Shown piece after piece: positions 1-64,000 of a stretch of DNA of 64,000 bases. The stretch is from a virus (taxonomy: Duplodnaviria; Caudoviricetes): positions 64,001 through 128,000 of IMG/VR virus record IMGVR_UViG_2595698649_000001; one strand, written 5' to 3'. Each line of letters begins with the position of its first letter. Within the stretch, counting starts at the first letter, position 1. Position numbers and translations under genes: made by a program. The notes beneath the pieces were generated by a model, which was not told the DNA's origin, searched no databases, and saw only the letters and a program-made list of their open reading frames with translations.

Positions 1-2
1 TC

Positions 3-1157
3 TCATTTGAAAACTGGAATGGTGACGGTGAGAAATACTTTCATCCTTTTGCAGTACAAAATAAATATAAACATTTTAGTATAGACAATTTATTTGGTTA
101 TGATAGTTATGATTATTATTTAAAACATTTAATTCACAGAAAAATGCCTTTGAAAGAGCATACTTATGCGTCTATACAATCATATAAGAATGTTGTTGAT
201 ACAGATAATATAGATAACTCTATACACTTTGACGCACACCTTTTAGCAGATTATCTTAAAAAAATTACAAAAGTTGATAAACATATCTATGATGAAATTA
301 AAACTACACAACAAGACGAACATGGTAATATAACTAAAATAAATAATGTAGAATGTGATTTAGTTTTTGATTGCACAGGTTTTCGTAGAGAGTTAATTGG
401 TAAGTTATATAAGTCAGAATGGAAAAGTTATCAGGATTGTTTACCAATTAAGAGAGCAATACCTTTCTTTTTACCACCTGAAGATAAACCTTACACACAA
501 GCAATCGCAATGAAATATGGTTGGGTATGGAAGATACCTTTACAACATAGATGTGGTGCAGGTTATATATTTGATAGTGATTATATAACAGACGAAGAAG
601 CATTTGCTGAAGCAAAAGAAATGTTTCCTGATATAGAATATACAAGAACAATAAAGTTTGACGCAGGTAGATTTAAACAAACATGGATAAAAAATTGTAT
701 TGCAGTAGGTTTATCTTCTGGTTTTACAGAACCACTTGAAGCAACATCTATTTGGATGGCAACTGAACAATTAAAATTACTTGAAACATTTATTGACATT
801 ATGTTTACAAATGATGAAGATACTAAACAAGATTATAACGAAGTTATTGCAAATAATAATGATATGGTTATGGAGTTTTTACACTATCACTATATGACTA
901 AAAGAGACGATAGTCCTTTTTGGAAAGAGTTTAGAAATAAAAACAATTTACCTGACTTTAATGTTAAGTTATCTAAAATACAAAAAGGTAATTTAAGATG
1001 GTATCATACAACAGGTGAAAAGATTACATCAACATTTAATCTTATGTCATGGTTGCATGTAGGCGAAGGTCTAGGTCTTATCAAAGATATAAGTATTAAA
1101 GGGTATGAAAATTTAAACCCAACAGTAGAAGAATATGGCAGACACTTACCTAGGTAA
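3..1157 (+). CDS. Flavin-dependent tryptophan halogenase-like protein (5' end outside window)
   Basis: Frame is open from base 3 (SFENWNGDGEKYFHPF). Motifs DCTGF, GWVWKIPL (WxWxIP) and GLSSGFTEPLEATSI are typical of PrnA-family halogenases. Confidence 0.88.
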   Translation, partial: SFENWNGDGEKYFHPFAVQNKYKHFSIDNLFGYDSYDYYLKHLIHRKMPLKEHTYASIQSYKNVVDTDNIDNSIHFDAHLLADYLKKITKVDKHIYDEIKTTQQDEHGNITKINNVECDLVFDCTGFRRELIGKLYKSEWKSYQDCLPIKRAIPFFLPPEDKPYTQAIAMKYGWVWKIPLQHRCGAGYIFDSDYITDEEAFAEAKEMFPDIEYTRTIKFDAGRFKQTWIKNCIAVGLSSGFTEPLEATSIWMATEQLKLLETFIDIMFTNDEDTKQDYNEVIANNNDMVMEFLHYHYMTKRDDSPFWKEFRNKNNLPDFNVKLSKIQKGNLRWYHTTGEKITSTFNLMSWLHVGEGLGLIKDISIKGYENLNPTVEEYGRHLPR

Positions 1158-2772
1158 TCCTAATTTAAAAGCGGCTAATCAAAAGATACGCTTTACAAAA
1201 AAACAAGTAAGAGAGTTTCTTGCTTGTCAGGAGAATCCTGTTTACTTTATAGAAAACTACATTAAGATTGTTACACTAGACCACGGTCTACAACAATTCA
1301 AAATGTATAACTTTCAAAAAGAAATGGTAGATACTTTCCATGATAATCGTTTTAGTATTTGTAAACTACCAAGACAAACTGGTAAGTCAACAACAATTAT
1401 ATCTTATCTATTACATTATGCTATCTTTAACGCAAACACAAATATTGCCATACTTGCAAACAAAGCTGCGATTGCAAGAGACCTATTAGGTCGTTTACAA
1501 CTTGCATATGAGAATTTACCTAAGTGGTTACAACAAGGTGTTATAAACTGGAACAAAGGTAGTTTAGAATTAGAAAATGGTAGTAGAATACTTGCAGCTG
1601 CTACATCATCAAGTGCCGTACGGGGTGGTTCTTATAATGTAATATTCTTAGATGAGTTTGCTTATGTACCAAATAACATTGCAGAGCAATTTTTTAGTTC
1701 AGTTTATCCTACAATATCTTCTGGTAAAAGTTCTAAAGTAATGATTGTATCTACACCACATGGTATGAATATGTTTTACAAAATGTGGAATGACGCAACA
1801 CACAAACGAAATAGTTATGTACCTATTGAAGTGCATTGGTCAGAGGTACCAGGTAGAGACGAGAAGTGGAAAGATGAAACAATAAAGAACACAAGTGAAC
1901 AACAGTTTAGAACGGAGTTTGAATGTGAGTTCTTAGGTAGTGTAGATACATTAATTAATAGTTCTAAGTTAAGAGTGTTATCACATAACCCACCAATTCA
2001 ATCTAATGCAGGTTTAGATATACACGAAATGCCACAAAAAGGTAGAAGATATGTTGTTACAGTTGATGTTGCAAGAGGCACAGTCAATGACTATTCTGCT
2101 TTTATAGTTACAGACGCAAGTCAAATACCTTACAAAGTAGTTGCAAAGTATAAGAACAATGAAATTAAACCTTTACTCTTTCCTCAAGTAATTCATAAGA
2201 TTGCAAAGTCATATAACAATGCAGAAATATTAGTTGAAGTAAATGATATTGGTGGTCAAGTTGCAGACACTTTACAGTTTGATTTAGAATACGACAATCT
2301 GATTATGGTTAATCAAAGAGGTCGTTCAGGTCAAATTGCAGGTACAGGATTTAGTGGTAAGAAATCACAACTAGGATTGCGTACAACTAAGGCGACAAAG
2401 AAAATAGGTTGTTCAAATTTAAAAGCAATGATAGAATTAGATAAGTACATAATCCAAGATTTTGATATAATCTCAGAATTATCAACTTATGTATTAAAAG
2501 GTAAAGAAAAATACGAAGCAGAGGAAGGTAGTTCAGACGACTTAGTAACTTGCCTTGTTATGTTTGCCTGGTTGTCAAACCAAATGTATTTTAAAGAGTT
2601 AACAGACCAAGATATACGAGCAAGACTTGTAGATGAACAACAAAATCAAATGGACCAAGACATGGCGCCATTTGGATTTGTAGATGACGGAATAGAAAGT
2701 CCTGAGGGAGAAACATATAAGGACCCATATGGGACTAGTTGGAGTCCTGTCAAATACAAGAGAGGTTGGTAA
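1135..2772 (+). CDS. gp17: Terminase large subunit (T4 gp17-like)
   Basis: YLGNPNLK N-terminus, Walker A PRQTGKST, Walker B IFLDEFA, VSTPHG motif, RNase H-like DVARG...DD nuclease domain. Confidence 0.97.
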   Translation: MADTYLGNPNLKAANQKIRFTKKQVREFLACQENPVYFIENYIKIVTLDHGLQQFKMYNFQKEMVDTFHDNRFSICKLPRQTGKSTTIISYLLHYAIFNANTNIAILANKAAIARDLLGRLQLAYENLPKWLQQGVINWNKGSLELENGSRILAAATSSSAVRGGSYNVIFLDEFAYVPNNIAEQFFSSVYPTISSGKSSKVMIVSTPHGMNMFYKMWNDATHKRNSYVPIEVHWSEVPGRDEKWKDETIKNTSEQQFRTEFECEFLGSVDTLINSSKLRVLSHNPPIQSNAGLDIHEMPQKGRRYVVTVDVARGTVNDYSAFIVTDASQIPYKVVAKYKNNEIKPLLFPQVIHKIAKSYNNAEILVEVNDIGGQVADTLQFDLEYDNLIMVNQRGRSGQIAGTGFSGKKSQLGLRTTKATKKIGCSNLKAMIELDKYIIQDFDIISELSTYVLKGKEKYEAEEGSSDDLVTCLVMFAWLSNQMYFKELTDQDIRARLVDEQQNQMDQDMAPFGFVDDGIESPEGETYKDPYGTSWSPVKYKRGW

Positions 2773-2783
2773 ATCTTGCGTAT

Positions 2784-2791
2784 TATAAATA
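2784..2791 (+). promoter_or_regulatory. T4-type late promoter TATAAATA upstream of gp18
   Basis: Exact gp55 late consensus in the intergenic gap before the sheath gene. Confidence 0.8.
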
Positions 2792-2852
2792 GAAGTGAGA
2801 TTAACAATAATCTCAAATTAATATATTAATTTAATTAAGAGGAGAAAACAAG

Positions 2853-4838
2853 ATGGCTTTTTTAGTTTCACCTGGTGTTCTCGTAACAGAAAAAGACCTT
2901 ACTAACGTAGTACCAGCTGTATCATCATCTATTGGTGGTTTAGTTGTAGTTAGTGAGAAAGGTCCAATGGATGAGATTACTTTAATCTCAAGCGAAGATG
3001 AGTATGTTAGCACGTTTGGTAAACCAGACGCTAACACTTTTGAATATTTTTTTACGGCAGCCAACTTTTTACAATACGGAAATGCCTTAAGGGTAGTAAG
3101 AGCAGTCACTGGTAATCTGAACGCAGGTTCAAGTTCAGGTTTACAAGTTAAAAATACGACTGACTACTTAGACAATTATAGCGACGGTTCTGGTTCAGTA
3201 GGCTCATGGCTTGCAAGAGAAGCAGGAACTCAAGGTAACAACTTAAAAGTATCTATGTGTACGAATAGCAATGCATATGCAAGTGCTGGTGGTGCTTCTA
3301 ACTTAGTAAATGACGCTTCAGCGGCAATTGGTGATACTACTATCACAATTGATGACGCTGGTGGAGATAAAATCCAAGCAGGCGACATTATTGAGTTTGG
3401 AGATATCTCTGGTAACTTCAATGCAGCTCCTTCAGGACAATACTACAAAGTAACAAGTGTTGATGGTGCAGTTCTAACCATTGCAAGATTTAATCCTGCA
3501 ACTGGTTCAACTGAAACTGGCGGATTAAGACACGCTGTTACTGATAACGCATACTTTAGAAGATTTTGGGAATACTATTTCAATTTCTCAGCTGCACCAA
3601 CATCAACAGATGATGTTGTAAACGCAGGTGGTTCTAATGATGAGTTACATATTGTAGTTGTTGACGAAGATGGCGGTATTTCAGGCACAGCAGGTACTAT
3701 ATTAGAAACACACGAAGGATTATCACAAGCTTCAGACGCTAAAGACGCTCAAGGTGATTCCAATTATTATGTTGACGCTCTATACAATAGAAGTCAATAT
3801 ATTTACTGGATGGACCACGACACAACTTTAGCAAATGCAGGTAGTTCAAAAGTAGGTCAATCATTTGATAATACTGGTGCTCAAACTATTTCAGTTTTCA
3901 GTTCTAGTCTTACAGGTGGTACAGACGATAACGCACCAACAAACGCTGAATTAGCATTAGGTTACGATAAATTTGCTGATGCTGCTTCTGTTGATGTTAA
4001 CTTACTTATGACTGGTCCTTCACAAACAGGTGCTGACGCAACTGGAGATACCAAAGCAACTAAAGTTATTGACATAGTTGAAGCAAGAAAAGATTGTGTA
4101 GCATTTATTTCACCTGCTAGAGCAGATGTTGTAAACGTAAGCGATCCTATTGCACAAACTGTTAATGTTAAAGCTTTTGCAGACGGTCTTGCTTCAAGTT
4201 CATATGCAGTTATTGATAGTGGATACAAATACATGTACGACAAATACAACGGCGTATATAGATATGTTCCATTAAACGGTGACATTGCTGGACTTTGTGC
4301 TAGAACAGACGCAGTTGCTGACAGTTGGTTCTCACCGGCTGGGTTTACAAGAGGTCAGATTAGAGGTGCAGTTAAACTTGCCTTTGATCCTAACCAAGCG
4401 CAAAGAGACGACTTATACAAAGCAAGAGTAAATCCTGTGGTAACATTCCCAGGACAAGGTACTGTATTGTTTGGTGATAAGACAGCTCAAGCGAAACCTA
4501 GTGCTTTTGACAGAATAAATGTTAGAAGATTGTTCATAACTATGGAAAAGGCAATATCAACTGCTGCTAAATTCCAACTCTTTGAGTTCAATGATGAATT
4601 TACAAGAGCGAATTTCAGAAACTTGATAGAACCGTTCCTTAGAGACGTACAAGGTAGACGTGGTATCACAGACTTTAAAGTAGTGTGTGATGAAACAAAC
4701 AATGTAAGTGCAGTTATAGATAGAAACGAATTTGTTGCAGACATATTTGTCAAACCAAATCGTTCTATTAACTTCATTAAACTTAACTTCGTTGCTACAA
4801 GAACAGGCGTTGCCTTTTCTGAAGTAGCAGGCGCATAA
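2853..4838 (+). CDS. gp18: Tail sheath protein
   Basis: SPGVLVTEKDLT N-terminus; WFSPAG, FGDKT and RINVRRLF motifs; synteny with gp17/gp19. Confidence 0.97.
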   Translation: MAFLVSPGVLVTEKDLTNVVPAVSSSIGGLVVVSEKGPMDEITLISSEDEYVSTFGKPDANTFEYFFTAANFLQYGNALRVVRAVTGNLNAGSSSGLQVKNTTDYLDNYSDGSGSVGSWLAREAGTQGNNLKVSMCTNSNAYASAGGASNLVNDASAAIGDTTITIDDAGGDKIQAGDIIEFGDISGNFNAAPSGQYYKVTSVDGAVLTIARFNPATGSTETGGLRHAVTDNAYFRRFWEYYFNFSAAPTSTDDVVNAGGSNDELHIVVVDEDGGISGTAGTILETHEGLSQASDAKDAQGDSNYYVDALYNRSQYIYWMDHDTTLANAGSSKVGQSFDNTGAQTISVFSSSLTGGTDDNAPTNAELALGYDKFADAASVDVNLLMTGPSQTGADATGDTKATKVIDIVEARKDCVAFISPARADVVNVSDPIAQTVNVKAFADGLASSSYAVIDSGYKYMYDKYNGVYRYVPLNGDIAGLCARTDAVADSWFSPAGFTRGQIRGAVKLAFDPNQAQRDDLYKARVNPVVTFPGQGTVLFGDKTAQAKPSAFDRINVRRLFITMEKAISTAAKFQLFEFNDEFTRANFRNLIEPFLRDVQGRRGITDFKVVCDETNNVSAVIDRNEFVADIFVKPNRSINFIKLNFVATRTGVAFSEVAGA

Positions 4839-4855
4839 TAGAGAGGAAATAAAAA

Positions 4856-5383
4856 ATGGCAAACGTATCAGACTTTATCTCCAAACTAAAAGGCGGCGGA
4901 GCAAGACAAAATCAGTTTAAGGTTACAATGCCTTTCCCTGGTTTTGCTTCTGTGGGTGGCGAAACTGAGAACATGTCGTTCTTATGTTCAGCAACTCAGC
5001 TTCCAAGTTCTGAGTTAGGAGAATTAACTGTAAACTTTAGAGGTAGACCAATACATATGGCTGGTGATAGAACATTCCAAACTTGGAGTACAACTATTAT
5101 CAACGATACTTCTTTTGATATCAGAAATGCTATTGAAAGATGGTCAAATGGTATTAACAACCATAGTGACAACGAAGGTTTAAACAACCCTACTGACTAT
5201 CAAGTGGACGCATTTATTGACCACTTAGATAGAAATGGTAATACAATCAAATCGTACACATTTAGAGGATTATTTCCTTTAACAATAGGTACAGTTGATT
5301 TAAACTATGATCCAGTAAGTGCGTTAGAGACTTTTGAATGTACATGGAGATACCAATACTGGGAAAGTAACACTACAACGTAA
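4856..5383 (+). CDS. gp19: Tail tube protein
   Basis: GGARQNQFKV, FRGR..AGDRTF and YQYWE motifs; follows the sheath gene. Confidence 0.95.
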   Translation: MANVSDFISKLKGGGARQNQFKVTMPFPGFASVGGETENMSFLCSATQLPSSELGELTVNFRGRPIHMAGDRTFQTWSTTIINDTSFDIRNAIERWSNGINNHSDNEGLNNPTDYQVDAFIDHLDRNGNTIKSYTFRGLFPLTIGTVDLNYDPVSALETFECTWRYQYWESNTTT

Positions 5384-5391
5384 TGTTGTGA

Positions 5392-5422
5392 ATTTATAGC
5401 GGTCTCCGGGCCGCTATAAATA
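5392..5422 (+). terminator. Strong hairpin after gp19 whose 3' arm contains a late promoter TATAAATA (5415-5422) for gp20
   Basis: ATTTATAGCGGTC-TCCG-GGCCGCTATAAAT inverted repeat. Confidence 0.65.
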
Positions 5423-5452
5423 GAAATAAAAGATAATGAAAAGGAGAATGTA

Positions 5453-6976
5453 GTGGCAGAATTTTTTGGCTTTGAAATCAAAAGAGCAAGCACCAAGAAC
5501 ACTAGTCAATCGTTTACAGCGCCAACAGCAGATGATGGCGTTCAAACAATTATGGGTGGTGGACATTATGGTACTTACTTAGATATTGAAGGAAAAGTAA
5601 ACAACGAAGCAGATTTAATTAGAAGGTATAGAGAGGTTGCTATGCAACCTGAGTGTGACCAAGCGATTGAAGATGTTATCAATGAAGGTATAGTAATTGA
5701 TGACAATAGAGAAACAATCAGATTAAACATGCATACAGTACCTTTTGGTACATCAATCAAAAAAAAGATAGAAGAAGAATTTAATAATATTCTTTCGTTA
5801 TTGGAATTTGAGCAAAAAGGACATGACATATTTCGTAGATGGTATGTTGATGGCAGAATAGTATATCATAAGATAATAGACCCTAAAAATATAAAAGCAG
5901 GTATTACTGAATTAAGATATATTGATCCTAGAAAAATTAAGAAAGTTCGTAAACCTAAGAAGACTGAGGGCGCACAAACTTTTAGACCTAAAGACCAAAA
6001 CGCACCACCAGTTGTAGATTTTGAAGAATTTTATATTTACAATGAGAAAGGTGTACAACCGGGAGCAAGTTCAACACAAGGTTTAGCAATTAGTAAAGAT
6101 AGTATTGCTTTCTGTCCGTCAGGAATGATTGACCAACAAAGAAACATGATACTATCACATTTACATAAGGCGATTAAACCTGTCAATCAATTAAGAATGA
6201 TTGAAGATAGTATTGTTATATACAGAATATCCAGAGCGCCTGAAAGAAGAATATTTTACATTGATGTAGGTAACTTACCAAAAGCAAAAGCAGAGCAATA
6301 CCTAAAAGATGTAATGAACAGATATAGAAACAAACTTGTCTATGACGCAAGTACAGGTGAAATAAGAGACGATAGACAATACATGTCTATGTTAGAAGAC
6401 TTCTGGTTACCAAGACGAGAAGGTGGTAGAGGTACAGAAATTACTACACTACCAGGTGGTTCTAACTTAGGTGAAGTAGAAGATATCAAATACTTTCAAA
6501 AGAAACTTTACAAGTCATTAAATGTTCCTGTATCCAGATTAGAAGCTGAAGGTAGTTTCAATATGGGTAGAGCGACTGAGATTAATAGAGACGAATTAAA
6601 GTTTAGTAAATTTGTTGATAGACTAAGAACAAGATTTAATTCTTTATTCCATGATTTATTGAAAACACAATTAATACTAAAAGGTATTGTTACAATAGAA
6701 GATTGGGAAAACAGTTTAGCAAGAACAATCAGATACAACTATGTAAATGACGGTTACTATGCTGAAATAAAAGAAGCAGAAATGTTTAAAGAAAGAATGG
6801 AAATTTATCGTAACTTGAAAGATAGTGAAATGATAGGTAACATTTATTCTAAAGAGTGGGCAATGAAGAACATTTTGAAAATGACTGACATTGACATTGA
6901 TGAAGAACAAACAAAAATAGAAAAAGAAAAGGAGGCGGAAGCGCCACCAGAAGGAGAAGATGATGGACAATTCTAA
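5453..6976 (+). CDS. gp20: Portal vertex protein
   Basis: RRWYVDG, YRISRAPERRIFYIDVGNLP and EDFWLPRREGGRGTEI motifs; GTG start with AGGAG SD. Confidence 0.97.
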   Translation: MAEFFGFEIKRASTKNTSQSFTAPTADDGVQTIMGGGHYGTYLDIEGKVNNEADLIRRYREVAMQPECDQAIEDVINEGIVIDDNRETIRLNMHTVPFGTSIKKKIEEEFNNILSLLEFEQKGHDIFRRWYVDGRIVYHKIIDPKNIKAGITELRYIDPRKIKKVRKPKKTEGAQTFRPKDQNAPPVVDFEEFYIYNEKGVQPGASSTQGLAISKDSIAFCPSGMIDQQRNMILSHLHKAIKPVNQLRMIEDSIVIYRISRAPERRIFYIDVGNLPKAKAEQYLKDVMNRYRNKLVYDASTGEIRDDRQYMSMLEDFWLPRREGGRGTEITTLPGGSNLGEVEDIKYFQKKLYKSLNVPVSRLEAEGSFNMGRATEINRDELKFSKFVDRLRTRFNSLFHDLLKTQLILKGIVTIEDWENSLARTIRYNYVNDGYYAEIKEAEMFKERMEIYRNLKDSEMIGNIYSKEWAMKNILKMTDIDIDEEQTKIEKEKEAEAPPEGEDDGQF

Positions 6977-7169
6977 CCCAACAAGAGATATGATTGACGC
7001 TTTGGAAAAAGGCGATAAGTTAAGTGCTGAGAAAGCATTTAAGTCTGCTTTATCAGATAAAGTAGGAACTGAATTAGATGACAAGCGTAAAGACGTTGCG
7101 TCAACAATCATGGCAAAGGAACCAGAAACGAATGATAACGCTGAGCAATCTACGGAAATTGACGACTGA
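6960..7169 (+). CDS. Small acidic prohead core protein (gp67-like position)
   Basis: 69-aa acidic ORF directly after the portal gene; call rests on synteny only. Confidence 0.5.
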   Translation: MMDNSNPTRDMIDALEKGDKLSAEKAFKSALSDKVGTELDDKRKDVASTIMAKEPETNDNAEQSTEIDD

Positions 7170-7380
7170 AAAAACAGACCATAGAAGGTCACCAGTCTAT
7201 AAAAAACTAGCGCCAAAAGCAAAAGAGGCGGTAGATGATGTATATGCTCAGATGGAAAAAACACCTGGTAAAGTGTTAATGAATTTTAGTAAAGTTATGA
7301 AAGATGTTACTAAAAAATACAAAGTACAACAAAAAGATATTGTTGCTTATTTCAAAAAAGAAACAGGCATAACCATATAA
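7132..7380 (+). CDS. Small basic head-region protein (gp68-like position)
   Basis: Likely start ATG 7132 (MITLSNLRKLTTE), ending in a possible protease site; Lys-rich. Confidence 0.5.
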   Translation: MITLSNLRKLTTEKTDHRRSPVYKKLAPKAKEAVDDVYAQMEKTPGKVLMNFSKVMKDVTKKYKVQQKDIVAYFKKETGITI

Positions 7381-7392
7381 AGGAGAGTAAAA

Positions 7393-7797
7393 ATGGCAAT
7401 AGTAAACGCAAGAAATTTAGTAGATAGTGAAACGAGAACAGTAAGAATGTTTGAGATTAACAATGCTACTAACTCAAATGTAGTATGTGTGGACGCAAGT
7501 GCATTAAGAGGTCACTCGTCTAACCCAACACTACACATAAGAAGTATTAAATGGAATACAACGGCAGCAACAAGTGATATATCATTATTATTTGACGCAA
7601 GTTCAAACGACCATGCTATATCAATACATGGTAGTGGCGAGTATGGGTTTCATGGTAAACAACCATTGATAACAAATCCAGAAAGTTCAGGCGTAACAGG
7701 TGATATTTTAATTACCAACGCTAGTGCTGCTACTGGTACAATAATAATTGAAGTAACCAAAGCAAAAGGTTATACTGCCTCAGGACAGACTAGATAA
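7393..7797 (+). CDS. Putative virion structural protein (paralog A)
   Basis: Beta-rich; AGGAG SD; shares G.TGDIL and IILEV-type motifs with the next ORF. Confidence 0.55.
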   Translation: MAIVNARNLVDSETRTVRMFEINNATNSNVVCVDASALRGHSSNPTLHIRSIKWNTTAATSDISLLFDASSNDHAISIHGSGEYGFHGKQPLITNPESSGVTGDILITNASAATGTIIIEVTKAKGYTASGQTR

Positions 7798-8183
7798 TGG
7801 CTGATACAGTATCAACACAAACTATAACAGACGTTGCAGGTTCTAAAACTGTAATGAAGTTTACGAACAAATCTGATGGTACAGGAGAGAGTTTAGTAGA
7901 GAAGATGACAAGTGCAAACTTAAATCACTTATCAACTTCTACTAAAATTGCTAGAGTGATTTATAGTGTAAACACTACGGACCCAAAAGGGTCCGTAGAA
8001 ATCCTATTTGAAGGAACTACTAACGCAACGGCGCTGTTTTTATCTGGTCAAGGCACGATAGACTTACAGACGCCGGCAATACAAATAGCTAACAATGCAG
8101 GGACACCTACAGGTGATATTCTGTTTTCTACGCATAATTTTGTGAATGGAGACAGTTATTCTATCATTTTAGAGGTGCGATAA
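7797..8183 (+). CDS. Putative virion structural protein (paralog B)
   Basis: Tandem paralog (PTGDILFST...SIILEV) with overlapping stop/start. Confidence 0.55.
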   Translation: MADTVSTQTITDVAGSKTVMKFTNKSDGTGESLVEKMTSANLNHLSTSTKIARVIYSVNTTDPKGSVEILFEGTTNATALFLSGQGTIDLQTPAIQIANNAGTPTGDILFSTHNFVNGDSYSIILEVR

Positions 8184-8210
8184 CATAAATAGGACTAAAG
8201 GAATAAACAT

Positions 8211-8867
8211 ATGAAACTAATTACAGAGGAACTTACTGACGTTCAGTTGATTGCAGAAGCAGACGAAAACGGCAAAAAGTCACACAAAATCAAGGGGATA
8301 TTCATGCAGGCGAATATTAAGAACCGTAATGGTCGTGTTTATCCACAAGAAGTTTTAGAAAACGAAGTAAACAGATATAGAAAAGAATTTATCAATAAAA
8401 AGAGAGCATTTGGTGAGTTAGGACATCCTGACGGACCAACTGTAAACTTAGAGAGAGTATCACACATAATTACATCATTAGAAGGCGACGGCAAAGGCAA
8501 CTATGTTGGCGAAGCAAAAGTGACTGATACACCTTATGGTAAGATTGTGAAGTCTTTGATAGACGAAGGCGCACAACTAGGAGTTTCGTCAAGGGGCATG
8601 GGTTCCTTGGAGAATAAAGGCGGTACTAACTATGTAAAATCAGACTTTTACTTAGCGACTGCTGCTGACATTGTTGCAGATCCATCTGCTCCAAGTGCAT
8701 TTGTACAAGGTGTTATGGAAGGCAAAGAGTGGGTATGGGACAATGGTATCGTTAAAGAAAAAGATATTTCTGAAATACAACAAGAAATTGAAGCTGCTCG
8801 AAGACATGAGTTAGCTGAAAAACAAACCGCTGCTTTTGAAAAATTTATGCGAAAAGTCGCAAAATAA
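8211..8867 (+). CDS. gp21: Prohead maturation protease
   Basis: NRNGRVYP, GELGHP and GVSSRGMGSL catalytic motifs. Confidence 0.96.
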   Translation: MKLITEELTDVQLIAEADENGKKSHKIKGIFMQANIKNRNGRVYPQEVLENEVNRYRKEFINKKRAFGELGHPDGPTVNLERVSHIITSLEGDGKGNYVGEAKVTDTPYGKIVKSLIDEGAQLGVSSRGMGSLENKGGTNYVKSDFYLATAADIVADPSAPSAFVQGVMEGKEWVWDNGIVKEKDISEIQQEIEAARRHELAEKQTAAFEKFMRKVAK

Positions 8868-8921
8868 TAAATAGTAGTACGCAAATTAATTAATTAATTT
8901 TGACTTATAGGAGAGTTAAAA

Positions 8922-10201
8922 ATGGAAGAAAATAAAACAATCGTTTCTGAAGCTCCTAAGGGTGCAGACGCTCCAAAAGCAGGTGCTGGTAAAGCAGAAC
9001 CAATGCAGAAAATGGGTGATTTTGAAGATGGCGGAAAAGCAGTGACTTCTCCAACAGACGCAAGTTCAACTGACCATGCAAAAAAAGCTAAAAAAGATAC
9101 GTCAGCTCCTACGAAAGGTGCATCTCCAGCAGAACCAATGCAAAAATTGAATGCTGAAGACGAAAAAGAAAACGATAAAGTAAAAAAGAAGCAGCGCATG
9201 ATGATGACGCTGATGAAAAAGAAGACGATAAAGAAAAAGTTGCTGAAATGCCGAAAACAAAAGCTGGTATAATCCAAGCTATGTATGACGCAATGGGCAA
9301 AAAGAAAAAATCAGACTTAGCCGCTTCATACGGAAAAATGATGGCAGCTATGAATGGCGACGAAGATGAAAAAGACATGGACGAAGCTAAACATTCTGAC
9401 GAAGAAGATAAAGAGAAAAAAGAAAAAATGGAAAAAAGAGTTAAAGACATTGACGTAAAAGAAGATGTTGCTGCTCTAGTTTCTGGTGATGACACTTTAT
9501 CTGAAACTTTTAAAGACAAAGCTGCTACTATCTTTGAAGCTGCTGTTAAATCAAAAGTGAAAACTGAGATTAGCAGATTAGAAGATGAGTATTCTGCTGA
9601 GTTATCTGAAGCAACTGAAACATTCAAAAACGATTTAACAAACAAAGTTGATAACTACTTGAACTATGTTGTTGAACAATGGATGTCAGAAAACGAACTT
9701 GCTATTGAAAAAGGTATCAAGGGAGAAATTGCTGAAGACTTTATTGGTGGTTTAAAACAATTATTTGAAGACCATTACATTGATATACCAGATGAAAAGT
9801 ATGACGTACTTGAAGCTAAAGAACAAGAAGTTGAAGAGCTGAAAGCTAAGTTAAACGAAACAACTGAGAAATCAATGGAAATGAAAAAACAAATTAACGA
9901 ATTTTCAAAAGATGAAATTTTAGACGAAGTAACTTCTGGTCTTGCTGACACAGAGGTTGAGAAACTAAAATCATTAATTGAAGATGTTAGTTACGAAGGT
10001 GCAGACGAGTATAAGAAAAAGTTAACTACTATTAAAGAAAGTTACTTTGGAAATGCTAAATCAGCGCCTGCTTCAACTGAAAATGTTGACGCACAATCTA
10101 ACTCCGAAGATGGTAACACAGTAACAGATATGTCTGATAGCATGTCTCGTTATACGGCTGCAATTAGTAGGGTAAAAAGTAGAGATATCTACAACAATTA
10201 A
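8922..10201 (+). CDS. gp22: Prohead core scaffold protein, split by a -1 frame change at the A-run 9182-9187
   Basis: ORFs 8922..9272 and 9248..10201 join into one acidic protein (..KVK/KEAAHDDDADEKEDDKEKVAEMPK..). The C-terminal part has the KAATIFEAAV and YLNYVVEQW gp22 motifs. Confidence 0.88.
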
Positions 10202-10221
10202 AAAACTAAGGAGAGACTTAA

Positions 10222-11484
10222 ATGTTTAATTCGCAAAACTTACAAGAGAAATGGTCTCCAGTTCTTAATCATGCGGACTTGCCAAAAATTGACAATCCGT
10301 ACAAAAGAGCTGTGACATCAGTAATCTTGGAAAACCAAGAAAAAGCGGCGAAAGAAGACAAAGCATTCTTAGGTGAAATTGCAAACGTAACAGGTAGCGC
10401 AGTTGCTAACTGGGACCCTATTCTAATTTCACTTGTAAGAAGAGCAATGCCTAATCTTATTGCCTACGACATCTGTGGTGTACAACCAATGACTGGTCCA
10501 ACTGGTCTTATCTTCGCTATGAAGAGCAGATTTACTTCTAACTCAGGAACTGAAGCTTTATTTAATGAAGCGGATTCAGATTTCTCTGGTACTGGAACAC
10601 ATTCAGCATCATTGAATCCTGGTTTAATGAACGACACAACAACATCCGTTACTGCTGGTACTGGTATTGCAACAGCGACTGCTGAAGCTTCATCATCATT
10701 TGCAGAAATGGCGTTCTCAATTGAGAAATCAACTGTAACAGCTAAGACTAGACAGTTAAAAGCTGAGTACACAATGGAACTTGCACAAGACCTTAAAGCA
10801 ATTCACGGCTTAGACGCTGAAACTGAATTAGCTAACATTCTTTCTGCTGAGATCCTTGCTGAAATCAATAGAGAAGTTGTGAGAACAATTTACGAAAAAG
10901 CTAAAAAAGGTGCTAACACTAATACAACTACATCTGGTACTTTTGATTTAGATACGGACTCTAACGGTAGATGGTCTGTTGAAAAATTCAAAGGACTAAT
11001 GTTCCAAGTTGAAAGAGACGCTAACGTAATTGCACAAGAAACAAGAAGAGGAAAAGGAAATATCCTTATTTGTTCTTCTGATGTTGCTTCTGCTTTACAA
11101 ATGGCGGGTATCTTAGATTACGCTCCTGCGTTAAACAACAGTTTAAATGTTGATGACACAGGTAATACTTTTGCTGGTACTCTAAACGGTAGATACAAAG
11201 TGTACATTGACCCTTATGCGTCAAACAACACAGCGGCACAATACTACACAGTAGGTTATAAAGGTACTTCACCTTATGACGCTGGTATGTTCTATTGTCC
11301 GTATGTACCTCTACAAATGGTTAGAGCAGTTGGTGAAGATACTTTCCAACCAAAAATTGGTTTCAAAACAAGATACGGTCTTGTAAGAAACCCATTTGCG
11401 GAAAGTTCAGCACAAACTTCTGACACAGGTACTGACCAATCAAACATTTACTACAGAATGGTTAAAGTTTCTAACCTAATGTAA
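10222..11484 (+). CDS. gp23: Major capsid protein
   Basis: LQEKWSPVL, GVQPMTGPTGLIFAM, ELAQDLKAIHGLDAE and FQPKIGFKTRYG motifs. Confidence 0.98.
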   Translation: MFNSQNLQEKWSPVLNHADLPKIDNPYKRAVTSVILENQEKAAKEDKAFLGEIANVTGSAVANWDPILISLVRRAMPNLIAYDICGVQPMTGPTGLIFAMKSRFTSNSGTEALFNEADSDFSGTGTHSASLNPGLMNDTTTSVTAGTGIATATAEASSSFAEMAFSIEKSTVTAKTRQLKAEYTMELAQDLKAIHGLDAETELANILSAEILAEINREVVRTIYEKAKKGANTNTTTSGTFDLDTDSNGRWSVEKFKGLMFQVERDANVIAQETRRGKGNILICSSDVASALQMAGILDYAPALNNSLNVDDTGNTFAGTLNGRYKVYIDPYASNNTAAQYYTVGYKGTSPYDAGMFYCPYVPLQMVRAVGEDTFQPKIGFKTRYGLVRNPFAESSAQTSDTGTDQSNIYYRMVKVSNLM

Positions 11485-11510
11485 TAGACAGTTTGACTGT
11501 AAATTATTAA

Positions 11511-11543
11511 AGAGAGGGGAATTAATTTTCCCCTCTTTTTTTT
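11511..11543 (+). terminator. Rho-independent terminator after gp23
   Basis: AGAGGGGAA/TTCCCCTCT stem followed by a T-run. Confidence 0.9.
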
Positions 11544-11558
11544 GGAATAAATAAACAT

Positions 11559-11816
11559 ATGAAAATACTCGTACAATATTTCTGGATAACAATCATATCG
11601 CTTATCATATTAGCGTTTGCAATGATGATACCTACATCTAAGGATCCTTTGCCTTTAGAAGAAAAAATGGATGAGATAAGAGAAAAAGAAAAAGTATTAA
11701 CAGATACAGAAAAAGAATTAAAGAAATTATCAGACGATAAAGCGTGGGAAGAAGTAGATGATACAACAACTATCATAGTACCACTACCTAAACCAGAAAT
11801 AGGCATTAGGGGTTAG
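11559..11816 (+). CDS. Hypothetical membrane-anchored coiled-coil protein
   Basis: N-terminal hydrophobic helix then charged coiled coil; ATAAATA upstream. Confidence 0.6.
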   Translation: MKILVQYFWITIISLIILAFAMMIPTSKDPLPLEEKMDEIREKEKVLTDTEKELKKLSDDKAWEEVDDTTTIIVPLPKPEIGIRG

Positions 11817-11829
11817 ACTAAATAGTAAT

Positions 11830-12432
11830 ATGACAGATAGTACAATAACTACTAAACAACCAAGTGGTACAGGTTTAGATTACGCTGATCCTACTAAGTT
11901 TAAATTTCAGATGGTAAAATTACCACTTGTAGAGTTTAACACAGTAGCAGCTCAAATACCAGATGTATCATTGTCAGAATTAAATCAACCTACTCGTTTA
12001 CAACAACTGAAAATACCAGGTAATGATATGACGTTTAGTGATTTAACAATTACTTTCTTAGTTGATGAAGAATTACAAAACTATAGAAAAGTACATGAGT
12101 GGATGGCAGCTTTAGCACAAGTTGATGGTGATGAGAAATTTCAAGCACTATTAGCAGAAGGACAAGATAGAATGCCAAACTCTCAAACAAGAGGTATACA
12201 AAGTGAACCAGGTAAATCTGGTTTAGCAACACCTGATGGTGCAATATACTCAGACGCAAAACTAGTACACTTAACAAATAGAAACATACCTAAAGTAGAG
12301 ATATCATTTAGAGATTGTTATCCTAAAGCTTTAAGTGCAATAGAATATAATCAAAACAATACAGATGTTGAATATATTACGGCACAGGTAACATTTGGTT
12401 ATAAGTACCACGAGTATTCTACACCATTTTAA
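11830..12432 (+). CDS. gp3: Tail completion/tube terminator protein (gp3-like)
   Basis: Tube-fold motifs IPGNDMTFSDLTITFLVDEELQNY and FRDCYPKALS. Confidence 0.8.
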   Translation: MTDSTITTKQPSGTGLDYADPTKFKFQMVKLPLVEFNTVAAQIPDVSLSELNQPTRLQQLKIPGNDMTFSDLTITFLVDEELQNYRKVHEWMAALAQVDGDEKFQALLAEGQDRMPNSQTRGIQSEPGKSGLATPDGAIYSDAKLVHLTNRNIPKVEISFRDCYPKALSAIEYNQNNTDVEYITAQVTFGYKYHEYSTPF

Positions 12433-12440
12433 TTAAAAAT

Positions 12441-12469
12441 TTGCCAAATTGGCATAAATGTGATATAAT
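12441..12469 (+). promoter_or_regulatory. Sigma70-type early promoter
   Basis: TTGCCA-N17-TATAAT with TG extension; ATG 7 nt downstream suggests a leaderless mRNA. Confidence 0.75.
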
Positions 12470-12475
12470 GTAAGT

Positions 12476-12958
12476 ATGAAAATTATTGATAACTTTATAA
12501 ACGACCAAGACATAGTAAATGATATTCAATCAACTTTACTAGGTAATAACTTTCCTTATTTCTATAATAACTATGTGGCAGAACCAACTGACCAATCTGA
12601 TTACTATTTTAATCATGTGTTATTTCACCAGAATGAAGTAAGAAGTGAACATTACAATAAAATACTATCACCTATTTTAGGTAGATTAGATTTTAATTAT
12701 CTTATTCGTGCAAAGATAAACTGTTATACAAGAAAAGAAAAACATATAGAAGCAGGTATGCATGTTGACATGAATGAAAAACATTTTGTGGCATTATATT
12801 CTGTAAATACAAATAACGGATATACAATGTTTGAAGATGGCACAAAAGTAAAATCAGTTGCCAATCAAATGATTATCTTTGATGGTCGTATGAAGCATTG
12901 TAGTGCCAATCAAACAGATGAAAATTTACGCATAAATATCAATATAAACTTAGAATGA
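12476..12958 (+). CDS. 2OG-Fe(II) oxygenase-like protein
   Basis: HVD...H...RINININ double-stranded beta-helix signature. Confidence 0.75.
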   Translation: MKIIDNFINDQDIVNDIQSTLLGNNFPYFYNNYVAEPTDQSDYYFNHVLFHQNEVRSEHYNKILSPILGRLDFNYLIRAKINCYTRKEKHIEAGMHVDMNEKHFVALYSVNTNNGYTMFEDGTKVKSVANQMIIFDGRMKHCSANQTDENLRINININLE

Positions 12959-13062
12959 ACTTTATAAATGAATTAAGATTTAAACTAGAAGTATTGTGGA
13001 TTGACCACCCACATAAAATTATGTTTAGTTTAGGTTTTATAATTGGAGCAATTTTACTATGA
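12955..13062 (+). CDS. Small membrane peptide (35 aa, not in ORF track)
   Basis: MNFINELRFKLEVLWIDHPHKIMFSLGFIIGAILL; overlaps both neighbours by ATGA coupling. Confidence 0.55.
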   Translation: MNFINELRFKLEVLWIDHPHKIMFSLGFIIGAILL

Positions 13063-13487
13063 ACTTAGAAGAACTACAAGCACAAGCAGAAAAAGATTTA
13101 AAGATTGATGATACTGAACTAGATAGAGAAAGTTTAGCAACACCAATCTTACATGCTAAATATCTTAAACACTTTTCCACATACTCACTTATGTTAACAA
13201 AAGCGAAAAGTGAATACTCACAACTATACAAAACCAAATGGTTGTTTTACTTAGGTAAAGCAGACCCAGAAGCATATAAAGATAATAACTTTGAATTAAA
13301 GGTATTACGACAAGATGTGGGTACATTTATTGACGCTGATGAAGAAATTATTAAACAGAAACAAAAGGTAGATTACTTAAATGTAGTAAACAGTTACCTA
13401 GAGAATATACTTAAACAAATATCTAATCGTGGTTTTCAGATAAAGAACGCAATAGATTGGAAAAGATTTACGGAAGGCGGAATATAA
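13059..13487 (+). CDS. uvsY: Recombination mediator UvsY
   Basis: DLKIDDTELDRESL...HAKYL...RGFQIKNAIDWKRF. Confidence 0.9.
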   Translation: MNLEELQAQAEKDLKIDDTELDRESLATPILHAKYLKHFSTYSLMLTKAKSEYSQLYKTKWLFYLGKADPEAYKDNNFELKVLRQDVGTFIDADEEIIKQKQKVDYLNVVNSYLENILKQISNRGFQIKNAIDWKRFTEGGI

Positions 13488-13488
13488 T

Positions 13489-14319
13489 ATGATTTTTTGC
13501 ATTGGTAATGGCGAAAGTCGTAAAGACTTTGATTTAGAAACATTAAGACCACATGGTAAGATATATGGTGCTAACGGACTGTATAGAGATTTTACACCTG
13601 ATGTATTACTCGCAATGGATTATAATATATGCCATGAAATATATCGTAGTGGTTATGCATTTGATAACATCACATATCTAAGACAATGGTCAAAGAACCC
13701 AGCAAATGTATATGAAAAGTTGTTTATAAAAGAAACAGTTGATAAGTTTATAGGTAAAGATATTGCAGAACCTAAATTAACTCATTTAGATGAACACGAA
13801 TGGGAAGGCGAAAAGAAGAAGTTTTTTGTTTGTTGGGCAAACAATAGAGACTTAATGGCAAAATTAAGAGAAGAAAGAATTAAGAACGGTTGGAATGAAG
13901 ATGATTTAAAACTATATCTATCTAAAGACCAAGAAGGTTATCTAATTACATGGACAAAGAAAAAAGATAAAGTACAAGGTCTTGGTAAGTATTACTATGA
14001 AAAGACTAATGCAGGTACTTTGATTGCTTTGATGGCGTCTGACAAAGATAGTAAGATATATCTAATAGGTTATGATTACTATAGTGAGACTGAAAAAGTT
14101 AATAACATATACAAAGGTACAAAAGGTTATGTGGGCAAGAGTGCAAGTGCAATCAAACCTAAAAACTGGTTAGACCATACTGAAAAATTATGTAAGAAAT
14201 ATCCTCAACATGAATATGTACATGTAGGTAAACCTATTGATAAATTCAAAGACATACCAAACATGACTAATATCTCATATGCAGAATTAAATGAGCGAAT
14301 TAAAAATAACAAAGTTTAA
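13489..14319 (+). CDS. Hypothetical Rossmann-like transferase (DUF115/Maf/sialyltransferase-like N-terminus)
   Basis: CIGNGESR...IYGANGLYRDFTPDVLLAMD and IYLIGYD motifs. Confidence 0.5.
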   Translation: MIFCIGNGESRKDFDLETLRPHGKIYGANGLYRDFTPDVLLAMDYNICHEIYRSGYAFDNITYLRQWSKNPANVYEKLFIKETVDKFIGKDIAEPKLTHLDEHEWEGEKKKFFVCWANNRDLMAKLREERIKNGWNEDDLKLYLSKDQEGYLITWTKKKDKVQGLGKYYYEKTNAGTLIALMASDKDSKIYLIGYDYYSETEKVNNIYKGTKGYVGKSASAIKPKNWLDHTEKLCKKYPQHEYVHVGKPIDKFKDIPNMTNISYAELNERIKNNKV

Positions 14320-15754
14320 CGAATCCTATATTAAGTGTACAAGTGATGATTTAGGACTGTTACAGTCTTTATCTGACTTTTTTACATTTCAAGTACCAGG
14401 TGCCAGTTTCATGCCGTCTGTAAGAGCAAGACGTTGGGACGGAAAAATAAGAATGTTTAGTAAAGCAACTGGTAAAATTTACTATGGGTTACTACCGTAT
14501 ATAAACGAATTTTGTCGCCGGAACGCACATACAATCACACACGAAGCACCAGAAACCATTGGTGTGAACCATCCTACCAATCTTTTTTCCAAGTATATTG
14601 ATGGTTTATCTATACCTAACATCAAACCAAGAGAATATCAAATAGGAGCGGTGCAACATGCAATCAATAATAAGCGTGCTGTATTAGTATCGCCAACTGC
14701 TAGTGGTAAGTCTCTAATCATCTATTGTATTATACGAATGATAAGAGAAAGTGATGGAAAGATATTATTAGTAGTACCAACTACATCACTAGTAGAACAA
14801 ATGTATAAAGACTTTATAGATTATGGATTTGACGCTGAGAAACATGTACAAAGAAAGTATTATGGTTATGAGATAGATGAAAATAAGAAGATAGTTGTAT
14901 CTACATGGCAATCTCTGGCAACATTTGATAAGAAATACTTTGAACAGTTTGATTGTGTGATAGGAGATGAAGCACACTTATATAAATCAAAAGAATTACA
15001 AAAGATTATGGCAGCTTGCATTAATGCCAAGTTTAGAATAGGTACAACTGGTACGCTAGATGATAGTAAAGTACACAAGTTAGTATTAGAAGGTCTCTTT
15101 GGACCTGTTCACTATGTTACAACTACAAAAGAATTAATAGATAAAAAACAATTAGCAGATTTAAAAATAGAATGTATTGTCTTAAAATATCCAAAAGAAG
15201 AATGTATGCAAATAAAAAATGCTAAGTTCCAAGACGAGATTGACTATATAGTAACACACGAAAGAAGAAATAAGTTTTTAACTAATCTGGCAATTGACCA
15301 AAAAGGTAATACTCTAGTTCTATTTCAGTATGTAGAAAAACATGGAAAACCTTTACATGAACAAATAAAGGCAAAAGCAAAAGACCGTAAAGTATTTTTT
15401 GTTTACGGCGGAACAGAAACAAATGATAGAGAAAGAATTAGAGCAATCACAGAAAAGTTGGACAACACGATTATTGTCGCTTCTTACGGGACGTATAGCA
15501 CTGGTATCAATATTCGTAACTTACACAACATTATTTTTAGTAGCCCTACTAAATCACCTATAAGAGTTTTACAATCTATAGGTCGTGGTTTAAGATTAGG
15601 TGGTAATAAAGATACTGCTAAAGTGTACGATATATCTGACGATTTTACTTACAAAGAGAAGAAGAACTTTACAATCCAGCACTTTTTGGAAAGGATAAAT
15701 ATTTACAATGAACAACAGTTTGATTATGATATACACACGGTGGACTTGATATGA
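14291..15754 (+). CDS. uvsW: DNA helicase UvsW
   Basis: WDGKIR, SPTASGKS, DEAH, GTTGT and QSIGRGLR SF2 motifs. Confidence 0.95.
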   Translation: MSELKITKFNESYIKCTSDDLGLLQSLSDFFTFQVPGASFMPSVRARRWDGKIRMFSKATGKIYYGLLPYINEFCRRNAHTITHEAPETIGVNHPTNLFSKYIDGLSIPNIKPREYQIGAVQHAINNKRAVLVSPTASGKSLIIYCIIRMIRESDGKILLVVPTTSLVEQMYKDFIDYGFDAEKHVQRKYYGYEIDENKKIVVSTWQSLATFDKKYFEQFDCVIGDEAHLYKSKELQKIMAACINAKFRIGTTGTLDDSKVHKLVLEGLFGPVHYVTTTKELIDKKQLADLKIECIVLKYPKEECMQIKNAKFQDEIDYIVTHERRNKFLTNLAIDQKGNTLVLFQYVEKHGKPLHEQIKAKAKDRKVFFVYGGTETNDRERIRAITEKLDNTIIVASYGTYSTGINIRNLHNIIFSSPTKSPIRVLQSIGRGLRLGGNKDTAKVYDISDDFTYKEKKNFTIQHFLERINIYNEQQFDYDIHTVDLI

Positions 15755-16224
15755 GAACTCCAAAGAAAGGAAGTAAAGTGACTACTGACCCTAAAGAGAC
15801 TATTAAGAAGATACCAACACCTAGAATGGTAAAGTTAAATTCAGGTGAGCAACTTGTTGCCATAGTAATGGTACAAGACAAATCAGATTTCATAAGATTA
15901 GAAGAACCTTACATTATACAATTACACCCATATGACTTATTGGGAGATTATATGATGGAAGAAAAGATGACAATTAAACCTTGGTTATTCAAGGCAAAAG
16001 ATAAAGTGATATCTATACATAAAAGTAATATTTTATGTTTTGCAGTTCCTACAGATGATATTGCTGAGTATTATATGAATATTCGTACTGGAAAATTAAG
16101 ACAATCTGCTGAAGAAGTAAAAAAACACAGAGCCACTGCTTTTGGTAAATTGTTAGACCAATTAGGTGATGTTGAATATGACGAGACACAAGACTACTTA
16201 ATGGGTAAGAAGACAGTACACTAA
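15751..16224 (+). CDS. Conserved hypothetical protein (Sm-like beta fold suggested)
   Basis: VKLNSGEQLVA motif; lies between uvsW and gp55. Confidence 0.5.
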   Translation: MRTPKKGSKVTTDPKETIKKIPTPRMVKLNSGEQLVAIVMVQDKSDFIRLEEPYIIQLHPYDLLGDYMMEEKMTIKPWLFKAKDKVISIHKSNILCFAVPTDDIAEYYMNIRTGKLRQSAEEVKKHRATAFGKLLDQLGDVEYDETQDYLMGKKTVH

Positions 16225-16266
16225 GGTAACTCTAAGGTAATCTATCTCTGAAGGAGGCACATGCCT

Positions 16267-16295
16267 ATTATATACCATTTTGTCCAAATTGTCAA
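16267..16295 (-). promoter_or_regulatory. Perfect-consensus sigma70 promoter on the minus strand
   Basis: Reverse complement reads TTGACA-N17-TATAAT; no minus-strand gene downstream. Confidence 0.7.
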
Positions 16296-16352
16296 GCGCT
16301 CAAACCAAAAAAAATGAAAATAATTTATTACCACAAAATCTAGTATAACAGC

Positions 16353-16381
16353 TTGACTTTTTTACTAGATTGTGATATAAT
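16353..16381 (+). promoter_or_regulatory. Sigma70-type promoter for gp55
   Basis: TTGACT-N17-TATAAT with TG extension. Confidence 0.8.
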
Positions 16382-16409
16382 ATGGTAATATTTTAAAAAG
16401 GAATATAAT

Positions 16410-16967
16410 ATGAAAACTACACAACCAATCAAGGTTCCTAAAAAGAAAGAGCATTATGTCTCTAATAAAGAATTTTTAGTTGCCATGAAAGAGTACAAGG
16501 CAAAGTGTATAGAGGCAGAAAAGAAAAAGAAACCTAGACCACCAATAACTGATTACATTGGTGAATGTTTTTTAAAGATTGCTAATCACCTATCATATAG
16601 ACCAAACTTTATTAATTACACATATAAAGAAGATATGATATCTGATGGTATAGAAAACTGTTTACAGTATGTTTCTAACTTTGATCCAACAAAATCAAAT
16701 AATCCATTTGCTTACTTTACACAAATAATATACTACGCATTTATAAGAAGAATACAAAAAGAAAAGAAACAAACAATCATCAAACAGAAACTAATAATGA
16801 AGTCTGGTTTAGATGAGTTAGTTTCACAAGAAACAGATAACCAGGACTATCAAAACGCATATGCTGACTTTTTAAGGAAGAATATGGTAGAGATTGCTCC
16901 AGATAAACCCAAAGAAAAGAAACCAAGGAAGAAAAAAGTATCTAAGTTAGAATACTTTATGCAATGA
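16410..16967 (+). CDS. gp55: Late-transcription sigma factor
   Basis: HYVSNKEF, IGECFLKIA, PNFINYTY..DMISDGIENC and NPFAYFTQI motifs. Confidence 0.96.
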   Translation: MKTTQPIKVPKKKEHYVSNKEFLVAMKEYKAKCIEAEKKKKPRPPITDYIGECFLKIANHLSYRPNFINYTYKEDMISDGIENCLQYVSNFDPTKSNNPFAYFTQIIYYAFIRRIQKEKKQTIIKQKLIMKSGLDELVSQETDNQDYQNAYADFLRKNMVEIAPDKPKEKKPRKKKVSKLEYFMQ

Positions 16968-17092
16968 GATTATTGATTATACTATCAATATTGTTTTTAA
17001 CTGCTTGTTCAAGTAACAAAGAGATTAAAGAACATAGATGGATTGTATCTATTGGTAAACAAATTGTAGCACCAGGTTTTGGATTTAAATAA
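16964..17092 (+). CDS. Small lipoprotein (42 aa, not in ORF track)
   Basis: MRLLIILSILFLTAC-SSNK: signal peptide with LTAC lipobox; coupled to gp55 and gp47. Confidence 0.7.
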   Translation: MRLLIILSILFLTACSSNKEIKEHRWIVSIGKQIVAPGFGFK

Positions 17093-18136
17093 ATGAAAAT
17101 AGCATTAGTAAACGATACACACTTTGGCTGTCGTAATGATAACCCTAATTACCATGAATACATGTATAAGTTTTGGCAAGAACAATTCTTTCCATACTTA
17201 GAACAAAACGATATTAAAACAATTATTCATTTAGGTGATATATTAGATAGACGTAAGTATGTAAATTTTAAAACACTTACAGATTTTAATAATAAGATAG
17301 TAAGTCAATTTAAGAAATATGATACACACTTTATAGTAGGTAACCATGACACTTATTATAAGAACACAAATGAAGTAAACGCACCTAAAGAATTATTAAG
17401 TGAGTTTAAAGTTTATTCAGACCCACAAAAGATTACAATTGCAGGACATGATATATTAATTATACCATGGGTAACTCCTGAAAATTATGATAGAACTAAA
17501 ATGATGTTAGAACAAGAAACAGCAGACATTGTTATGGGTCATTTAGAGATTAAAGGTTTTGAAATGCATACTGGACATCATTCAGATGTAGGTGTAGAAA
17601 AAGAAATGTTTAAAAGATTTGAAACAGTATTATCTGGTCACTTTCATAAGAAGTCAGATGATGGTCATATATTCTACCTTGGTTGTCAATATGAAATGAC
17701 TTGGTCAGATTACAAATGTCCTAAACACTTTCACATTTACGATACAGAAACAAGAGAACTTAAAGCAATACGAAACCCTTTAACAATACATCATAAAATA
17801 TATTACAATGATGAAACAACAGATTATAAGAACTTTGATTTTAACGAATGTAATAACAAATACATTAAACTTATAGTAGAAAAGAAATCAGACTACTTTA
17901 TGTTTGATAAGTTTGTTGATGATATTTACCAAAAGTCTAATGTATATGATTTAAAGATTATAGAAGATTACTCAGACTTAGACGCTTCAACAGTAAATGA
18001 TGATATAGTTGAAAAGACGGAAGATACACCAACCTTACTTGACACCTATATAGAACAAACAGATACGAATTTAAATAAAGATAGATTAAAAACATTAATG
18101 AAAAGTTTATATACAGAGGCATTTGATTATGAATAA
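17093..18136 (+). CDS. gp47: Recombination endonuclease subunit (Mre11/SbcD-like)
   Basis: DTHFG, HLGD, GNHD and SGHFH phosphoesterase motifs. Confidence 0.95.
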   Translation: MKIALVNDTHFGCRNDNPNYHEYMYKFWQEQFFPYLEQNDIKTIIHLGDILDRRKYVNFKTLTDFNNKIVSQFKKYDTHFIVGNHDTYYKNTNEVNAPKELLSEFKVYSDPQKITIAGHDILIIPWVTPENYDRTKMMLEQETADIVMGHLEIKGFEMHTGHHSDVGVEKEMFKRFETVLSGHFHKKSDDGHIFYLGCQYEMTWSDYKCPKHFHIYDTETRELKAIRNPLTIHHKIYYNDETTDYKNFDFNECNNKYIKLIVEKKSDYFMFDKFVDDIYQKSNVYDLKIIEDYSDLDASTVNDDIVEKTEDTPTLLDTYIEQTDTNLNKDRLKTLMKSLYTEAFDYE

Positions 18137-18842
18137 TTATGACCACAAATATTTAAATATAACTTATCCTTTTGGTCCTTACATTTATCATTGTGAACTG
18201 GATCCAAAGTTTATACAAGAACTAATTGAACAAGGTGATAAAACAACAGATAGTTACCAACAAGAAGATGGCACAATTACAAATCAAATACTTGAAGGTG
18301 CTCTTGCAGGTCAATTAGATACAGGAAACGAAAGACAATTTAATCCTAATCAACAAAGATGGTTTAATAAAAATCTTAAAGAAGTCTTTTATCATTATGT
18401 ACAAAGTAGATTTAACTTTCATAGAATAGAATATAAACCAGATTATGTATTAGAAAATGTATGGATTAATTATCAACACGCCAATGAATATCAACCTGAC
18501 CATATACACTCAGGTGATTTTAGTTGGGTTATATATTGTAAAATACCAGAGGGTTTAGAAGAAGAAAGAAAAAATTATACGAAGAAAGGTCCTGCACCAG
18601 GTAGTATTGTATTTGGATATGGCGAAGCAGCAAGCAATCCAGAAACAAGTTATCCTTGGAATAATACCACGCATAGTGTTATACCAAAAGAAGGACACAT
18701 GATTATATTCCCGGCACAAATGAGACACTTTGTACCACCATTTAAAAGTGAAGGTACAAGAATATCAGTAAGTGGTAACGGAGTATTGTATATGCCAGAC
18801 CAAAAATTATATCACATGGGAGAAAAGCGTTACGAAATATGA
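18129..18842 (+). CDS. 2OG-Fe(II) oxygenase-like protein
   Basis: WINYQ..EYQPDHIH, IFPAQMRHFVPP and RISVSGN motifs. Confidence 0.8.
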   Translation: MNNYDHKYLNITYPFGPYIYHCELDPKFIQELIEQGDKTTDSYQQEDGTITNQILEGALAGQLDTGNERQFNPNQQRWFNKNLKEVFYHYVQSRFNFHRIEYKPDYVLENVWINYQHANEYQPDHIHSGDFSWVIYCKIPEGLEEERKNYTKKGPAPGSIVFGYGEAASNPETSYPWNNTTHSVIPKEGHMIIFPAQMRHFVPPFKSEGTRISVSGNGVLYMPDQKLYHMGEKRYEI

Positions 18843-20551
18843 TAGTATTTGAAAAGATTAAATGGAAGAACTTTCTTTCAACAGGACAACAAGGCATAGA
18901 AATAGATTTAAACAAAGACGCAACAACACTTATCATAGGTCACAATGGTGCAGGTAAGTCAACGATACTTGACGCATTGTGTTTTGCCTTGTTTAATAAA
19001 CCCTTTAGAGATATAAAGAAAGAACAATTAATTAACAGTATCAACTTAGGTGGTACTGAGATAGAAGTAAACTTTACCATTGCACAAAACAAGTATAGAG
19101 TAGTACGAGGTATTAAACCTAATATATTCCAGATATACTTAAATGGTGAAATGATAAACCAAGAAGCAACTATAGCTGACCAACAAAAACATTTAGAGAA
19201 CAATATACTTAAATTTAACTATAGAAGTTTTACTCAGGTAGTAATCTTAGGTAGTAGTACATTTGTTCCTTTTATGGAATTGAAGTCACCACATAGACGA
19301 GAGGTAGTAGAAGACATTTTAGATATTAAGATATTTTCAGTAATGAATATGTTAGTTAAAATGCAAATCAAAGAAGTTACTGAACAGATAAGAGATATTG
19401 ATAGAGATATACAAATAACAAAGAGTAAAGTAGAAACTCAACAACAATATTTACAAGATACAGGTAAACAGAATACAAAAGTTATAGATGATTATAATTC
19501 TAAGATAGAAGATAATAAACTGGCAATAGACAAGTATTCAACACATGTTGAGGGTATCAATAAACAGATAACAAATATTAAAACAACAATATTAGATGAA
19601 GAAAAGGTAAGACAACAAGTTAAGAAACTGAATAGTTTTGAAACACAGTTTGAAAGTAAAGTAAATCAATGTACAAAACATAAGAAGTTTTATGAACTCA
19701 ATGATAACTGTCCTACTTGTCAACAAAGTATTGACCCACAATTTAAATCAGAAAAGATTGCTGATGAAAACAAATCACTTATTAAATTTAATCAGGCATT
19801 AGCAGATGTTGCTAAAGAGATTACAACTAAACAAAATAGATTACAAGCAATTGCTAGTGTACACGAAGAAATAAAAGTATTAGAGATTGATAGTGTTAAG
19901 TATGAACAATCAAAAAATGAGTTAAACAATATTAACACAAAATTGGCACATAACATTGAACAGTTATCACAACAAAGTGAAGACACAGGTAAAGCAAAAG
20001 GTAAGTTAGAAGAATTAGAAAATCAATTACAAGAATATGAAAAGGCAATAAGAACTAAAAAAGAAGAAACTGATTACCTACAAGCTGCAAGAGTAATGTT
20101 AGCAGATACAGGTATTAAAACAAAAGTTATCAAACAATACTTACCTATTATGAACCAGTTAATTAACAAGTATCTGGCAAGTATGGATTTCTTTGTTAAC
20201 TTTAAATTAGATGATGAGTTTAAAGAAATAATAAGAAGTAGATTTAGAGACGATTTTAGTTATACAAGTTTTAGTGAAGGTGAGAAGATGAGAATAAATC
20301 TTGCATTGTTATTTACATGGCGTGCTATTGCTAAAATGAAAAACAGTATATCAACAAATCTATTATTACTAGATGAAATATTTGATAGTAGTTTAGACGG
20401 ACAAGGTACAGATGATTTCTTAAAGATACTAAACACACTAGAGGGCGAGAATGTGTTTATTATATCTCACAAGACAGATATTATGGCAGACAAATTTAAA
20501 CAACAAATAAGGTTTGAGAAAGATAAGAACTTTACAAGGATAGTAGAATGA
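18839..20551 (+). CDS. gp46: Recombination ATPase subunit (Rad50/SbcC-like)
   Basis: GHNGAGKST, CPTC zinc hook, FSEGEKMR signature, LLDE. Confidence 0.96.
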   Translation: MIVFEKIKWKNFLSTGQQGIEIDLNKDATTLIIGHNGAGKSTILDALCFALFNKPFRDIKKEQLINSINLGGTEIEVNFTIAQNKYRVVRGIKPNIFQIYLNGEMINQEATIADQQKHLENNILKFNYRSFTQVVILGSSTFVPFMELKSPHRREVVEDILDIKIFSVMNMLVKMQIKEVTEQIRDIDRDIQITKSKVETQQQYLQDTGKQNTKVIDDYNSKIEDNKLAIDKYSTHVEGINKQITNIKTTILDEEKVRQQVKKLNSFETQFESKVNQCTKHKKFYELNDNCPTCQQSIDPQFKSEKIADENKSLIKFNQALADVAKEITTKQNRLQAIASVHEEIKVLEIDSVKYEQSKNELNNINTKLAHNIEQLSQQSEDTGKAKGKLEELENQLQEYEKAIRTKKEETDYLQAARVMLADTGIKTKVIKQYLPIMNQLINKYLASMDFFVNFKLDDEFKEIIRSRFRDDFSYTSFSEGEKMRINLALLFTWRAIAKMKNSISTNLLLLDEIFDSSLDGQGTDDFLKILNTLEGENVFIISHKTDIMADKFKQQIRFEKDKNFTRIVE

Positions 20552-21555
20552 AAATAACAATAGCTAGATTAAGAAGTGGAACAAATTATAAAGAACCATT
20601 ATTAGATATTATGGATTCTTTTTATGAGTTATATAAAAAATATCAAATACAAAGACCACAACACTCATATGGATATTACAACTTTGGTTTTGGTTTTGCA
20701 AACAGACAAAAGATGGATGATATTAAAGATAGTGATGTTATTATAATACCAAGTGAGAATGAGTTTACATTTCATATCAAAAACTTTCAGGACAATAGAC
20801 AAGTATTTCGTAGTAACGAAAAGGTACGAGAGATAGGTGCCATGTTGGCAGACAAACATATTATTATAATGAGAAGTGATAGAGCAGATAATGAAGAACT
20901 ATACAGAAACAAAACATTTAAAGGATTTGATATAGGTAAGGTAAGTATATTAGATGAAATAGATATTGAAGGTGGCATACATGCTATGAAGTATCATTTT
21001 ATTACAGACGCAATACCACCTAAATTAGAAGAAGGTACGAGAGCATATGATTTTGTATATTGGGGTACAGACAAAAGAAAGACAGCAGACAATGTTGAAA
21101 GTGGAGATATAAGACATACTTTCTTTAAACAAATATACAAAGAGAAAAAAATTAGTGCATACTGGATTGGTAAGTTTTCAGGTGTACAAAGAGATAAGAA
21201 AATAGATAAGATGAGAAATCTATTACCACATTTAACAAATGGTAAAACAACAATGTGTTTTAACTGGATGAGCAACACAGCAACAACAAGTAGATACCAC
21301 GAGGCATTAGCATGTGGCATAATACCATTTGTACATGAAAACTATGATGTAAACAATACAATAGTTGGAAACGAATGGCAAAGAGTGGTAGATGTAGAAC
21401 ATTTATATTCTAAGATTGACGAATTAAGAACAAACAATAGCTGGCAAGAAAAGTATAATGAGATACTAGATGACTATAAACGGAGAACATTAAAGTCAAA
21501 AGAGTGGTATTACAACGCTTTTCAATCAAGGCTTGACAATTTGATTAATTTATGA
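20548..21555 (+). CDS. T4 beta-glucosyltransferase-like (GT-B) DNA glycosyltransferase
   Basis: Colinear with T4 BGT as recalled: MKITI/MKIAI; YDFVYWG/LDVIYGG; TSRYHEALACGIIPFVHENYD/TLRVWETMASDAVMLIDEEFD; YSKIDELR/IDRVNELK; similar length. Confidence 0.72.
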   Translation: MKITIARLRSGTNYKEPLLDIMDSFYELYKKYQIQRPQHSYGYYNFGFGFANRQKMDDIKDSDVIIIPSENEFTFHIKNFQDNRQVFRSNEKVREIGAMLADKHIIIMRSDRADNEELYRNKTFKGFDIGKVSILDEIDIEGGIHAMKYHFITDAIPPKLEEGTRAYDFVYWGTDKRKTADNVESGDIRHTFFKQIYKEKKISAYWIGKFSGVQRDKKIDKMRNLLPHLTNGKTTMCFNWMSNTATTSRYHEALACGIIPFVHENYDVNNTIVGNEWQRVVDVEHLYSKIDELRTNNSWQEKYNEILDDYKRRTLKSKEWYYNAFQSRLDNLINL

Positions 21556-21561
21556 TAAGCT
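21533..21561 (+). promoter_or_regulatory. Sigma70-type promoter before the JmjC/DUF4338 genes
   Basis: TTGACA-N17-TAAGCT with TG extension. Confidence 0.6.
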
Positions 21562-21574
21562 TAGTAAATATAAT

Positions 21575-22119
21575 ATGGAAAAACTAATAACTAAAATTGA
21601 AGACATAAAAGTTAATTTATGTGAAGATGATATTTTAAATTTTTTACAAATACAGAAACGCTGGCCAATACAGTATTCTACTTCACAACCTACAGTACAA
21701 ATCATAAATGAACTAGGTAATTTCTACAACGATTTTTTTGAAAATACTGTAGATGGAATATTCTTAAATTATGATAAGTGGTTATCTTTATACAACTTAG
21801 GATTTACTTCTATTATATCAAATGTTTTAGATTTATCAAAAGAACTAAGAACATTAGAGAAATTAATAATAGAAGAAATAGGTGTAAAAGTTTGTGGTAA
21901 TTTTTACTTTAGTAAACCTGGAAGAAAAGAAAGTTTTGATAAACATACCCATAGTTATGATGTTATAGTAAAACAAATATATGGCAAGTCAAAATGGATT
22001 TTAAACAACCAAGAAATAGACCTATGTCCTAATCAAGTATTATATGTACCTAAAAATACTGAACACGCTGTTATTGAAAAAACAGAAAAAAATTATCATT
22101 AACCTTAAATTTAGCATGA
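21575..22119 (+). CDS. JmjC/cupin-4 type oxygenase (C-terminus frameshifted at A-run 22086-22092)
   Basis: FDKHTHSYDVIVKQIYGKSKW and LYVPKNTEHAV motifs. One extra A gives ..KKLSLTLNLA* with an ATGA overlap into the next gene. Confidence 0.75.
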
Positions 22120-23258
22120 AGAATAAACCTATAGACCCTTTATTAGAAAAACAATGGGAGACCTTTCAACAAGAAAATCCTACACCTTACGAACATATAG
22201 ATACAAACGAACTTAAAGAGCGTTTAATTACTGAACTAGGTTATGTATCTGGTATGACAGTAGAAGAATATACATTATATCAAAAATGGTGTGAAGTTAA
22301 AAACAAGTATCCTGCTCAGACAGTAAACACTTTATTTGGCGAAGAAAGTCAATTAGTAGATTTATCAAAAGATAAACTATTATCTCATGTAAAGAACAAT
22401 ATATGGTCACCTCAGGATCCTATGGATTTTGAGAAGTTACAACCAGAACTAATCTATACAAAAGATAGTCCAGAATTACCACAATTGTGGAACGCAATAA
22501 GAACATTTGCCTCTACAATGAAAAACAATAACAATATAGGTCGTAATCTAAACTTTATAGTAAGAGATAAACCAACAAAGAAATATCTAGGTGTCATTTG
22601 TATATCAAGTGACTTTTTAGATTTAACACCTAGAGATAATTACATAGGTTGGGATAGAGTTAGAAAAACACAAAAGATGATTAATCATACGGCGATAGGT
22701 AGTACGATTGTGCCACTACAACCACTAGGTTATAATTACACAGGTGGTAAGTTACTTGCGTTGATGTGTTTATCAGATAAAGTACAAGAGACATGGAAAA
22801 AAGAATATGGCGATACAATGGTTGGTGTTACAACTACAAGTTTATATGGTAGTTTTAGTCAATATCAGAATTTGAAACACTGGAAGAAAAGAGGTCATAG
22901 TGCAGGTAGTGTATCATACGAAGCAACGAAACCTACTATTCAGATGTTAAGAAAGTGGATTATGGAAAATCACACTAGAAAATACTTTGAATGGTATAGT
23001 GCTACAAAACCTACAGGTCAACCATATAAGAGAGACCACAGAAATAGAAGTCATACATTTGCATATAGTAAACTAGGTATACCAAAAGAGTTAACAAAGT
23101 CAGACCACAGTAGAGGTATCTATTTTTCCGCTAGAAAGCGTATTAAATCATTGATTGACCAAACAAGGACAAACATGGAGACGCTTTACTATGATGACTT
23201 GATACATTTAACATGGGAAGAAACCAAAGAAAAGTATCTAAAACAGGTAGGAAGATAA
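22116..23258 (+). CDS. DUF4338/DruA-like protein, copy 1
   Basis: GRNLNFIV..YLGVI, VPLQPLGYNYTGGKLLA and TTTSLYG..SQY motifs; likely start ATG 22116. Confidence 0.7.
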   Translation: MKNKPIDPLLEKQWETFQQENPTPYEHIDTNELKERLITELGYVSGMTVEEYTLYQKWCEVKNKYPAQTVNTLFGEESQLVDLSKDKLLSHVKNNIWSPQDPMDFEKLQPELIYTKDSPELPQLWNAIRTFASTMKNNNNIGRNLNFIVRDKPTKKYLGVICISSDFLDLTPRDNYIGWDRVRKTQKMINHTAIGSTIVPLQPLGYNYTGGKLLALMCLSDKVQETWKKEYGDTMVGVTTTSLYGSFSQYQNLKHWKKRGHSAGSVSYEATKPTIQMLRKWIMENHTRKYFEWYSATKPTGQPYKRDHRNRSHTFAYSKLGIPKELTKSDHSRGIYFSARKRIKSLIDQTRTNMETLYYDDLIHLTWEETKEKYLKQVGR

Positions 23259-23280
23259 GAACAAAAGTAGAACATAGGCT

Positions 23281-23400
23281 GTGCGATATGACGCACCAGC
23301 AATAAATCGTTGATTTATAAAGGTTCTTTTTTTGTATTTTATGCCAATAATTGTTGACTTTTGGTTAAAATTGGTATAGGATATACAGTATATTATGAAA
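23281..23400 (+). promoter_or_regulatory. Early promoter module copy 1 (dyad + conserved box + TTGACT-N17-TAGGAT)
   Basis: GTGCG-N6-CGCAC dyad, CGTTGAnnTATAAAGGTT box, -35 at 23354, -10 at 23377. Confidence 0.7.
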
Positions 23401-23412
23401 ACGAGGTCAAAT

Positions 23413-25749
23413 ATGAATACTATTTCAAAAGAGCAAAAATCAAATCTTGCTAAATTACTTGCAACAGAAAATCTAAACGTAGAACATAGAAAAGTTAAAA
23501 CAGCACACTTTGTTCCAAAGACTAGAACTTTATGTCTTCCAATATGGGACAATATGTCTAATGACCTTTATGACTTATTATGTGGACACGAAGTTGGTCA
23601 CGCATTATGGACTCCTGCTGATGAGACAAAATTAAACGAAGCAAAAAAGAAACACAATATTCCTCACTCTTACATGAATGTTATTGAAGATATCAGAATT
23701 GATAAGAAGATGAAATTAAAATACCCTGGTCTTAGAAAATCATACTTTAACGGTTACAAAGAATTAGTTGCTAGAGACTTTTTTGGTAAGATTGGTGACG
23801 AAGCAAACAATATGAGATTTATTGATAGACTTAATGTGTTTACAAAATCTGGTCACTTAGAAAATACTATTGAGTTTAATGACCAAGAAAAATCATTTAT
23901 TGAAAAATCAAATCACTTAGAAACTTTTGATGATGTAATTGACCTTGCTAAACAAATCTTTGCTTATAGTAAAGAAGAAAATTACGATAAAGAAAAAGAC
24001 CCTTTATTTCAACAGTTAAAAGAAATAGAACAAGATAAACTTGACCAAGATGAACAAGATAATCAATCAGAGCAATCTGAAAGTGAAGATAGTCAGGATC
24101 CTTCAGATGAAAAGCAATCACAATCTGGTGGTGATGAAGATACAGAAAAAGAAGAAGAAAAAGATAATACAACTTCAGGTGATGACGGTAACAAAACTGA
24201 TGAACCTGAAAACGAGAATAAACAAAAAGTAGATGGTAACAAAGGTCACATGGGTAGTCATAATCCAGAGTATCAACCTGAAAAAATTACTCCTTCAAAT
24301 AGTGACGGTTCATTATCAGATGAAATGTTTAAAGAAGCAATGAAGTCTTTATCAAATATGTCTGAGAATATTAGAGACCGTAGGTATGTTACATTACCAA
24401 GTCTTAGTGAGGAAGATGTTATTATATCTTCAAAACATGTTGCTAAGTTATACAAAGATTATTATACAAAAAAATATTCATCAACTCCTACAATGATGGC
24501 AAATAGTCTTAATAGATTTAAAGAGTGGAAGAAATCACAATCTGGTACAATCTCTTATATGGCAAAAGAGTTTGAAATGAAAAAAGCGGCAGATACTTAC
24601 AAAAAGTCTTTAACAAGTAAAACTGGTATTATCAATATGAATAAAATTCACTCATATAAATTCAATGATGATATATTCAAAAAAATTCAAATAGAACCAG
24701 GTGCCAAAAATCATGGTATGATTATGTTTATAGATTGGTCTGGATCCATGTCTCAAAATATTGATGACACAATCAAGCAAACTTTAAACTTAGTAATGTT
24801 TTGTAAAGCAGTTCAAATACCTTTTAGAGTATTTGCTTTTTCAGATATTACTAGAGCTGCGTTCTATAAAGAAGACCATGATGATTATGGTTATTCAAGT
24901 AGAGCAGCAAGAGATTTAAAAAACAATCCTTTTAAACATAAACACGGTGACTTGTTTATTGAAAATGTAAACTTAATTGAGTGGTTATCAAGTGACCAAA
25001 AAACTCCTGAGTATAATGAGAATATGTTAAACTTATATAGATTTGGTGAGTATCATACTCAATATTATAATCATAGAAGACATTATGACAGTTATGAAGA
25101 ACCAATTGATATGCCTAGTTGTATGAGACTTGGCGGTACTCCTCTGGATCCTGCTATCGTTGCTTCTTTAACTATTGTTAAAAACTTTATTCTTAAACAT
25201 AAGATACAAAAAATGAATACAATCTTTTTAACTGATGGTTGTGGTCATTCAATGTATAATACTGTTACTACTACTGACAAAGGTAATTTAGAATTAGATT
25301 ATGGTAGTGAAAATGCAGATTTAGTTATCAAAAATCCAGTTACTAAAAAAAACTATCCTTATGAAAGTCATAGATTTACAAAATCAACTGCCGTTATGTT
25401 TGATATGTTAAGACAATCTACTGGTACTAATATTGTAGGTTTCTATGTTACAAGTAGAAATAATGCTAGTTACTATGATATATCAAATTTCTTACCAGAA
25501 GGTGCCGGTTATGACGGTGTTGACGCTGTAAGAAAACAAATGCGTAAAGATAAAGTTGGTACTATTGTTGGTACTGGTTATGATGAATTGTTTATCATTC
25601 CAAAAAAGAATTTAAAGATAGTTGACGAAGAAGCGAAGATTAATCCAGATATGTCAATTGCTAAAATGAAAGCAGAATTTGGTAAGACTTTAAAAACTAA
25701 AAAGATATCCAGAGTTTTACTGAATAAATTTGTGGAAAGAGTTGCCTAA
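23413..25749 (+). CDS. Metallopeptidase-like/VWA (CobT-like) protein
   Basis: HEVGH zincin motif, acidic linker, MIDAS DWSGS, GGTPL and FLTDG; GAGG SD before ATG 23413. Confidence 0.8.
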   Translation: MNTISKEQKSNLAKLLATENLNVEHRKVKTAHFVPKTRTLCLPIWDNMSNDLYDLLCGHEVGHALWTPADETKLNEAKKKHNIPHSYMNVIEDIRIDKKMKLKYPGLRKSYFNGYKELVARDFFGKIGDEANNMRFIDRLNVFTKSGHLENTIEFNDQEKSFIEKSNHLETFDDVIDLAKQIFAYSKEENYDKEKDPLFQQLKEIEQDKLDQDEQDNQSEQSESEDSQDPSDEKQSQSGGDEDTEKEEEKDNTTSGDDGNKTDEPENENKQKVDGNKGHMGSHNPEYQPEKITPSNSDGSLSDEMFKEAMKSLSNMSENIRDRRYVTLPSLSEEDVIISSKHVAKLYKDYYTKKYSSTPTMMANSLNRFKEWKKSQSGTISYMAKEFEMKKAADTYKKSLTSKTGIINMNKIHSYKFNDDIFKKIQIEPGAKNHGMIMFIDWSGSMSQNIDDTIKQTLNLVMFCKAVQIPFRVFAFSDITRAAFYKEDHDDYGYSSRAARDLKNNPFKHKHGDLFIENVNLIEWLSSDQKTPEYNENMLNLYRFGEYHTQYYNHRRHYDSYEEPIDMPSCMRLGGTPLDPAIVASLTIVKNFILKHKIQKMNTIFLTDGCGHSMYNTVTTTDKGNLELDYGSENADLVIKNPVTKKNYPYESHRFTKSTAVMFDMLRQSTGTNIVGFYVTSRNNASYYDISNFLPEGAGYDGVDAVRKQMRKDKVGTIVGTGYDELFIIPKKNLKIVDEEAKINPDMSIAKMKAEFGKTLKTKKISRVLLNKFVERVA

Positions 25750-25766
25750 ATGAAAAAAATGACTAA

Positions 25767-25885
25767 GTGCGACATGTTGACACAGCAATTAATTTGGAAA
25801 GCGTTGAAATATAAAGGTTTTTTATTTGAAATAACGCTTGACTTTAACAATAAAGTGTGATAGGATATAGTTATATTATGAAAAA
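25767..25885 (+). promoter_or_regulatory. Early promoter module copy 2
   Basis: GTGCGAcATG..CAGCAAT, CGTTGAaaTATAAAGGTT, TTGACT(25838)-N17-TAGGAT(25861), then TATATTATGAAAA. Confidence 0.7.
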
Positions 25886-25904
25886 AAGTGAAAGGACTAC
25901 AATT

Positions 25905-27077
25905 ATGTTAAACGAGAAACAAAAAAAGTTTGTTGACCTTGCTGTAAAAGAACTTGGTACTGATACAGTAACAAGAAAGCAAGTACAAGAACTTGAAACA
26001 AAATTTAACCTTACTGGTAACAGTTGGTTAGTAAATTCAGGAGATTACAAAGTGGGCAGAGGCGTATATAAATTACCTACTGACGGTGTTGTAAACCCTA
26101 GTAAGAATATCAAACAGAAATTGCCTAAGACTAAAGCAGTTGCTGAGACAGTTACTTTAAAAGAGACTGCTCAAAATACTGAGAGTTTAGTTCCTAATAA
26201 AGAGGCAACTTTCGTATCATTTGGTAATTACAAAGATATTAAGAATATTGTAAAATCTAAAATATTCTATCCTACATTTATTACAGGTCTTTCTGGTAAC
26301 GGTAAGACTTTAGGTGTTACTCAAGCGTGTGCTGAGTTAAAAAGAGAATTAATTAGAGTTAACATAACAGTTGAAACGGACGAAGATGATTTACTTGGTG
26401 GTTTCAGACTAGTTGACGGTGCTACAGTATGGCATGACGGTCCTGTTGTTGACGCTATGAAGCGTGGTGCTCTTCTATTGTTAGATGAGATTGACCTTGC
26501 TTCAAACAAAATTATGTGTTTGCAACCTATCTTAGAAGGTAACGGAGTGTTCCTTAAAAAGATTGGTAAATTTGTTGAACCTGCTGAAGGTTTCAACATT
26601 GTTGCTACTGCCAATACTAAAGGTAAAGGTAGTGAAGACGGAAGATTTATTGGTACTAACATACTCAATGAAGCTTTCTTAGAAAGATTTCCTGTTACTT
26701 TTGAACAAGAGTATCCTCCTGTAAAAGTAGAACAGAAAATTTTAGATAATGTTATGTCCGCTTATGCTTTAAAGGATCCTAAGTTTACTGAGAACCTTGT
26801 TAAATGGGCAGATGTTATTAGAAAAACTTTTTATGATGGCGGTGTTGATGAGATTATTGCTACTAGAAGACTAGTGCATATCATTAATGCTTTTGCTATC
26901 TTTAAGAATAAACTTAAAGCTGTTCAAGTTTGTGTAAACAGATTTGATGACGATACTAAAAACAGTTTCTTAGATTTATATTCTAAAGTTGACGCTGGTG
27001 TTAACATGGAAGATATATCTGGAAATGGGAATGATGTTGACCCAATAAACATGGAAGAGGAAACTCCAAGTGTTTAA
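25905..27077 (+). CDS. cobS: CobS/MoxR-like AAA+ ATPase
   Basis: GLSGNGKT, LLLDEID, ATANTKG and NEAFLERF motifs; AAGGA SD before ATG 25905. Confidence 0.88.
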   Translation: MLNEKQKKFVDLAVKELGTDTVTRKQVQELETKFNLTGNSWLVNSGDYKVGRGVYKLPTDGVVNPSKNIKQKLPKTKAVAETVTLKETAQNTESLVPNKEATFVSFGNYKDIKNIVKSKIFYPTFITGLSGNGKTLGVTQACAELKRELIRVNITVETDEDDLLGGFRLVDGATVWHDGPVVDAMKRGALLLLDEIDLASNKIMCLQPILEGNGVFLKKIGKFVEPAEGFNIVATANTKGKGSEDGRFIGTNILNEAFLERFPVTFEQEYPPVKVEQKILDNVMSAYALKDPKFTENLVKWADVIRKTFYDGGVDEIIATRRLVHIINAFAIFKNKLKAVQVCVNRFDDDTKNSFLDLYSKVDAGVNMEDISGNGNDVDPINMEEETPSV

Positions 27078-27104
27078 TAAAAACATTCATAATGTAGACC
27101 TCGT

Positions 27105-27133
27105 ATCCGTGGGCAGCAATGTCCACGGATTTA
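27105..27133 (+). terminator. GNRA-capped hairpin before the tRNA (terminator or processing signal)
   Basis: ATCCGTGGGCA-GCAA-TGTCCACGGAT followed by TT. Confidence 0.6.
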
Positions 27134-27139
27134 AAACAA

Positions 27140-27213
27140 GCGGGTGTGGTATAGAAGTATTACGCCAGTTTACCAAACTGGAAATGCAGGAGCGTTACCT
27201 GCCATCCGCTCCA
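27140..27213 (+). tRNA. tRNA-Gly with anticodon ACC and non-canonical D/T loops
   Basis: Acceptor GCGGGTG/CATCCGC, U73, encoded CCA; anticodon stem CCAGT/ACTGG with loop TTACCAA; T-stem GCAGG/CCTGC with loop AGCGTTA. Confidence 0.88.
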
Positions 27214-27227
27214 ATAAAGGGTACATT

Positions 27228-27431
27228 ATGTCAATAACTGTTGTAGTAAAAAACAATAATGTTGAAAAAGCAATCAGACAGCTTAAGAAAAAACTTATGA
27301 GAGAAGGTGTAGTGAAAGAGTTGAAGACAAGACAATACTATGAAAAACCATCAGAAAAAAAACTCAGATTAAAAAAGGAAAACATTAAGCGTGTCCTGAA
27401 AAACAAAAAACTAAGGGAAAGGGAACAATAA
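27228..27431 (+). CDS. rpsU: Ribosomal protein bS21
   Basis: ITVVVKNNNVEKAIRQLKKK..EGVVKELKTRQYYEKPSEKK; true start ATG 27228. Confidence 0.92.
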   Translation: MSITVVVKNNNVEKAIRQLKKKLMREGVVKELKTRQYYEKPSEKKLRLKKENIKRVLKNKKLREREQ

Positions 27432-27432
27432 G

Positions 27433-27768
27433 ATGTTAAACTTTATAAAAGATTTCATTAGCGATAGTGAAAAGACGACCAAGACAAACAAGAAAACGAA
27501 AGGAAAAGTTGTTATGGGAAGAGCTAAAATAGCGAATAGCACTAAATTTCTTAACGCCATGTTAAGAGGTGCAAGTGTGTCATGGACTGACGCACAAGAA
27601 AAATTTAACTTAAAGAGACCAAGAGCGGTTGTAGATAAGTTAAGAGAAGAAGGATATTGCGTTTATGCCAATAAATCTTCAAAAGGTACTAGTTACAGAA
27701 TTGGTACACCTTCAAAAGCGATTGTAGCCGCTGGCTTAATGGCGCTTGAGGGACAAGCATACGCATAA
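27433..27768 (+). CDS. Hypothetical basic protein, possible winged-helix DNA binder
   Basis: PRAVVDKLREEGYCVYAN...YRIG pattern; may start at 27514. Confidence 0.5.
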   Translation: MLNFIKDFISDSEKTTKTNKKTKGKVVMGRAKIANSTKFLNAMLRGASVSWTDAQEKFNLKRPRAVVDKLREEGYCVYANKSSKGTSYRIGTPSKAIVAAGLMALEGQAYA

Positions 27769-27773
27769 ATAGT

Positions 27774-27862
27774 TTATCTAGGTAGCTCGTAAATCCTAGG
27801 TAAGTCTTGCCTCTCGTAAATGCAAGACATTGAGTTTGGCAGTATCTCTTTAAAAACTGCCA
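27774..27862 (+). ncRNA. Candidate small RNA: three tandem hairpins with related loops
   Basis: Loops TAGCTCGTAAAT, CTCTCGTAAAT and ATCTCTTTAAAA on different 7-9 bp stems, immediately after late-promoter-like ATAAATA (27765). Confidence 0.5.
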
Positions 27863-27895
27863 CTTGAAATATGAAATTTAATGATTATATAAATA
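27863..27895 (+). promoter_or_regulatory. hsp20 promoters: RpoH-like CTTGAA box and late TATAAATA
   Basis: CTTGAA at 27863 and TATAAATA at 27888. Confidence 0.5.
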
Positions 27896-27939
27896 CTTAC
27901 GAAGCATGCCATAAGGGTGTTTCAATTTATATAAAAAAT

Positions 27940-27970
27940 AACTTTGCTTTAACAAAAGGAGGTTCAAATG
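27940..27970 (+). promoter_or_regulatory. ROSE-like RNA thermometer sequestering the hsp20 SD
   Basis: AACTTT-G(bulge)-CTTT-AACA-AAAG-GAGGTT: the UUGCU motif pairs with the AGGAGG SD. Confidence 0.72.
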
Positions 27971-28414
27971 ACCAATTACAAAGCACTATCTATTTTTAAT
28001 TCACTTAAACCATTTACCGTAGGGTATGATGATTTATTTTCGCATTTTGACGAAATGACAACTCATCTACCTCACTTGACAGCAAACAATTTCCCACCAT
28101 ACAATATTGTTAAACATGACAGTAATAAGTATGATGTTGAAATGGCATTAGCAGGATACAGTAAAGATGATGTTATAGTTGAATACGAAAACAATCAACT
28201 AACAATTAAATCAAAACCATATCCTAAAGACGAAGAAAAGGAAGATACACAAACAATACACAAAGGTATTGCTAAAAGATATTTCTCTAAAGTCTTTACG
28301 ATTGCTGATGATGTAGAAGTCAAAGGTGCAGAACTAAAAGATGGTTTGCTTAAAGTAGGTTTAGAACGAATTGTTCCAGACCACAAGAAAGCAAAAACTT
28401 TTGAAATTAAGTAA
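27968..28414 (+). CDS. hsp20: Small heat-shock protein (IbpA/Hsp20)
   Basis: FPPYNIVK, EMALAGY, HKGIAKRYF and AELKDGLLKV motifs. Confidence 0.95.
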   Translation: MTNYKALSIFNSLKPFTVGYDDLFSHFDEMTTHLPHLTANNFPPYNIVKHDSNKYDVEMALAGYSKDDVIVEYENNQLTIKSKPYPKDEEKEDTQTIHKGIAKRYFSKVFTIADDVEVKGAELKDGLLKVGLERIVPDHKKAKTFEIK

Positions 28415-28420
28415 ATAGAT

Positions 28421-28444
28421 GGGGCGGCTTAATCGCCGCCCTTT
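28421..28444 (+). terminator. Terminator after hsp20
   Basis: GGGCGGC-TTAATC-GCCGCCC-TTT. Confidence 0.8.
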
Positions 28445-28453
28445 AATTATATT

Positions 28454-29034
28454 ATGATATTAGACCTATTTAAAATACCACTATACTCCGTAAATCTAAA
28501 CTTAGATACACAAAAAATTTCTGAGTATTGTTTGTTACATCAAATAGATAATGATGGCAGACAAGTTTCAAACGCAGGTGGTTATCAATCTAAAGACTTA
28601 GTAGGTGAACACCCACAATTAAATGACCTGTTTGTACAAATAGAAGAACATGGTAAAAGTTTTGCAACTAATTTACATTTGGGTAAAGTATTATTAGATA
28701 ACATATGGATTAATATTAACGAATACAAAGACCACAATTTACCACATGTACATAGTGATTGTGCCTTGTCTGGTGTATATTATACTCAGGTACCAATCGT
28801 CCCAAGTGGTGGTGAGATTGCCTTTAAGCATCCATCAATGTATATCAAACAAGAATGGAAGAATCCACAACTTCATACAAGTTATACAAGTAATATTATT
28901 GGCATGCCAGTACACGAAAATTGTTTGTATATTTTTCCATCTTGGTTAGAACATTTGGTAATGCCAAACATGACTAACGAAAAAGAATTTCAATTAGTTT
29001 CAATTTGAAGCTTGACAAAAGAGTAATTTTATGA
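28454..29034 (+). CDS. 2OG-Fe(II) oxygenase-like protein (frameshift at A-run 28980-28984)
   Basis: WININ...HVH...LSGVYY and FPSWLEHLV motifs; one extra A restores the family RISISFN ending. Confidence 0.8.
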
Positions 29035-29040
29035 TAGGAT
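29012..29040 (+). promoter_or_regulatory. Sigma70-type promoter of the replication operon
   Basis: TTGACA-N17-TAGGAT with TG extension. Confidence 0.75.
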
Positions 29041-29047
29041 GTATATT

Positions 29048-29359
29048 ATGAACTACAAATTTAAAGAAAAAATTATCTTAGATGATGTGATGAAATATAT
29101 TGATAACACTTACGGTGGTCATTATGCACAAAGTCAAAGACAATCTACAGAAAACATTATTGACCAAGGACATGGTGATGGTTTCTGTATGGGTAATATT
29201 ATGAAATATACCCAAAGATATGGCAAAAAAGAAGGCAAGAATAAGGCAGACCTTATGAAAGTTATTCATTATGCTGTAATACAATTGTCCCAAGACCACT
29301 ACAAAGAAGAAGAACGACCTCTTGGTAGTGTGATGTCTGAAAAACTTAATAATAACTAA
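29048..29359 (+). CDS. DUF3310-like protein (putative nucleotide kinase family)
   Basis: HY..., GFCMGNIMKYTQRYGKKEG..DLMKVIHYA. Confidence 0.7.
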   Translation: MNYKFKEKIILDDVMKYIDNTYGGHYAQSQRQSTENIIDQGHGDGFCMGNIMKYTQRYGKKEGKNKADLMKVIHYAVIQLSQDHYKEEERPLGSVMSEKLNNN

Positions 29360-29371
29360 GGAGAATATATA

Positions 29372-30040
29372 ATGCAATTAAGCGAAAGTACAAAAGAGAT
29401 ACTTAAAAACTTTTCTGAGATTAATCCAAACTTGATGATTAAACCAGGTAAAGAATTAAAGACTATCTCTACAATGAAGAATATTCTTGCTACAGCAAAT
29501 GTAAGTGAAGAATTTCCACAAGATATCGCCATCTATGACTTGAATGAGTTTTTAGGCGTGATGTCATTATTTACAAAACCACAGTTTACCTTTGATGACA
29601 AATCGTTATCTATTGGTGAAGAAGGTACATCAACAAAGTCAAAATATTACTTTGCTGATCCTTCAATCTTAACTGTTCCACAAAAAGATGTAAAAATGCC
29701 TGAAGCAGAGGTACAGTTTACTCTAACTGAAACAGATTTAACTAAAGTGAAGAAAGCGGCGTCAATGTTACAATTGCCAGATATCGCTATTACTTCTAAA
29801 GGTAGTGATATCACATTATCAGCAATTGATAAAAAGAATGATACTGCTAATAACTTTAGTATTAAAGTTGGTGAAACAAACTCTAAATTTGAGTTTCATT
29901 TTAAAACAGAACATTTAAAAATGTTACCTGGTGATTACAATGTATCTATCTCATCAAAGTTAATTAGTAATTTTAAACATAAATCAAAACCAATTCAATA
30001 TTGGATTGCTTTAGAAAACACAAGTAAATTTACTGGCTAA
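29372..30040 (+). CDS. gp45: Sliding clamp
   Basis: LKNFSEIN, IYDLNEFL, YYFADPS and YWIALE motifs. Confidence 0.95.
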   Translation: MQLSESTKEILKNFSEINPNLMIKPGKELKTISTMKNILATANVSEEFPQDIAIYDLNEFLGVMSLFTKPQFTFDDKSLSIGEEGTSTKSKYYFADPSILTVPQKDVKMPEAEVQFTLTETDLTKVKKAASMLQLPDIAITSKGSDITLSAIDKKNDTANNFSIKVGETNSKFEFHFKTEHLKMLPGDYNVSISSKLISNFKHKSKPIQYWIALENTSKFTG

Positions 30041-30058
30041 TTAGATGAGGAATATATT

Positions 30059-31003
30059 ATGGAAAACTTTTTATGGGTTGAACAATATCGCCCTAGTAAG
30101 ATTGATGAATGTATCTTACCTACAGAAATTAAGAATACATTTAAACAGATAGTAAAACAAGGAGAAATACCTAACTTATTATTATCTGGTACAGCAGGTA
30201 CAGGTAAAACTACAATTGCGAAAGCATTATGTAATGAACTTGATTGTGATGTAATGATGATTAATGGTTCAGACGAAGGTCGTTCCATTGACATTGTAAG
30301 AAATCAAATCAAGTCATTTGCCAGTACAGTATCACTAAACGAAAGTAACAAACCTAAAGTAGTAATTGTTGACGAAGCAGACTATATGAATGCTGAGTCC
30401 GTGCAACCTGCTTTAAGAAACTTTATTGAAACTTTTAGTAATAACTGTAGATTTATTTTTACATGTAATTACAAAAACAAAATCATACCGGCAATTCACA
30501 GTAGATGTACTGTTATTAATTTTTCTACACAGAAAAAAGATAAAGAGAAATTAGCAGGTCAGTTTCATAAAAGATTATCCACAATACTAGACCAGGAAAA
30601 CATTGAGTTTGATCCTAAAGTATTGGCAGAATTAATTATAAAATTCTATCCAGACTTTAGAAGAACTATCAATGAATTACAGCGTTATAGTGTAAGTGGT
30701 AGAATAGACACAGGCATTTTAGTTAACATTGCTGAAATGAATATCCAAGGTCTCAACAAAGCGTTATCTAATAAACACTTTGGTGATATGAGAAAATGGG
30801 TAGTTGATAACATTGACAAGGATCCTACTGGTCTATATAAAGAACTATATCAAAACTTCTACGAAGTATTAAAGCCTGAAACAATACCTGCTATGATTAT
30901 ATTATTGGCAGAGTATCAGTACAAGAATGCTTTTGTAGCGGATCCTGAATTGAATATGGTCGCTTGCCTAACTGAAATAATGGGCGAGTGTAAATTCAAA
31001 TGA
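30059..31003 (+). CDS. gp44: Clamp loader large subunit
   Basis: LWVEQYRP, GTGKTT, DEAD and SRC motifs. Confidence 0.96.
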   Translation: MENFLWVEQYRPSKIDECILPTEIKNTFKQIVKQGEIPNLLLSGTAGTGKTTIAKALCNELDCDVMMINGSDEGRSIDIVRNQIKSFASTVSLNESNKPKVVIVDEADYMNAESVQPALRNFIETFSNNCRFIFTCNYKNKIIPAIHSRCTVINFSTQKKDKEKLAGQFHKRLSTILDQENIEFDPKVLAELIIKFYPDFRRTINELQRYSVSGRIDTGILVNIAEMNIQGLNKALSNKHFGDMRKWVVDNIDKDPTGLYKELYQNFYEVLKPETIPAMIILLAEYQYKNAFVADPELNMVACLTEIMGECKFK

Positions 31004-31458
31004 TAGGTTTAGGATACTTAGATTACTGCCAAAAACGAATAGACGAAGGATTATCAACCCAACAAACTAAAACTGGTTTTGGTTTTGAGGATCCTGGACA
31101 AGAGCGTTTTGTTGTTTACTTTGCAAGAACTCACATTATAGACCATCAAACTGGTATTGAAGCTAGAGGTTTATTAAAGATAGGTCGTGCTAAATTTGCA
31201 ACAGCACTACAAAGAAGTCGTAATCAACCTGGTTGTGATTTTCGTATCTATGCTGAAATAGTCTGTGAAACAAATAATCAAATCAAAGAACTAGAAAAGA
31301 AAGTAGAAAAATTTTTGGTTGATAAACATGTTGAACTGACACAAAATCAAAGAGAACTGTACGATATAAAAGATGATGAACTAAGACCTACGATTAAGGC
31401 AATACTTAATCATGTGTATTATTTTGAACCTAAGGAGGTATGTTACTATGGATGCTAG
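31000..31458 (+). CDS. Hypothetical protein with GIY-YIG/T5orf172-like features
   Basis: VYF....LKIGRA...QR...LE...RELY pattern; inserted between gp44 and gp62. Confidence 0.4.
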   Translation: MIGLGYLDYCQKRIDEGLSTQQTKTGFGFEDPGQERFVVYFARTHIIDHQTGIEARGLLKIGRAKFATALQRSRNQPGCDFRIYAEIVCETNNQIKELEKKVEKFLVDKHVELTQNQRELYDIKDDELRPTIKAILNHVYYFEPKEVCYYGC

Positions 31459-32008
31459 AAAGGTATATGATTATTGGCATTGGTCAAATGTCATAAGTGA
31501 AAAAGACAGGCAAGGTATGATTAATAATTTCTTGCATAGGTCTTTAGGTGATGAGAAAGAAGAATTACAAGGACATAACGAACAAGGTAATATGAAAAAT
31601 GCTAAGGTTAAAACAATTAGTCTTGGTAGATTGCCAGAGATTAATCGTTTCTTAGATAGTGCCTATAAAACTAATAATGAAATTTTTGGTTATAATTTAT
31701 GGGAAAGAAATAACTTAGATGTAATGTTATTAAATAGATATACAAAAGATATGAACTATCATTGGCATACGGACGCCAGTAGAGACTTAGCACATGATAT
31801 TAAATTAACTTTTTTAATTAACTTATCAAATGACAATAGTTATGAAGGTGGTCAGTTTCAGATATATAATAATCTAACATTAACTTGTGATTTTAATCCA
31901 GGTGATATGATAATGTTTAAATCAGGATTACATCATAGAGTTACACCTATTACATCTGGTGAAAGAATATCATTAACACACTTTATGGTAGGACCTAGAT
32001 TTATATGA
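31448..32008 (+). CDS. 2OG-Fe(II) oxygenase (PKHD/prolyl-hydroxylase-like)
   Basis: YHWHTD, KLT, YEGG and HRVTPITSGERISL motifs; AGGAGG SD before ATG 31448. Confidence 0.85.
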   Translation: MDARKVYDYWHWSNVISEKDRQGMINNFLHRSLGDEKEELQGHNEQGNMKNAKVKTISLGRLPEINRFLDSAYKTNNEIFGYNLWERNNLDVMLLNRYTKDMNYHWHTDASRDLAHDIKLTFLINLSNDNSYEGGQFQIYNNLTLTCDFNPGDMIMFKSGLHHRVTPITSGERISLTHFMVGPRFI

Positions 32009-32397
32009 ACGAATACAAATTAACAGATTACTTAACATCTATTAACTGGTCTAAAAAGAAGTTAATGGATACAGACGACAAAACATGGGAAAAGAAATAC
32101 CCACCTTTTATTATTAACAAAGGTCTTTCTTATTTTGTAGATACAGTTATGTTTGCAAACGAAATGAATAGACTACACCATGCCTCTAAGCATATGCAAT
32201 TTGCCTTTTTACTAAATACTATTAGACCTCAAAAAAGGTTTAGTAAGTGGATGAAGGCTAGTAAGTTAGCAAACCTAGAGCTGGTTAAGCAATATTACGG
32301 ATATAGCAACAAAAAAGCACAACAAGCACTTAATGTTCTTACTAAAAAACAGGTTGAATATATTAAAGAAAAACTACATAAAGGTGGGAAAAAATGA
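32005..32397 (+). CDS. gp62: Clamp loader small subunit
   Basis: YPPFIINKGLS, ANEMN, KRFSKW and YYGYS motifs. Confidence 0.92.
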   Translation: MNEYKLTDYLTSINWSKKKLMDTDDKTWEKKYPPFIINKGLSYFVDTVMFANEMNRLHHASKHMQFAFLLNTIRPQKRFSKWMKASKLANLELVKQYYGYSNKKAQQALNVLTKKQVEYIKEKLHKGGKK

Positions 32398-32840
32398 GTG
32401 AATTTGTAGAATGGAAACCAGAGAGTATGCTTGAGGTCAAACTCAAAGAGCCAGATGATTTCCTAAAAATAAGAGAAACGCTAACACGAATAGGTGTTGC
32501 GAGTAGAAAAGAACGAAAAATATTCCAGTCTTGTCACATATTACATAAACAAGGTAGATATTTTATTGTACACTTTAAAGAGTTATTTGCTTTAGACGGA
32601 AAGAAAAGCAATATAATGACTAACGATATTGAAAGAAGAAATACCATATCTCAATTGTTGAGTGACTGGGGTTTAATTGAACTGGTTGGTACTATAACTG
32701 AAAAGGCACCACTATCACAAATTAAAGTTTTACCTTACAAGGATAAAAAAGAGTGGATACTAGAACCTAAATATAATATTGGAAAGAAACCAGAACAACA
32801 AGAGGAAAAAAATGAGAGACCAGATAATCAAAGCGCTTAA
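32394..32840 (+). CDS. regA: Translational repressor RegA
   Basis: PDDFLKIRETLTRIG...QSCHILHKQGRYFIVHFKELF. Confidence 0.96.
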   Translation: MSEFVEWKPESMLEVKLKEPDDFLKIRETLTRIGVASRKERKIFQSCHILHKQGRYFIVHFKELFALDGKKSNIMTNDIERRNTISQLLSDWGLIELVGTITEKAPLSQIKVLPYKDKKEWILEPKYNIGKKPEQQEEKNERPDNQSA

Positions 32841-33015
32841 GTCTCATGCTCAAGGTCATATAGACAAGCATGTTGCCAATGTAGAAGTACATATAAGAAA
32901 TGCCACAGGTGTGGCAGAGCACAGCGACCATGTGGAAACAATTGAAAAAGAGTTGAAGCAGATTGCTGAATATGATGACCAATTAGAAATGCTAAATAAG
33001 TATTTTACTAATTAA
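32812..33015 (+). CDS. Conserved small hypothetical protein
   Basis: MRDQIIKAL..G.IDKHVANVEV...GVAEHSD; GAGG SD upstream. Confidence 0.6.
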   Translation: MRDQIIKALKSHAQGHIDKHVANVEVHIRNATGVAEHSDHVETIEKELKQIAEYDDQLEMLNKYFTN

Positions 33016-33019
33016 AAGC

Positions 33020-33048
33020 TTGACTTTTTAAGTCAATTGTGATATAAT
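33020..33048 (+). promoter_or_regulatory. Sigma70-type promoter for gp43 with a dyad over the -35
   Basis: TTGACT-N17-TATAAT; TTGACTT-N3-AAGTCAA inverted repeat. Confidence 0.75.
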
Positions 33049-33060
33049 ATATTATTGTTT

Positions 33061-35538
33061 ATGCGAGATTTTTATACTAACGTTTCACCTTACGGCGATG
33101 AATTACTTGTCCGTGGTTTTCAAAACGGCGAAAGATTTGAAGATAGATTACATTATGTACCTTCAATCTACCACCCTTACAAATCACCACAACCTACAAA
33201 GTATCGTGCTTTAGATGGCACGCCACTAGTTGCTCGTAAATGTAAAACTGTTAAAGAAGCAAGAATGCTTATCAAACGGTATGAAGAGCATCCTAATTTT
33301 ATATACGGGACAGATAGATGGCAATATCAATACATTGCTGACTATTACCAAGGTACAGTAGAATACGACAAAAACAAATTACGAATTTATACAATAGATA
33401 TTGAAGTAGAAAGCGAACATGGATTTCCTAATCCAGATGACGCTGACGAAAAAATGATTTGTATTACAATCAAAGACCAAATTAAAAAATCTATATTAGT
33501 TTGGGGTCTTGCTGATTATACAGTTAAACAAAAGAATGTTAATTATATTAAATGTAAAGATGAAAAAGATTTACTTAAAAACTTCTTAGGTTTCTGGAAA
33601 CAATACACGCCAGATATTCTAACAGGTTGGAATAGTAAATACTTTGATGTACCTTATCTTATTAATAGAACTAAAAAAGTATTAGGCGAACACTCAATTA
33701 AAAGATATTCGCCATGGGATATTGTTGACGAAGACAAAGCATATCACAACGGTAGACAAGTTACATTTTTTAGATTGTTAGGTATTGCACAACTTGACTA
33801 TCTACAACTCTATGCTAAATTTACAATTAAGAACCAAGAACGATATACACTTGACCATATTGCATTTGTAGAACTTGGCGAACAAAAAGATAAAAACCCA
33901 TATGACACTTTTAAAGAATGGTATCAAAATGATATACAATCTTTTATTGATTACAACATTGTTGATGTAGAACTAGTTGATAAACTAGAAGATAGATTAC
34001 AACTAATTGAGCTTGCAATCACTATGTCTTATAATGCAAAAGCAAACTTTGAAGATGTATTCTCACAAGTTAGAATGTGGGACACAATCATATTCAACGA
34101 ATTATTAAAAGATGATATTATTGTACCAATGAGAAAGATTGGTAGTATTCAAGCAAAAGAACTTGTAGGTGCATATGTTAAGGATCCTAAAGTAGGTTTC
34201 CATGATTGGGTTGTATCGTTTGACTTGAACTCACTATATCCACATTTAATTATGCAATACAATATTAGTCCTGAAACTATACTACCAGAACAAAAAGATA
34301 TATTGATTGATGACTTACTTGAAAAGAAAGTTGACACGTCTGACGGTAACTGTATTGCTGCCAATGGCACAATGTATAAACGAGACGTACAAGGTATGTT
34401 GCCACGAATTATACAAAAAGAATATAACGATAGAGTTATTTACAAAAAGAAAATGTTAGAAGCAGAACAAATGTATGCTAACACAAAAGATAAGAAGTAT
34501 GAAAAACTGGCAAGAAAGTTTTATATCATACAACACTCTAAAAAAATATCCTTGAATAGTGCTTATGGTGCAATTGGTAACAAATACTTTAGATATTATG
34601 ACCATAGACAAGCAGAAGCGATTACTATGTCTGGTCAATTAAACATTAAATGGATTGAAAAAAGATTAAACGAATACTTTAACAAGTTGTATAATACAGA
34701 TGATGATTATATCATTGCGTCTGATACAGATAGTGTGTACATTAATATGGCACCACTTGTAAAGATGACTGGTGCAACTGATAAAGATAAAATTGTAAAA
34801 GCATTAGACACATTTTGTAGTGAAAGACTAGAACCATATATTGCAAAAGTATATAAAGAACTTGGCGATTATATGAACGTTAGTGAAAACAAAATGGTTA
34901 TGAAACGAGAGGCGATTGCTGATAGAGGTATCTGGACTGCCAAGAAAAGATATGTTCTAAATGTTCATAATTCTGAGGGTGTTCAATATTCTGAACCTAA
35001 ACTTAAAATTATGGGCATTGAAGCAGTAAAAACTTCAACGCCATTACCTGTTAGAGAAAAGTTAAGAGAGAGTTTTAAAATATTAATGTCTGGTAATGAA
35101 ACACAAATGAAAGACTTTGTAATAAACTTTAAACGAGAGTTTGAACACATGACGCCAGAACAGATTGGTTTCCCTCGTAGTATTAATAACATAGAAAAAT
35201 ATTCTGACACAACATCTATATACAAGAAAGGTACACCAATGCATGTCAAAGGTGCATTGTTATATAATCACTTGTTAAAAACTAATAAAGTGGCACATAA
35301 GTACCAACGAATATATAATGGTGACAAAGGTAAGTTTGTACATCTAAGAAAGAATATCTGGAATGCAAATGTAATTACTTTCATTGCAGATTTGCCAAAA
35401 GAATTTGATATGCACAAAAGTATAGATTATGATTTACAGTTTAATAAATCATTTATGGAACCATTACGATTTATACTTGAAGCAATTAAGTGGCGAGTTG
35501 ACGCAAGCGAAACAAGTAACCTAGAGGATTTCTTTTGA
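33061..35538 (+). CDS. gp43: Family B DNA polymerase
   Basis: Exonuclease DIE, SFDLNSLYP, KISLNSAYG and DTDS motifs; no intein or intron seen. Confidence 0.97.
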   Translation: MRDFYTNVSPYGDELLVRGFQNGERFEDRLHYVPSIYHPYKSPQPTKYRALDGTPLVARKCKTVKEARMLIKRYEEHPNFIYGTDRWQYQYIADYYQGTVEYDKNKLRIYTIDIEVESEHGFPNPDDADEKMICITIKDQIKKSILVWGLADYTVKQKNVNYIKCKDEKDLLKNFLGFWKQYTPDILTGWNSKYFDVPYLINRTKKVLGEHSIKRYSPWDIVDEDKAYHNGRQVTFFRLLGIAQLDYLQLYAKFTIKNQERYTLDHIAFVELGEQKDKNPYDTFKEWYQNDIQSFIDYNIVDVELVDKLEDRLQLIELAITMSYNAKANFEDVFSQVRMWDTIIFNELLKDDIIVPMRKIGSIQAKELVGAYVKDPKVGFHDWVVSFDLNSLYPHLIMQYNISPETILPEQKDILIDDLLEKKVDTSDGNCIAANGTMYKRDVQGMLPRIIQKEYNDRVIYKKKMLEAEQMYANTKDKKYEKLARKFYIIQHSKKISLNSAYGAIGNKYFRYYDHRQAEAITMSGQLNIKWIEKRLNEYFNKLYNTDDDYIIASDTDSVYINMAPLVKMTGATDKDKIVKALDTFCSERLEPYIAKVYKELGDYMNVSENKMVMKREAIADRGIWTAKKRYVLNVHNSEGVQYSEPKLKIMGIEAVKTSTPLPVREKLRESFKILMSGNETQMKDFVINFKREFEHMTPEQIGFPRSINNIEKYSDTTSIYKKGTPMHVKGALLYNHLLKTNKVAHKYQRIYNGDKGKFVHLRKNIWNANVITFIADLPKEFDMHKSIDYDLQFNKSFMEPLRFILEAIKWRVDASETSNLEDFF

Positions 35539-36659
35539 TATTAAATAACCAAGACGCTACATGGGCAATGAATTACTTTATAGAATACTTTGGTCAATAT
35601 GAAAGAATAGACCAATATCTTAAAGAACAAAAATTAGAACAAGTTAAAAATTTTCCATTTCAATTACCTGGCATGGCAGACGAAGATGAGTTTTTTGCTA
35701 ACTTTGAAATATCTCCTGAAGATATGAAATTTAGCGTGACTATACCTAATGGTCAAATATTTGATAGAATGTTAAACAAAACATCTAGTCATACTAACAT
35801 GTCAAGTATACCTGGTAAGTCAATTAGATTGTTAGTTACAGAAACAACTACAAATACTATTGTAGGTTTTATTAGACTTGGTAGTCCTGTGATTAATAGT
35901 AAACCACGAAATGTTTATCTTGGTAGACCTTTACAAACTACAGACATGGAAGAAATGGGTAGATTTAACAATAGTGCCATTATGGGATTTGTAATTGTAC
36001 CTACACAACCATTTGGTTATAATTATCTTGGTGGTAAACTATTAGCGGCGATATGCTGTAGTCATCATGTGAGAGATATACTAAATAAGAAATATAATAC
36101 TAACATATGTTTATTTGAAACAACAAGTTTATATGGTAGTAGTAAATCATCAAGTCAGTATGATGGTATGAAACCTTATTTAAGATTTAAAGGTTTGACA
36201 GATAGTCACTTCTTGCCATTATTACATGGCGAAGCATTTAAGAAAATGAATGCCTGGTTTACAGAAAGAAACGGAGAACCTTTAGTTGACGCTGACGCAA
36301 GTAGTAGAAAACTAAAAATACAAACAAAGATGGTATCTATAATCAAGGAATCCTTGAAACAATATGACGCCAATCTATATGATAAGTTTAGTAAGTTTGT
36401 AAATAAAACTAGAGACTTAACTGAACAGAAAAGATTTTACATGTCTGATTACGGATATGAAAATGTGCCACAATATCTTAAACGTGAGACAGATGAATTA
36501 AAACGTGGTATACACTACGATAAGTTTACATTAGAGAATACAATCAAATGGTGGCAAAAACTTGCTACTAAACGATTTAATAAACTTAAACAAAACAATA
36601 ATATAAGAAATGATTTAGAGATATGGCACGAAGACGCCAATATACAAATTATAAGATAA
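35535..36659 (+). CDS. DUF4338/DruA-like protein, copy 2
   Basis: GKSIRLLV..IVGFIRLGSP, VPTQPFGYNYLGGKLLA and ETTSLYG..SQY motifs. Confidence 0.7.
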   Translation: MILNNQDATWAMNYFIEYFGQYERIDQYLKEQKLEQVKNFPFQLPGMADEDEFFANFEISPEDMKFSVTIPNGQIFDRMLNKTSSHTNMSSIPGKSIRLLVTETTTNTIVGFIRLGSPVINSKPRNVYLGRPLQTTDMEEMGRFNNSAIMGFVIVPTQPFGYNYLGGKLLAAICCSHHVRDILNKKYNTNICLFETTSLYGSSKSSSQYDGMKPYLRFKGLTDSHFLPLLHGEAFKKMNAWFTERNGEPLVDADASSRKLKIQTKMVSIIKESLKQYDANLYDKFSKFVNKTRDLTEQKRFYMSDYGYENVPQYLKRETDELKRGIHYDKFTLENTIKWWQKLATKRFNKLKQNNNIRNDLEIWHEDANIQIIR

Positions 36660-36662
36660 AGC

Positions 36663-36691
36663 TTGACTATTTGAAAGGAGTATGATATAAT
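36663..36691 (+). promoter_or_regulatory. Sigma70-type promoter before uvsX/gp41
   Basis: TTGACT-N17-TATAAT with TG extension. Confidence 0.75.
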
Positions 36692-36911
36692 GGAACAAAT
36701 AATGAAAAAAGCACAAGAACAAATGATAACAAATGAAGATTATCTTACAATGGTAAAGATAATACAGGCAGCACTTCAAAGAGGTGCAATCAAACCTGAA
36801 GAAATGGTAACAGTAGGCGGACTGTATGATAAGTTAAAATTTCATTTGATTAAAGTAGAAAACGAACAAAAGGAGAAAACAGATGGCGAACTTTCTAAAA
36901 CAAATAATTAA
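36690..36911 (+). CDS. Small hypothetical protein
   Basis: 73-aa ORF with AAGGAG SD; [14 protein letters not shown] motif. Confidence 0.55.
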
Positions 36912-37902
36912 AGAAACAGGTAATGAATATGCTTCACTAGTAAGTGAAGGTGTTGAAGCAGGTGATGTAGATAGTTTCATAGATACAGGTTCGTATATGT
37001 TTAATGCCTTACTATCAGGTAGTATCAATGGTGGTTTACCAAGTAATAAAATTACGGCGATTGCAGGTGAAAGTGCAACAGGTAAAACTTTCTTTGTACT
37101 AGGTATGGTAAAAGAATTTTTACAGAATAATAAAAATGCAGGTGTAATTTACTTTGAGAGTGAAAGTGCATTAACAAAAAAATTAATTGAAGATAGAGGT
37201 ATTGATAGTGAAAGAATGATTATCATGCCTGTAACTACAGTACAAGAGTTTAGACATCAAGCGTTAACAGTATTAGAAAAATACAACGAACAAGATGAAG
37301 CAGATAGACAACCATTGTTGTTAGTCTTAGATAGTCTTGGTATGTTGTCAACAACAAAAGAAGTAGAAGACACAGCAGAGGGTAAAGAAACTAGAGATAT
37401 GACTAGAGCACAAATACTCAAAGCTGCGTTTAGAGTATTAACATTAAAACTAGGTAGAACAAAAGTACCTATGATTATTACTAATCATACATATGACGTA
37501 GTTGGTGCATATATGCCAATGAAAGAAATGGGTGGCGGTTCAGGTTTGAAATACGCTGCTAGTACAATTGTATATCTATCTAAGAAAAAAGAAAAAGAAG
37601 GTACAGACGTAGTTGGTAATATCATACATTGCAAAACTCAAAAGTCCAGATTGTCAAAAGAAAACATGATGGTTGATGTAAGATTAAGATACGATACTGG
37701 TTTAGATAAACACTATGGTTTGGTTGACTTAGCAGTTAAACATGGCATATTCAAACAAGTATCTACAAGAATAGAACTACCAGACGGTACTAAACAATAT
37801 GCGAAAAGCATATATGCTGATCCAGAAAAATATTTTACTAAAGATGTAATGAAACAATTAGACGAAGCTGCAGACAAAGAATACAGTTATGGAAACTCCT
37901 AA
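36883..37902 (+). CDS. uvsX: RecA-like recombinase UvsX
   Basis: [19 protein letters not shown] and MGGGSG motifs. Confidence 0.95.
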
Positions 37903-38185
37903 TTATACATACATGGAAAATCCTAAAAGTGACCTTACAGGTTTTAGGATTACTGATGGTGTGTATAAAGATGTTGTTTATACTTATGGCAAGGTTCAAC
38001 CTATTGAAGAAAACGATAAGTTGAGATTAAAGTTTGAGTATAACATTGTAGAGAATCCAAGTGGCGTAGATACGGAAGATAAAAATTTCATTAATGTCAT
38101 TGGTGACATATTAACAATAGAGGTAGAAAAAGATGGTAACAGCAGAGAGAATAGAACGGACAGCGCTCAAAAATTTAATACATAA
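37889..38185 (+). CDS. Hypothetical protein (gp40-like position)
   Basis: Between uvsX and gp41, as T4 gp40 is; synteny only. Confidence 0.45.
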
Positions 38186-39536
38186 CGAAGTATATACAAG
38201 AAAGGTATTACCTTTTCTTAAACCAGAATACTTTGATGACCGTAATGAACGTATTGTTTTTTCTCAAATATTAAAGTTTGTTGAACAATACAACAAACAA
38301 CCTACAAAAGAAACTCTACAAATAGATATTGGTAAACGTAAAGACTTAAACGAAAAAGAACACCAATCTATTGTAGATTTAATCTCTACACTTAATAAAG
38401 AAGACATTGACATTGATTGGTTAACAAATACTACAGAAAAGTTTTGTAAAGACCGTGCTATTCATAACGCAGTTATGGAAGGTATTCATATCTTAGATGG
38501 CAAGAATAAAAATCAAACTCCAGAAGCAATACCTGAAATAATGAAAGACGCCCTTGCTGTGTCTTTTGATAAGAATGTTGGACATGATTATTTGTCTGAT
38601 ATAGAAAAAAGATTTGATTATTACCATAAGAAAGAAAACAGAGTACCTTTTGATTTAGATTTCTTTAACAAAGTTACCAAAGGTGGTTTGCCAAATAAAA
38701 CACTTAATGTTGCTCTTGCAGGTACGGGTGTTGGTAAAACTTTATTCATGTGTCATCAAGCTGCCGCTGCCTTATCTGATAATAAGAATGTATTGTATAT
38801 CACAATGGAAATGGCAGAGGAAAGAATTGCTGAAAGAATAGACGCTAACTTATTGAATGTGTCTATGGAAGATTTACATATGTTAAACAAAAAAATGTTT
38901 AACGACAAGATTGTACAACTACAAGGCAAAACAACAGGTACAGTTATCATCAAAGAATATCCAACTGCTAGTGCAGGTGCTAATCATTATCGTGCATTAG
39001 TAAATGAATTAGCATTAAAGAAAAGTTTTAAGCCAGATATTATATTCATAGACTATATTAATATTTGTGCTTCAAGTAGATTTAAGGCAGGCAGTAATGT
39101 AAACAGTTATACTTACATTAAAGCAATCGCTGAAGAATTAAGAGGATTGGCAGTAGAATTAAATGTGCCAATTGTAACGGCAACACAAACCACAAGAACT
39201 GGTTTTGTATCCACAGATGTAGGTTTAGAAGATACCTCTGAAAGTTTTGGTTTACCAGCAACAGCAGACTTTATGTTTGCTTTAATTAGTAGTGAAGAAT
39301 TAGAAAAGGCAGGACAAATGCTTGTCAAACAATTAAAAAACAGATACAATGACCCAACAATGAACAGAAAGTTTATTATAGGTGTTGATAGAAGTAGAAT
39401 GAAATTGTTTGATATAGAACAGTCAGCACAAAATCTAATACAACCAGAGCAACAGGAGAAATATGTCCAACACAACCCTACGAAGGAAGAAACACCAGAA
39501 CAAAAATATAAAAAGTTCCAAGACTTCCAATACTAG
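38133..39536 (+). CDS. gp41: Replicative DNA helicase
   Basis: AGTGVGKT, YITMEMAEE, IDY, ESFGLPATAD and QLKNRY motifs. Confidence 0.96.
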   Translation: MVTAERIERTALKNLIHNEVYTRKVLPFLKPEYFDDRNERIVFSQILKFVEQYNKQPTKETLQIDIGKRKDLNEKEHQSIVDLISTLNKEDIDIDWLTNTTEKFCKDRAIHNAVMEGIHILDGKNKNQTPEAIPEIMKDALAVSFDKNVGHDYLSDIEKRFDYYHKKENRVPFDLDFFNKVTKGGLPNKTLNVALAGTGVGKTLFMCHQAAAALSDNKNVLYITMEMAEERIAERIDANLLNVSMEDLHMLNKKMFNDKIVQLQGKTTGTVIIKEYPTASAGANHYRALVNELALKKSFKPDIIFIDYINICASSRFKAGSNVNSYTYIKAIAEELRGLAVELNVPIVTATQTTRTGFVSTDVGLEDTSESFGLPATADFMFALISSEELEKAGQMLVKQLKNRYNDPTMNRKFIIGVDRSRMKLFDIEQSAQNLIQPEQQEKYVQHNPTKEETPEQKYKKFQDFQY

Positions 39537-39732
39537 TTATCACTTAGAAGTTAAATCTAAGAAGAAAGGTAACAAGATAGTATTTGAAGTATGGCAGACT
39601 GATAGAAACGGTCAAACAGGCAGAATACAGACCTTTGCCTTTCGTAAAGACGCCAAACATCTAGCAGACTTTCACAATGAAAATCAACCTTGGAAAGTAA
39701 ATGGTGGTCTTCCTAAGTTTTTCTACGACTAA
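39463..39732 (+). CDS. Small basic hypothetical protein
   Basis: AGGAG SD; C-terminal W..NGGLP.F motif. Confidence 0.55.
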   Translation: MSNTTLRRKKHQNKNIKSSKTSNTSYHLEVKSKKKGNKIVFEVWQTDRNGQTGRIQTFAFRKDAKHLADFHNENQPWKVNGGLPKFFYD

Positions 39733-39766
39733 ATAGTAACATAACTATTATGGAGGCATTGATAAA

Positions 39767-40825
39767 ATGTTAAGTTTTACTGGATATTCAAACTTATCTG
39801 AAGCACGAAGTCGTGGTGAAGAAATGGAAGAACTGATTATTGCAGCTGTCAACGGTCAGAAAGAACCCAAATCTAAGTTTGGTATAATCCCAGGCGCAGG
39901 TAAAAATGTTGCCAAATTTCTCAAAGCAAAAGGTATTAGAGGTAAAGGACAAGTCCTTGGTGCAGATACTATTAATGTAACACCAGAGTGGACTAGTTAT
40001 TGGCCGGGTGGGTCAGTACCAGGTTCTACTAAAACACCTAAAACAGACTTCACAATAGGAAATAATAAAATCTCCCTTAAATCAGGTAGTGCTGCTCAGT
40101 TAATGAGTGGTGGTCGTAATGAGAGTATTGCAACTTTCTATACAGCATTAAAGAGTGTAGAAGGTATGCAGAAAAAAGTTGTTAACAAATTAACAGATAT
40201 GTTTGAAGGATTGGCACCTGCTTCAGTTGCAGGTAGTGAATTGGGAAAAGAAATTAAAAAAGGTAAAGATAAGGCAGTTATGAAAGCAAACGCTGCTCAT
40301 AAAGAATTAATGGGCGAACTAAGAGTTATCTTTGCAAAGAACAAAGTCTTTTCAAATGCTTTTGCTTATGAAGCAATGTCTGGTGATACCAAGTTTGGTA
40401 AAAAATCTCCAGGTAGTTGTACTCATTTTCTTACAGTATCATTTGATGGTAAGAAAGCACATTTAAAAAAAGTAAGTGATAAAGCATATGTACAGAAAAT
40501 TGCTGACCAAATGAAAGTGTCAGTACGTTTTAAATCATCATCACAAAAAGTTGGTGGTAAAAAGACAGGCAAATACAAGTATTGGTCTGCCGTAGGGTTA
40601 ATAGTTGACAAACTGGAAGAAGAAATGAGACCTATTGAGGGACAATTATTACACGAAGGTGTATTAGATAAACTCAAAGATATCTATGGAAAAGTAAAAG
40701 ACTTTATAGTTAACTTATTCAAAAAGATAATGGAATATATTTCAAAAGGTTTTAGTAATCTAATTGATTTTTTAGATTTAGAACCACAAGTAGATGTTGA
40801 CCCAACGGTAAGAACAGATGTATAA
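39767..40825 (+). CDS. Putative PD-(D/E)xK nuclease-like late protein with capsid-targeting-like N-terminus
   Basis: MLSFTGYSNLSE; E..E helix, TPKTD...ISLK catalytic-like pattern; CTAAATA late promoter at 39729. Confidence 0.5.
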   Translation: MLSFTGYSNLSEARSRGEEMEELIIAAVNGQKEPKSKFGIIPGAGKNVAKFLKAKGIRGKGQVLGADTINVTPEWTSYWPGGSVPGSTKTPKTDFTIGNNKISLKSGSAAQLMSGGRNESIATFYTALKSVEGMQKKVVNKLTDMFEGLAPASVAGSELGKEIKKGKDKAVMKANAAHKELMGELRVIFAKNKVFSNAFAYEAMSGDTKFGKKSPGSCTHFLTVSFDGKKAHLKKVSDKAYVQKIADQMKVSVRFKSSSQKVGGKKTGKYKYWSAVGLIVDKLEEEMRPIEGQLLHEGVLDKLKDIYGKVKDFIVNLFKKIMEYISKGFSNLIDFLDLEPQVDVDPTVRTDV

Positions 40826-42050
40826 CGATTTATTAGTAGAAGATAAAAACACACACCTAGAACATTTAGAAGATGATATCATCAATAATGGTTATGCAGG
40901 TGGAGAAAATGCAGTAAACTTTCTTAAAGCAACAGCAGACTTATTATCAGGTAATTCAACTAAGAGTGTAAACGTAACTGTCAAATGGGACGGTGCGCCA
41001 GCAATAGTTTGTGGACCTAGTCCTGAAAATGGCAAATTCTTTGTAGGTACAAAATCAGTATTCAACAAAACACCTAAAATAAATTATACAGTACAAGATA
41101 TTAAAAACAATCACACAGGTGAAGTTGCAAATATTTTACAAGATTGTTTAAGATACCTTTCTACACTAGGTCTCAAAGAGATATTACAAGGTGACTTATT
41201 GTATAGACAAGGTACAGTAAAGAAAACAACTTACAAATCATCAAGTGGTAAATCTGAACAGATGTTATCCTTTCAACCTAATACTATTGTTTATATGGTA
41301 CCAGAAGCGTCTGGTTTAGGTCGTAAAATTAATTCAAGTAAATTAGGTATTATATTTCATACAACTTACAAAGGTAAAACTTTTGATAAGTTAAGTGCCA
41401 AGTTTGGTGCTAATGTATCTAAACTAAGAAGAAGTCCAAGTGTCTTCTTTGATGACGCAAGTTATAAAGATGTATCTGGTGTTGCTACAATGACTATTGG
41501 CGAAATGCAATCTTTTCAAAAGATATTAAACATGGCAGGTGGGTCATTAAAAAAATCAAAAGAATTATTAAACAAAATTAAAACTGAAACAAATACATTA
41601 TCAGTAGGTGTACAATTAAAAACATATCTAAACAGTTTCATTCGTGCTGCCACAGATTTACCAAGTACAAAAGAAACAGCAAGTAAGTTTAGAAAGTTTT
41701 TCTTAGATAGAACACAAAAAGAAATTGATAGTAAAAAAACTGATAAGGGTAAAGAGAAATATATTATAGTGCAAAAAGAAGGACTTAAATTTATTGATAG
41801 TCAAAACGAAAAGATATATTTTGCATGTGCTACATATAAGACTTTACAGACAGCAAAATCAGTTTTGATAGATAAATTAAACAAAGCAAAATCAATAGGA
41901 ACATATAAGACAACACCAAAAGGATTACAAGTAACTAATCCAGAAGGTTATGTTGCTGTTGACAAATCAGGTAAAGCAGTTAAGTTAGTTGATAGATTAG
42001 AGTTTAGTGTACAAAACTTTACTGCTGCTAAAAATTGGGATAAAAAATAA
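40818..42050 (+). CDS. RNA ligase (Rnl1)-like nucleotidyltransferase (DUF6267-like)
   Basis: Motif I TVKWDG, Ia FVGTKS, III ILQGDL, IV-V EGYVAVDKSGKAVKL (T4 Rnl1 as recalled: EGYVAVMKDGSHFKI). Confidence 0.6.
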   Translation: MYNDLLVEDKNTHLEHLEDDIINNGYAGGENAVNFLKATADLLSGNSTKSVNVTVKWDGAPAIVCGPSPENGKFFVGTKSVFNKTPKINYTVQDIKNNHTGEVANILQDCLRYLSTLGLKEILQGDLLYRQGTVKKTTYKSSSGKSEQMLSFQPNTIVYMVPEASGLGRKINSSKLGIIFHTTYKGKTFDKLSAKFGANVSKLRRSPSVFFDDASYKDVSGVATMTIGEMQSFQKILNMAGGSLKKSKELLNKIKTETNTLSVGVQLKTYLNSFIRAATDLPSTKETASKFRKFFLDRTQKEIDSKKTDKGKEKYIIVQKEGLKFIDSQNEKIYFACATYKTLQTAKSVLIDKLNKAKSIGTYKTTPKGLQVTNPEGYVAVDKSGKAVKLVDRLEFSVQNFTAAKNWDKK

Positions 42051-42562
42051 TGGCTAAAAAAGGACTCTGGTATTACATGAACAAGAGGCGAAAAGAGGGT
42101 AAACCTAAACGTAAACCAGGCGAAAAAGGTTATCCAGGACCAGGTGCATTTGATAGAGCAAAAAGTGAAGACGCTAAAGACAATCTATTAGGCACACCTG
42201 AGTTAACAAACAAATATAAAAAAGATACACCAGGACAAGAAAATATAAATGTGCCTATTAAAGTAGGTGATACTGTTAAAGGTGGTAAGTTTAAAAACAA
42301 ATCTATCAAAGTTAAAAAGATAGGTAAGAATGATAAAAACGATATAACAATTAATGACAAACCGTTATTAAGAGTAAGACCACAAGTAGAAGGTTTCAAA
42401 GAATTTATAATGAAATACTTAGAACAGGCACCTAATACAGCAGACGCAATGAAAAGACACAAAGCAGGTAAAGCAGGTTTTACAGACAAAGCACATTTGA
42501 AAGCAAAAGGTTTAATACCTCGTTCAGATGGAGAAAAAAGAAAGAGTGATAAGTACAAATAA
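42050..42562 (+). CDS. Basic modular protein (short modules, SH3/KOW-like middle)
   Basis: Lys-rich; IKVGDTV..GKFKNK module; internal GFKEFIMKYLE resembles a capsid-targeting sequence. Confidence 0.55.
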   Translation: MAKKGLWYYMNKRRKEGKPKRKPGEKGYPGPGAFDRAKSEDAKDNLLGTPELTNKYKKDTPGQENINVPIKVGDTVKGGKFKNKSIKVKKIGKNDKNDITINDKPLLRVRPQVEGFKEFIMKYLEQAPNTADAMKRHKAGKAGFTDKAHLKAKGLIPRSDGEKRKSDKYK

Positions 42563-43224
42563 TGATACCATTTATTTTAAAAGAAGGTTTATATGACCCA
42601 GGTATATTCAAAGCATTTTTCCTTGCAGGTGGTCCTGGTTCAGGTAAAACATATGTTACAAATAAAGTAATGGGTGGTATGGGACTAAAGAATATTAATA
42701 GTGATAGAGCATTTGAAATAGGTTTAAAAAGGGCAGGTCTATCTTTAAAAATGCCTGAAGATGAGGCAAAGAAAAGAGACCCAATTAGATTGCGTGCCAA
42801 AGAATTGACAGGCAAAGCATTAGAGAATTACATACAAGGTCGTTTAGGTCTTGTTGTAGATAGTACAGGTAGAGATTATGAGAGTATAGCAAGACCAGTT
42901 TCATTATTAAAACAAATGGGATATGATTGCTATATGGTATTTGTGAATACGAGTTTAGAAGTTGCAATGGTAAGGAATACAGAAAGAGAAAGAACTGTAC
43001 CACCTGAAATTGTAAAGAATAACTGGAATACTGTACAACAAAATATAGGTAAGTTTCAAAGACTATTTGGTCAACAGAAAATGATTATCATTGATAATAA
43101 TAAGGCAGACGAAAAAATTATTACCAATGTATATAAACAAGTTGCCAAGTTTGTGAAAAAACCTGTAGATAATCACATTGCAAAACAATGGATTAGAAAA
43201 GAAACAGATAAGAGAAAAAGATGA
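42562..43224 (+). CDS. P-loop kinase (zeta toxin/PNK-kinase-like)
   Basis: LAGGPGSGKT, INSD, VVDSTG and RNTERER lid; N-terminus MIPFILKE|G. Confidence 0.8.
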   Translation: MIPFILKEGLYDPGIFKAFFLAGGPGSGKTYVTNKVMGGMGLKNINSDRAFEIGLKRAGLSLKMPEDEAKKRDPIRLRAKELTGKALENYIQGRLGLVVDSTGRDYESIARPVSLLKQMGYDCYMVFVNTSLEVAMVRNTERERTVPPEIVKNNWNTVQQNIGKFQRLFGQQKMIIIDNNKADEKIITNVYKQVAKFVKKPVDNHIAKQWIRKETDKRKR

Positions 43225-45011
43225 AGACATTAAAGGAATTACTAAGAAAGAAAGTTGGAAGAAAACAACCAGTTGTATTTGCATTTGGTCGTTTAAATCC
43301 ACCTACTGTAGGTCATCAAAAACTGATTGACAAAGTAATTACTATGGCAAAACGAGTGAAAGGTTTGCCTGTTTTATATGTTAGTGCTTCACAGGATAAA
43401 AACAAAAATCCTTTAACAGTAAAACAAAAACTAGATTATTTAAAGAAGATATACCCTCGTGGTATAAAATTAATGCCTGCTACAAGCAACGAAAGAACAT
43501 TTATGGAAATATTAAAGAATAACTTTGATAAAAGATATACAGATGTTTATATGGTTGCAGGTAGTGATAGAGTATTAGAGTTTAAAAAACTAATTAAAAA
43601 ATACAACGGTAAAGATTACAATTTTGATACCGTTAATGTAGTGAGTGCAGGTGAAAGAGATCCAGACGCTGAAGGCGTTTCAGGTATGTCTGCTAGTAAA
43701 ATGAGAGCGCTCGCAAAAGTAAACAATTATAAAGATTTTAGGAGTGGTCTTATGAAGAACACAAAGGAGAAAGACGCAATGAAAGTATTTAAAGATTTGA
43801 AAAATCAAATGGGTGTAAGAGAAGATATGTTACCACCTAGTACAAGTAGTGAGAGTGACGAGTTAAATATTATTAGAGAAAATTATCATGCAGGAGAAAT
43901 ATTTAATATTAATGAAACAGTTGAAAATTTAAAAGATGGTAGTATAGGTAAGATTATTAAAAGAGGACCTAACTACGTTCAATACGAAATGGAAGACGGT
44001 GGTGTTAAACGTGCATGGTTAGATGATATCGTTCCAACTGAGGATACGGTAAATGAAGAATTGATTAATGAAAATGTTGACCAGAAGAAATTAGTATTAC
44101 AAAAGAATAGTGATAAACTAGTTTCATTTAAAAGTTTTGATGAAGAAATCAACGCAGCTTCTAATCAACAAGATGTAAATGTTGATGACGAAGATAAAGC
44201 GAGAGAAGATAATGAGAAGAAAGATAAACAAAAGAATAAAGTAAAAACACCTGGACAACCAGATACATTTGATAGTTATACTGATACTCATATTAGTAAT
44301 GACCAGAAAAGTAACACTAGAAAGTTTAGTCAAGTTACACCAGGACAAGAAAGAGATTATGAAAAACTTGTGGCAAACAGAATGTTCACTAAGTTTGAAG
44401 GTGTTGATAGAGTTGCACAGGATCCAGATATTAAAAAGAAAGATGGTACACAACCTAAGAAATACTATTCTGGTTTAAAGAAGTCAACTAAATCTGCTAG
44501 AGACGCACACTTTAAAAAAGGTGCAAAAATGGATGACGATAATCCATCAGCATATAAACCGGCACCTGGTGATAGTAAAGGTAAAACTAAACCTAGCACA
44601 CATACACAAAAATTTAAAAAGATGTTTGGTGAAGTTGATGAAGAAGCATTATCTGCTAATGATATTAGAGATTGGTCATTATTACCAGAAACTATTGATA
44701 TGTTTAAAGACAAATATCAAACTGACTGGAAAATTGAACTAGACAATACAATTGCTGAAATGATGAAAGACATTGAGATAGATGAAACTGCTACAGCAGC
44801 GATTAAGAATAAAGCAGATAAATCTGGTATGCCGGCAGGTGTATTAAGAAAAGTATATAATCGTGGAGTTGCTGCCTGGAGAACAGGACATAGACCAGGA
44901 ACTACACCACAACAATGGGGTCTTGCAAGAGTTAATTCATTTGTTACTAAATCAAGTGGCACATGGGGTAAAGCAGACGCTGACTTGGCGAAACAAGTTA
45001 GAGGAAGTTAA
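43221..45011 (+). CDS. Cytidylyltransferase-like (HIGH) domain fused to SH3-like and small C-terminal modules
   Basis: FGRLNPPTVGH, VAGSDR and MSASKMR motifs; C-terminal YNRGVAAW..QQWGLARVNSF module (DUF5824-like). Confidence 0.8.
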   Translation: MKTLKELLRKKVGRKQPVVFAFGRLNPPTVGHQKLIDKVITMAKRVKGLPVLYVSASQDKNKNPLTVKQKLDYLKKIYPRGIKLMPATSNERTFMEILKNNFDKRYTDVYMVAGSDRVLEFKKLIKKYNGKDYNFDTVNVVSAGERDPDAEGVSGMSASKMRALAKVNNYKDFRSGLMKNTKEKDAMKVFKDLKNQMGVREDMLPPSTSSESDELNIIRENYHAGEIFNINETVENLKDGSIGKIIKRGPNYVQYEMEDGGVKRAWLDDIVPTEDTVNEELINENVDQKKLVLQKNSDKLVSFKSFDEEINAASNQQDVNVDDEDKAREDNEKKDKQKNKVKTPGQPDTFDSYTDTHISNDQKSNTRKFSQVTPGQERDYEKLVANRMFTKFEGVDRVAQDPDIKKKDGTQPKKYYSGLKKSTKSARDAHFKKGAKMDDDNPSAYKPAPGDSKGKTKPSTHTQKFKKMFGEVDEEALSANDIRDWSLLPETIDMFKDKYQTDWKIELDNTIAEMMKDIEIDETATAAIKNKADKSGMPAGVLRKVYNRGVAAWRTGHRPGTTPQQWGLARVNSFVTKSSGTWGKADADLAKQVRGS

Positions 45012-45412
45012 TGACTTTTGAATTTAAACACCCTAGTAAATATAAGACAGTAAAGGAAGTAAAGGAAGAAACAATGGTAAAATCATTTAAAGAAGTAGAG
45101 GAGATTGACGCTATCTGTGAGCAACAATACCAAGATTTGCCTTTAGAAGAAGCAGAATTTCAAGGTAAGAAAGTTACACTTAACGACCCAATTCGTGGTG
45201 GTTCAAAGAAATTTTATGTATATGTTAAAGACGGTGACAAAGTAAAAAAAGTTTCTTTTGGTGATACGACAGGTTTAAGTATTAAACGTGACGATCCTGC
45301 TAGGCGTAAATCTTTTAGAGCAAGACATAACTGTGACCAGAAGAAAGATAAGACAACGGCAGGTTACTGGTCATGTTATCAATGGCGTGCAGGCGCTAAG
45401 GTTAATAATTAG
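45011..45412 (+). CDS. Conserved small phage protein (RRKSFRARHNC family)
   Basis: KKFYVYV..VKKVSFGD..DPARRKSFRARHNC..YWSC. Confidence 0.65.
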   Translation: MTFEFKHPSKYKTVKEVKEETMVKSFKEVEEIDAICEQQYQDLPLEEAEFQGKKVTLNDPIRGGSKKFYVYVKDGDKVKKVSFGDTTGLSIKRDDPARRKSFRARHNCDQKKDKTTAGYWSCYQWRAGAKVNN

Positions 45413-45420
45413 TATAAATA
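45413..45420 (+). promoter_or_regulatory. Late promoter TATAAATA
   Basis: Exact consensus 9 nt before ATG 45429. Confidence 0.75.
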
Positions 45421-45428
45421 GTAAAGTT

Positions 45429-46547
45429 ATGACAAGATACACAAAAACAATGGCGGAAGCCTACAGAGAAGTCAACGAGGATCCAATTGCGAAAGCACAG
45501 GATAAACTAGACGCAACAAAGAAAATTGCTGCCTTAAAAAAACAAATTGACCAAATAAAACAAGACCAAAAAGCAGACGCTGCTAGAGACGCAGCTGCAC
45601 CTAAACCGGCAGCAGAAGCAGTTGATAGTGACGATACTGGTGGTGAAGCAGAAACAGATATGATAATGAACCAAGTGAAACAAATGCGACACTTCTTAGA
45701 CGGTATTGAAAAAATGGTAGGTGCAGACGGCGATGTTGAAGAATGGGTACAAAACAAAATTACTAAAGCAACTGATTATCTGAAAACTGCTTACTCATAC
45801 AAAACAGGTGAGACAAACGAAGAAATCGCACCTGCTATAGCAGGTCTTGCTAGAGCGGCAGCATCAGGCGCTGGACAAGGCGCTGGCGCAGCTGTGGCAA
45901 ACAGAGCAATGGATAAGATGAACGCAAGTAAGAAAATGGATCCTAAACAACATGTTGCTAAGAGTAAAAAGAATCCAGATATGTATTGTGTATTTGATAA
46001 AGATGGTAATGAAGTTAAATTATTCAAAGATAAAAAAGACGCTGAAGAATATGCAATTAAAAACCATGACAAGTTAATGGAAAACATGATATTAGAATTT
46101 ACAGATGCTCAAATAAAGAGACTGAAAAAAGAATACGAACCACTACGAGGTAAAGAAACTGGAATAAATCCAGAGAAGTTTAAAAAACTTCGTGTTATGT
46201 TAAGTAGAATGACTAAAGATATGTTGTTGAAATTAGTTAAGGCAGATTTGCCTATAATTACATCAGCTGCGAAAGCAAGATTAGTTGTTCATCATGGAAT
46301 GAAGTGGTCACAATTACCAGAAGAACTGGTAGCGTATATTGACTTAGAACAATTAGACGAAGCTAAATCTAAGTTTAAAAGTGTAGAACCAAAAGTAATT
46401 GATAGAGTAGAAAAAATGATGAGAGGTAGTAGAGACGAAAAGAACTCTATTGCTAATCTATTAAATTACTTAATGCCACCTGAAGTTGTTGATATGATTA
46501 GGTACAAACTAAAAATAACACAACCAAGAGGCAAAATTAAATTTTAA
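45429..46547 (+). CDS. Modular putative internal head polyprotein
   Basis: Start at 45429 after the late promoter; short modules separated by VNE, TNEE, LME, ILE and LDE. Confidence 0.6.
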   Translation: MTRYTKTMAEAYREVNEDPIAKAQDKLDATKKIAALKKQIDQIKQDQKADAARDAAAPKPAAEAVDSDDTGGEAETDMIMNQVKQMRHFLDGIEKMVGADGDVEEWVQNKITKATDYLKTAYSYKTGETNEEIAPAIAGLARAAASGAGQGAGAAVANRAMDKMNASKKMDPKQHVAKSKKNPDMYCVFDKDGNEVKLFKDKKDAEEYAIKNHDKLMENMILEFTDAQIKRLKKEYEPLRGKETGINPEKFKKLRVMLSRMTKDMLLKLVKADLPIITSAAKARLVVHHGMKWSQLPEELVAYIDLEQLDEAKSKFKSVEPKVIDRVEKMMRGSRDEKNSIANLLNYLMPPEVVDMIRYKLKITQPRGKIKF

Positions 46548-46559
46548 AGGGAGACTAAA

Positions 46560-47126
46560 ATGTCAAAAGATAAAAACGGAATTGTGGGTTGGAACTCTAG
46601 TTACTTTGGTGAAGCAAAACCAGGGTCATTAGCAAAAACAATCGCAGATATAACAAACAAACAAAACGACTTAGTTGGTGGTAAACCAGAAGTCGCAGAT
46701 AGTCAAGCAGCTATGGCTGCAAAAGCAAAAAAAGAATTAGCACAAGAGGGTAAATTACCACCTGCTCTTCAAAAAGCAATTGACGCCAAAAAAGAAAAAG
46801 AAGGCGACAAAGAGAAAAAAGAAGATGAAGACATGGCACAAAAAGAACCTAAGTCTAAAGACAAAGGTGCTATAAAAGTACATGGTGAAGATGTGAACAA
46901 AGAGATTGAAGCTGCTCAACAAGGTAAAATCAAATCACTAGTAGATACTATTATTGATATGTACAAAACTAATGAAGCGAGTATGGATAAAGTAAATCCA
47001 GTTGCAGTAAAGAAAAAGTTTGACGACAGAAAAGACAAAGACATTGATAACGATGGCGATGTTGATAGTTCAGACAAATTTCTTCACAAAAGAAGAAAAG
47101 CAATATCTAAAGCAGTAAGTAAGTAA
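46560..47126 (+). CDS. Modular charged protein with EF-hand-like DIDNDGDVD repeat
   Basis: Modules bounded by FGE, AQE and TNE; ends KDIDNDGDVDSSDKFLHKRRKAI. Confidence 0.6.
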   Translation: MSKDKNGIVGWNSSYFGEAKPGSLAKTIADITNKQNDLVGGKPEVADSQAAMAAKAKKELAQEGKLPPALQKAIDAKKEKEGDKEKKEDEDMAQKEPKSKDKGAIKVHGEDVNKEIEAAQQGKIKSLVDTIIDMYKTNEASMDKVNPVAVKKKFDDRKDKDIDNDGDVDSSDKFLHKRRKAISKAVSK

Positions 47127-47127
47127 T

Positions 47128-47718
47128 ATGAAATACTCCGCATTTAAAGCGGAGACTTTAAACCTACACCTAGTTCAGGAACAGGACAGTCTCCCAACTA
47201 TATACTGTGACATGGACGGTGTACTTTGTGATTTTGTGGCAGGCATTGATAAGATGTTTACGCTCAAGTCTAAAGATCCATCTATGCCTGGACCAATGCA
47301 AACCAATGGTTACTCAGATACAGACGATTGGTTAAAAGCGCCAATGAGTTCATTGAAATGGCAACCTATACATAACTACCCTATGTTTTGGCCGACACTA
47401 CCGTGGATGAAAGACGGTCTAAAGTTATGGTCATACATAAGCAAGTTTAAACCACATATTTTATCAGCATATACACCACACGATAAGAACAGTATTAAGG
47501 GTAAAAGACTGTGGATACAAAGGAATTTAAGACTTACTGACCAAAGTAGAATACACTTAGTCAGACGTAAAGAGAAGAAACTTTACGCTAATGGTAATGT
47601 ATTAATTGATGATTATGGTAGAAATGTGAAAGAATGGAAAACAAACAAAGGTATCCCAGTTAAGCATAAATCAACTGCTGAAACGATTTCTAAGTTGAGA
47701 AAACTAGGATATGTATAA
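47128..47718 (+). CDS. HAD-family 5'(3')-nucleotidase-like phosphatase
   Basis: IYCDMDGVLCDF, ILSA, K..W and VLIDD motifs; N-terminus MKYSAFK..LVQE. Confidence 0.85.
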   Translation: MKYSAFKAETLNLHLVQEQDSLPTIYCDMDGVLCDFVAGIDKMFTLKSKDPSMPGPMQTNGYSDTDDWLKAPMSSLKWQPIHNYPMFWPTLPWMKDGLKLWSYISKFKPHILSAYTPHDKNSIKGKRLWIQRNLRLTDQSRIHLVRRKEKKLYANGNVLIDDYGRNVKEWKTNKGIPVKHKSTAETISKLRKLGYV

Positions 47719-47721
47719 ATA
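47714..47721 (+). promoter_or_regulatory. Late promoter TATAAATA
   Basis: Exact consensus before the structural gene at 47768. Confidence 0.75.
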
Positions 47722-47767
47722 GTAACAGTTAACTAACAAAATTTAACTTATTAATAAGGAGAAAAAC

Positions 47768-48358
47768 ATGGGACTATGGGGAGCAACAGACGCTGATGAA
47801 AGCAAACCTAAGAACCTAACCACGGCAGAGAAAAAAGAAGTATTTGCCAATACAAAAGGTTGGGTAAGGGAAGCAGGATCAAGTGCGTCAGGAAACGACA
47901 ACACTAGTGCTGACGAGGAAGTTTTGGTCGCTATAGGCGGACTATCATCTTCTTTAGGCGCTGCTGACATAACAGAAATTGAATGGATTACAACAACAGC
48001 AGATAAGTCTGCTGGGTTTACACTTTCAGCAAGATTAAGATTTAATGAACCAGTAAACGTTGTTACTACGGGTGGAACACCTACTTTAGCAGTAACTAAC
48101 GGTAACCAAGGATCAGGTACAGGAAGAGGACCTCACAACTTGGCATATGCAAGTGGAACAGGTACTAACGAATTAGTATTCTCATTAGCAATTGGTGCGG
48201 CTAACGCTGCTACAAATGCAGATGACGTATTAGTTTTTGGTGCAAATCCATTAGCACTAAACTCAGGCACAATTAAAGATGTACAAGGTACTAACGCAAC
48301 TATAACAAGTGTTGCAAGTATTGGTACAGCGGCTGGAACTGTTACAGTTGTAGCATAA
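47768..48358 (+). CDS. Virion structural/decoration protein with Ig-like domain
   Basis: MGLWG N-terminus; FNEPVNV..GTPTL...YASGTGTNELVF Ig-like signature; Gly/Thr/Ala-rich. Confidence 0.65.
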   Translation: MGLWGATDADESKPKNLTTAEKKEVFANTKGWVREAGSSASGNDNTSADEEVLVAIGGLSSSLGAADITEIEWITTTADKSAGFTLSARLRFNEPVNVVTTGGTPTLAVTNGNQGSGTGRGPHNLAYASGTGTNELVFSLAIGAANAATNADDVLVFGANPLALNSGTIKDVQGTNATITSVASIGTAAGTVTVVA

Positions 48359-48367
48359 TAAATAAGA

Positions 48368-48453
48368 TTATTACGAGGGTACTCAGTACCCTCATAATGA
48401 TAGCAGTTAAGCATATGCGTACTGCTAGTAGCATTCCCCAAATACATAAGGGG
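48368..48453 (+). promoter_or_regulatory. Structured intergenic leader with three hairpins
   Basis: GAGGGTAC/GTACCCTC, TAGCAGT/ACTGCTA and CCCC/GGGG stems after ATAAATA. Confidence 0.45.
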
Positions 48454-48473
48454 TTTATATAAGGAGAAAAAAA

Positions 48474-49145
48474 ATGGCTGACAAAAAAATAACAGCACTT
48501 ACAGACCTGGGTTCAGGTAACATAGCAAGTGCTGACTTACTTCATGTAATTGATGATCCATCAGGAACACCAATTAACAAAAAAATCTCAGTAGCAAGTT
48601 TATTCGCAAACGTTCCAACTGCTGTAGCAATCAATCCAGGTGCAAGTGCTAATGTAACAATTAACGCTAACGCAACTGATAGTGACTTTATCGTTTCAAA
48701 TGATGACGAAGAAGCATTTAGAGTTGATGGTGCTAACAGAGAAGTTGTAATTAACGAAGCTTCAGGTCAAACAGATTTAAGAGCAGAGACAAACTCTTAC
48801 TCTGCTGCTTTACTTGTTGACGCTTCTGCTGACCAAGTACAAGTTAACGCAACTCCAGTTTTTGGATTAACACAAGCAATATCAGGCGCAGGTGCTATTG
48901 ATGTTGTATCTGCTATTACTGAAATAGTAACTACAGGTACTAACGCATACACATTTGCTGACGGTGTTGAGGGACAAATTAAGTTCCTAGTTATGAAAAC
49001 TGACGGTGGTGTAGGTACTGTAACTCCATCTAACTTTGCAAGTGGTTCTACAATCGCTTTCAATGATGTAGGTGATACAGCATTCTTACTATTCACTAAC
49101 GGTAACTGGCAACTAATTTCACACTTTGGTTGTACAATAGCGTAA
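48474..49145 (+). CDS. Virion fibre/structural protein
   Basis: [13 protein letters not shown]-terminus typical of fibre anchors; beta-rich. Confidence 0.65.
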
Positions 49146-49158
49146 TAATTAATTAGTG

Positions 49159-49181
49159 AGGGCGCTACGGCGCCCTTTCTT
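49159..49181 (+). terminator. Terminator with C(UACG)G tetraloop
   Basis: AGGGCGC-TACG-GCGCCCT-TTCTT. Confidence 0.8.
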
Positions 49182-49195
49182 AACATGAGGATAAT

Positions 49196-49390
49196 ATGAA
49201 AGAAAATATTGAAGCGAAATTAAAAGTTTTAGAAGACAATCGTTCAAAAGTATCTGAACAGATACAAAATGGTGAACAATTGTTAACGAAAGCAAAGGCA
49301 GACTTAAACGCAATTCAAGGTGCGATACAAGTTTGTCAACAATTATTAGAGGAAGTAAAAGGAGATAAGAATGACGGAACAAAAGATTAG
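49196..49390 (+). CDS. Small coiled-coil protein
   Basis: Heptad pattern; GAGG SD. Confidence 0.6.
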   Translation: MKENIEAKLKVLEDNRSKVSEQIQNGEQLLTKAKADLNAIQGAIQVCQQLLEEVKGDKNDGTKD

Positions 49391-49595
49391 ATATGGCGCT
49401 GGTGGCGTTCCTTACTACGAAAAGGCAGACGCAATTGAGACTGAGAAAAAAGAGTTAGAAACTTCTTATCAACAATCTATCGCTAATAAGGAAGAAAGAA
49501 CTTCCAAAAAGAAAAAGAAAACTAAAAAAGTAATTCAGGAAATCATGGGAGATGACCTGGTAGAAAACAAGGAGATGTTAGATGAAATCATTTAA
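49371..49595 (+). CDS. Small hypothetical protein
   Basis: AGGAG SD; coupled to neighbours. Confidence 0.55.
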   Translation: MTEQKIRYGAGGVPYYEKADAIETEKKELETSYQQSIANKEERTSKKKKKTKKVIQEIMGDDLVENKEMLDEII

Positions 49596-49995
49596 AGATT
49601 TTCAAAACGTAAACGAAAAAACTACTCCTGTTAACGCACCTTCAGAAAGTGATATGCACCTTAATGATATTACTAATGACGAAATCGTCGCTAGAATTAA
49701 TAACTTTGTAGGTTCAATTGCAAGCATGGAACATATTAATCCATCAGCTGCAGTAAATCATTTGAGAAGTAAACTACACGGTTTAGGTGTAGAAATGGTT
49801 GGTGAGTTACCAGAGTTTGTTGAAAAGAATGGTACAGTAAGTATTCCACTATCTAAATTTGGTGGCGTATATGGTAAAACAGGTGAAGAACCTGCTAGTG
49901 AAGTTAAAAATGATGACGGTATTGAAAGACAATTAAAAATCAAATACGAGACATTAGATAACGGAGCATGCAAGGTTTACGCTGAATTAGTATAA
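49582..49995 (+). CDS. Hypothetical protein with capsid-targeting-like N-terminus
   Basis: MKSFKDFQNVNE resembles T4 IPI MKTFKEF...ITE. Confidence 0.6.
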   Translation: MKSFKDFQNVNEKTTPVNAPSESDMHLNDITNDEIVARINNFVGSIASMEHINPSAAVNHLRSKLHGLGVEMVGELPEFVEKNGTVSIPLSKFGGVYGKTGEEPASEVKNDDGIERQLKIKYETLDNGACKVYAELV

Positions 49996-50004
49996 GCGTA
50001 GATA

Positions 50005-50370
50005 ATGAGGTTTGATAAATTAACTAAGGACAATGTCCTGATGTTTGCATTGAAACATTATGAAAACCATCAAGCGACAAGCGAGAAGGAATTTTATGAT
50101 GATATGAAGCGATTTAAATATCTGAAAAGACTATTTAAGAAATATAGTAAATCAGGTATTATTAAAGAGCGATTGATTATGAACCATATCATAGTGTTAG
50201 CGAATGTGTTTGGTCCAGACGCAGTAAAAGTTTTATTGTTTTTTAAAATTGACCAGATTTATTGGACGCAGTTGAAAACATTTTTAATATTCTTAAATTA
50301 TATGACGGCAGATGAATTGAAACAAATCTCATTAGATGGAACTTTGTTAAAGGCATTAAAGGAAATATAA
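50005..50370 (+). CDS. Conserved T4-like marine phage hypothetical protein
   Basis: F..LT.DN..MFA.KHY...EFYDDMKRFKYLKRL...ERLIMNH. Confidence 0.7.
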   Translation: MRFDKLTKDNVLMFALKHYENHQATSEKEFYDDMKRFKYLKRLFKKYSKSGIIKERLIMNHIIVLANVFGPDAVKVLLFFKIDQIYWTQLKTFLIFLNYMTADELKQISLDGTLLKALKEI

Positions 50371-50976
50371 ATGGCAAGTACAGCAATAGACGCTTTTATT
50401 ACATTTCGTTTTTTGAAACTATTAGTTACACCATTTAATAAAACTGAGGCATTTAAACTTGGTATTATTGATGAGAGAGGTAAAGTTTTAAAAAAGTATA
50501 AGACACTTGAGCGAATAGAAGAAAGGCAAGCATATACTATTTTACACAGGTTGGTTTTCAATGTAAAGAAATTGATTGAAAAAGTTCCTGGTGGTAAGTC
50601 CAGATTGGCGAGTTATGCGGCCGCTCTATTTCTTATTAAAGAGCATGTTGCTGAAATGAATGATAGTGACGGTCAACTACTTGAAAAAGAGTTTTATAAA
50701 TATTTAAAAGACAATGACTTACTTGAAGAAGAAGACAACGAGATTAAGGAAGAAGTTGCATTTGGTGATAAACTTTTGAAAGGTACTTACAAGTTAGTAC
50801 AAAGTGTAGGTACAGATGAAGAAGACAAAATTATAGGTAAAAAAGGTGACAAAGTTTCTGTTTATGCAGACCAAGTTGCTAAAGATAATGTTATGGGACA
50901 AGATGTTTTTGAAGTGATACATGATGATAGTAAACAAGTATTATTAGTAACAATAGAAGACATAGAAGAAGCATGA
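50371..50976 (+). CDS. Conserved T4-like marine phage hypothetical protein
   Basis: IDAFITFRFLKLLVTPF..TEAFKLGIID..G; SYAAALFLIKE. Confidence 0.7.
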   Translation: MASTAIDAFITFRFLKLLVTPFNKTEAFKLGIIDERGKVLKKYKTLERIEERQAYTILHRLVFNVKKLIEKVPGGKSRLASYAAALFLIKEHVAEMNDSDGQLLEKEFYKYLKDNDLLEEEDNEIKEEVAFGDKLLKGTYKLVQSVGTDEEDKIIGKKGDKVSVYADQVAKDNVMGQDVFEVIHDDSKQVLLVTIEDIEEA

Positions 50977-51344
50977 GAACATACAGAGCATTCAAAAAAG
51001 ATCCAGATGTCGTAGAGGCAATGGACATGGCGGCTAGACGAAAGAAAGCAATCAGAATGAGAAGAATGGCAAAGCGTATGGTGATTGCAAGAAAACGATC
51101 CATGAAAAGAATGGCAACTCCAGATATTTTAAAGAAGCGTGCCACTAAACAAGCAAAGAATATGTTGATTAAAAAATTTACTAAAGGTATGGATAAAAGT
51201 GATATGACAATTACAAAAAGAGCAGAGATTGAAAAAAGATTAAAGAAGATGGCAAGTAGAATTAAAACTATCTCACTAAAACTAATACCTAAGATAAGAC
51301 AAAAAGAACAAGCAAGACGTAAACAAATGGGTGGTGGAAAATAA
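50973..51344 (+). CDS. Highly basic (Arg/Lys) protein, possible DNA-condensing internal protein
   Basis: MRTYRAFK..VVE| leader followed by an extremely basic helical body. Confidence 0.6.
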   Translation: MRTYRAFKKDPDVVEAMDMAARRKKAIRMRRMAKRMVIARKRSMKRMATPDILKKRATKQAKNMLIKKFTKGMDKSDMTITKRAEIEKRLKKMASRIKTISLKLIPKIRQKEQARRKQMGGGK

Positions 51345-51346
51345 TT

Positions 51347-52426
51347 ATGAAAACATTTACAGATTTTAGCACAGACTTACTTAGATTAAAAACGCAACTA
51401 GAAGGCAAACAACAAGAAGATATTGCTAATGTTGCAGGTGACGGTGCAGTTTCTATGCCACCTACTGCCAGAAAAGTTGTTAAAAAGAAAAAAACATTTA
51501 GTGTATCTCCACAAGTCTTTGATATGTTCAGACGAGGTAAGAAGAAGTTTGAAAAATGGTCTAAGTATCTAAACTTAGAAGATGAAAGTCAAAGAGCATT
51601 ATACAGTTGGGCAATCAAAAATCATCACGGTGTTATTATCTTACAAAATGCTGTAACAGGTGAAGTAAGAGCAATCAGACATAATAGAATGGGTGGTGGA
51701 CAATGGCACAAATTAAGTCGTGGTATTGTAGGTGAAGATAAAGATATGCCTAAAGCAGTATTAGATGACGCTGAAGAAATAGTAAAAGAATTAAAGAAGA
51801 AGAAAGCAGACTTTGCTAAGAGATATGGTAAAGACGCTAAAAAAGTTATGTATGCAACTGCTATGAAAATGGCAAAAGCAAAGAATGGTATTGAAAGTAA
51901 ACAATTTGGTAAAATGATACAACAGATTAAATCTAGTATTGAAAACTTAGGTCAACAAAACGAAGACTTTAATTCAAAGATAGAAAATCAATTGTATGAA
52001 ACACCAGCAATTGCTAACGAAAACAATATCAATATTCTAAAAGATATTGTCTTAAAGAATGAAAGACAAAAGATAAATTTTGACAAACATGGAAGTATGA
52101 GAGTATTTCCAGAAGAAGCAAATATATTACTAAAAGTATATAATGAACTAAGAGACGACCTAAAAGAAAAGTTTACAAAGATGTTAAACTTCAATCAAAT
52201 GGGTCTTAAAAGTTTAAAAAATATGTGTTATGAAATTGCTACTTATGGTGAACCACAAGGTCTAGCAAGACCTATTGCTGATATAGGCAATATGAAATCA
52301 CCACGAAGCAGACCGGCATATGCCTTAAATGCAAATAAGAAAAAGAAAAAAGAAACGGCAGTAGGTCCTGGTATGAACACATATAAACCACAAATGAATT
52401 TAATAGCAAAAAAGAAAAGGGACTAA
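51347..52426 (+). CDS. Modular putative internal head polyprotein
   Basis: MKTFTDF...QLE leader; modules bounded by QQE, VGE, IE, QNE and LYE; KRYGKDAKKVMYATAMKMAK module. Confidence 0.6.
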   Translation: MKTFTDFSTDLLRLKTQLEGKQQEDIANVAGDGAVSMPPTARKVVKKKKTFSVSPQVFDMFRRGKKKFEKWSKYLNLEDESQRALYSWAIKNHHGVIILQNAVTGEVRAIRHNRMGGGQWHKLSRGIVGEDKDMPKAVLDDAEEIVKELKKKKADFAKRYGKDAKKVMYATAMKMAKAKNGIESKQFGKMIQQIKSSIENLGQQNEDFNSKIENQLYETPAIANENNINILKDIVLKNERQKINFDKHGSMRVFPEEANILLKVYNELRDDLKEKFTKMLNFNQMGLKSLKNMCYEIATYGEPQGLARPIADIGNMKSPRSRPAYALNANKKKKKETAVGPGMNTYKPQMNLIAKKKRD

Positions 52427-52427
52427 T

Positions 52428-53033
52428 ATGGAACTAGTTATCGCTTTGGCAATGAAATTCTGGCAATGGTCAATACTAATTGCCTTAATAATAATAGGTT
52501 TTATTGTTAACCTACTTGATAAGAAAGACAATAGCAATAGAATAGGTTTTAAATATACAGAATTTCCTCACATGAAACCAATACCAATTGCAACAAAAGG
52601 TAAAGGTTTTTGGAAAGGTATACTAATGTGGTTGTTAGGTACTAGACAATGGGAAATAGTAAAAGATTTCAGATACTCATTGGGTGGATCAGAATATGTT
52701 ATACCAGCAGGTTTCAAATTTGATGGTGCAAGTATACCAAAATTCTTACATACATTTTTATCACCAGTAGGTGTATTATTAATGGGTGGTCTTGTACACG
52801 ATTATATGTACAAGTATCAAGCACAATTAGTATATAATAAAAATTATCAGGTACCAGAACTACCAGTTACAACTGTACCTGTTAATCAAAAAAGAGCAGA
52901 CCAAATCTTTAGAGATATTAATATAGAGATTAATGGTTTCTTTCTTATGAATTACTTAGCATACTGGTCATTAAGACTAGGTGGCTTTATGGCGTGGAAC
53001 AAACACCGTAAAGTTGACGCTAAGATTAAATAA
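52428..53033 (+). CDS. DUF1353-like membrane protein
   Basis: IPAGFKFDGASIP, VHDYMY and AD.IF motifs; N-terminal TM helix. Confidence 0.75.
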   Translation: MELVIALAMKFWQWSILIALIIIGFIVNLLDKKDNSNRIGFKYTEFPHMKPIPIATKGKGFWKGILMWLLGTRQWEIVKDFRYSLGGSEYVIPAGFKFDGASIPKFLHTFLSPVGVLLMGGLVHDYMYKYQAQLVYNKNYQVPELPVTTVPVNQKRADQIFRDINIEINGFFLMNYLAYWSLRLGGFMAWNKHRKVDAKIK

Positions 53034-53048
53034 GATAAATAGAAAATA

Positions 53049-53497
53049 ATGTTTAGTAGTTTGAAAATAGGTTTGATTTTATTAATGCTTGCAGGTGCAG
53101 GTGGTGGTTTTCTATATGTAAAGAAATTACAAAAAGATAATGAAATACTAAAACTTAATCAAGCGAAGTTAGAGACGGCAGTTGAAGACCAAAAAGGTGT
53201 CATTGACCAACAAATCAAAGACTTTGCAAAAATTAGAAGTACATTAGAGACTGTTCAAAAAGAAAAGAAAAATTAGAAAAAGACAAAAACGATTTATCTA
53301 AAAGACTAGGTAAACACGACATTGGTAACTTAGCAGAAAACAAACCTAAGTTAGTAGAAAAAATAATAAATGGTGCTTCAAAGAAAGCTCTAAGATGTAT
53401 AGAGATTGCAAGTGGATCACCTTTAACAGAGGAAGAATTAAATGGTAAACCTAACAAAGAGTGTCCTTCTTTTTGGCCTGATACTGTTACTGACTAA
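53049..53497 (+). CDS. Putative inner-membrane spanin (frameshift at A-run 53268-53272)
   Basis: N-terminal TM plus long coiled coil; the -1 frame continues LEKDKNDLSKRLG...RCIEIASG..ECPSFW to stop 53497. Confidence 0.6.
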
Positions 53498-53797
53498 TTG
53501 TGCAGCTGCAGTAAAAGAGATATCTACTTATAAGGTAGAAAAAAAAAGGAACCGTTATCTTTACCTGCCCCGTCCCCTTTAGAATTACAGGATGTAAAAT
53601 GGGTTATAATAACTAAAGACAATGCTGAAGAAGTTTTTGAACAACTAAAAGCAGATGGTGGTGATTATGCTTTATTCGCCTTGACTGACAAGGGTTATGA
53701 ACAACTTGCTTTGAACATTGCTGATATACGAACAGCACTTACTATGCAAAGACAAATAATCATATCTTATCAGGAGTATTACGAAGGTGGAGAATAA
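53442..53797 (+). CDS. Putative outer-membrane spanin lipoprotein (frameshift near 53539-53549; not in ORF track)
   Basis: MVNLTKSVLLFGLILLLTNC lipobox; continues EPLSLPAPSPLELQDVKW...YEQLALNIADIR; overlaps the end of the upstream gene. Confidence 0.6.
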
Positions 53798-54209
53798 CGG
53801 TAAAACTTTACAAGAATTAGTTAAAGATGTTGCTGCCATAAAGGCAGATAACAAAGCGTCTGAACAAGTACATATGAGACTTGATGAAGCGATTTCCAAA
53901 CTAACAGATATTTCCTCTAGTCTTAAAAGTATGTTAGCAGTACAAGAAGAAAAGATTAGGCGTGTTGATATGTCCCAAGAGGATTTGATGTCCTTAATGG
54001 AACAAAGAAGACGAGAATGGAACGAAGATTTAGAAAATTTACACTCTAGGATTTCCACACAATCCAGAGAATTACGAGAGGCACTTGATAAACTAGATAG
54101 AAGACTTGATGAGCGAGTAGGAGTCCTAGAAAAATGGCGTTGGCTAATTATTGGCGGCGCCATACTAGTAGGATTCCTTATGCAAAAGATGGAGTTTTCT
54201 CTATTTTAG
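53787..54209 (+). CDS. Coiled-coil protein with C-terminal TM (holin/XhlA-like candidate)
   Basis: RVGVLEKWRWLIIGGAILVG C-terminus; GTG start. Confidence 0.5.
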   Translation: MENNGKTLQELVKDVAAIKADNKASEQVHMRLDEAISKLTDISSSLKSMLAVQEEKIRRVDMSQEDLMSLMEQRRREWNEDLENLHSRISTQSRELREALDKLDRRLDERVGVLEKWRWLIIGGAILVGFLMQKMEFSLF

Positions 54210-54212
54210 AGC

Positions 54213-54241
54213 TTGACTTTTTTGCTGTATTGTGATATAAT
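54213..54241 (+). promoter_or_regulatory. Sigma70-type promoter for primase/nrd operon
   Basis: TTGACT-N17-TATAAT with TG extension. Confidence 0.8.
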
Positions 54242-54252
54242 ATATAATTATT

Positions 54253-55245
54253 ATGTCGGCATTAGATATTCAGTATATACACACAATCTCACACAAACTT
54301 GATAGGTTTAAAAAGAAGTCACAAAACTTATACAACTTTAGATGTGTCTATTGTGGTGATAGTCAAAAGAAACAAACAAAGGCAAGAGCATACATTTATA
54401 GAGTAAAAAATGATATGTTCTACAAATGCCATAACTGTGGCAAAGGTACAACGATTGCTAAGTTATTAGAATACTTAGACCCTACTACTTACAAACAATA
54501 CATTGTTGAAAAATATAAATCAGGTAATACTGCTTCAGTAAAACAACCTGACTTTGAATTTAAACCTGTGAAGTTTGATGATAAGAAGTTAAAAGGTTTA
54601 ATTAAGTTTACAGATTTACCAGAAGGTCACCCAGCACTAGGTTTTATTACAAAAAGAAAACTAGACGAACATAAAGATAAATTTTATTTCTGTCATAAGT
54701 TTATGACATGGGTTAATACCTTAATACCAAATAAGTTTCCCACAATAAAAAACGACCATCCAAGAGTAGTTATCCCTTTCTATGATATCAAAGGTAATGT
54801 CTTTGCGTTCCAAGGACGTGCCTTTGGCATTGAAGAACCTAAGTACATAACTATTAAACTAGATGTAAACAAAAGACGTGTATATGGATTAGATAGATTG
54901 AATATGAACGAACAAGTAAAGATTGTAGAAGGTCCAATAGATAGTATGTTTTTAAAAAATGCCATTGCAGTTGCAGGTAGTGATTTAGAAATGAAACAGT
55001 TAAAGAACAAAGCTGTGTATATCTTTGACAATGAACCAAGAAGTATAGAAATAATAAAAAAAATGGAAAAAATGATTGAGAAGAATTATCAAGTGTTTAT
55101 ATGGCCGAAAAATATAAAAGTTAAGGATATAAACGATTTAATATGTGAAAATATTTCCGCTCCTGAGATAGAAAAGATTATAAGTAGTAATACATTTTCA
55201 AACTTATCAGCACAACAACAACTTAATAACTGGAAAGAGGTATAG
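54253..55245 (+). CDS. gp61: DNA primase
   Basis: NFRCVYCGDS, CHNC, FQGR, VEGPIDS, DNEPR and KDIND motifs. Confidence 0.95.
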   Translation: MSALDIQYIHTISHKLDRFKKKSQNLYNFRCVYCGDSQKKQTKARAYIYRVKNDMFYKCHNCGKGTTIAKLLEYLDPTTYKQYIVEKYKSGNTASVKQPDFEFKPVKFDDKKLKGLIKFTDLPEGHPALGFITKRKLDEHKDKFYFCHKFMTWVNTLIPNKFPTIKNDHPRVVIPFYDIKGNVFAFQGRAFGIEEPKYITIKLDVNKRRVYGLDRLNMNEQVKIVEGPIDSMFLKNAIAVAGSDLEMKQLKNKAVYIFDNEPRSIEIIKKMEKMIEKNYQVFIWPKNIKVKDINDLICENISAPEIEKIISSNTFSNLSAQQQLNNWKEV

Positions 55246-55246
55246 A

Positions 55247-57562
55247 TTGTCCCAAATTAACGTCAAAAAAAGAAATGGTAGAGGGACAGAACCTCTTAAC
55301 TTAGAAAAAATACACTCCATGGTAGGTTATGCCTGTAAAGACTTATCAGGTGTATCTGAAAGTTTAGTAGAAATGAATAGTGGTATACAATTTACAGATG
55401 GTATTACTACAGATGATATACAACAAATTTTAATTAAGTCTGCTAGTGATTTAATTACATTAGAAAATCCTAATTATCAATATGTGGCAGCAAGACTATT
55501 ACTATTCAGTTTAAGAAAATCTTTATATCATAGACTATGGGAACTACCACACTTACAAAAGCATATTGAAACATGTATCAAACAAGAAGTTTACGATCCT
55601 GATATTTTAAAATGGTATGACAAAGAAGAAATAGACCAGATGAATGGTTTTATCAAACACGAAAGAGATTATCTATTTTCGTATGCAGGTATGAGACAAG
55701 TGCTTGATAAGTACCTTGTACAAGATAGAAGTTCAGGAGATATATTTGAAACACCACAATTCATGTATATGTTAATCTCTGCTACATTATTCAGAAATTA
55801 CTCAAAAGAAAAAAGGATGAGTTATGTTAAAAAATATTATAACGCAATATCAACCCACCTTATCAACATTCCTACTCCGGTCATGGCAGGTGTTAGGACT
55901 CCTATTCGCCAGTATGCTAGTTGTGTCCTTGTGGATGTTGATGATACTTTACCTAGTATCTTCTCTAGCGATATGGCTATTGGGTCATATGTTGCTCAAA
56001 GGGCTGGCATTGGTATCAATGCTGGCAGAATTAGGGGAATTAATAGTCGTATCCGTGGCGGAGAAGTTCAACATACCGGCGTTGTCCCATTTCTTAAAAA
56101 GTTTGAGGCAACGGTCAAGTGTTGTACACAAAACGGTGTTAGAGGCGGTTCAGCAACTGTACACTTTCCTATTTGGCACCAAGAAATAGAAGATATACTT
56201 GTTTTAAAAAACAATAAAGGTACGGAAGATAATAGAGTTAGAAAATTAGATTACTCTATACAATTATCAAAATTATTTTACGAAAGATTTATTAAGAATG
56301 AAGATATAACTTTATTCTCTCCACATGATGTGCCAGGTTTATATGACGCATTTGGTAAGGAAGAGTTTGACGAATTGTATGCTTCGTATGAAAGAAAAAC
56401 ATCTATAAAGAAAAAGAAAGTCAACGCACAAGATTTGTTTATGTCAATCTTAAAAGAAAGAGCAGAAACAGGTCGTATCTATATTATGAACATTGACCAT
56501 GTTAATACTCATTCATCTTTTAAAGATAAAGTAAACATGTCTAATCTATGCCAAGAGATTACATTACCAACAGAACCTATTAGTCACATTGACGGTGAAG
56601 GTGAGATTGCATTGTGTATTCTATCTGCTATCAATATGGGTGCAATTAATGATAAAGAAGAATTAGAAAACCTTTGTGATTTATCTGTAAGAGGACTAGA
56701 AGAAATAATTGACCATCAAAATTATCCTGTTATAGCGGCAGAAAAAAGTACAAAAGCAAGGCGTTCACTAGGTATTGGTTATATTGGTCTTGCTCATTTC
56801 TTAGCAAAGAACAAGGTTTCTTACGCCTCAAAAGAAGCCTGGAAGTTGGTGGACGAGTTTACTGAGGCATTTCAATACTATCTACTCAAAGCTTCCAATG
56901 AGATTGCAAAAGAAAAAGGACCATGTGAATACTTTAGTAGAACAAAATACTCAGATGGTATATTACCAATTGACACTTATAAAAAAGATGTTGATAATAT
57001 AGTTAAAAGAAAACTATCTTACAATTGGGAAAAGTTAAGAAAAGAAATACAAGAACATGGTTTAAGACATAGTACATTGTCAGCACAAATGCCAAGTGAA
57101 AGTTCAAGTGTTGTATCAAATGAAACAAATGGTATTGAACCACCAAGAGATTACTTGTCTATTAAGAAAAGTAAGAAAGGTCCTTTAAAACAAATTGTAC
57201 CAGGATATCCTAATATCAAAAACTTCTATACTCTATTATGGGAAATGCAAGGCAATGAAGGATACATTAATGTTGTTGCAGTAATGCAGAAATACTTTGA
57301 CCAAGCAATATCAGGTAACTGGTCTTACAATCCAGAACAGTTTGATGGCAACGAAGTGCCTCTTTCAGTAATGGCAAAAGATTTGTTGACTACATATAAA
57401 CTAGGATGGAAGACAAGTTATTATCAGAATACATATGATAGTAAGCGTGATGATGACGAACCTGCTCATAGTATAGGTGGTCCTGAACAAGAACTAAAAA
57501 CAAGAGAAGAATTTAATAGTAATGAAGAATACGAAGAATATTGCGAGAGTTGTGCCATATGA
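55247..57562 (+). CDS. nrdA: Ribonucleotide reductase class Ia alpha subunit
   Basis: ATP cone, PTPVMAG, SC, SNLCQEI, MPSESSS and C-terminal CESC; TTG start. Confidence 0.97.
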   Translation: MSQINVKKRNGRGTEPLNLEKIHSMVGYACKDLSGVSESLVEMNSGIQFTDGITTDDIQQILIKSASDLITLENPNYQYVAARLLLFSLRKSLYHRLWELPHLQKHIETCIKQEVYDPDILKWYDKEEIDQMNGFIKHERDYLFSYAGMRQVLDKYLVQDRSSGDIFETPQFMYMLISATLFRNYSKEKRMSYVKKYYNAISTHLINIPTPVMAGVRTPIRQYASCVLVDVDDTLPSIFSSDMAIGSYVAQRAGIGINAGRIRGINSRIRGGEVQHTGVVPFLKKFEATVKCCTQNGVRGGSATVHFPIWHQEIEDILVLKNNKGTEDNRVRKLDYSIQLSKLFYERFIKNEDITLFSPHDVPGLYDAFGKEEFDELYASYERKTSIKKKKVNAQDLFMSILKERAETGRIYIMNIDHVNTHSSFKDKVNMSNLCQEITLPTEPISHIDGEGEIALCILSAINMGAINDKEELENLCDLSVRGLEEIIDHQNYPVIAAEKSTKARRSLGIGYIGLAHFLAKNKVSYASKEAWKLVDEFTEAFQYYLLKASNEIAKEKGPCEYFSRTKYSDGILPIDTYKKDVDNIVKRKLSYNWEKLRKEIQEHGLRHSTLSAQMPSESSSVVSNETNGIEPPRDYLSIKKSKKGPLKQIVPGYPNIKNFYTLLWEMQGNEGYINVVAVMQKYFDQAISGNWSYNPEQFDGNEVPLSVMAKDLLTTYKLGWKTSYYQNTYDSKRDDDEPAHSIGGPEQELKTREEFNSNEEYEEYCESCAI

Positions 57563-58086
57563 TAATTAAAACTAATGTATTATACGAATTTACTAAAGGC
57601 GCAGATAAACTTATAGAGATATATGAAGCAGAGAAAGATTTAGTACAAGTTGATAAGTATGGTTACGATTATATTGATTGTACACAATTACCTGAAAAAT
57701 ATGATAGTGATACTGCCTTTATAGGTAAAATGGTTAGAGACCATGCACCACATATTAAATTGTTTGAACCTACAAAAGAGGGTTTAAGATTAGATTATAT
57801 TCAAATAAGAAAGTCTGTACCAGGTAATACAAAATATAAATGGAACGAAAAAGCATGGAACAAACTAGACATTCACATACCTATAAATAAGTCTGTTGGA
57901 GGTCAATATAGATTTTCTACATGTACTATAGGTTCACAACCAGGTGCTATGCTTATGTTCAATCCACTAGAAGATTGGTGGTCAGTTGACGAAACAAAAA
58001 ATATTCATTATAAACTAATATTAAGATTTAGAGACCTTGATAAAGAATTAAGGTATACAGGACAAAATTTAAATGACGAGGTTTAA
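57559..58086 (+). CDS. Hypothetical protein (degenerate double-stranded beta-helix oxygenase-like)
   Basis: Inserted between nrdA and nrdB; GGQYRF...GAMLMF pattern but no metal-binding HxD. Confidence 0.4.
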   Translation: MIIKTNVLYEFTKGADKLIEIYEAEKDLVQVDKYGYDYIDCTQLPEKYDSDTAFIGKMVRDHAPHIKLFEPTKEGLRLDYIQIRKSVPGNTKYKWNEKAWNKLDIHIPINKSVGGQYRFSTCTIGSQPGAMLMFNPLEDWWSVDETKNIHYKLILRFRDLDKELRYTGQNLNDEV

Positions 58087-58088
58087 GA

Positions 58089-58736
58089 ATGGCATACTTA
58101 ACTGTTAACATACCACACATAGATGTGTATGTAAAGAAAGAGTTTCTTTATGACAACGAAAAAGGTCATGGAGAATTAACTGAAGGAGTTTGGGTTACGG
58201 CAAAATCTATACAAGGTCGTGCCCTTTATTTTGAAACTTATCTACCAGAGTATGGTGCTCTGTATGACAAGTTACCTATTAGTGCGTTTGTATGGAAAAA
58301 AGATTATGGTGAAGATGTACCTTTAACTGAGTTACAGTTATGGGATTGTTTTAGTTATGATATATCAGTTATTGAAAAACAAATGTTATCAGGTAATCAA
58401 TGTAAGTATTTGTCACCAGGTAAAAAATGGTACAATGGTTGGTACATGTTTACAATAGATAATGCGAACAGTACAAACTTGGAAAGAAACATAACTTATA
58501 GTGAGATACCAAGTCAACACAAATCTTTTAATATTATAAAATTAAATAATGGACACTTTGCGGCTCAACCTAATAATAGAGTTATCTTTTATGATAAGAG
58601 TTTGTCGCCAAGTAAATTAAAGTTTCCAGACTTTAAAGTTTCTACACAAGAGTTTAGTGTAGAAGGCGACCTAAAGTGGACAGCAGGTGATAGTGATGAG
58701 TTTTTTTACGAACTAAAAGAAGGAGAAAATGAGTAA
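58089..58736 (+). CDS. Conserved phage hypothetical protein
   Basis: YVKKEFLYD, GALYDKLPISAF, LWDCFSY, HKSFN and AAQPNNR motifs. Confidence 0.65.
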   Translation: MAYLTVNIPHIDVYVKKEFLYDNEKGHGELTEGVWVTAKSIQGRALYFETYLPEYGALYDKLPISAFVWKKDYGEDVPLTELQLWDCFSYDISVIEKQMLSGNQCKYLSPGKKWYNGWYMFTIDNANSTNLERNITYSEIPSQHKSFNIIKLNNGHFAAQPNNRVIFYDKSLSPSKLKFPDFKVSTQEFSVEGDLKWTAGDSDEFFYELKEGENE

Positions 58737-59832
58737 GAGCGTTTACAATAAAAATCAAGTGGACTTTACAAAACAACCAATGTTTTTTGGAGAGGACAAT
58801 TCAGTACAAAGATATGATACATTTAAGTATCCTGTGTTTGATAAATTAACACAACATCAATTAGGTTTGTTTTGGCGACCAGAAGAAATATCTTTACAAA
58901 AAGATAGAAACGATTGGCAACAATTACGACCAGAACAAAAACATATCTTTACATCTAATCTAAGATATCAAACATTATTAGATAGTGTACAAGGTAGAGG
59001 ACCTAGTTTATCTTTCTTACCATTTTGTAGTTTACCTGAAATAGAAAGTCATATCTTAGTATGGGACTTTATGGAAAGTATTCATAGTAGAAGTTACACA
59101 TACATTATTAAAAATATTTACTCAGACCCTGGTGAAGTATTTGATAAAATTTTAACAGATAAGTATATCACAGAAAGAGCAGAAAGTGTTACAGCAACAT
59201 ATGATGATTTAATTGAACACGGACAAAGATGGTTACTTGATAAAAAAGGTAGCATGAAAGAACTAAAAAGAAAACTTTGGCGAGCGATAGTCAATGTAGC
59301 AATACTTGAAGGTATCCGTTTCTATGTTTCTTTTGCTTGTTCGTTTGCATTTGGTGAATTAAAACTTATGGAAGGTAGTGCAAAAATTATATCTTTGATT
59401 GCTAGAGACGAAAGTCAACACTTAGCAGGTTCTCAGCATATGATGAAACTTTATAAGAGTAAAGAAAACGATAAAGAAATGTTACAAGTAATTAAAGAAG
59501 AAGAAGAAAATACTATACAAGCATTTAAAGACGCCGTTGACCAAGAAAAGCGTTGGGCAAATTATCTATTTAAAGATGGTTCAATGATTGGTCTTAATGA
59601 TAAATTATTACATAACTATGTTGAGTTTATTGCTAACAAGAGAATGAGAGCAGTAGGATTAACGCCTATATATGACCAGTCAAGTACAAACAATCCATTA
59701 CCTTGGACTGAACATTGGCTAAATAGTCGTGGTTTACAAAATGCACCACAAGAAACAGAAATAGAAAGTTATGTTGTTGGAGGAATAAAACAAGATGTTA
59801 AAAAAGATACGTTTGAAGGATTTAAACTATGA
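58729..59832 (+). CDS. nrdB: Ribonucleotide reductase class Ia beta subunit
   Basis: FWRPEE, DSVQGR, ESIHSRSY, EGIRFYVSF, RDESQH and APQETE motifs. Confidence 0.97.
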   Translation: MSKSVYNKNQVDFTKQPMFFGEDNSVQRYDTFKYPVFDKLTQHQLGLFWRPEEISLQKDRNDWQQLRPEQKHIFTSNLRYQTLLDSVQGRGPSLSFLPFCSLPEIESHILVWDFMESIHSRSYTYIIKNIYSDPGEVFDKILTDKYITERAESVTATYDDLIEHGQRWLLDKKGSMKELKRKLWRAIVNVAILEGIRFYVSFACSFAFGELKLMEGSAKIISLIARDESQHLAGSQHMMKLYKSKENDKEMLQVIKEEEENTIQAFKDAVDQEKRWANYLFKDGSMIGLNDKLLHNYVEFIANKRMRAVGLTPIYDQSSTNNPLPWTEHWLNSRGLQNAPQETEIESYVVGGIKQDVKKDTFEGFKL

Positions 59833-59969
59833 TAATTTGTGAAAGCTGTGACGCTGAATTTAAAGTAAAAGTGCTTAATGAATTACCAGTTAAGTTTTGT
59901 CCGTGTTGTGGAGAAGCAATACATAATGACGCTGATTGGGAAGATGAAATAAAATATGAAGACGAGTAG
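59829..59969 (+). CDS. Small zinc-ribbon protein (46 aa, not in ORF track)
   Basis: MIICESCDAEF...FCPCCGE. Confidence 0.7.
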   Translation: MIICESCDAEFKVKVLNELPVKFCPCCGEAIHNDADWEDEIKYEDE

Positions 59970-60306
59970 TGCGAAAGCAAAAGGTAGAAATTTACAAAAA
60001 AGAGTAAGAGAAATACTAATAGAAAAACTAGACATACATCCAGAGGACATTGAAAGTCGTTCTATGGGTGCAGGTGGTGAAGACTTAATAATGGCACGAG
60101 CTGCCAGAGAAAAGTTTCCATATTCAATAGAGTGTAAGAACCAAGAGAAAGTAAATGTTTGGTCAGCATATGAACAAGCAAAAGATAACTCTGGCAAATA
60201 CGAACCTATTGCAGTAATCAAAAAGAACAATCAAAAACCTTTAGTAGTTATGGACTTAGAAGCATTTGTACAATTACATTTGCCTAAGACGGTAGAAGAT
60301 TTATGA
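59956..60306 (+). CDS. PD-(D/E)xK Holliday-junction-resolvase-like nuclease
   Basis: KAKGR..Q, GEDL and SIECKNQE motifs. Confidence 0.7.
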   Translation: MKTSSAKAKGRNLQKRVREILIEKLDIHPEDIESRSMGAGGEDLIMARAAREKFPYSIECKNQEKVNVWSAYEQAKDNSGKYEPIAVIKKNNQKPLVVMDLEAFVQLHLPKTVEDL

Positions 60307-60375
60307 TAGGTCTATTTTTTTTAGGAATACCTGTAACAGTATTAGCAATGTATATATTATTAAAAGCAAGGGAGG

Positions 60376-61020
60376 GTGATGATAATAACAGGAGTAGATA
60401 AGAACCATGAAGACATGGTTATCTGGTGGTATGAAAATGTTAAAAGACATAATCCAGATGTAAAAGTAGGCATATGGGATTTTGGTATGTCTATGCAAAT
60501 GAGAGAAGTAGTTAAAGGTATAGACGCATGGTTAAGTGACCCTATTACACACCCTAGTAACATAGGTTGGTTTAATAAAACAAGAGCAGTTATAGATACA
60601 CCAAGTCAATCAGTTGCATGGTTAGATGTAGATTGTGAAGTCTTAACAAACATAGAAGAAATATTTTCATTAGTGCCACCTAACATGATAGGTCTTACTA
60701 GAGATTGGGTAAGAGACAATTGGTGGGCAACTGGCGTTATAGTTGTTAATGATAGACCAGAATTACTCAAACATTGGAATGAAATGTTGTTAAAGACAGC
60801 AATCAGAGGCGACCAAGAAATGTTATTTGAAATAGTTGGTAAAGAAGTACATGATGAAATACAAGAATTGCCACAAGAATATCAATGGTTAAGAATATCA
60901 TTAAATAAAGGCGTAGATAGTCCAACTAAAAAGATTATTCACTGGACAGGACCTAAAGGTAAAAAATTTATAAGAGAACATTTGAAACAAGGTAGAAAGT
61001 ATAAAGGTGAAACTGTATGA
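60376..61020 (+). CDS. Glycosyltransferase (GT-A, GT8-like)
   Basis: WLDVD DxD motif, GDQE, IIHWTG. Confidence 0.75.
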   Translation: MMIITGVDKNHEDMVIWWYENVKRHNPDVKVGIWDFGMSMQMREVVKGIDAWLSDPITHPSNIGWFNKTRAVIDTPSQSVAWLDVDCEVLTNIEEIFSLVPPNMIGLTRDWVRDNWWATGVIVVNDRPELLKHWNEMLLKTAIRGDQEMLFEIVGKEVHDEIQELPQEYQWLRISLNKGVDSPTKKIIHWTGPKGKKFIREHLKQGRKYKGETV

Positions 61021-62108
61021 TAAATGAAAATACTATTTCTATATTAACACCTACAAGAAATAGACCTAACAATTGTGAAAGGTTTATTAAATCAATATAT
61101 GCAACAGCAAGTGATAAGACTAAGATAGAATTATTTTTTTATGTTGATAATAATGACCCAGCATTAGAACAATACAAATCTTTAGCTGCTCATTGTGATA
61201 GTGAATATAAAGATTTTAAAAAAGTAGATTTTACATTTGGTGAACCTAAAAGTGTTTCTCTTTCATGGAATGATTTAGCAGCTAAGAGTTCAGGTTATTT
61301 AATGATTATGGGTAATGATGATTTAATTTATAGAACTGCTAATTGGGATAGTTTACTCATACAAAATTTAGCAATAAGATATAAAGAGGATCCATATTGG
61401 GTTAGTTGGGTCAATGATGGTATCAATGCTGATAGACATTGTGCCTTTCCTATTATTGCAAGAGAGTGGTATAATACTGTAGGATATTTTGCACCTGGTT
61501 GTTTTCATTTTGGTTACAACGATACATGGGTATTTGATATTGCAAAGAGATTAGAAAGAACACATTATATTAATAACATACTTGTTGAACATATGCATTT
61601 TTCAAAAGGCAAAAGTGATATGGACGATACATATGCTCATAATAGAACAGGACCTAGAGGTAATCTATATCAAAAAGATAAAGGGATTATGTACCATGTA
61701 CATCAGGTAAATAGAAGAATAGAAGAAGCAGAAAAAATTAAACAAGAGATAAACAAGATAAAAGGTCCGTCTTTAAAAGCACAAGTGATTGAAGATATAC
61801 CTGAATATGAATTAGTATTTGTACAGAAACTACAAAAAGAATGGCAAGCTTCTTCACATAAACTAAAACAAGACCCATTAAAAGAACAGACAGAAAAATA
61901 TAATAAACTATGTGAGAGTATAAAAAAACATGGTATGAAATATCCTATTCTGATTGATGGCGAAAACAAAGTATTACGAGGCAATCAACGAGCATGGTAT
62001 TGTATTGATAATGATATTAAATATATTAGTGCTTATAGAATTAAAGATAGTGTTATAGATAAGTTTATTCAGAAAACATATATTGACGGTGACGAATACC
62101 CTCTATGA
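61017..62108 (+). CDS. GT2 glycosyltransferase fused to a C-terminal ParB/Srx-like domain
   Basis: ISILTPTRNRP, MGNDD and YNDTW motifs; C-terminal LCESIKKHGMKYPILID...LRGNQR. Confidence 0.75.
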   Translation: MINENTISILTPTRNRPNNCERFIKSIYATASDKTKIELFFYVDNNDPALEQYKSLAAHCDSEYKDFKKVDFTFGEPKSVSLSWNDLAAKSSGYLMIMGNDDLIYRTANWDSLLIQNLAIRYKEDPYWVSWVNDGINADRHCAFPIIAREWYNTVGYFAPGCFHFGYNDTWVFDIAKRLERTHYINNILVEHMHFSKGKSDMDDTYAHNRTGPRGNLYQKDKGIMYHVHQVNRRIEEAEKIKQEINKIKGPSLKAQVIEDIPEYELVFVQKLQKEWQASSHKLKQDPLKEQTEKYNKLCESIKKHGMKYPILIDGENKVLRGNQRAWYCIDNDIKYISAYRIKDSVIDKFIQKTYIDGDEYPL

Positions 62109-62827
62109 TATATGCTCTATATAGAATCCACTATGGATTAGATTTCTTAGAAAAATCAATTAACTCAATCATTGATGATGTTGATATGATTTTTATATAC
62201 TGGTCTAAACAACCTTGGTATAAAGGTTGTAAAGATTTACCACCTATGAATGAGAATGTAAAAGAGTATTGCAAAAGATGGAATGGTAAAGTAAATGTTA
62301 TAGAAAGAGAATTTGACCTACCATCAGGACAATATACTCAAATGTATGCAGACATGATTATAGGTCATACAATACCAAAAAAAGTATTGATGATGGAACC
62401 TGATATGGTGTGGGACAAAGAACAATTAAAAAAAGCATTAGAACTAACAGATCCAGAAATTTCATTTAAACAAATAGAATTTTGGAAGAATGAAGAATGG
62501 TATATAAAAAGAACTAGAGAAAGACCAGGACCTACATTGTATAATCAGGCACCAGGTCTTACAGGTAAAGGTACTGCTACGAATACACATCTGATAAATA
62601 ATAATATATATTGTTATAATTATGGATTTTGTTTAAGCAAAGAAGTGATGAAGTATAAGTTTGAAGTCGCCATACAATCATCCAAACATTATAAAGATAG
62701 TATACCTTCTAAAGATTGGTATGAAAAGAAATGGTTAAACTGGACACCAGAGACGGAAGATTTAGAAATGTCAGAAGCACATAAACACTACATTAAAAAG
62801 GCACTACCATATGGCACTAAAGATTAA
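62105..62827 (+). CDS. GT-A-like glycosyltransferase
   Basis: FLEKSINSIIDDVD start; MEPDMVW in the DxD-equivalent position. Confidence 0.55.
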   Translation: MIYALYRIHYGLDFLEKSINSIIDDVDMIFIYWSKQPWYKGCKDLPPMNENVKEYCKRWNGKVNVIEREFDLPSGQYTQMYADMIIGHTIPKKVLMMEPDMVWDKEQLKKALELTDPEISFKQIEFWKNEEWYIKRTRERPGPTLYNQAPGLTGKGTATNTHLINNNIYCYNYGFCLSKEVMKYKFEVAIQSSKHYKDSIPSKDWYEKKWLNWTPETEDLEMSEAHKHYIKKALPYGTKD

Positions 62828-64000
62828 AGATTACGAACCAGTTAGAGTACATACTAAAGAAGGTTCTGAAATAGGTCTCTATAAAAAATTAACAGAAGCA
62901 GGTACTCAATATGTTATCTATAGACATGCTGCCAGAGGTAAGATTAAAAACTTTGTTGGTAATTATGAATACATTGATAACAATAATGTATCACATTTAA
63001 AACCTATAGACTTAGAATACGGTAATAAAATTTTAGATAGAGTAGAACAAGGAATGAAATATTCCAATATCTATATTTTCTATGATGTAAAAAGTGAAGA
63101 TACAAAATTACCAGATGAACCAAGTGAACAAGAACATAAATTTACATCTACAGGTATTAAATGGTGGCGACACCAAGAAGCAATGTTTAATTACAAATCT
63201 GGTAATCCTAATACAGTTATTTCTACACACATAAGTCCTGAAGGTGCATGTAATCTTAAATGCCCATATTGTAGTGTAACATATAGAGATACACATACAA
63301 GAATAGATTTAGATACAATCAAAGACTATGTAACAAAATTAAAAACAAGAGGACTGAAAGCAGTAATATTAACTGGTGGTGGTGAACCTACTGCTTATAA
63401 ACACTTCAATGAATTAGTGCGTTGGTTATATGGCGAAGGATTAGAAGTGGCACTTATTAGTAATGGTAGTAAACAATATTGGAAACGAATAGACGAAGAT
63501 GTATGTAAAATGTTTAGTTGGGTTAGAATATCAATTAATGTATTTACAGATTGGGAAAACAGAATTGGTTTACCATTAGAAAAATTTGATATGAATAAAA
63601 CGATTGTAGGTAACTCAATGGTTTATACAGTAGAACACGAACTATCAGACGAAGTAATGGCAGATAGAGTTGGGTTACTAGATAAAGTTTCTAAAGTGGC
63701 AGACGCTTGTGGTAGTAAGTATATAAGATTATTACCTAACTGTTTATTAGAACAAGAGAATTTAATTAGACAACATAAAAGTTTAGACAATGTATTGTCA
63801 CAGGTGACAGATACAAGATTTTTTCATCAATACAAAATACATGGAGCACCTAAAACACCAACATGTCATCAATCATATTTCAGACCTTATCTAAGTGAAG
63901 AAATACATAAAGAGACAGGTAAACCAGGTACTGTTTATCCTTGTGATAGCGTTGTATTGAATGATAACTATGAACACTTTGCTGAAGAATATCAGTTATG
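62811..64000 (+). CDS. Radical SAM protein with SPASM/twitch-like tail (runs off window)
   Basis: ATG 62811; HISPEGACNLKCPYCS, LTGGGEP, TCHQ...GTVYPC. Confidence 0.85.
   Translation, partial: MALKIKDYEPVRVHTKEGSEIGLYKKLTEAGTQYVIYRHAARGKIKNFVGNYEYIDNNNVSHLKPIDLEYGNKILDRVEQGMKYSNIYIFYDVKSEDTKLPDEPSEQEHKFTSTGIKWWRHQEAMFNYKSGNPNTVISTHISPEGACNLKCPYCSVTYRDTHTRIDLDTIKDYVTKLKTRGLKAVILTGGGEPTAYKHFNELVRWLYGEGLEVALISNGSKQYWKRIDEDVCKMFSWVRISINVFTDWENRIGLPLEKFDMNKTIVGNSMVYTVEHELSDEVMADRVGLLDKVSKVADACGSKYIRLLPNCLLEQENLIRQHKSLDNVLSQVTDTRFFHQYKIHGAPKTPTCHQSYFRPYLSEEIHKETGKPGTVYPCDSVVLNDNYEHFAEEYQL

Follow-up and report, generated by a model that had tools for sequence, protein, structure and literature searches.

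In the Mom system of phage Mu (family PF25680, structure 8bv8), a charged tRNA serves as the donor for a DNA modification. According to the available part of the paper describing it (PMC13219725, Nat Commun 2026), Mom is a GNAT which moves glycine from Gly-tRNAGly onto the N6-adenine of double-stranded DNA, takes all tRNAGly isoacceptors, probably reading the acceptor end only, and has the essential residues R111, S124, D149 and R151 together with an HTH-like insertion. The same text places FemX within the GNAT superfamily and gives Gly-tRNAGly as the substrate of GNAT toxins such as TacT. The original prediction made from the present DNA had named glycyl-tRNAGly as the donor of Mom, and this is correct. 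Staphylococcal Fem transferases draw on a tRNAGly in which TGC or TGT replaces TTC in the T-loop and which binds EF-Tu poorly, as stated in the accessible portion of PMC7826273. DUF4338, the domain of DruA (PF14236), is described in the section of PMC10853773 consulted as a GNAT domain that is fused to DndF in some proteins. DruA gives its name to a widespread defence system, Druantia, and no function was assigned to it in the literature searched; the available text of a YprA/Druantia preprint (10.1101/2025.09.15.676423) held nothing on the DruA fold.

The window analyzed here, a stretch of 64,000 nucleotides, comes from a marine myophage that is T4-like and of the SAR11-phage type, with a genome of 147,284 bases. 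It encodes two DUF4338 proteins, termed copy 1 and copy 2, and the features discussed are collected in Table 1.

Table 1. Coordinates of the DUF4338 genes, the tRNA gene and a neighboring candidate gene within the window.
Feature	Position	Strand	Remarks
Candidate glycosyltransferase ORF, 335 aa	20548..21555	+	One gene between this ORF and copy 1
Copy 1, DUF4338/DruA-family protein, predicted GNAT fold	22116..23258	+	380 aa from ATG at 22116; longer ORF from 22044
tRNA-Gly(ACC), encoded CCA	27140..27213	+	ARAGORN, which also drew the cloverleaf; Rfam tRNA RF00005, 49.5 bits against a gathering threshold of 29
Copy 2, DUF4338/DruA-family protein, predicted GNAT fold	35535..36659	+	374 aa; begins at a TTG that overlaps the stop codon of the DNA polymerase gene

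The two copies aligned in BLASTP over 200 residues at 34% identity (E 1e-19); the motifs which the original prediction had quoted in calling them paralogs lie inside the aligned region. Both belong to the Pfam DruA family, copy 1 at 65.4 bits (6.2e-18) and copy 2 at 40.9 bits (1.8e-10) with a cut-off of 27; both were also recognized by the PADLOC DruA models (4.9e-14 and 3.5e-8, respectively) and matched PHROG 19197, copy 2 at 9.8e-197. In the longer ORF, alignment with homologues of copy 1 sets in at residue 23-34, and the preceding ORF stops at 22102, so that the start originally chosen for copy 1 is likelier than the one at 22044. The TTG start of copy 2 and the TGA of the DNA polymerase gene share the letters TTGA, GAGGA is found 7 nt 5' of the start, and uvsX begins downstream at 36883; copy 2 is translationally coupled to the polymerase gene and sits before uvsX, as had been proposed. 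An ortholog of copy 1 (55.8% identity) is present in Pelagibacter phage Mosig, which has copy 1 alone, and full-length orthologs of copy 2 (41-51% identity) were found in 28 phage records, mostly of Synechococcus T4-like phages, which have copy 2 alone. The idea of a self-contained DUF4338 pair therefore had to be given up as an obligate arrangement. Relatives of copy 2 in public metagenome collections numbered 6998 proteins at E up to 0.001, and the phage DUF4338 forms make up two large subfamilies of their own. Catalytic-looking motifs were invariant across alignments of 15 and 25 sequences, which suggests that enzymatic activity has been retained. The conserved stretches include GGK, TTSLYG and SQY, and in copy 2 the invariant residues include R125, Q158, K168, T196-S198 and Y209. 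Other domains carried by 34 long DruA-domain representatives were ParB_N (7), UDG (1), NUMOD3 (1) and LAGLIDADG (1).

The copies are surrounded by T4-type replication and recombination genes, CobS/CobT-like genes, S21 and Hsp20, and DUF4338 phage genes occupy fixed places in the replication module. No gene of DruE size was present among the neighbors of copy 1 or copy 2, in agreement with the earlier statement that a DruE-type helicase was not seen. The likeness to Druantia type I is one of family scores, by Pfam and PADLOC; a surrounding Druantia operon (DruA with DruB-DruE, including the large DruE helicase) was not found at either copy. The largest ORF of the genome (2002 aa, DUF4815) lies outside the window. 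With respect to the gene near copy 1 that had been called BGT-like, no match was obtained in Pfam, PHROG or PADLOC; its neighbors in ESM-Atlas were viral clusters named glycosyltransferase (0.98), one cluster at 0.96 being 100% PF09198 T4-Gluco-transf. These neighbors uphold the gene as a candidate, and the glycosyltransferase identity is a possible lead and not a family membership. A promoter scan gave 106 matches compared with 93 in shuffled sequence (sd 9.3), which is no excess.

AF2 models of copy 1 (pLDDT 82.9) and copy 2 (pLDDT 78.8) were used for structural comparison. Both paralogs have a predicted GNAT fold, as had been anticipated from their motifs, and in both models extra N- and C-terminal domains lie outside the GNAT core. 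The top Foldseek rows were nearly all GNATs, the best E value being 3.6e-3 with none at 0.001, while in VIA-align all 50 listed matches of each copy were GNATs, with a top Z of 9.7 for copy 2 (SpeG, 148 residues) and of 8.0 for copy 1 (131-138 residues). The best structural matches included SpeG, RimI and AAC(6'). Mom (8bv8_A) aligned with copy 2 at Z 9.5 and rmsd 4.6 over 177 residues, the longest alignment among the 50 listed matches, and with copy 1 at Z 7.9 and rmsd 3.4 over 140 residues; for both copies it ties, within 1 Z unit, with ordinary SpeG-type acetyltransferases as the best match. Neither copy matched PF25680 at E up to 1, hhalign against Mom gave a probability of 0.2% (a 15-sequence profile against Mu Mom, and 85 against 22 sequences), and a sequence search of PDB chains with both paralogs returned chance-level rows only. 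A specific Mom-type kinship, as originally suggested, was therefore not borne out. In the loop between β4 and α3, copy 2 has Q158-P-F-G161-Y-N and copy 1 has Q-P-L-G-Y-N, ending in N and not in G or A. The loop is close to Q/R-x-x-G-x-G/A, the CoA pyrophosphate-binding motif of GNATs, and this likeness would fit an acyl-CoA donor.

The copies thus share with Mom a phage-encoded GNAT fold with added elements, in the top structural tie, and an association with glycine tRNA, which is the donor of Mom and the genetic partner of the present genes; they differ in having no detectable sequence or profile similarity to it. Mom is a protein of 241 aa, expressed as a late gene under Com and using host tRNA only, whereas the copies are predicted enzymes of 374-380 aa, encoded among replication genes and often accompanied by their own tRNA-Gly or a mimic of it. 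The Fem group (FmhB, FemA, FemB, FemX) resembles the present case in its special tRNAGly, the T-loop of which is changed in the same kind of way as in the phage tRNA-Gly family. The Fem acceptor, in contrast, is a peptidoglycan precursor, and the staphylococcal non-proteogenic tRNAGly genes are not known to adjoin the fem genes. Fem enzymes were absent among the 50 listed structural matches of either copy, which speaks neither for nor against a relation. The GNAT toxins TacT and AtaT recognize Gly-tRNAGly, and KacT was among the weak Foldseek rows of the copies. Such toxins are small, of about 170 aa, use acetyl-CoA and are paired with a protein antitoxin, whereas no protein-antitoxin partner was seen beside the copies.

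The tRNA-Gly(ACC), described as atypical in the original prediction, is a real tRNA by both ARAGORN and Rfam and was the sole tRNA detected by ARAGORN in the genome. A hairpin that follows the CobS gene precedes it, and the S21 gene comes directly after it. In canonical elongator tRNAs the D-loop carries G18-G19 and the T-loop T54-Psi55-C56 (TTC); the phage tRNA departs from both, with a D-loop of AGAAGUA, which has no GG, and a T-loop of AGCGUUA. A covariance model recovered 36 tRNA-Gly-type RNAs from the window and 80 CobS-anchored loci, all of which have G1-C72, C2-G71, G3-C70, U73, an encoded CCA, a D-loop lacking GG and a T-loop of the form xGCGxxx or GGCAGUA. The two tRNA-Thr from the same CobS-anchored set are canonical, as are 12 of 12 distinct tRNA-Gly from six alphaproteobacterial genomes, five of them of 1.2 Mb; no Pelagibacter was matched in an S21-protein search of genome contigs. 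A 99%-complete relative had appeared to lack the odd tRNA-Gly, and this was ruled out by the covariance model. In BLASTN searches, the window's tRNA had no match in the phage collection, and a related GCC tRNA showed generic tRNA similarity only. An ACC anticodon pairs by the standard rules mainly with GGU, and as GGU makes up 72.6% of the genome's glycine codons, translation offers a straightforward reason for it. The region 22000-27500 was covered by contigs from four marine metatranscriptome runs of two studies, contigs of a kind (RNA-library) that cannot prove transcription or RNA ends.

Co-occurrence of DUF4338 genes with tRNA-Gly had been set as a test in the original prediction, and the outcome was positive. 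Phage DUF4338 genes are genetically linked to tRNA-Gly-type RNAs, and both paralog families are linked to tRNA-Gly or to mimics of it. Sufficient flanking sequence on either side was available for 21 CobS loci; 12 of these carried copy 1 together with the tRNA, 9 carried neither, and none carried just one, so that tRNA-Gly was found in 0/9 of the loci lacking copy 1. Close relatives are included in the locus sets, so the counts do not represent independent events; on the CobS tree, joint presence of copy 1 and the tRNA needs only 2 changes, or about two independent events. In loci anchored on copy 1, a tRNA-Gly mimic of 61-70 nt was found in 27 of 76, always on the same strand and 3-763 nt 3' of the stop codon, and the other 49 had no adjoining mimic. 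The class of 63-65 nt shows compensatory changes in 9 of its 18 predicted pairs, and it cannot decode, since just 4 nt form the loop where an anticodon would be. G1-C72, C2-G71, G3-C70, U73, CCA and a C-rich loop are shared by several mimic classes of different build. Reciprocally, a copy-1-type gene was directly upstream in 78/78 loci with the mimic pattern and at least 400 nt of upstream sequence, at a median gap of 48 nt.

The mimics were detected by a regex scan, and covariance model R1 recovers few of the short ones. For mimics from 5 loci, no Rfam family matched at E up to 1, and matches of a loose pattern over 401 genomes were as frequent as those of its reversed control. A DruA-domain gene was present in 8 of the 10 longest new contigs with a GGCAGUA-type tRNA-Gly, which are fragments 7-23% complete. 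For 80 tRNA-Gly genes of the GGCAGUA type, copy 2 lay within 2 kb in only 4 cases and CobS in 8, since copy 1 sits further off. No tRNA-Gly or mimic was found within about 1.5 kb in 30 alphaproteobacterial DruA-domain loci. With respect to copy 2, ARAGORN detected 23 tRNAs in 80 anchored loci and 20 of these were tRNA-Gly. A tRNA-Gly or tRNA-Gly-like RNA was present in 23 of the loci, upstream of the gene in some and downstream in others, and within 150 nt of it, on either side, in 11; the remaining 57 had no tRNA-Gly in up to 6 kb on each side. Among named cyanophages with copy 2, only 1 of 6 had a tRNA-Gly nearby.

The reading that we tentatively favor, giving it a little under an even chance, is that the copies are aminoacyl-tRNA-dependent transferases, like Mom and Fem, with glycyl-tRNA as donor. 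Host glycyl-tRNA synthetase would charge a tRNA-Gly, including the phage tRNA-Gly(ACC) in this genome, and in many relatives it would instead charge a dedicated, non-decoding mimic encoded beside the enzyme gene. The GNAT domain would then pass the glycyl group to an acceptor. With their elbow altered or D-arm missing, these RNAs would stay out of translation and so provide a private pool of activated glycine for the enzyme. In this reading the RNA would be glycylated and would serve as the donor. Phage DNA is the leading candidate for the acceptor, because both genes belong to the replication module and because, in related proteins, the domain is joined to others that bind DNA or act on it, an assignment that we regard as possible but rather doubtful. 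An anti-restriction motive is weakened by the near-absence of restriction-modification in SAR11, such a system having been noted in only one of more than 100 genomes in the accessible text of a pelagimyophage survey (PMC7029224).

The CoA-like loop also fits enzymes of another kind. GNATs using acetyl- or acyl-CoA could act on tRNA, either by TacT-like N-acylation of Gly-tRNAGly or with the linked RNA as a decoy, antidote or regulator, in which case the RNA is not a donor but a substrate or partner. The TacT-type toxins, which take Gly-tRNAGly (PMC13219725, available part), offer a precedent, the tight gene-RNA cassette (78/78) is reminiscent of toxins to which an RNA partner is linked, and the altered elbow could render the phage tRNAs resistant to the enzyme. 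We nevertheless consider this unlikely. A block of Gly-tRNAGly would stop phage translation too, and the single tRNA-Gly(ACC) of this genome reads mainly GGU; the copies, with their extra terminal domains, are far from the size of the GNAT toxins; and the DNA-related fusions of the DruA domain would be left unexplained. Also improbable in our view is that the copies are ordinary CoA-dependent acetyltransferases of a protein, a small molecule or DNA, with tRNAs that serve GGU-rich translation and mimics that are cis-acting mRNA 3'-end or processing elements in a hot spot of small genes. The codon usage, the position of the tRNA directly before S21, the SpeG, RimI and AAC(6') matches and the many DUF4338 loci without any tRNA-Gly would all be accommodated, and the mimics, as expected of a 3' element, always come after the gene and share its strand. 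However, a processing element has no need of the glycine identity set kept by several mimic classes, and the tRNAs around copy 2 are tRNA-Gly in 20 of 23 cases, on either side of the gene. Moreover, in this phage group tRNA-Thr has the canonical form, whereas no tRNA-Gly-type RNA recovered by the model does, and the CobS loci without copy 1 have no tRNA-Gly (0/9).

The original prediction had offered a Druantia decoy as one further alternative. In this view the copies, taken over from DruA, would act as decoys for the host's Druantia type I defence or would inhibit it. Phages copy defence components and both copies are in the DruA family, but no test run gave this idea support, and the invariance of the catalytic-looking motifs, the very large number of relatives and the fixed places of the genes in the replication module make it highly improbable; nothing that came up in passing connects the SAR11-type host with Druantia. 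The aminoacyl-tRNA-dependent transferase reading can be extended further. DUF4338/DruA would then be a second and far larger family of aminoacyl-tRNA-dependent GNATs modifying nucleic acids, and marine and freshwater T4-like phages would supply private, non-decoding glycine carriers (elbow-altered tRNA-Gly and D-arm-reduced mimics of 61-70 nt) and glycylate their own DNA during replication. By further extension, DruA of Druantia type I would mark DNA with a group derived from an amino acid. This broader proposal is unlikely as it stands.

The genetic link between phage DUF4338 genes and tRNA-Gly is new here; no report of a link between DUF4338 and tRNA was found in the literature searched. The conserved gene-RNA cassette turns a domain whose name is that of a widespread defence system into the subject of a concrete and cheaply testable hypothesis, glycyl transfer from a dedicated tRNA-like carrier. 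If this is true, the principle established for Mom would extend from a small family to a large one. The analysis also brought to light tRNA-Gly-type RNAs which escape standard tRNA finders: ARAGORN on the CobS loci and the Rfam tRNA model on five long contigs overlooked most of the odd tRNA-Gly genes. With tRNAscan-SE, the pelagimyophage survey detected tRNA genes in no more than 18 of 31 genomes of these phages, according to the part of PMC7029224 available, and in one published pelagimyophage record such a tRNA-Gly-type RNA is labeled as a hypothetical protein.

Two ORFs of the window, copy 1 and copy 2, had been described as paralogs from sequence alone, and this was confirmed: they share 34% identity across 200 residues (E 1e-19), and the Pfam DruA/DUF4338, PHROG 19197 and PADLOC DruA models all match both. 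No third DruA/DUF4338 copy was found in the genome (147,284 bases). Judged by copy 1, Pelagibacter phage Mosig EXVC030M is its closest named relative. Homologues of copy 1 agree better with a start at 22116 than with the earliest ATG, at 22044; in copy 2 the start codon is a TTG overlapping the TGA of the polymerase gene, with GAGGA 7 nt upstream. The window is AT-rich (32.6% G+C), has almost all genes on the + strand and holds T4-type genes in a T4-like order: uvsW, gp55, gp47, gp46, CobT-like, CobS-like, ribosomal protein S21, Hsp20, gp45, gp44, gp62, regA, gp43, uvsX and gp41.

Features of the window, of the phage genome and of related viral loci
Feature	Position	Details
Copy 1	window 22116-23258 (+)	380 aa
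Copy 2	window 35535-36659 (+)	374 aa
tRNA-Gly(ACC)	window 27140-27213 (+)	Glycine identity set (G1-C72, C2-G pair, U73, C35, C36; listed in PMC7826273) and encoded CCA
S21 ORF	window 27144-27431	95 aa; GTG start; overlaps tRNA-Gly(ACC)
Three 2OG-Fe(II) oxygenase genes and one JmjC/cupin gene	window 18123-18842, 21575-22102, 28454-29008, 31412-32008	Dispersed in replication module
152-aa ORF	window 31000-31458	Between gp44 and oxygenase gene; weak T5orf172 match (E 7.6e-4)
Hypothetical CDS Mosig_000011	MT647606.1 7779-7852 (locus L085:16802-16875)	Annotated over RNA homologous to tRNA-Gly(ACC)
Tandem mimics	viral locus L206:3736-3879	Two differing 69-nt tRNA-Gly mimics immediately 3' of DUF4338 gene
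tRNA cluster	viral locus L240:12041-15840	17 tRNA genes, none tRNA-Gly, ~6-10 kb 3' of copy-1 relative
Largest ORF of genome	G000:C1:37918-43923, outside window	2002 aa; DUF4815

AlphaFold2 models were made from small alignments and judged usable (copy 1, pLDDT 82.9, pTM 0.79; copy 2, pLDDT 78.8, pTM 0.75). A Foldseek search of the PDB produced nothing at E 0.001 or lower. Nearly all of the highest-ranked entries were GNAT acetyltransferases, led by 2ae6_A (3.6e-3), with the DNA modifier Mom (8bv8_B) ranking 29 (E 1.2e-2). On VIA-align rescoring the matches listed were GNATs only. SpeG came top for copy 2 (Z 9.7, rmsd 3.4, 148 aligned) and Mom 8bv8_A scored Z 9.5 (rmsd 4.6) over 177 residues, the longest alignment among the matches listed; for copy 1 the top Z was 8.0 and that of Mom 7.9 (rmsd 3.4, 140 aligned). 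In these predicted models, Mom therefore ties with the best other GNATs for both copies. Neither copy matched the Mom family PF25680 at E up to 1, and the hhalign probability of a relation to Mom was 0.2%, whether a 15-sequence profile was aligned with Mu Mom or 85 sequences with 22. Given the fold matches and the absent sequence link, both proteins are GNAT-fold members of the DruA family, outside the Mom family. DUF4338 is already termed a GNAT domain in PMC10853773, the S-SCSM2R ortholog of copy 2 is annotated 'methylcarbamoylase mom' from predicted structure in a cyanophage paper (PMC12801897), and the Phold preprint notes a DruA-like CDS in six Synechococcus phages.

The original prediction was of a Mom-like pair that modifies DNA using tRNA-Gly. 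It was partly supported: its GNAT fold, Mom precedent and tRNA-Gly link stood, but the support did not extend to a specific relation to Mom, to an obligate pairing or to DNA as the target. The statement that Mom uses glycyl-tRNAGly as donor was correct: according to Silva et al. (PMC13219725), Mom moves glycine from Gly-tRNAGly onto the N6-adenine of dsDNA, whereupon the group rearranges; every tRNAGly isoacceptor works, and the authors suspect that the acceptor end alone is read.

The tRNA-Gly(ACC) of the window, the sole tRNA that ARAGORN detects in the genome, has a D-loop (AGAAGUA) without GG and the T-loop AGCGUUA, where tRNA T-loops are usually UUCGAAU-like. A covariance model built from seven odd tRNA-Gly genes and searched against the window and 80 CobS-anchored viral loci (the best 80 of a larger list) recovered 36 tRNA-Gly-type matches and two tRNA-Thr. 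All 36, with anticodons ACC, GCC or UCC, lacked the D-loop GG and had a T-loop of (A/U)GCG... or GGCAGUA type; both tRNA-Thr were canonical, as were all 12 distinct tRNA-Gly of six alphaproteobacterial genomes taken as host-type comparison, some loci of which are 29-35% G+C. Set beside a host-like GCC tRNA, one of the phage GCC forms shows two main changes, D-loop GG to AG and T-loop TTC to TGC, at sites that are partners in the 18-55 tertiary contact. Staphylococcal cell-wall tRNAGly, the donors of Fem transferases, likewise have TGC or TGT where TTC is usual, and their binding to EF-Tu is weak (PMC7826273). Many of the odd tRNA-Gly genes were overlooked by ARAGORN and Rfam; of 31 pelagimyophage genomes surveyed with tRNAscan-SE, only 18 are reported to have tRNAs (PMC7029224). 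In Mosig, the covariance model reads the RNA under the hypothetical CDS, which lies between Hsp20 and gp45, as a tRNA-Gly(ACC) whose T-loop is GGCAGUA.

Of the CobS-anchored loci, 21 extended at least 5.3 kb upstream and at least 3.5 kb downstream; 12 of these had both copy 1 and a tRNA-Gly-type gene, nine had neither and none had just one. Only two changes explain this joint trait on the CobS tree (27 rows), so that the association, amounting to about two independent events, is suggestive only. In a second sample, whose anchors were relatives of copy 1 (52-83% identity) and in which loci with at least 90 nt downstream were counted, 27 of 76 loci carried a 61-70-nt RNA, here termed a mimic, that starts GCGG and ends CCGC-U-CCA, on the same strand and 3-763 nt past the stop codon; 25 of the 27 had a mimic within 131 nt of it, and one shares the window's gene order. 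The 63-65-nt class (14 distinct members) is predicted to fold as a small cloverleaf with a 5-bp acceptor stem, a 3-bp D-arm remnant, a 5-bp hairpin and a 5-bp T-stem, with compensatory changes at 9 of 18 pairs. As its hairpin loop has 4 nt (CCCC or CCCA), this class is predicted to be unable to decode. The 67-70-nt classes have UGCGAAU-type T-loops, and an Rfam search of five loci at E up to 1 gave no family for the mimics.

When the 63-nt-class pattern was run over viral contigs, at least 120 stretches matched, and of 80 fetched, each of the 78 that extended at least 400 nt upstream was immediately preceded, on the same strand, by a copy-1-type gene (median gap 48 nt). A GGCAGUA-type tRNA pattern also matched at least 120 stretches; leaving out seven contigs with copy 1 already known and five of 10-13 kb, we took the ten longest contigs new to the locus sets (11-42 kb, 7-23% complete), and a DruA-domain gene was present on eight. 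Many mimic-less copy-1 loci (among L201-L270) have, about 0-170 nt past the DUF4338 stop, a near-consensus TTGACA-17-TATAAT promoter and a conserved hairpin, CTTGC...GCAAG, as well as a conserved small gene whose product starts M(S/T)KLSAK..K(M/I)LN...GYNTF.

Around copy 2, ARAGORN found 23 tRNAs in 80 anchored loci (the best 80 of a larger list), 20 being tRNA-Gly (UCC or ACC) and the rest Arg, Thr and one unassigned. A tRNA-Gly or tRNA-Gly-like RNA was present in 23 of these loci, in canonical, TGC-type and GGCAGUA-type forms and as one 69-nt mimic; in 11 it lay within 150 nt of the gene, eight downstream and three upstream. The predicted co-occurrence of DUF4338 genes with tRNA-Gly, or with mimics of it, was seen for both paralog families, with counts that are not independent, since each set of loci took the best 80 from a longer match list and close relatives are among them. 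No such RNA was seen in the DNA fetched for 49 of 76 copy-1 and 57 of 80 copy-2 loci. Among named cyanophages with copy 2, one of six, S-SSM7, had a tRNA-Gly within 4-6 kb, of canonical form, and none of 30 bacterial DruA-domain loci (from 16 of 401 alphaproteobacterial genomes, the 16 including neither of the two flagged as unpublished) had tRNA-Gly or a mimic within ~1.5 kb. Relative to the literature searched, this evidence linking enzyme and tRNA is new.

That the copies are Mom/Fem-like glycyl-tRNA-dependent transferases is our leading reading, held at a little short of an even chance. Against it, the beta4-alpha3 loop, read from sequence as Q-P-x-G-Y-N, is near the GNAT CoA-binding motif. 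A CoA-dependent GNAT acting on, or controlled by, the tRNA-like RNA is unlikely. Glycine codons are 72.6% GGU, so that an ACC anticodon would aid translation, and the S21 gene starts just 3' of tRNA-Gly(ACC), most likely at ATG 27228 right behind its CCA, because the PHROG S21 match is confined to residues 29-95 of the ORF. That the enzymes are ordinary acetyltransferases, and that translational or cis-acting effects account for the tRNAs around their genes, is similarly improbable. Restriction systems are described as rare in SAR11 (PMC7029224), which also speaks against the leading reading; a Druantia decoy, for all the matches to DruA models, is very improbable.

Within glycyl-tRNA-dependent transfer, DNA would be the favoured acceptor, as suggested by fused domains, location and a neighbouring gene, and such transfer onto DNA is in absolute terms doubtful rather than probable. 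Of 34 long DruA-domain representatives, seven have an N-terminal ParB_N domain, one each a UDG-superfamily, NUMOD3, LAGLIDADG_3 or DUF3102 domain, and 23 DruA only. The phage DUF4338 genes occupy fixed sites of the replication module, with copy 2 behind gp43 in the window; in cyanophages, gp44 and gp62 flank it. A possible glycosyltransferase gene sits one gene from copy 1.

The JmjC/cupin gene lies directly 5' of copy 1, where Mosig and the viral locus L273 have a peptide deformylase gene instead. The 152-aa ORF may be a homing-endonuclease-like insertion, and the 2002-aa ORF is presumably structural.

Follow-up and report, generated by a model that had tools for sequence, protein, structure and literature searches.

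The window analysed here, a stretch of 64,000 nucleotides, belongs to a T4-like marine myophage, and the region under study lies in it between the gp41 helicase and the gp61 primase. The genes and motifs considered are the following:

8211 to 8867, forward: gp21-type prohead core protease (Peptidase_S77; Pfam PF03420, E=5.7e-33), the expected leader-trimming enzyme
39729 to 39736, forward: imperfect late-promoter-like motif ACTAAATA, located 39 nt before ORF A begins
39767 to 40825, forward: ORF A, 352 aa; the leader MLSFTGYSNLSE precedes a conserved core, ARSRGEEMEE
40818 to 42050, forward: ORF B, 410 aa, DUF6267 (Pfam PF19782, E=3.4e-135); short leader MYNDLLVE
42050 to 42562, forward: ORF C, 170 aa, strongly basic; in locus L006 its middle part is joined to the C-terminus of the kinase
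42562 to 43224, forward: ORF D, 220 aa, a P-loop kinase (PNK/PSTK/Zeta group); the leader MIPFILKE is followed by an invariant GxYDPG core
43221 to 45011, forward: ORF E, 596 aa; N-terminal HIGH-motif nucleotidyltransferase (NMNAT/PPAT-like), acidic linker, C-terminal DUF5824
45074 to 45412, forward: ORF F, phrog_7595; the ORF opens at 45011, and homologues begin at the Met at 45074 (MVKSFKEVEE)
45413 to 45420, forward: late promoter box of the canonical T4 type, TATAAATA, 16 nt ahead of G
45429 to 46547, forward: ORF G, 372 aa; leader MTRYTKTMAE (homologues M[ST]RY..TM[SA]E)
46560 to 47126, forward: ORF H, 188 aa, leaderless; C-terminal DIDNDGDVDSSDKFLHKRRKAI motif common to other cassette proteins
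47128 to 47718, forward: ORF I, 196 aa, NT5C-type HAD 5'(3')-deoxyribonucleotidase; DMDGV motif (Pfam NT5C 30 bits, cut-off 24.8)
47714 to 47721, forward: second TATAAATA, 54 nt upstream of J
47768 to 48358, forward: ORF J, 196 aa, leaderless; phrog_11617 (E=6e-61)
49582 to 49995, forward: ORF L, 137 aa; leader MKSFKDFQNVNE, with a strict T4-like leader in six homologues
50973 to 51344, forward: ORF O, 123 aa; begins MRTYRAFKKDPDVVE
51347 to 52426, forward: ORF P, 359 aa; begins MKTFTDFSTD (aromatic residues 4 and 7, Asp10)

Gene layout and promoters

The initial annotation of this DNA had placed A, B, D, E and I at the starts given above. Its description of the block as late-promoter-driven stood in part: motifs occur near A (imperfect), G and J, but B to F have none and are translationally coupled to A, and a canonical late promoter is absent upstream of A to F. 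The motif ACTAAATA upstream of A does not match the NATAAATA quoted for cyanomyoviruses (PMC2984593). Virion proteins are located in the same block as the cassette, and Gp23 is encoded in the window along with the gp21-type protease. For ORF C, Pfam, PHROG and NCBIfam-type profile searches returned no family match. The N-terminus of J (MGLWGATDADESKPK) resembles that of S-SM1_195 (MALWGITDADESKPKW), which is annotated as an S-layer domain protein.

The N-terminal leader in this phage and its relatives

Homologues of A, B, D, E, I and of neighbouring genes open with the consensus M-K-[ST]-F-x-x-[FY]-[LI]-x-E. The N-terminus of T4 IPII and IPIII, MKTYQEFIAE, is a capsid targeting sequence, and the homologue leaders agree with it at the functional positions (aromatic residues at 4 and 7, Ile or Leu at 8, Glu at 10). 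According to one source (PMC9026906), the first 10 residues are enough for head targeting in T4, with residues 4 and 7 serving targeting and 8 and 10 cleavage, and an Asp at position 10 stops processing while leaving targeting unaffected.

We tested a strict form of this pattern (^M..[FYW]..[FYW][LIVM].E), composed like the relaxed form after the sequences had been viewed, on forward ORFs with 80 aa or more in 80 related IMG/VR loci, a sample that is biased because the loci were picked for holding DUF6267; it matched 46 of 962 ORFs, as compared to 0.17 on average and 2 at most in residue shuffles. None of 201 reverse-strand ORFs and only 2 of 6615 internal Met positions matched. Proteins other than DUF6267 account for 31 of the 46 matches, and include kinases, nucleotidyltransferases, nucleotidyltransferase-kinase fusions, homologues of L, one homologue of I, and adenylate kinases (Pfam ADK 1.8e-40) that adjoin DUF6267 in relatives. 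Among 66 DUF6267 homologues the strict leader is present in 19, a leader ending in [LIVMFY]xE in 34, and no leader in 10; N-termini such as MKSFKQFLSE and MKTFKHFVTE directly precede the conserved KNTHLEHLED. The leader likewise ends in [LIVMFY]xE directly before the core in 45/45 homologues of A (F4 and E12 conserved to 90% or more) and in 18/18 homologues of D, where E8 and G9 are invariant (18/18). The same signature occurs at the domain junction of 20 of the 21 N-terminally extended DUF6267 fusion proteins (base rate 14.5%), which retain cleavage-like sites between domains.

The leaders of the phage itself read as the initial annotation had written them (MLSFTGYSNLSE, MYNDLLVE, MIPFILKE, ...LVQE and MKTLKEL). 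A bare hydrophobic-x-Glu within the first 22 residues is common, however (34/76 window ORFs; 8/10 block ORFs), and the leader signal becomes strong only once homologues are compared. The T4-type head-targeting leader proposed in that annotation is borne out by the homologues of A, B, D, E and I, while the phage's own leaders are degenerate variants: those of B and D are shortened, and no ORF in the whole 147,284-base genome matches the strict pattern. In favour of a leader in this genome, the relaxed pattern is found in 6/18 block ORFs as compared to 9/153 others (Fisher p=0.0016). Given the leader match in relatives, the gp21-type protease gene and the presence of S-SM1 gp190 in purified virions, capsid loading is well supported for these families. 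Since the relatives share the ten-residue head-loading label of T4, the cassette enzymes are probably packed in the virion, and probably delivered to the host with the DNA.

Alternatively, these may be ordinary cytoplasmic genes acting after expression, with the N-terminal pattern having some other role, for instance in translation initiation or turnover, and the detection of the products in virions reflecting carry-over. The position of the block among replication genes, from gp41 to gp61, would fit this explanation, as would the missing canonical late promoter of A to F and the leaderless DUF6267 proteins of many cyanophages. We nevertheless consider it improbable, since the pattern agrees with the T4 targeting sequence at four functional positions, always ends in Glu immediately before the folded domain, and persists inside fusion proteins, at junctions where the initiation of translation plays no part; the virion proteins of the same block, and the virion detection described below, also argue against it.

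Predicted activities of the cassette proteins

ORF A carries an invariant D94 followed by S103-L-K105. For its AF2 model (pLDDT 78; residues 1-12 below 50 and disordered), the top two Foldseek matches were MspI (E=0.024, prob 0.84) and HinP1I (E=0.042), in line with the earlier suggestion of a PD-(D/E)xK-like protein, but with low TM-scores (0.22-0.28) and 9-11% identity. Unlike these enzymes, A has an additional C-terminal beta-hairpin and long helix, and the block contains no partner methyltransferase for it. A is thus a candidate PD-(D/E)xK nuclease fold of the MspI/HinP1I-like kind.

In ORF B, the motifs KWDG (56-59), GTKS, ILQGD and EGYVAVDKSGKAVK (376-389) were confirmed. The AF2 model (pLDDT 92.4; residues 1-11 disordered) places a helical insert (residues 227-355) between two beta-rich halves. 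The initial annotation had assigned B to a packaged RNA heal-and-seal kit that would pre-empt anticodon nucleases or other ribotoxins at injection: D would phosphorylate 5'-OH ends, I or another HAD protein would strip 3' phosphates, and B would seal in an Rnl1-like manner. The residues invariant in 66 diverse B homologues (K56, D58, G59, D126, E376, G377 and K389) are consistent with such a role. Indeed, hhalign aligned B residues 372-391 with T4 Rnl1 223-242 at 50% identity, pairing E376, G377 and K389 with E227, G228 and K240; one of the 66 family members matches Pfam RNA_lig_T4_1 (E=6.2e-4), and among the 36 BFVD rows at ranks 15-50, 8 carry the name of an RNA or DNA ligase. The hhalign match is nevertheless limited to motifs IV-V (20-35 columns, prob 2.5-15%), and T4 DNA ligase, used as a control, scored about as well (E=0.038) although its alignment made no sense. 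No alignment to Rnl1 was obtained for the N-terminal half of B, whether the helical insert was removed or retained, Foldseek of the model against PDB returned nothing at E<0.1, B itself matched neither Pfam RNA_lig_T4_1 nor the Rnl1 C-terminal domain, and seven of the 66 family members instead match SWI2_SNF2 weakly. An Rnl1-type ligase is therefore only one possible reading, as no significant fold or profile match was obtained and the E-values were no better than the control; B is probably a very divergent lysine-nucleotidyltransferase of ligase type.

D has the P-loop motif GGPGSGKT and kinase-type profile matches (Pfam Zeta_toxin 3e-13, AAA_33 4e-11; NCBIfam PSTK 2.5e-10), and it aligns with the kinase domain of T4 Pnk (PseT; hhalign prob 60%, E=8.6e-5). 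Profile matches in PDB were Zeta (1.4e-5), PSTK (4.5e-4) and the 171-residue chains 4gp6/4gp7/4mde/4jst (6e-4 to 1e-3), of which we take 4gp6/4gp7 to be the Clostridium thermocellum Pnkp kinase domain. These nearest named relatives (PSTK and the presumed Pnkp) work on tRNA or RNA ends, and B and D are adjacent in many loci, which speaks for the heal-and-seal kit. The HAD phosphatase I fits it less well: the DMDGV motif and HAD assignment stand, but the protein is NT5C-like (PDB 2jao, E=0.0076) and not of the Pnk phosphatase type, with a BLASTP E-value of 1.5 against T4 PseT. Its 20-residue N-terminal extension ending in LVQE is absent from most homologues. The family of E and the adenylate kinases of relatives suggest chemistry on nucleotides and not on RNA, and an anticodon-nuclease context is not known for these hosts. 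Overall, we regard an RNA repair kit as unlikely.

The HIGH-family nucleotidyltransferase call for ORF E is supported by its TVGH motif and its match to phrog_3041 ('cytidyltransferase', 3e-252), with CTP_transf_like scoring 20.4 bits against a cut-off of 21. The named entries closest to it in NCBIfam are NadR-type NMNAT (1.2e-3) and NaMN adenylyltransferase (2e-3), while those in PDB are NadR (0.024) and PPAT. Gene fusions link B, D and E: DUF6267 and CTP_transf_like are fused in either order (2 of the 10 long proteins that were scanned), and E-D fusions are present in relatives in the order nucleotidyltransferase then kinase, which is also that of NadR. A packaged set might accordingly restore or redirect NAD and nucleotide pools upon DNA entry instead of repairing RNA, with E, D, I and the relatives' adenylate kinases acting on the pools and B being an NAD- or ATP-using transferase. 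Such a set could counter NAD- or nucleotide-depleting defences, or launch infection in starved, slow-growing hosts. The leader-bearing adenylate kinases next to DUF6267 and the deoxyribonucleotidase type of I would agree with this, and a NAD role for a virion NMNAT-like protein has already been proposed in cyanophage papers. Yet every match of E to NMNAT falls far under the family cut-offs, D has no match to the ribosylnicotinamide kinase type, and some hundreds of enzyme copies in each virion may not suffice to shift pools. Pool functions fit equally well as RNA heal-and-seal, and we hold this variant to be a tentative possibility.

Virion detection and comparison with known systems

Homologues of E have been detected in virions by four independent T4-like cyanophage studies: purified S-SM1 virions contained the cytidylyltransferase T4-GC190 (PMC3037559), and the homologue was also found in S-SZBM1 (ORF140), S-CREM2 (ORF154, together with 155, 156 and 160) and S-SCSM1 (ORF91). 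Papers reporting this detection themselves concede possible carry-over of abundant proteins through CsCl purification, a contamination that would suit a cytoplasmic origin. The N-termini of S-SM1_190 (gp190) and S-SZBM1 ORF140 are MKKFSAFLNE and MRFRQFIIE. In S-SZBM1, the leaderless DUF6267 protein 141 (MAKNTHLEH) is missing from the 30 listed virion proteins, and protein 139 was detected though it lacks a clear leader. The N-terminal domain of E is homologous to these nucleotidyltransferases (tblastn, 33% identity to S-SZBM1_140 and 47% to an S-PM2 protein), and the genes occupy the same position, after DUF6267 and gp41. E differs by its extra DUF5824 tail and the loss of Glu10; the available text of the virion papers reports detection and leaves a targeting leader unmentioned.

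With moderate confidence, we favour the explanation that the genes from about 39767 to 52426 form a cassette whose products are capsid cargo, comparable in kind to the internal proteins and Alt of T4. The proteins would be made with a short N-terminal capsid targeting sequence, hydrophobic or aromatic at 4 and 7, which would carry them into the prohead core; a gp21-type protease would then cleave after [L/I/V/M]-x-Glu, immediately before the folded domain, and the mature proteins would remain in the head and exit with the DNA at infection. The cargo would consist of enzymes for nucleic-acid ends or nucleotides, namely a restriction-endonuclease-like A, the DUF6267 protein B with its probable divergent ligase-type chemistry, a PNK/PSTK/Zeta-like kinase (D), an NMNAT-like HIGH nucleotidyltransferase (E) and an NT5C nucleotidase (I); adenylate kinases are additionally found in relatives.

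T4 Rnl1 and Pnk are made early, act in the cytoplasm and are not known to carry a targeting leader. B shares with Rnl1 (RnlA) the KxDG motif and the EGYVAV...K stretch, but has a 130-residue helical insert ahead of motif IV. D aligns with Pnk (PseT) over the P-loop, the NxxD segment and the RN..R segment but, unlike Pnk, has no fused phosphatase domain, and I is NT5C-type.

T4 Alt, a packaged and injected ADP-ribosyltransferase according to its record note, has the propeptide MELITELFDE, hydrophobic at 4, 7 and 8 with Glu at 10. ORF E begins MKTLKELLRK, with Lys at position 10 where the cleavage Glu is expected, and belongs to a different enzyme family. Alt is trimmed at its C-terminus too (PMC9026906).

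The T4 internal proteins are small and basic, whereas the proposed cassette cargo comprises enzyme families of up to ~600 residues; the cassette also differs in the cleavage-like sites between domains of its fusion proteins and in the deviating spacing of this phage's own leaders. With IPI, IPII and IPIII the relatives share the ten-residue leader with aromatics at 4 and 7, Ile or Leu at 8 and Glu at 10 (MKSFKQFLSE, MKKFSAFLNE), and the likeness extends to the gp21-type protease gene in the window and to a gene content that varies among relatives of the cassette.

Genomic setting and transcription signals of the block

The block of ORFs A to P (39767-52426) occupies the interval between the gp41 and gp61 genes of a genome represented by one contig of 147,284 bases, of which the window spans positions 64001-128000. 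All long ORFs of the window are encoded on the plus strand, and the G+C content is about 32%. Among named phages, the Methylophilales phage Melnitz isolates come closest (72.6% identity over 11% of the block), ahead of T4-like cyanophages; taken with the gene set of the window, this therefore identifies the carrier as a T4-like marine myophage. In S-PM2, S-SM1 and S-SZBM1 the same interval houses a DUF6267 gene and a gene annotated as 'cytidyltransferase'. The ORF coordinates, motifs and leaders reported in the initial annotation were found as it described them.

Landmark genes of the window and enzyme ORFs of the block
8211-8867, plus strand: gp21-type prohead protease (Peptidase_S77, E = 5.7e-33)
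10222-11484, plus strand: Gp23 major capsid protein
36883-37902, plus strand: UvsX-like recombinase
38133-39536, plus strand: DnaB/gp41-like helicase
40818-42050, plus strand: ORF B, Pfam DUF6267 (PF19782; E = 3.4e-135, 451.7 bits, cut-off 27)
42562-43224, plus strand: ORF D, Zeta_toxin (3e-13) and AAA_33 (4e-11)
43221-45011, plus strand: ORF E, CTP_transf_like (PF01467; 20.4 bits, cut-off 21), DUF5824, phrog_3041 'cytidyltransferase' (3e-252)
47128-47718, plus strand: ORF I, NT5C (PF06941; 30 bits, cut-off 24.8), DMDGV at residues 28-32, PDB 2jao (E = 0.0076)
54253-55245, plus strand: gp61-type primase

ORFs A to F follow one another without gaps: A overlaps B by 8 nt, the pairs B/C, C/D and E/F each share TAATG, and D/E share ATGA. 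Further downstream, an inverted repeat rich in G+C (GGGCGC...GCGCCC, with TTTCTT after it; 49146-49195) lies directly after ORF K and looks like an intrinsic terminator ending a J-K unit. ORF M (50005-50370) encodes a DUF7207 protein (E = 3.7e-45) that is kept beside virion proteins in S-PM2 (p149, T4-GC198), S-SZBM1 (S-SZBM1_135) and Melnitz (gp28).

The block had initially been described as driven by late promoters, and a candidate motif is seen in part of it: TATAAATA is present upstream of ORFs G and J, whereas ORF A is preceded only by ACTAAATA, which does not fit the motif reported for cyanomyoviruses, NATAAATA (PMC2984593), and ORFs B to F have no such motif. All 7 occurrences of TATAAATA in the window are on the plus strand, with about 13 predicted by shuffles over both strands together, and ATAAATA occurs 18 times on the plus strand and never on the minus strand. 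This distribution suggests that TATAAATA/ATAAATA functions as a late-promoter word and is avoided at other sites. The accessible part of a further study (PMC7238727) yielded no expression class for a cassette gene.

A T4-like leader in the cassette families

In T4, IPIII and IPII both open with MKTYQEFIAE. According to a review of T4 head assembly (PMC9026906), these ten residues suffice to load foreign proteins into the T4 head; residues 4 and 7 mainly determine targeting, residues 8 and 10 determine processing by gp21, and a leader with Asp at position 10 is still targeted but no longer cleaved. ORF B belongs to a family, DUF6267, that was matched by 7,999 of 8,000 scored candidates and yielded 2,573 clusters at 50% identity. 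When ORF B was aligned with 65 representatives at 35-47% identity (66 sequences), most sequences opened with the ten residues M-[KIL]-[ST]-F-x-x-[FY]-L-x-E, placed immediately before a nearly invariant KNTHLEHLED. This marine leader resembles that of IPII and IPIII in its aromatic residues (positions 4 and 7), its Leu or Ile (position 8) and its Glu (position 10). A leader is absent from 10 of the 66 sequences; 19 fit a strict form of the pattern (^M..[FYW]..[FYW][LIVM].E), and 34 of the 56 leaders end in [LIVMFY]-x-E.

With the alignment as query we obtained 80 IMG/VR loci with their flanks and called ORFs in them. The strict pattern opened 46 of 962 forward-strand ORFs with a length of 80 aa or more, compared with about 0.17 expected (mean 0.17 and maximum 2 in 200 shuffles of residues 2-40); because the leader patterns were composed after viewing the sequences and the loci were selected for DUF6267 content, this and the other leader statistics are descriptive and not a blind test. 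The pattern occurred in none of 201 reverse-strand ORFs and at 2 of 6,615 internal Met positions. DUF6267 proteins account for 15 of the 46, and the other 31 comprise homologues of D and E, E-D fusions, one homologue of I, homologues of L, and proteins without a match in the window. A Pfam scan of ten leader-bearing proteins, nine without a window counterpart and one E-type fusion, retrieved two adenylate kinases (ADK, 1.8e-40 and 7e-34), one fusion of Pol-beta-type and HIGH-type nucleotidyltransferases and one protein with DUF5824, with no family or marginal matches only for the remaining six. Clear leaders also occur in the cultured phage Melnitz, in gp15 (MQGFKTFLSE), gp18, gp20 and gp27.

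In the family alignments, the leader end invariably adjoins the conserved core. In all 45 homologues of A the leader (MKSFxxY-LxE) ends right before a [GA]RSRGE core, with F4 and E12 at least 90% conserved, and in all 18 homologues of D an [LI]xE directly precedes GVYDPG, with E8 and G9 invariant. The same arrangement recurs inside longer proteins: all five nucleotidyltransferase-kinase fusions in a further alignment carry DLIxE followed by GVYDPG at the junction, and among 21 DUF6267 proteins with an N-terminal extension, 20 place [LIVMFY]xE at most 12 residues ahead of the core, against a base rate of 14.5% for any 12-residue window in the same proteins. AlphaFold2 predicts B well (pLDDT 92.4) and A fairly well (78.2) apart from their N-termini, where the first 11 residues of B and the first 12 of A come out disordered. 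Four long DUF6267 fusions (P0244, P0259, P0265 and P0268) open with M.KIALLPGGFKPPH, a start that looks like another HIGH-type transferase, and carry FSKNWWKxQ[LI]xExx[LI]xE at the junction, ahead of the DUF6267 core; proteins of this type may be polyproteins cut in the head. The major capsid protein itself has about 60 residues ahead of its Gp23 domain (10222-10400), where FLGE at 49-52 would fit the [L]-x-Glu maturation cut proposed for the cargo.

N-termini of block ORFs in this phage
ORF A (from 39767): MLSFTGYSNLSE, with two extra residues
ORF B: MYNDLLVE, shortened
ORF D: MIPFILKE, shortened
ORF E: MKTLKELLRK, Lys at 10, as in the closest relatives (loci L006, L008 and L010)
ORF G (from 45429): MTRYTKTMAE
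ORF I: 20-residue extension ending LVQE, absent from most homologues
ORF L (49582-49995): MKSFKDFQNVNE
ORF O (50973-51344): MRTYRAFKKDPDVVE
ORF P (51347-52426): MKTFTDFSTD, aromatics at 4 and 7, Asp at 10

Read against this family pattern, the leaders of the present phage are variants, not textbook copies. Hydrophobic or aromatic residues occupy positions 4 and 7 in A, L, O and P, and only approximately so in B, D, E, G and I; ORF E, with its Lys at 10, lacks the [L/I]-x-Glu cleavage site at the leader end, and the strict pattern finds no ORF in the whole 147,284-base genome. When it is relaxed to an aromatic residue in positions 3-5 with [LIVM]xE following by residue 20, it finds 6 of the 18 block ORFs (39767-52426), as compared to 9 of 153 elsewhere in the genome (Fisher p = 0.0016). 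A bare hydrophobic-x-Glu in the first 22 residues is common, occurring in 34 of 76 window ORFs, and at this base rate the leaders of this phage are not convincing by themselves. Since ORFs L and O also begin in a leader-like manner, the cassette seems to reach as far as roughly 52.4 kb; the strict T4-like leader is present on six homologues of L from other loci. ORF P, which has QLE at residues 17-19, gave weak PHROG matches only.

Predicted enzymes of the cassette

ORF B had been proposed to be an Rnl1-like ligase. Across the 66 aligned sequences K56-x-D58-G59, D126, Y159, H181, E376-G377, K389 and R393 are invariant, and in the structural model two beta-rich regions (52-213 and 361-390) enclose a helical bundle (227-355). 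An hhalign comparison aligned residues 372-391 with T4 Rnl1 223-242 at 50% identity over 20 columns, EGYVAV being common to both, and set E376, G377 and K389 on E227, G228 and K240, catalytic residues of Rnl1. This alignment extends over 20-35 columns only, at a probability of 2.5-15%. Its E-values are 0.013-0.034 with the entire protein, a level matched by a T4 DNA ligase control (E = 0.038), and 0.0017 with the C-terminal piece alone. The comparisons covered T4 RnlA alone, a 36-sequence Rnl1 alignment, N- and C-terminal pieces, and a form with the helical insert removed; even in this last form the N-terminal half gave no alignment to Rnl1.

Searches of B against PDB by phmmer and by profile returned low-complexity matches only, and Foldseek against PDB found nothing below E = 0.15. 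In a viral structure library, past the family itself, 8 of the 36 rows ranked 15-50 were named as RNA or DNA ligases (E 0.056-1.2). Neither PF09511 nor PF20819 matched ORF B of the window; the former (RNA_lig_T4_1) matched one of the 66 relatives (6.2e-4), and a local Rnl1 HMM run against 270 family proteins gave nothing below E = 0.02. The link to Rnl1 being this weak, with unmatched family models, a short alignment over motifs IV-V and an equal control, we therefore did not file B under Rnl1: the label is not earned, and B falls outside that family as defined. With reasonable though far from full confidence, we predict B to be a very divergent ligase-type lysine nucleotidyltransferase. Pfam SWI2_SNF2 also matched weakly in 7 of 66 DUF6267 members (best E = 2e-4).

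The kinase and phosphatase of the proposed kit had been likened to those of T4 Pnk; some similarity to Pnk was seen for the kinase only. ORF D aligns with the kinase domain of T4 PseT (hhalign probability 60%, E = 8.6e-5, 137 columns), with Zeta toxin and PSTK scoring equally well or better. Profile searches of PDB retrieved Zeta (1.4e-5), PSTK (4.5e-4) and the 171-residue chains 4gp6/4gp7 (6e-4), presumably the kinase domain of a bacterial Pnkp, and NCBIfam retrieved PSTK (2.5e-10). On these similarities D is assigned to the PNK/PSTK/Zeta kinase group. No second, phosphatase domain was found in D, and ORF I, the suggested Pnk-type HAD phosphatase, showed no similarity to the PseT phosphatase by BLASTP (E = 1.5). 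Its NT5C match replaces that assignment, and I is predicted to be an NT5C nucleotidase.

In the family of ORF E, T29, G31 and H32 are invariant, and the protein is classified from these residues and its profile matches as a probable HIGH-motif transferase, the nearest named relatives being of the NMNAT and PPAT types at weak scores. Assignment as a defined NMNAT was not reached, since NMNAT-type models gave E = 1e-3 at best, far below their cut-offs. ORF A, suspected earlier of being a nuclease, has the invariant residues D94 and S103-x-K105, and the two best PDB Foldseek matches of its model are MspI (E = 0.024, probability 0.84) and HinP1I (E = 0.042, probability 0.57), at TM scores of 0.22-0.28; together these lend the suspicion modest support. 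ORFs A, C, G and H matched no Pfam family at cut-off.

Several of these families are also joined in single proteins, B being fused with E in both orders and E with D. The very basic ORF C (42050-42562) has a middle segment, IKVGD.VKGGKFKNKSIKVKKIGKN, in common with the C-terminal extension of a kinase homologue in locus L006 (3897-4724), and this shared segment adds one more fusion link inside the cassette. The C-terminus of ORF H (46560-47126) bears an acidic DxDxDGDxDxxDK(F/Y)LxxRRKAI motif. Other cassette proteins have it too, S-SM1_191 close to its start being one example, and so do several PHROGs, among them one with the label cytidyltransferase.

Virion evidence and possible role

Published virion proteomes of relatives bear on packaging. 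A putative cytidylyltransferase, T4-GC190, is among the proteins of purified S-SM1 virions in the available part of Sullivan et al. 2010 (PMC3037559); the protein carrying this label, S-SM1_190, opens with MKKFSAFLNE. The accessible S-SZBM1 data list virion peptides for ORF140 (a cytidylyltransferase starting MRFRQFIIE), ORF139 and ORF136, and none for the DUF6267 homologue ORF141, which is leaderless (MAKNTHLEH). The available text on S-CREM2 reports a cytidylyltransferase, ORF154, in virions, along with ORFs 155, 156 and 160 from its vicinity, and that on S-SCSM1 the NMNAT-like ORF91; in both, such proteins are considered as possible virion cargo or possible contaminants. Within the cassette families, detection in these sources concerns E homologues only. 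Their accessible parts make no mention of a targeting leader, and no paper listed by our literature searches ties a capsid targeting sequence to marine T4-like phages.

The genome also encodes the gp21-type protease (Peptidase_S77) that T4-type cargo calls for. Packaging into the head, as first suggested for this block, is well backed by the comparative evidence and by the virion proteomes of relatives, but the leaders of this phage are degenerate and that of E has Lys at 10. For this particular phage the sequence evidence leads us to regard packaging as fairly probable, and for the families in general our confidence is higher.

As to what the enzymes would do, the set appears to fit two readings about equally, and these are not mutually exclusive. 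Repair of RNA ends would use the PNK-like kinase and the ligase-like protein, and restoration of nucleotide or NAD pools would draw on the NMNAT-like E, the adenylate kinases of relatives and the nucleotidase. These marine phages rank among the ocean's most abundant. Bringing both readings together, we tentatively propose, as a possibility short of an even chance, that abundant marine T4-like phages keep a variable cassette whose members are all addressed to the head in the manner of T4 (among them a ligase-like transferase, PNK-like and adenylate kinases, an NMNAT-like transferase, a nucleotidase and a restriction-endonuclease-like protein). Fusions would be cut apart in the head by the prohead protease, and the ready enzymes would be injected to repair RNA ends or refill nucleotide or NAD pools before the phage expresses any gene of its own, with the likely purpose of beating abortive-infection defences or beginning infection in starved cells.

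The head address would explain why a 'cytidylyltransferase' recurs in cyanophage virion proteomes, and it gives DUF6267, a very large family with no assigned function, a place in the cell and a chemistry that can be tested; the leader pattern in turn predicts other injected proteins. If confirmed, the proposal would demonstrate advance loading of metabolic or repair enzymes by phages, and would supply a ready-made set of natural leaders with which marine phages could deliver proteins. That T4 loads proteins into its head in a targeted way is textbook knowledge, the main known cases being small basic internal proteins and Alt. The cassette is best read as T4-style targeted head cargo, and what would be new about it is that it bears enzymes, with the T4 head address placed on entire enzyme families of marine phages.
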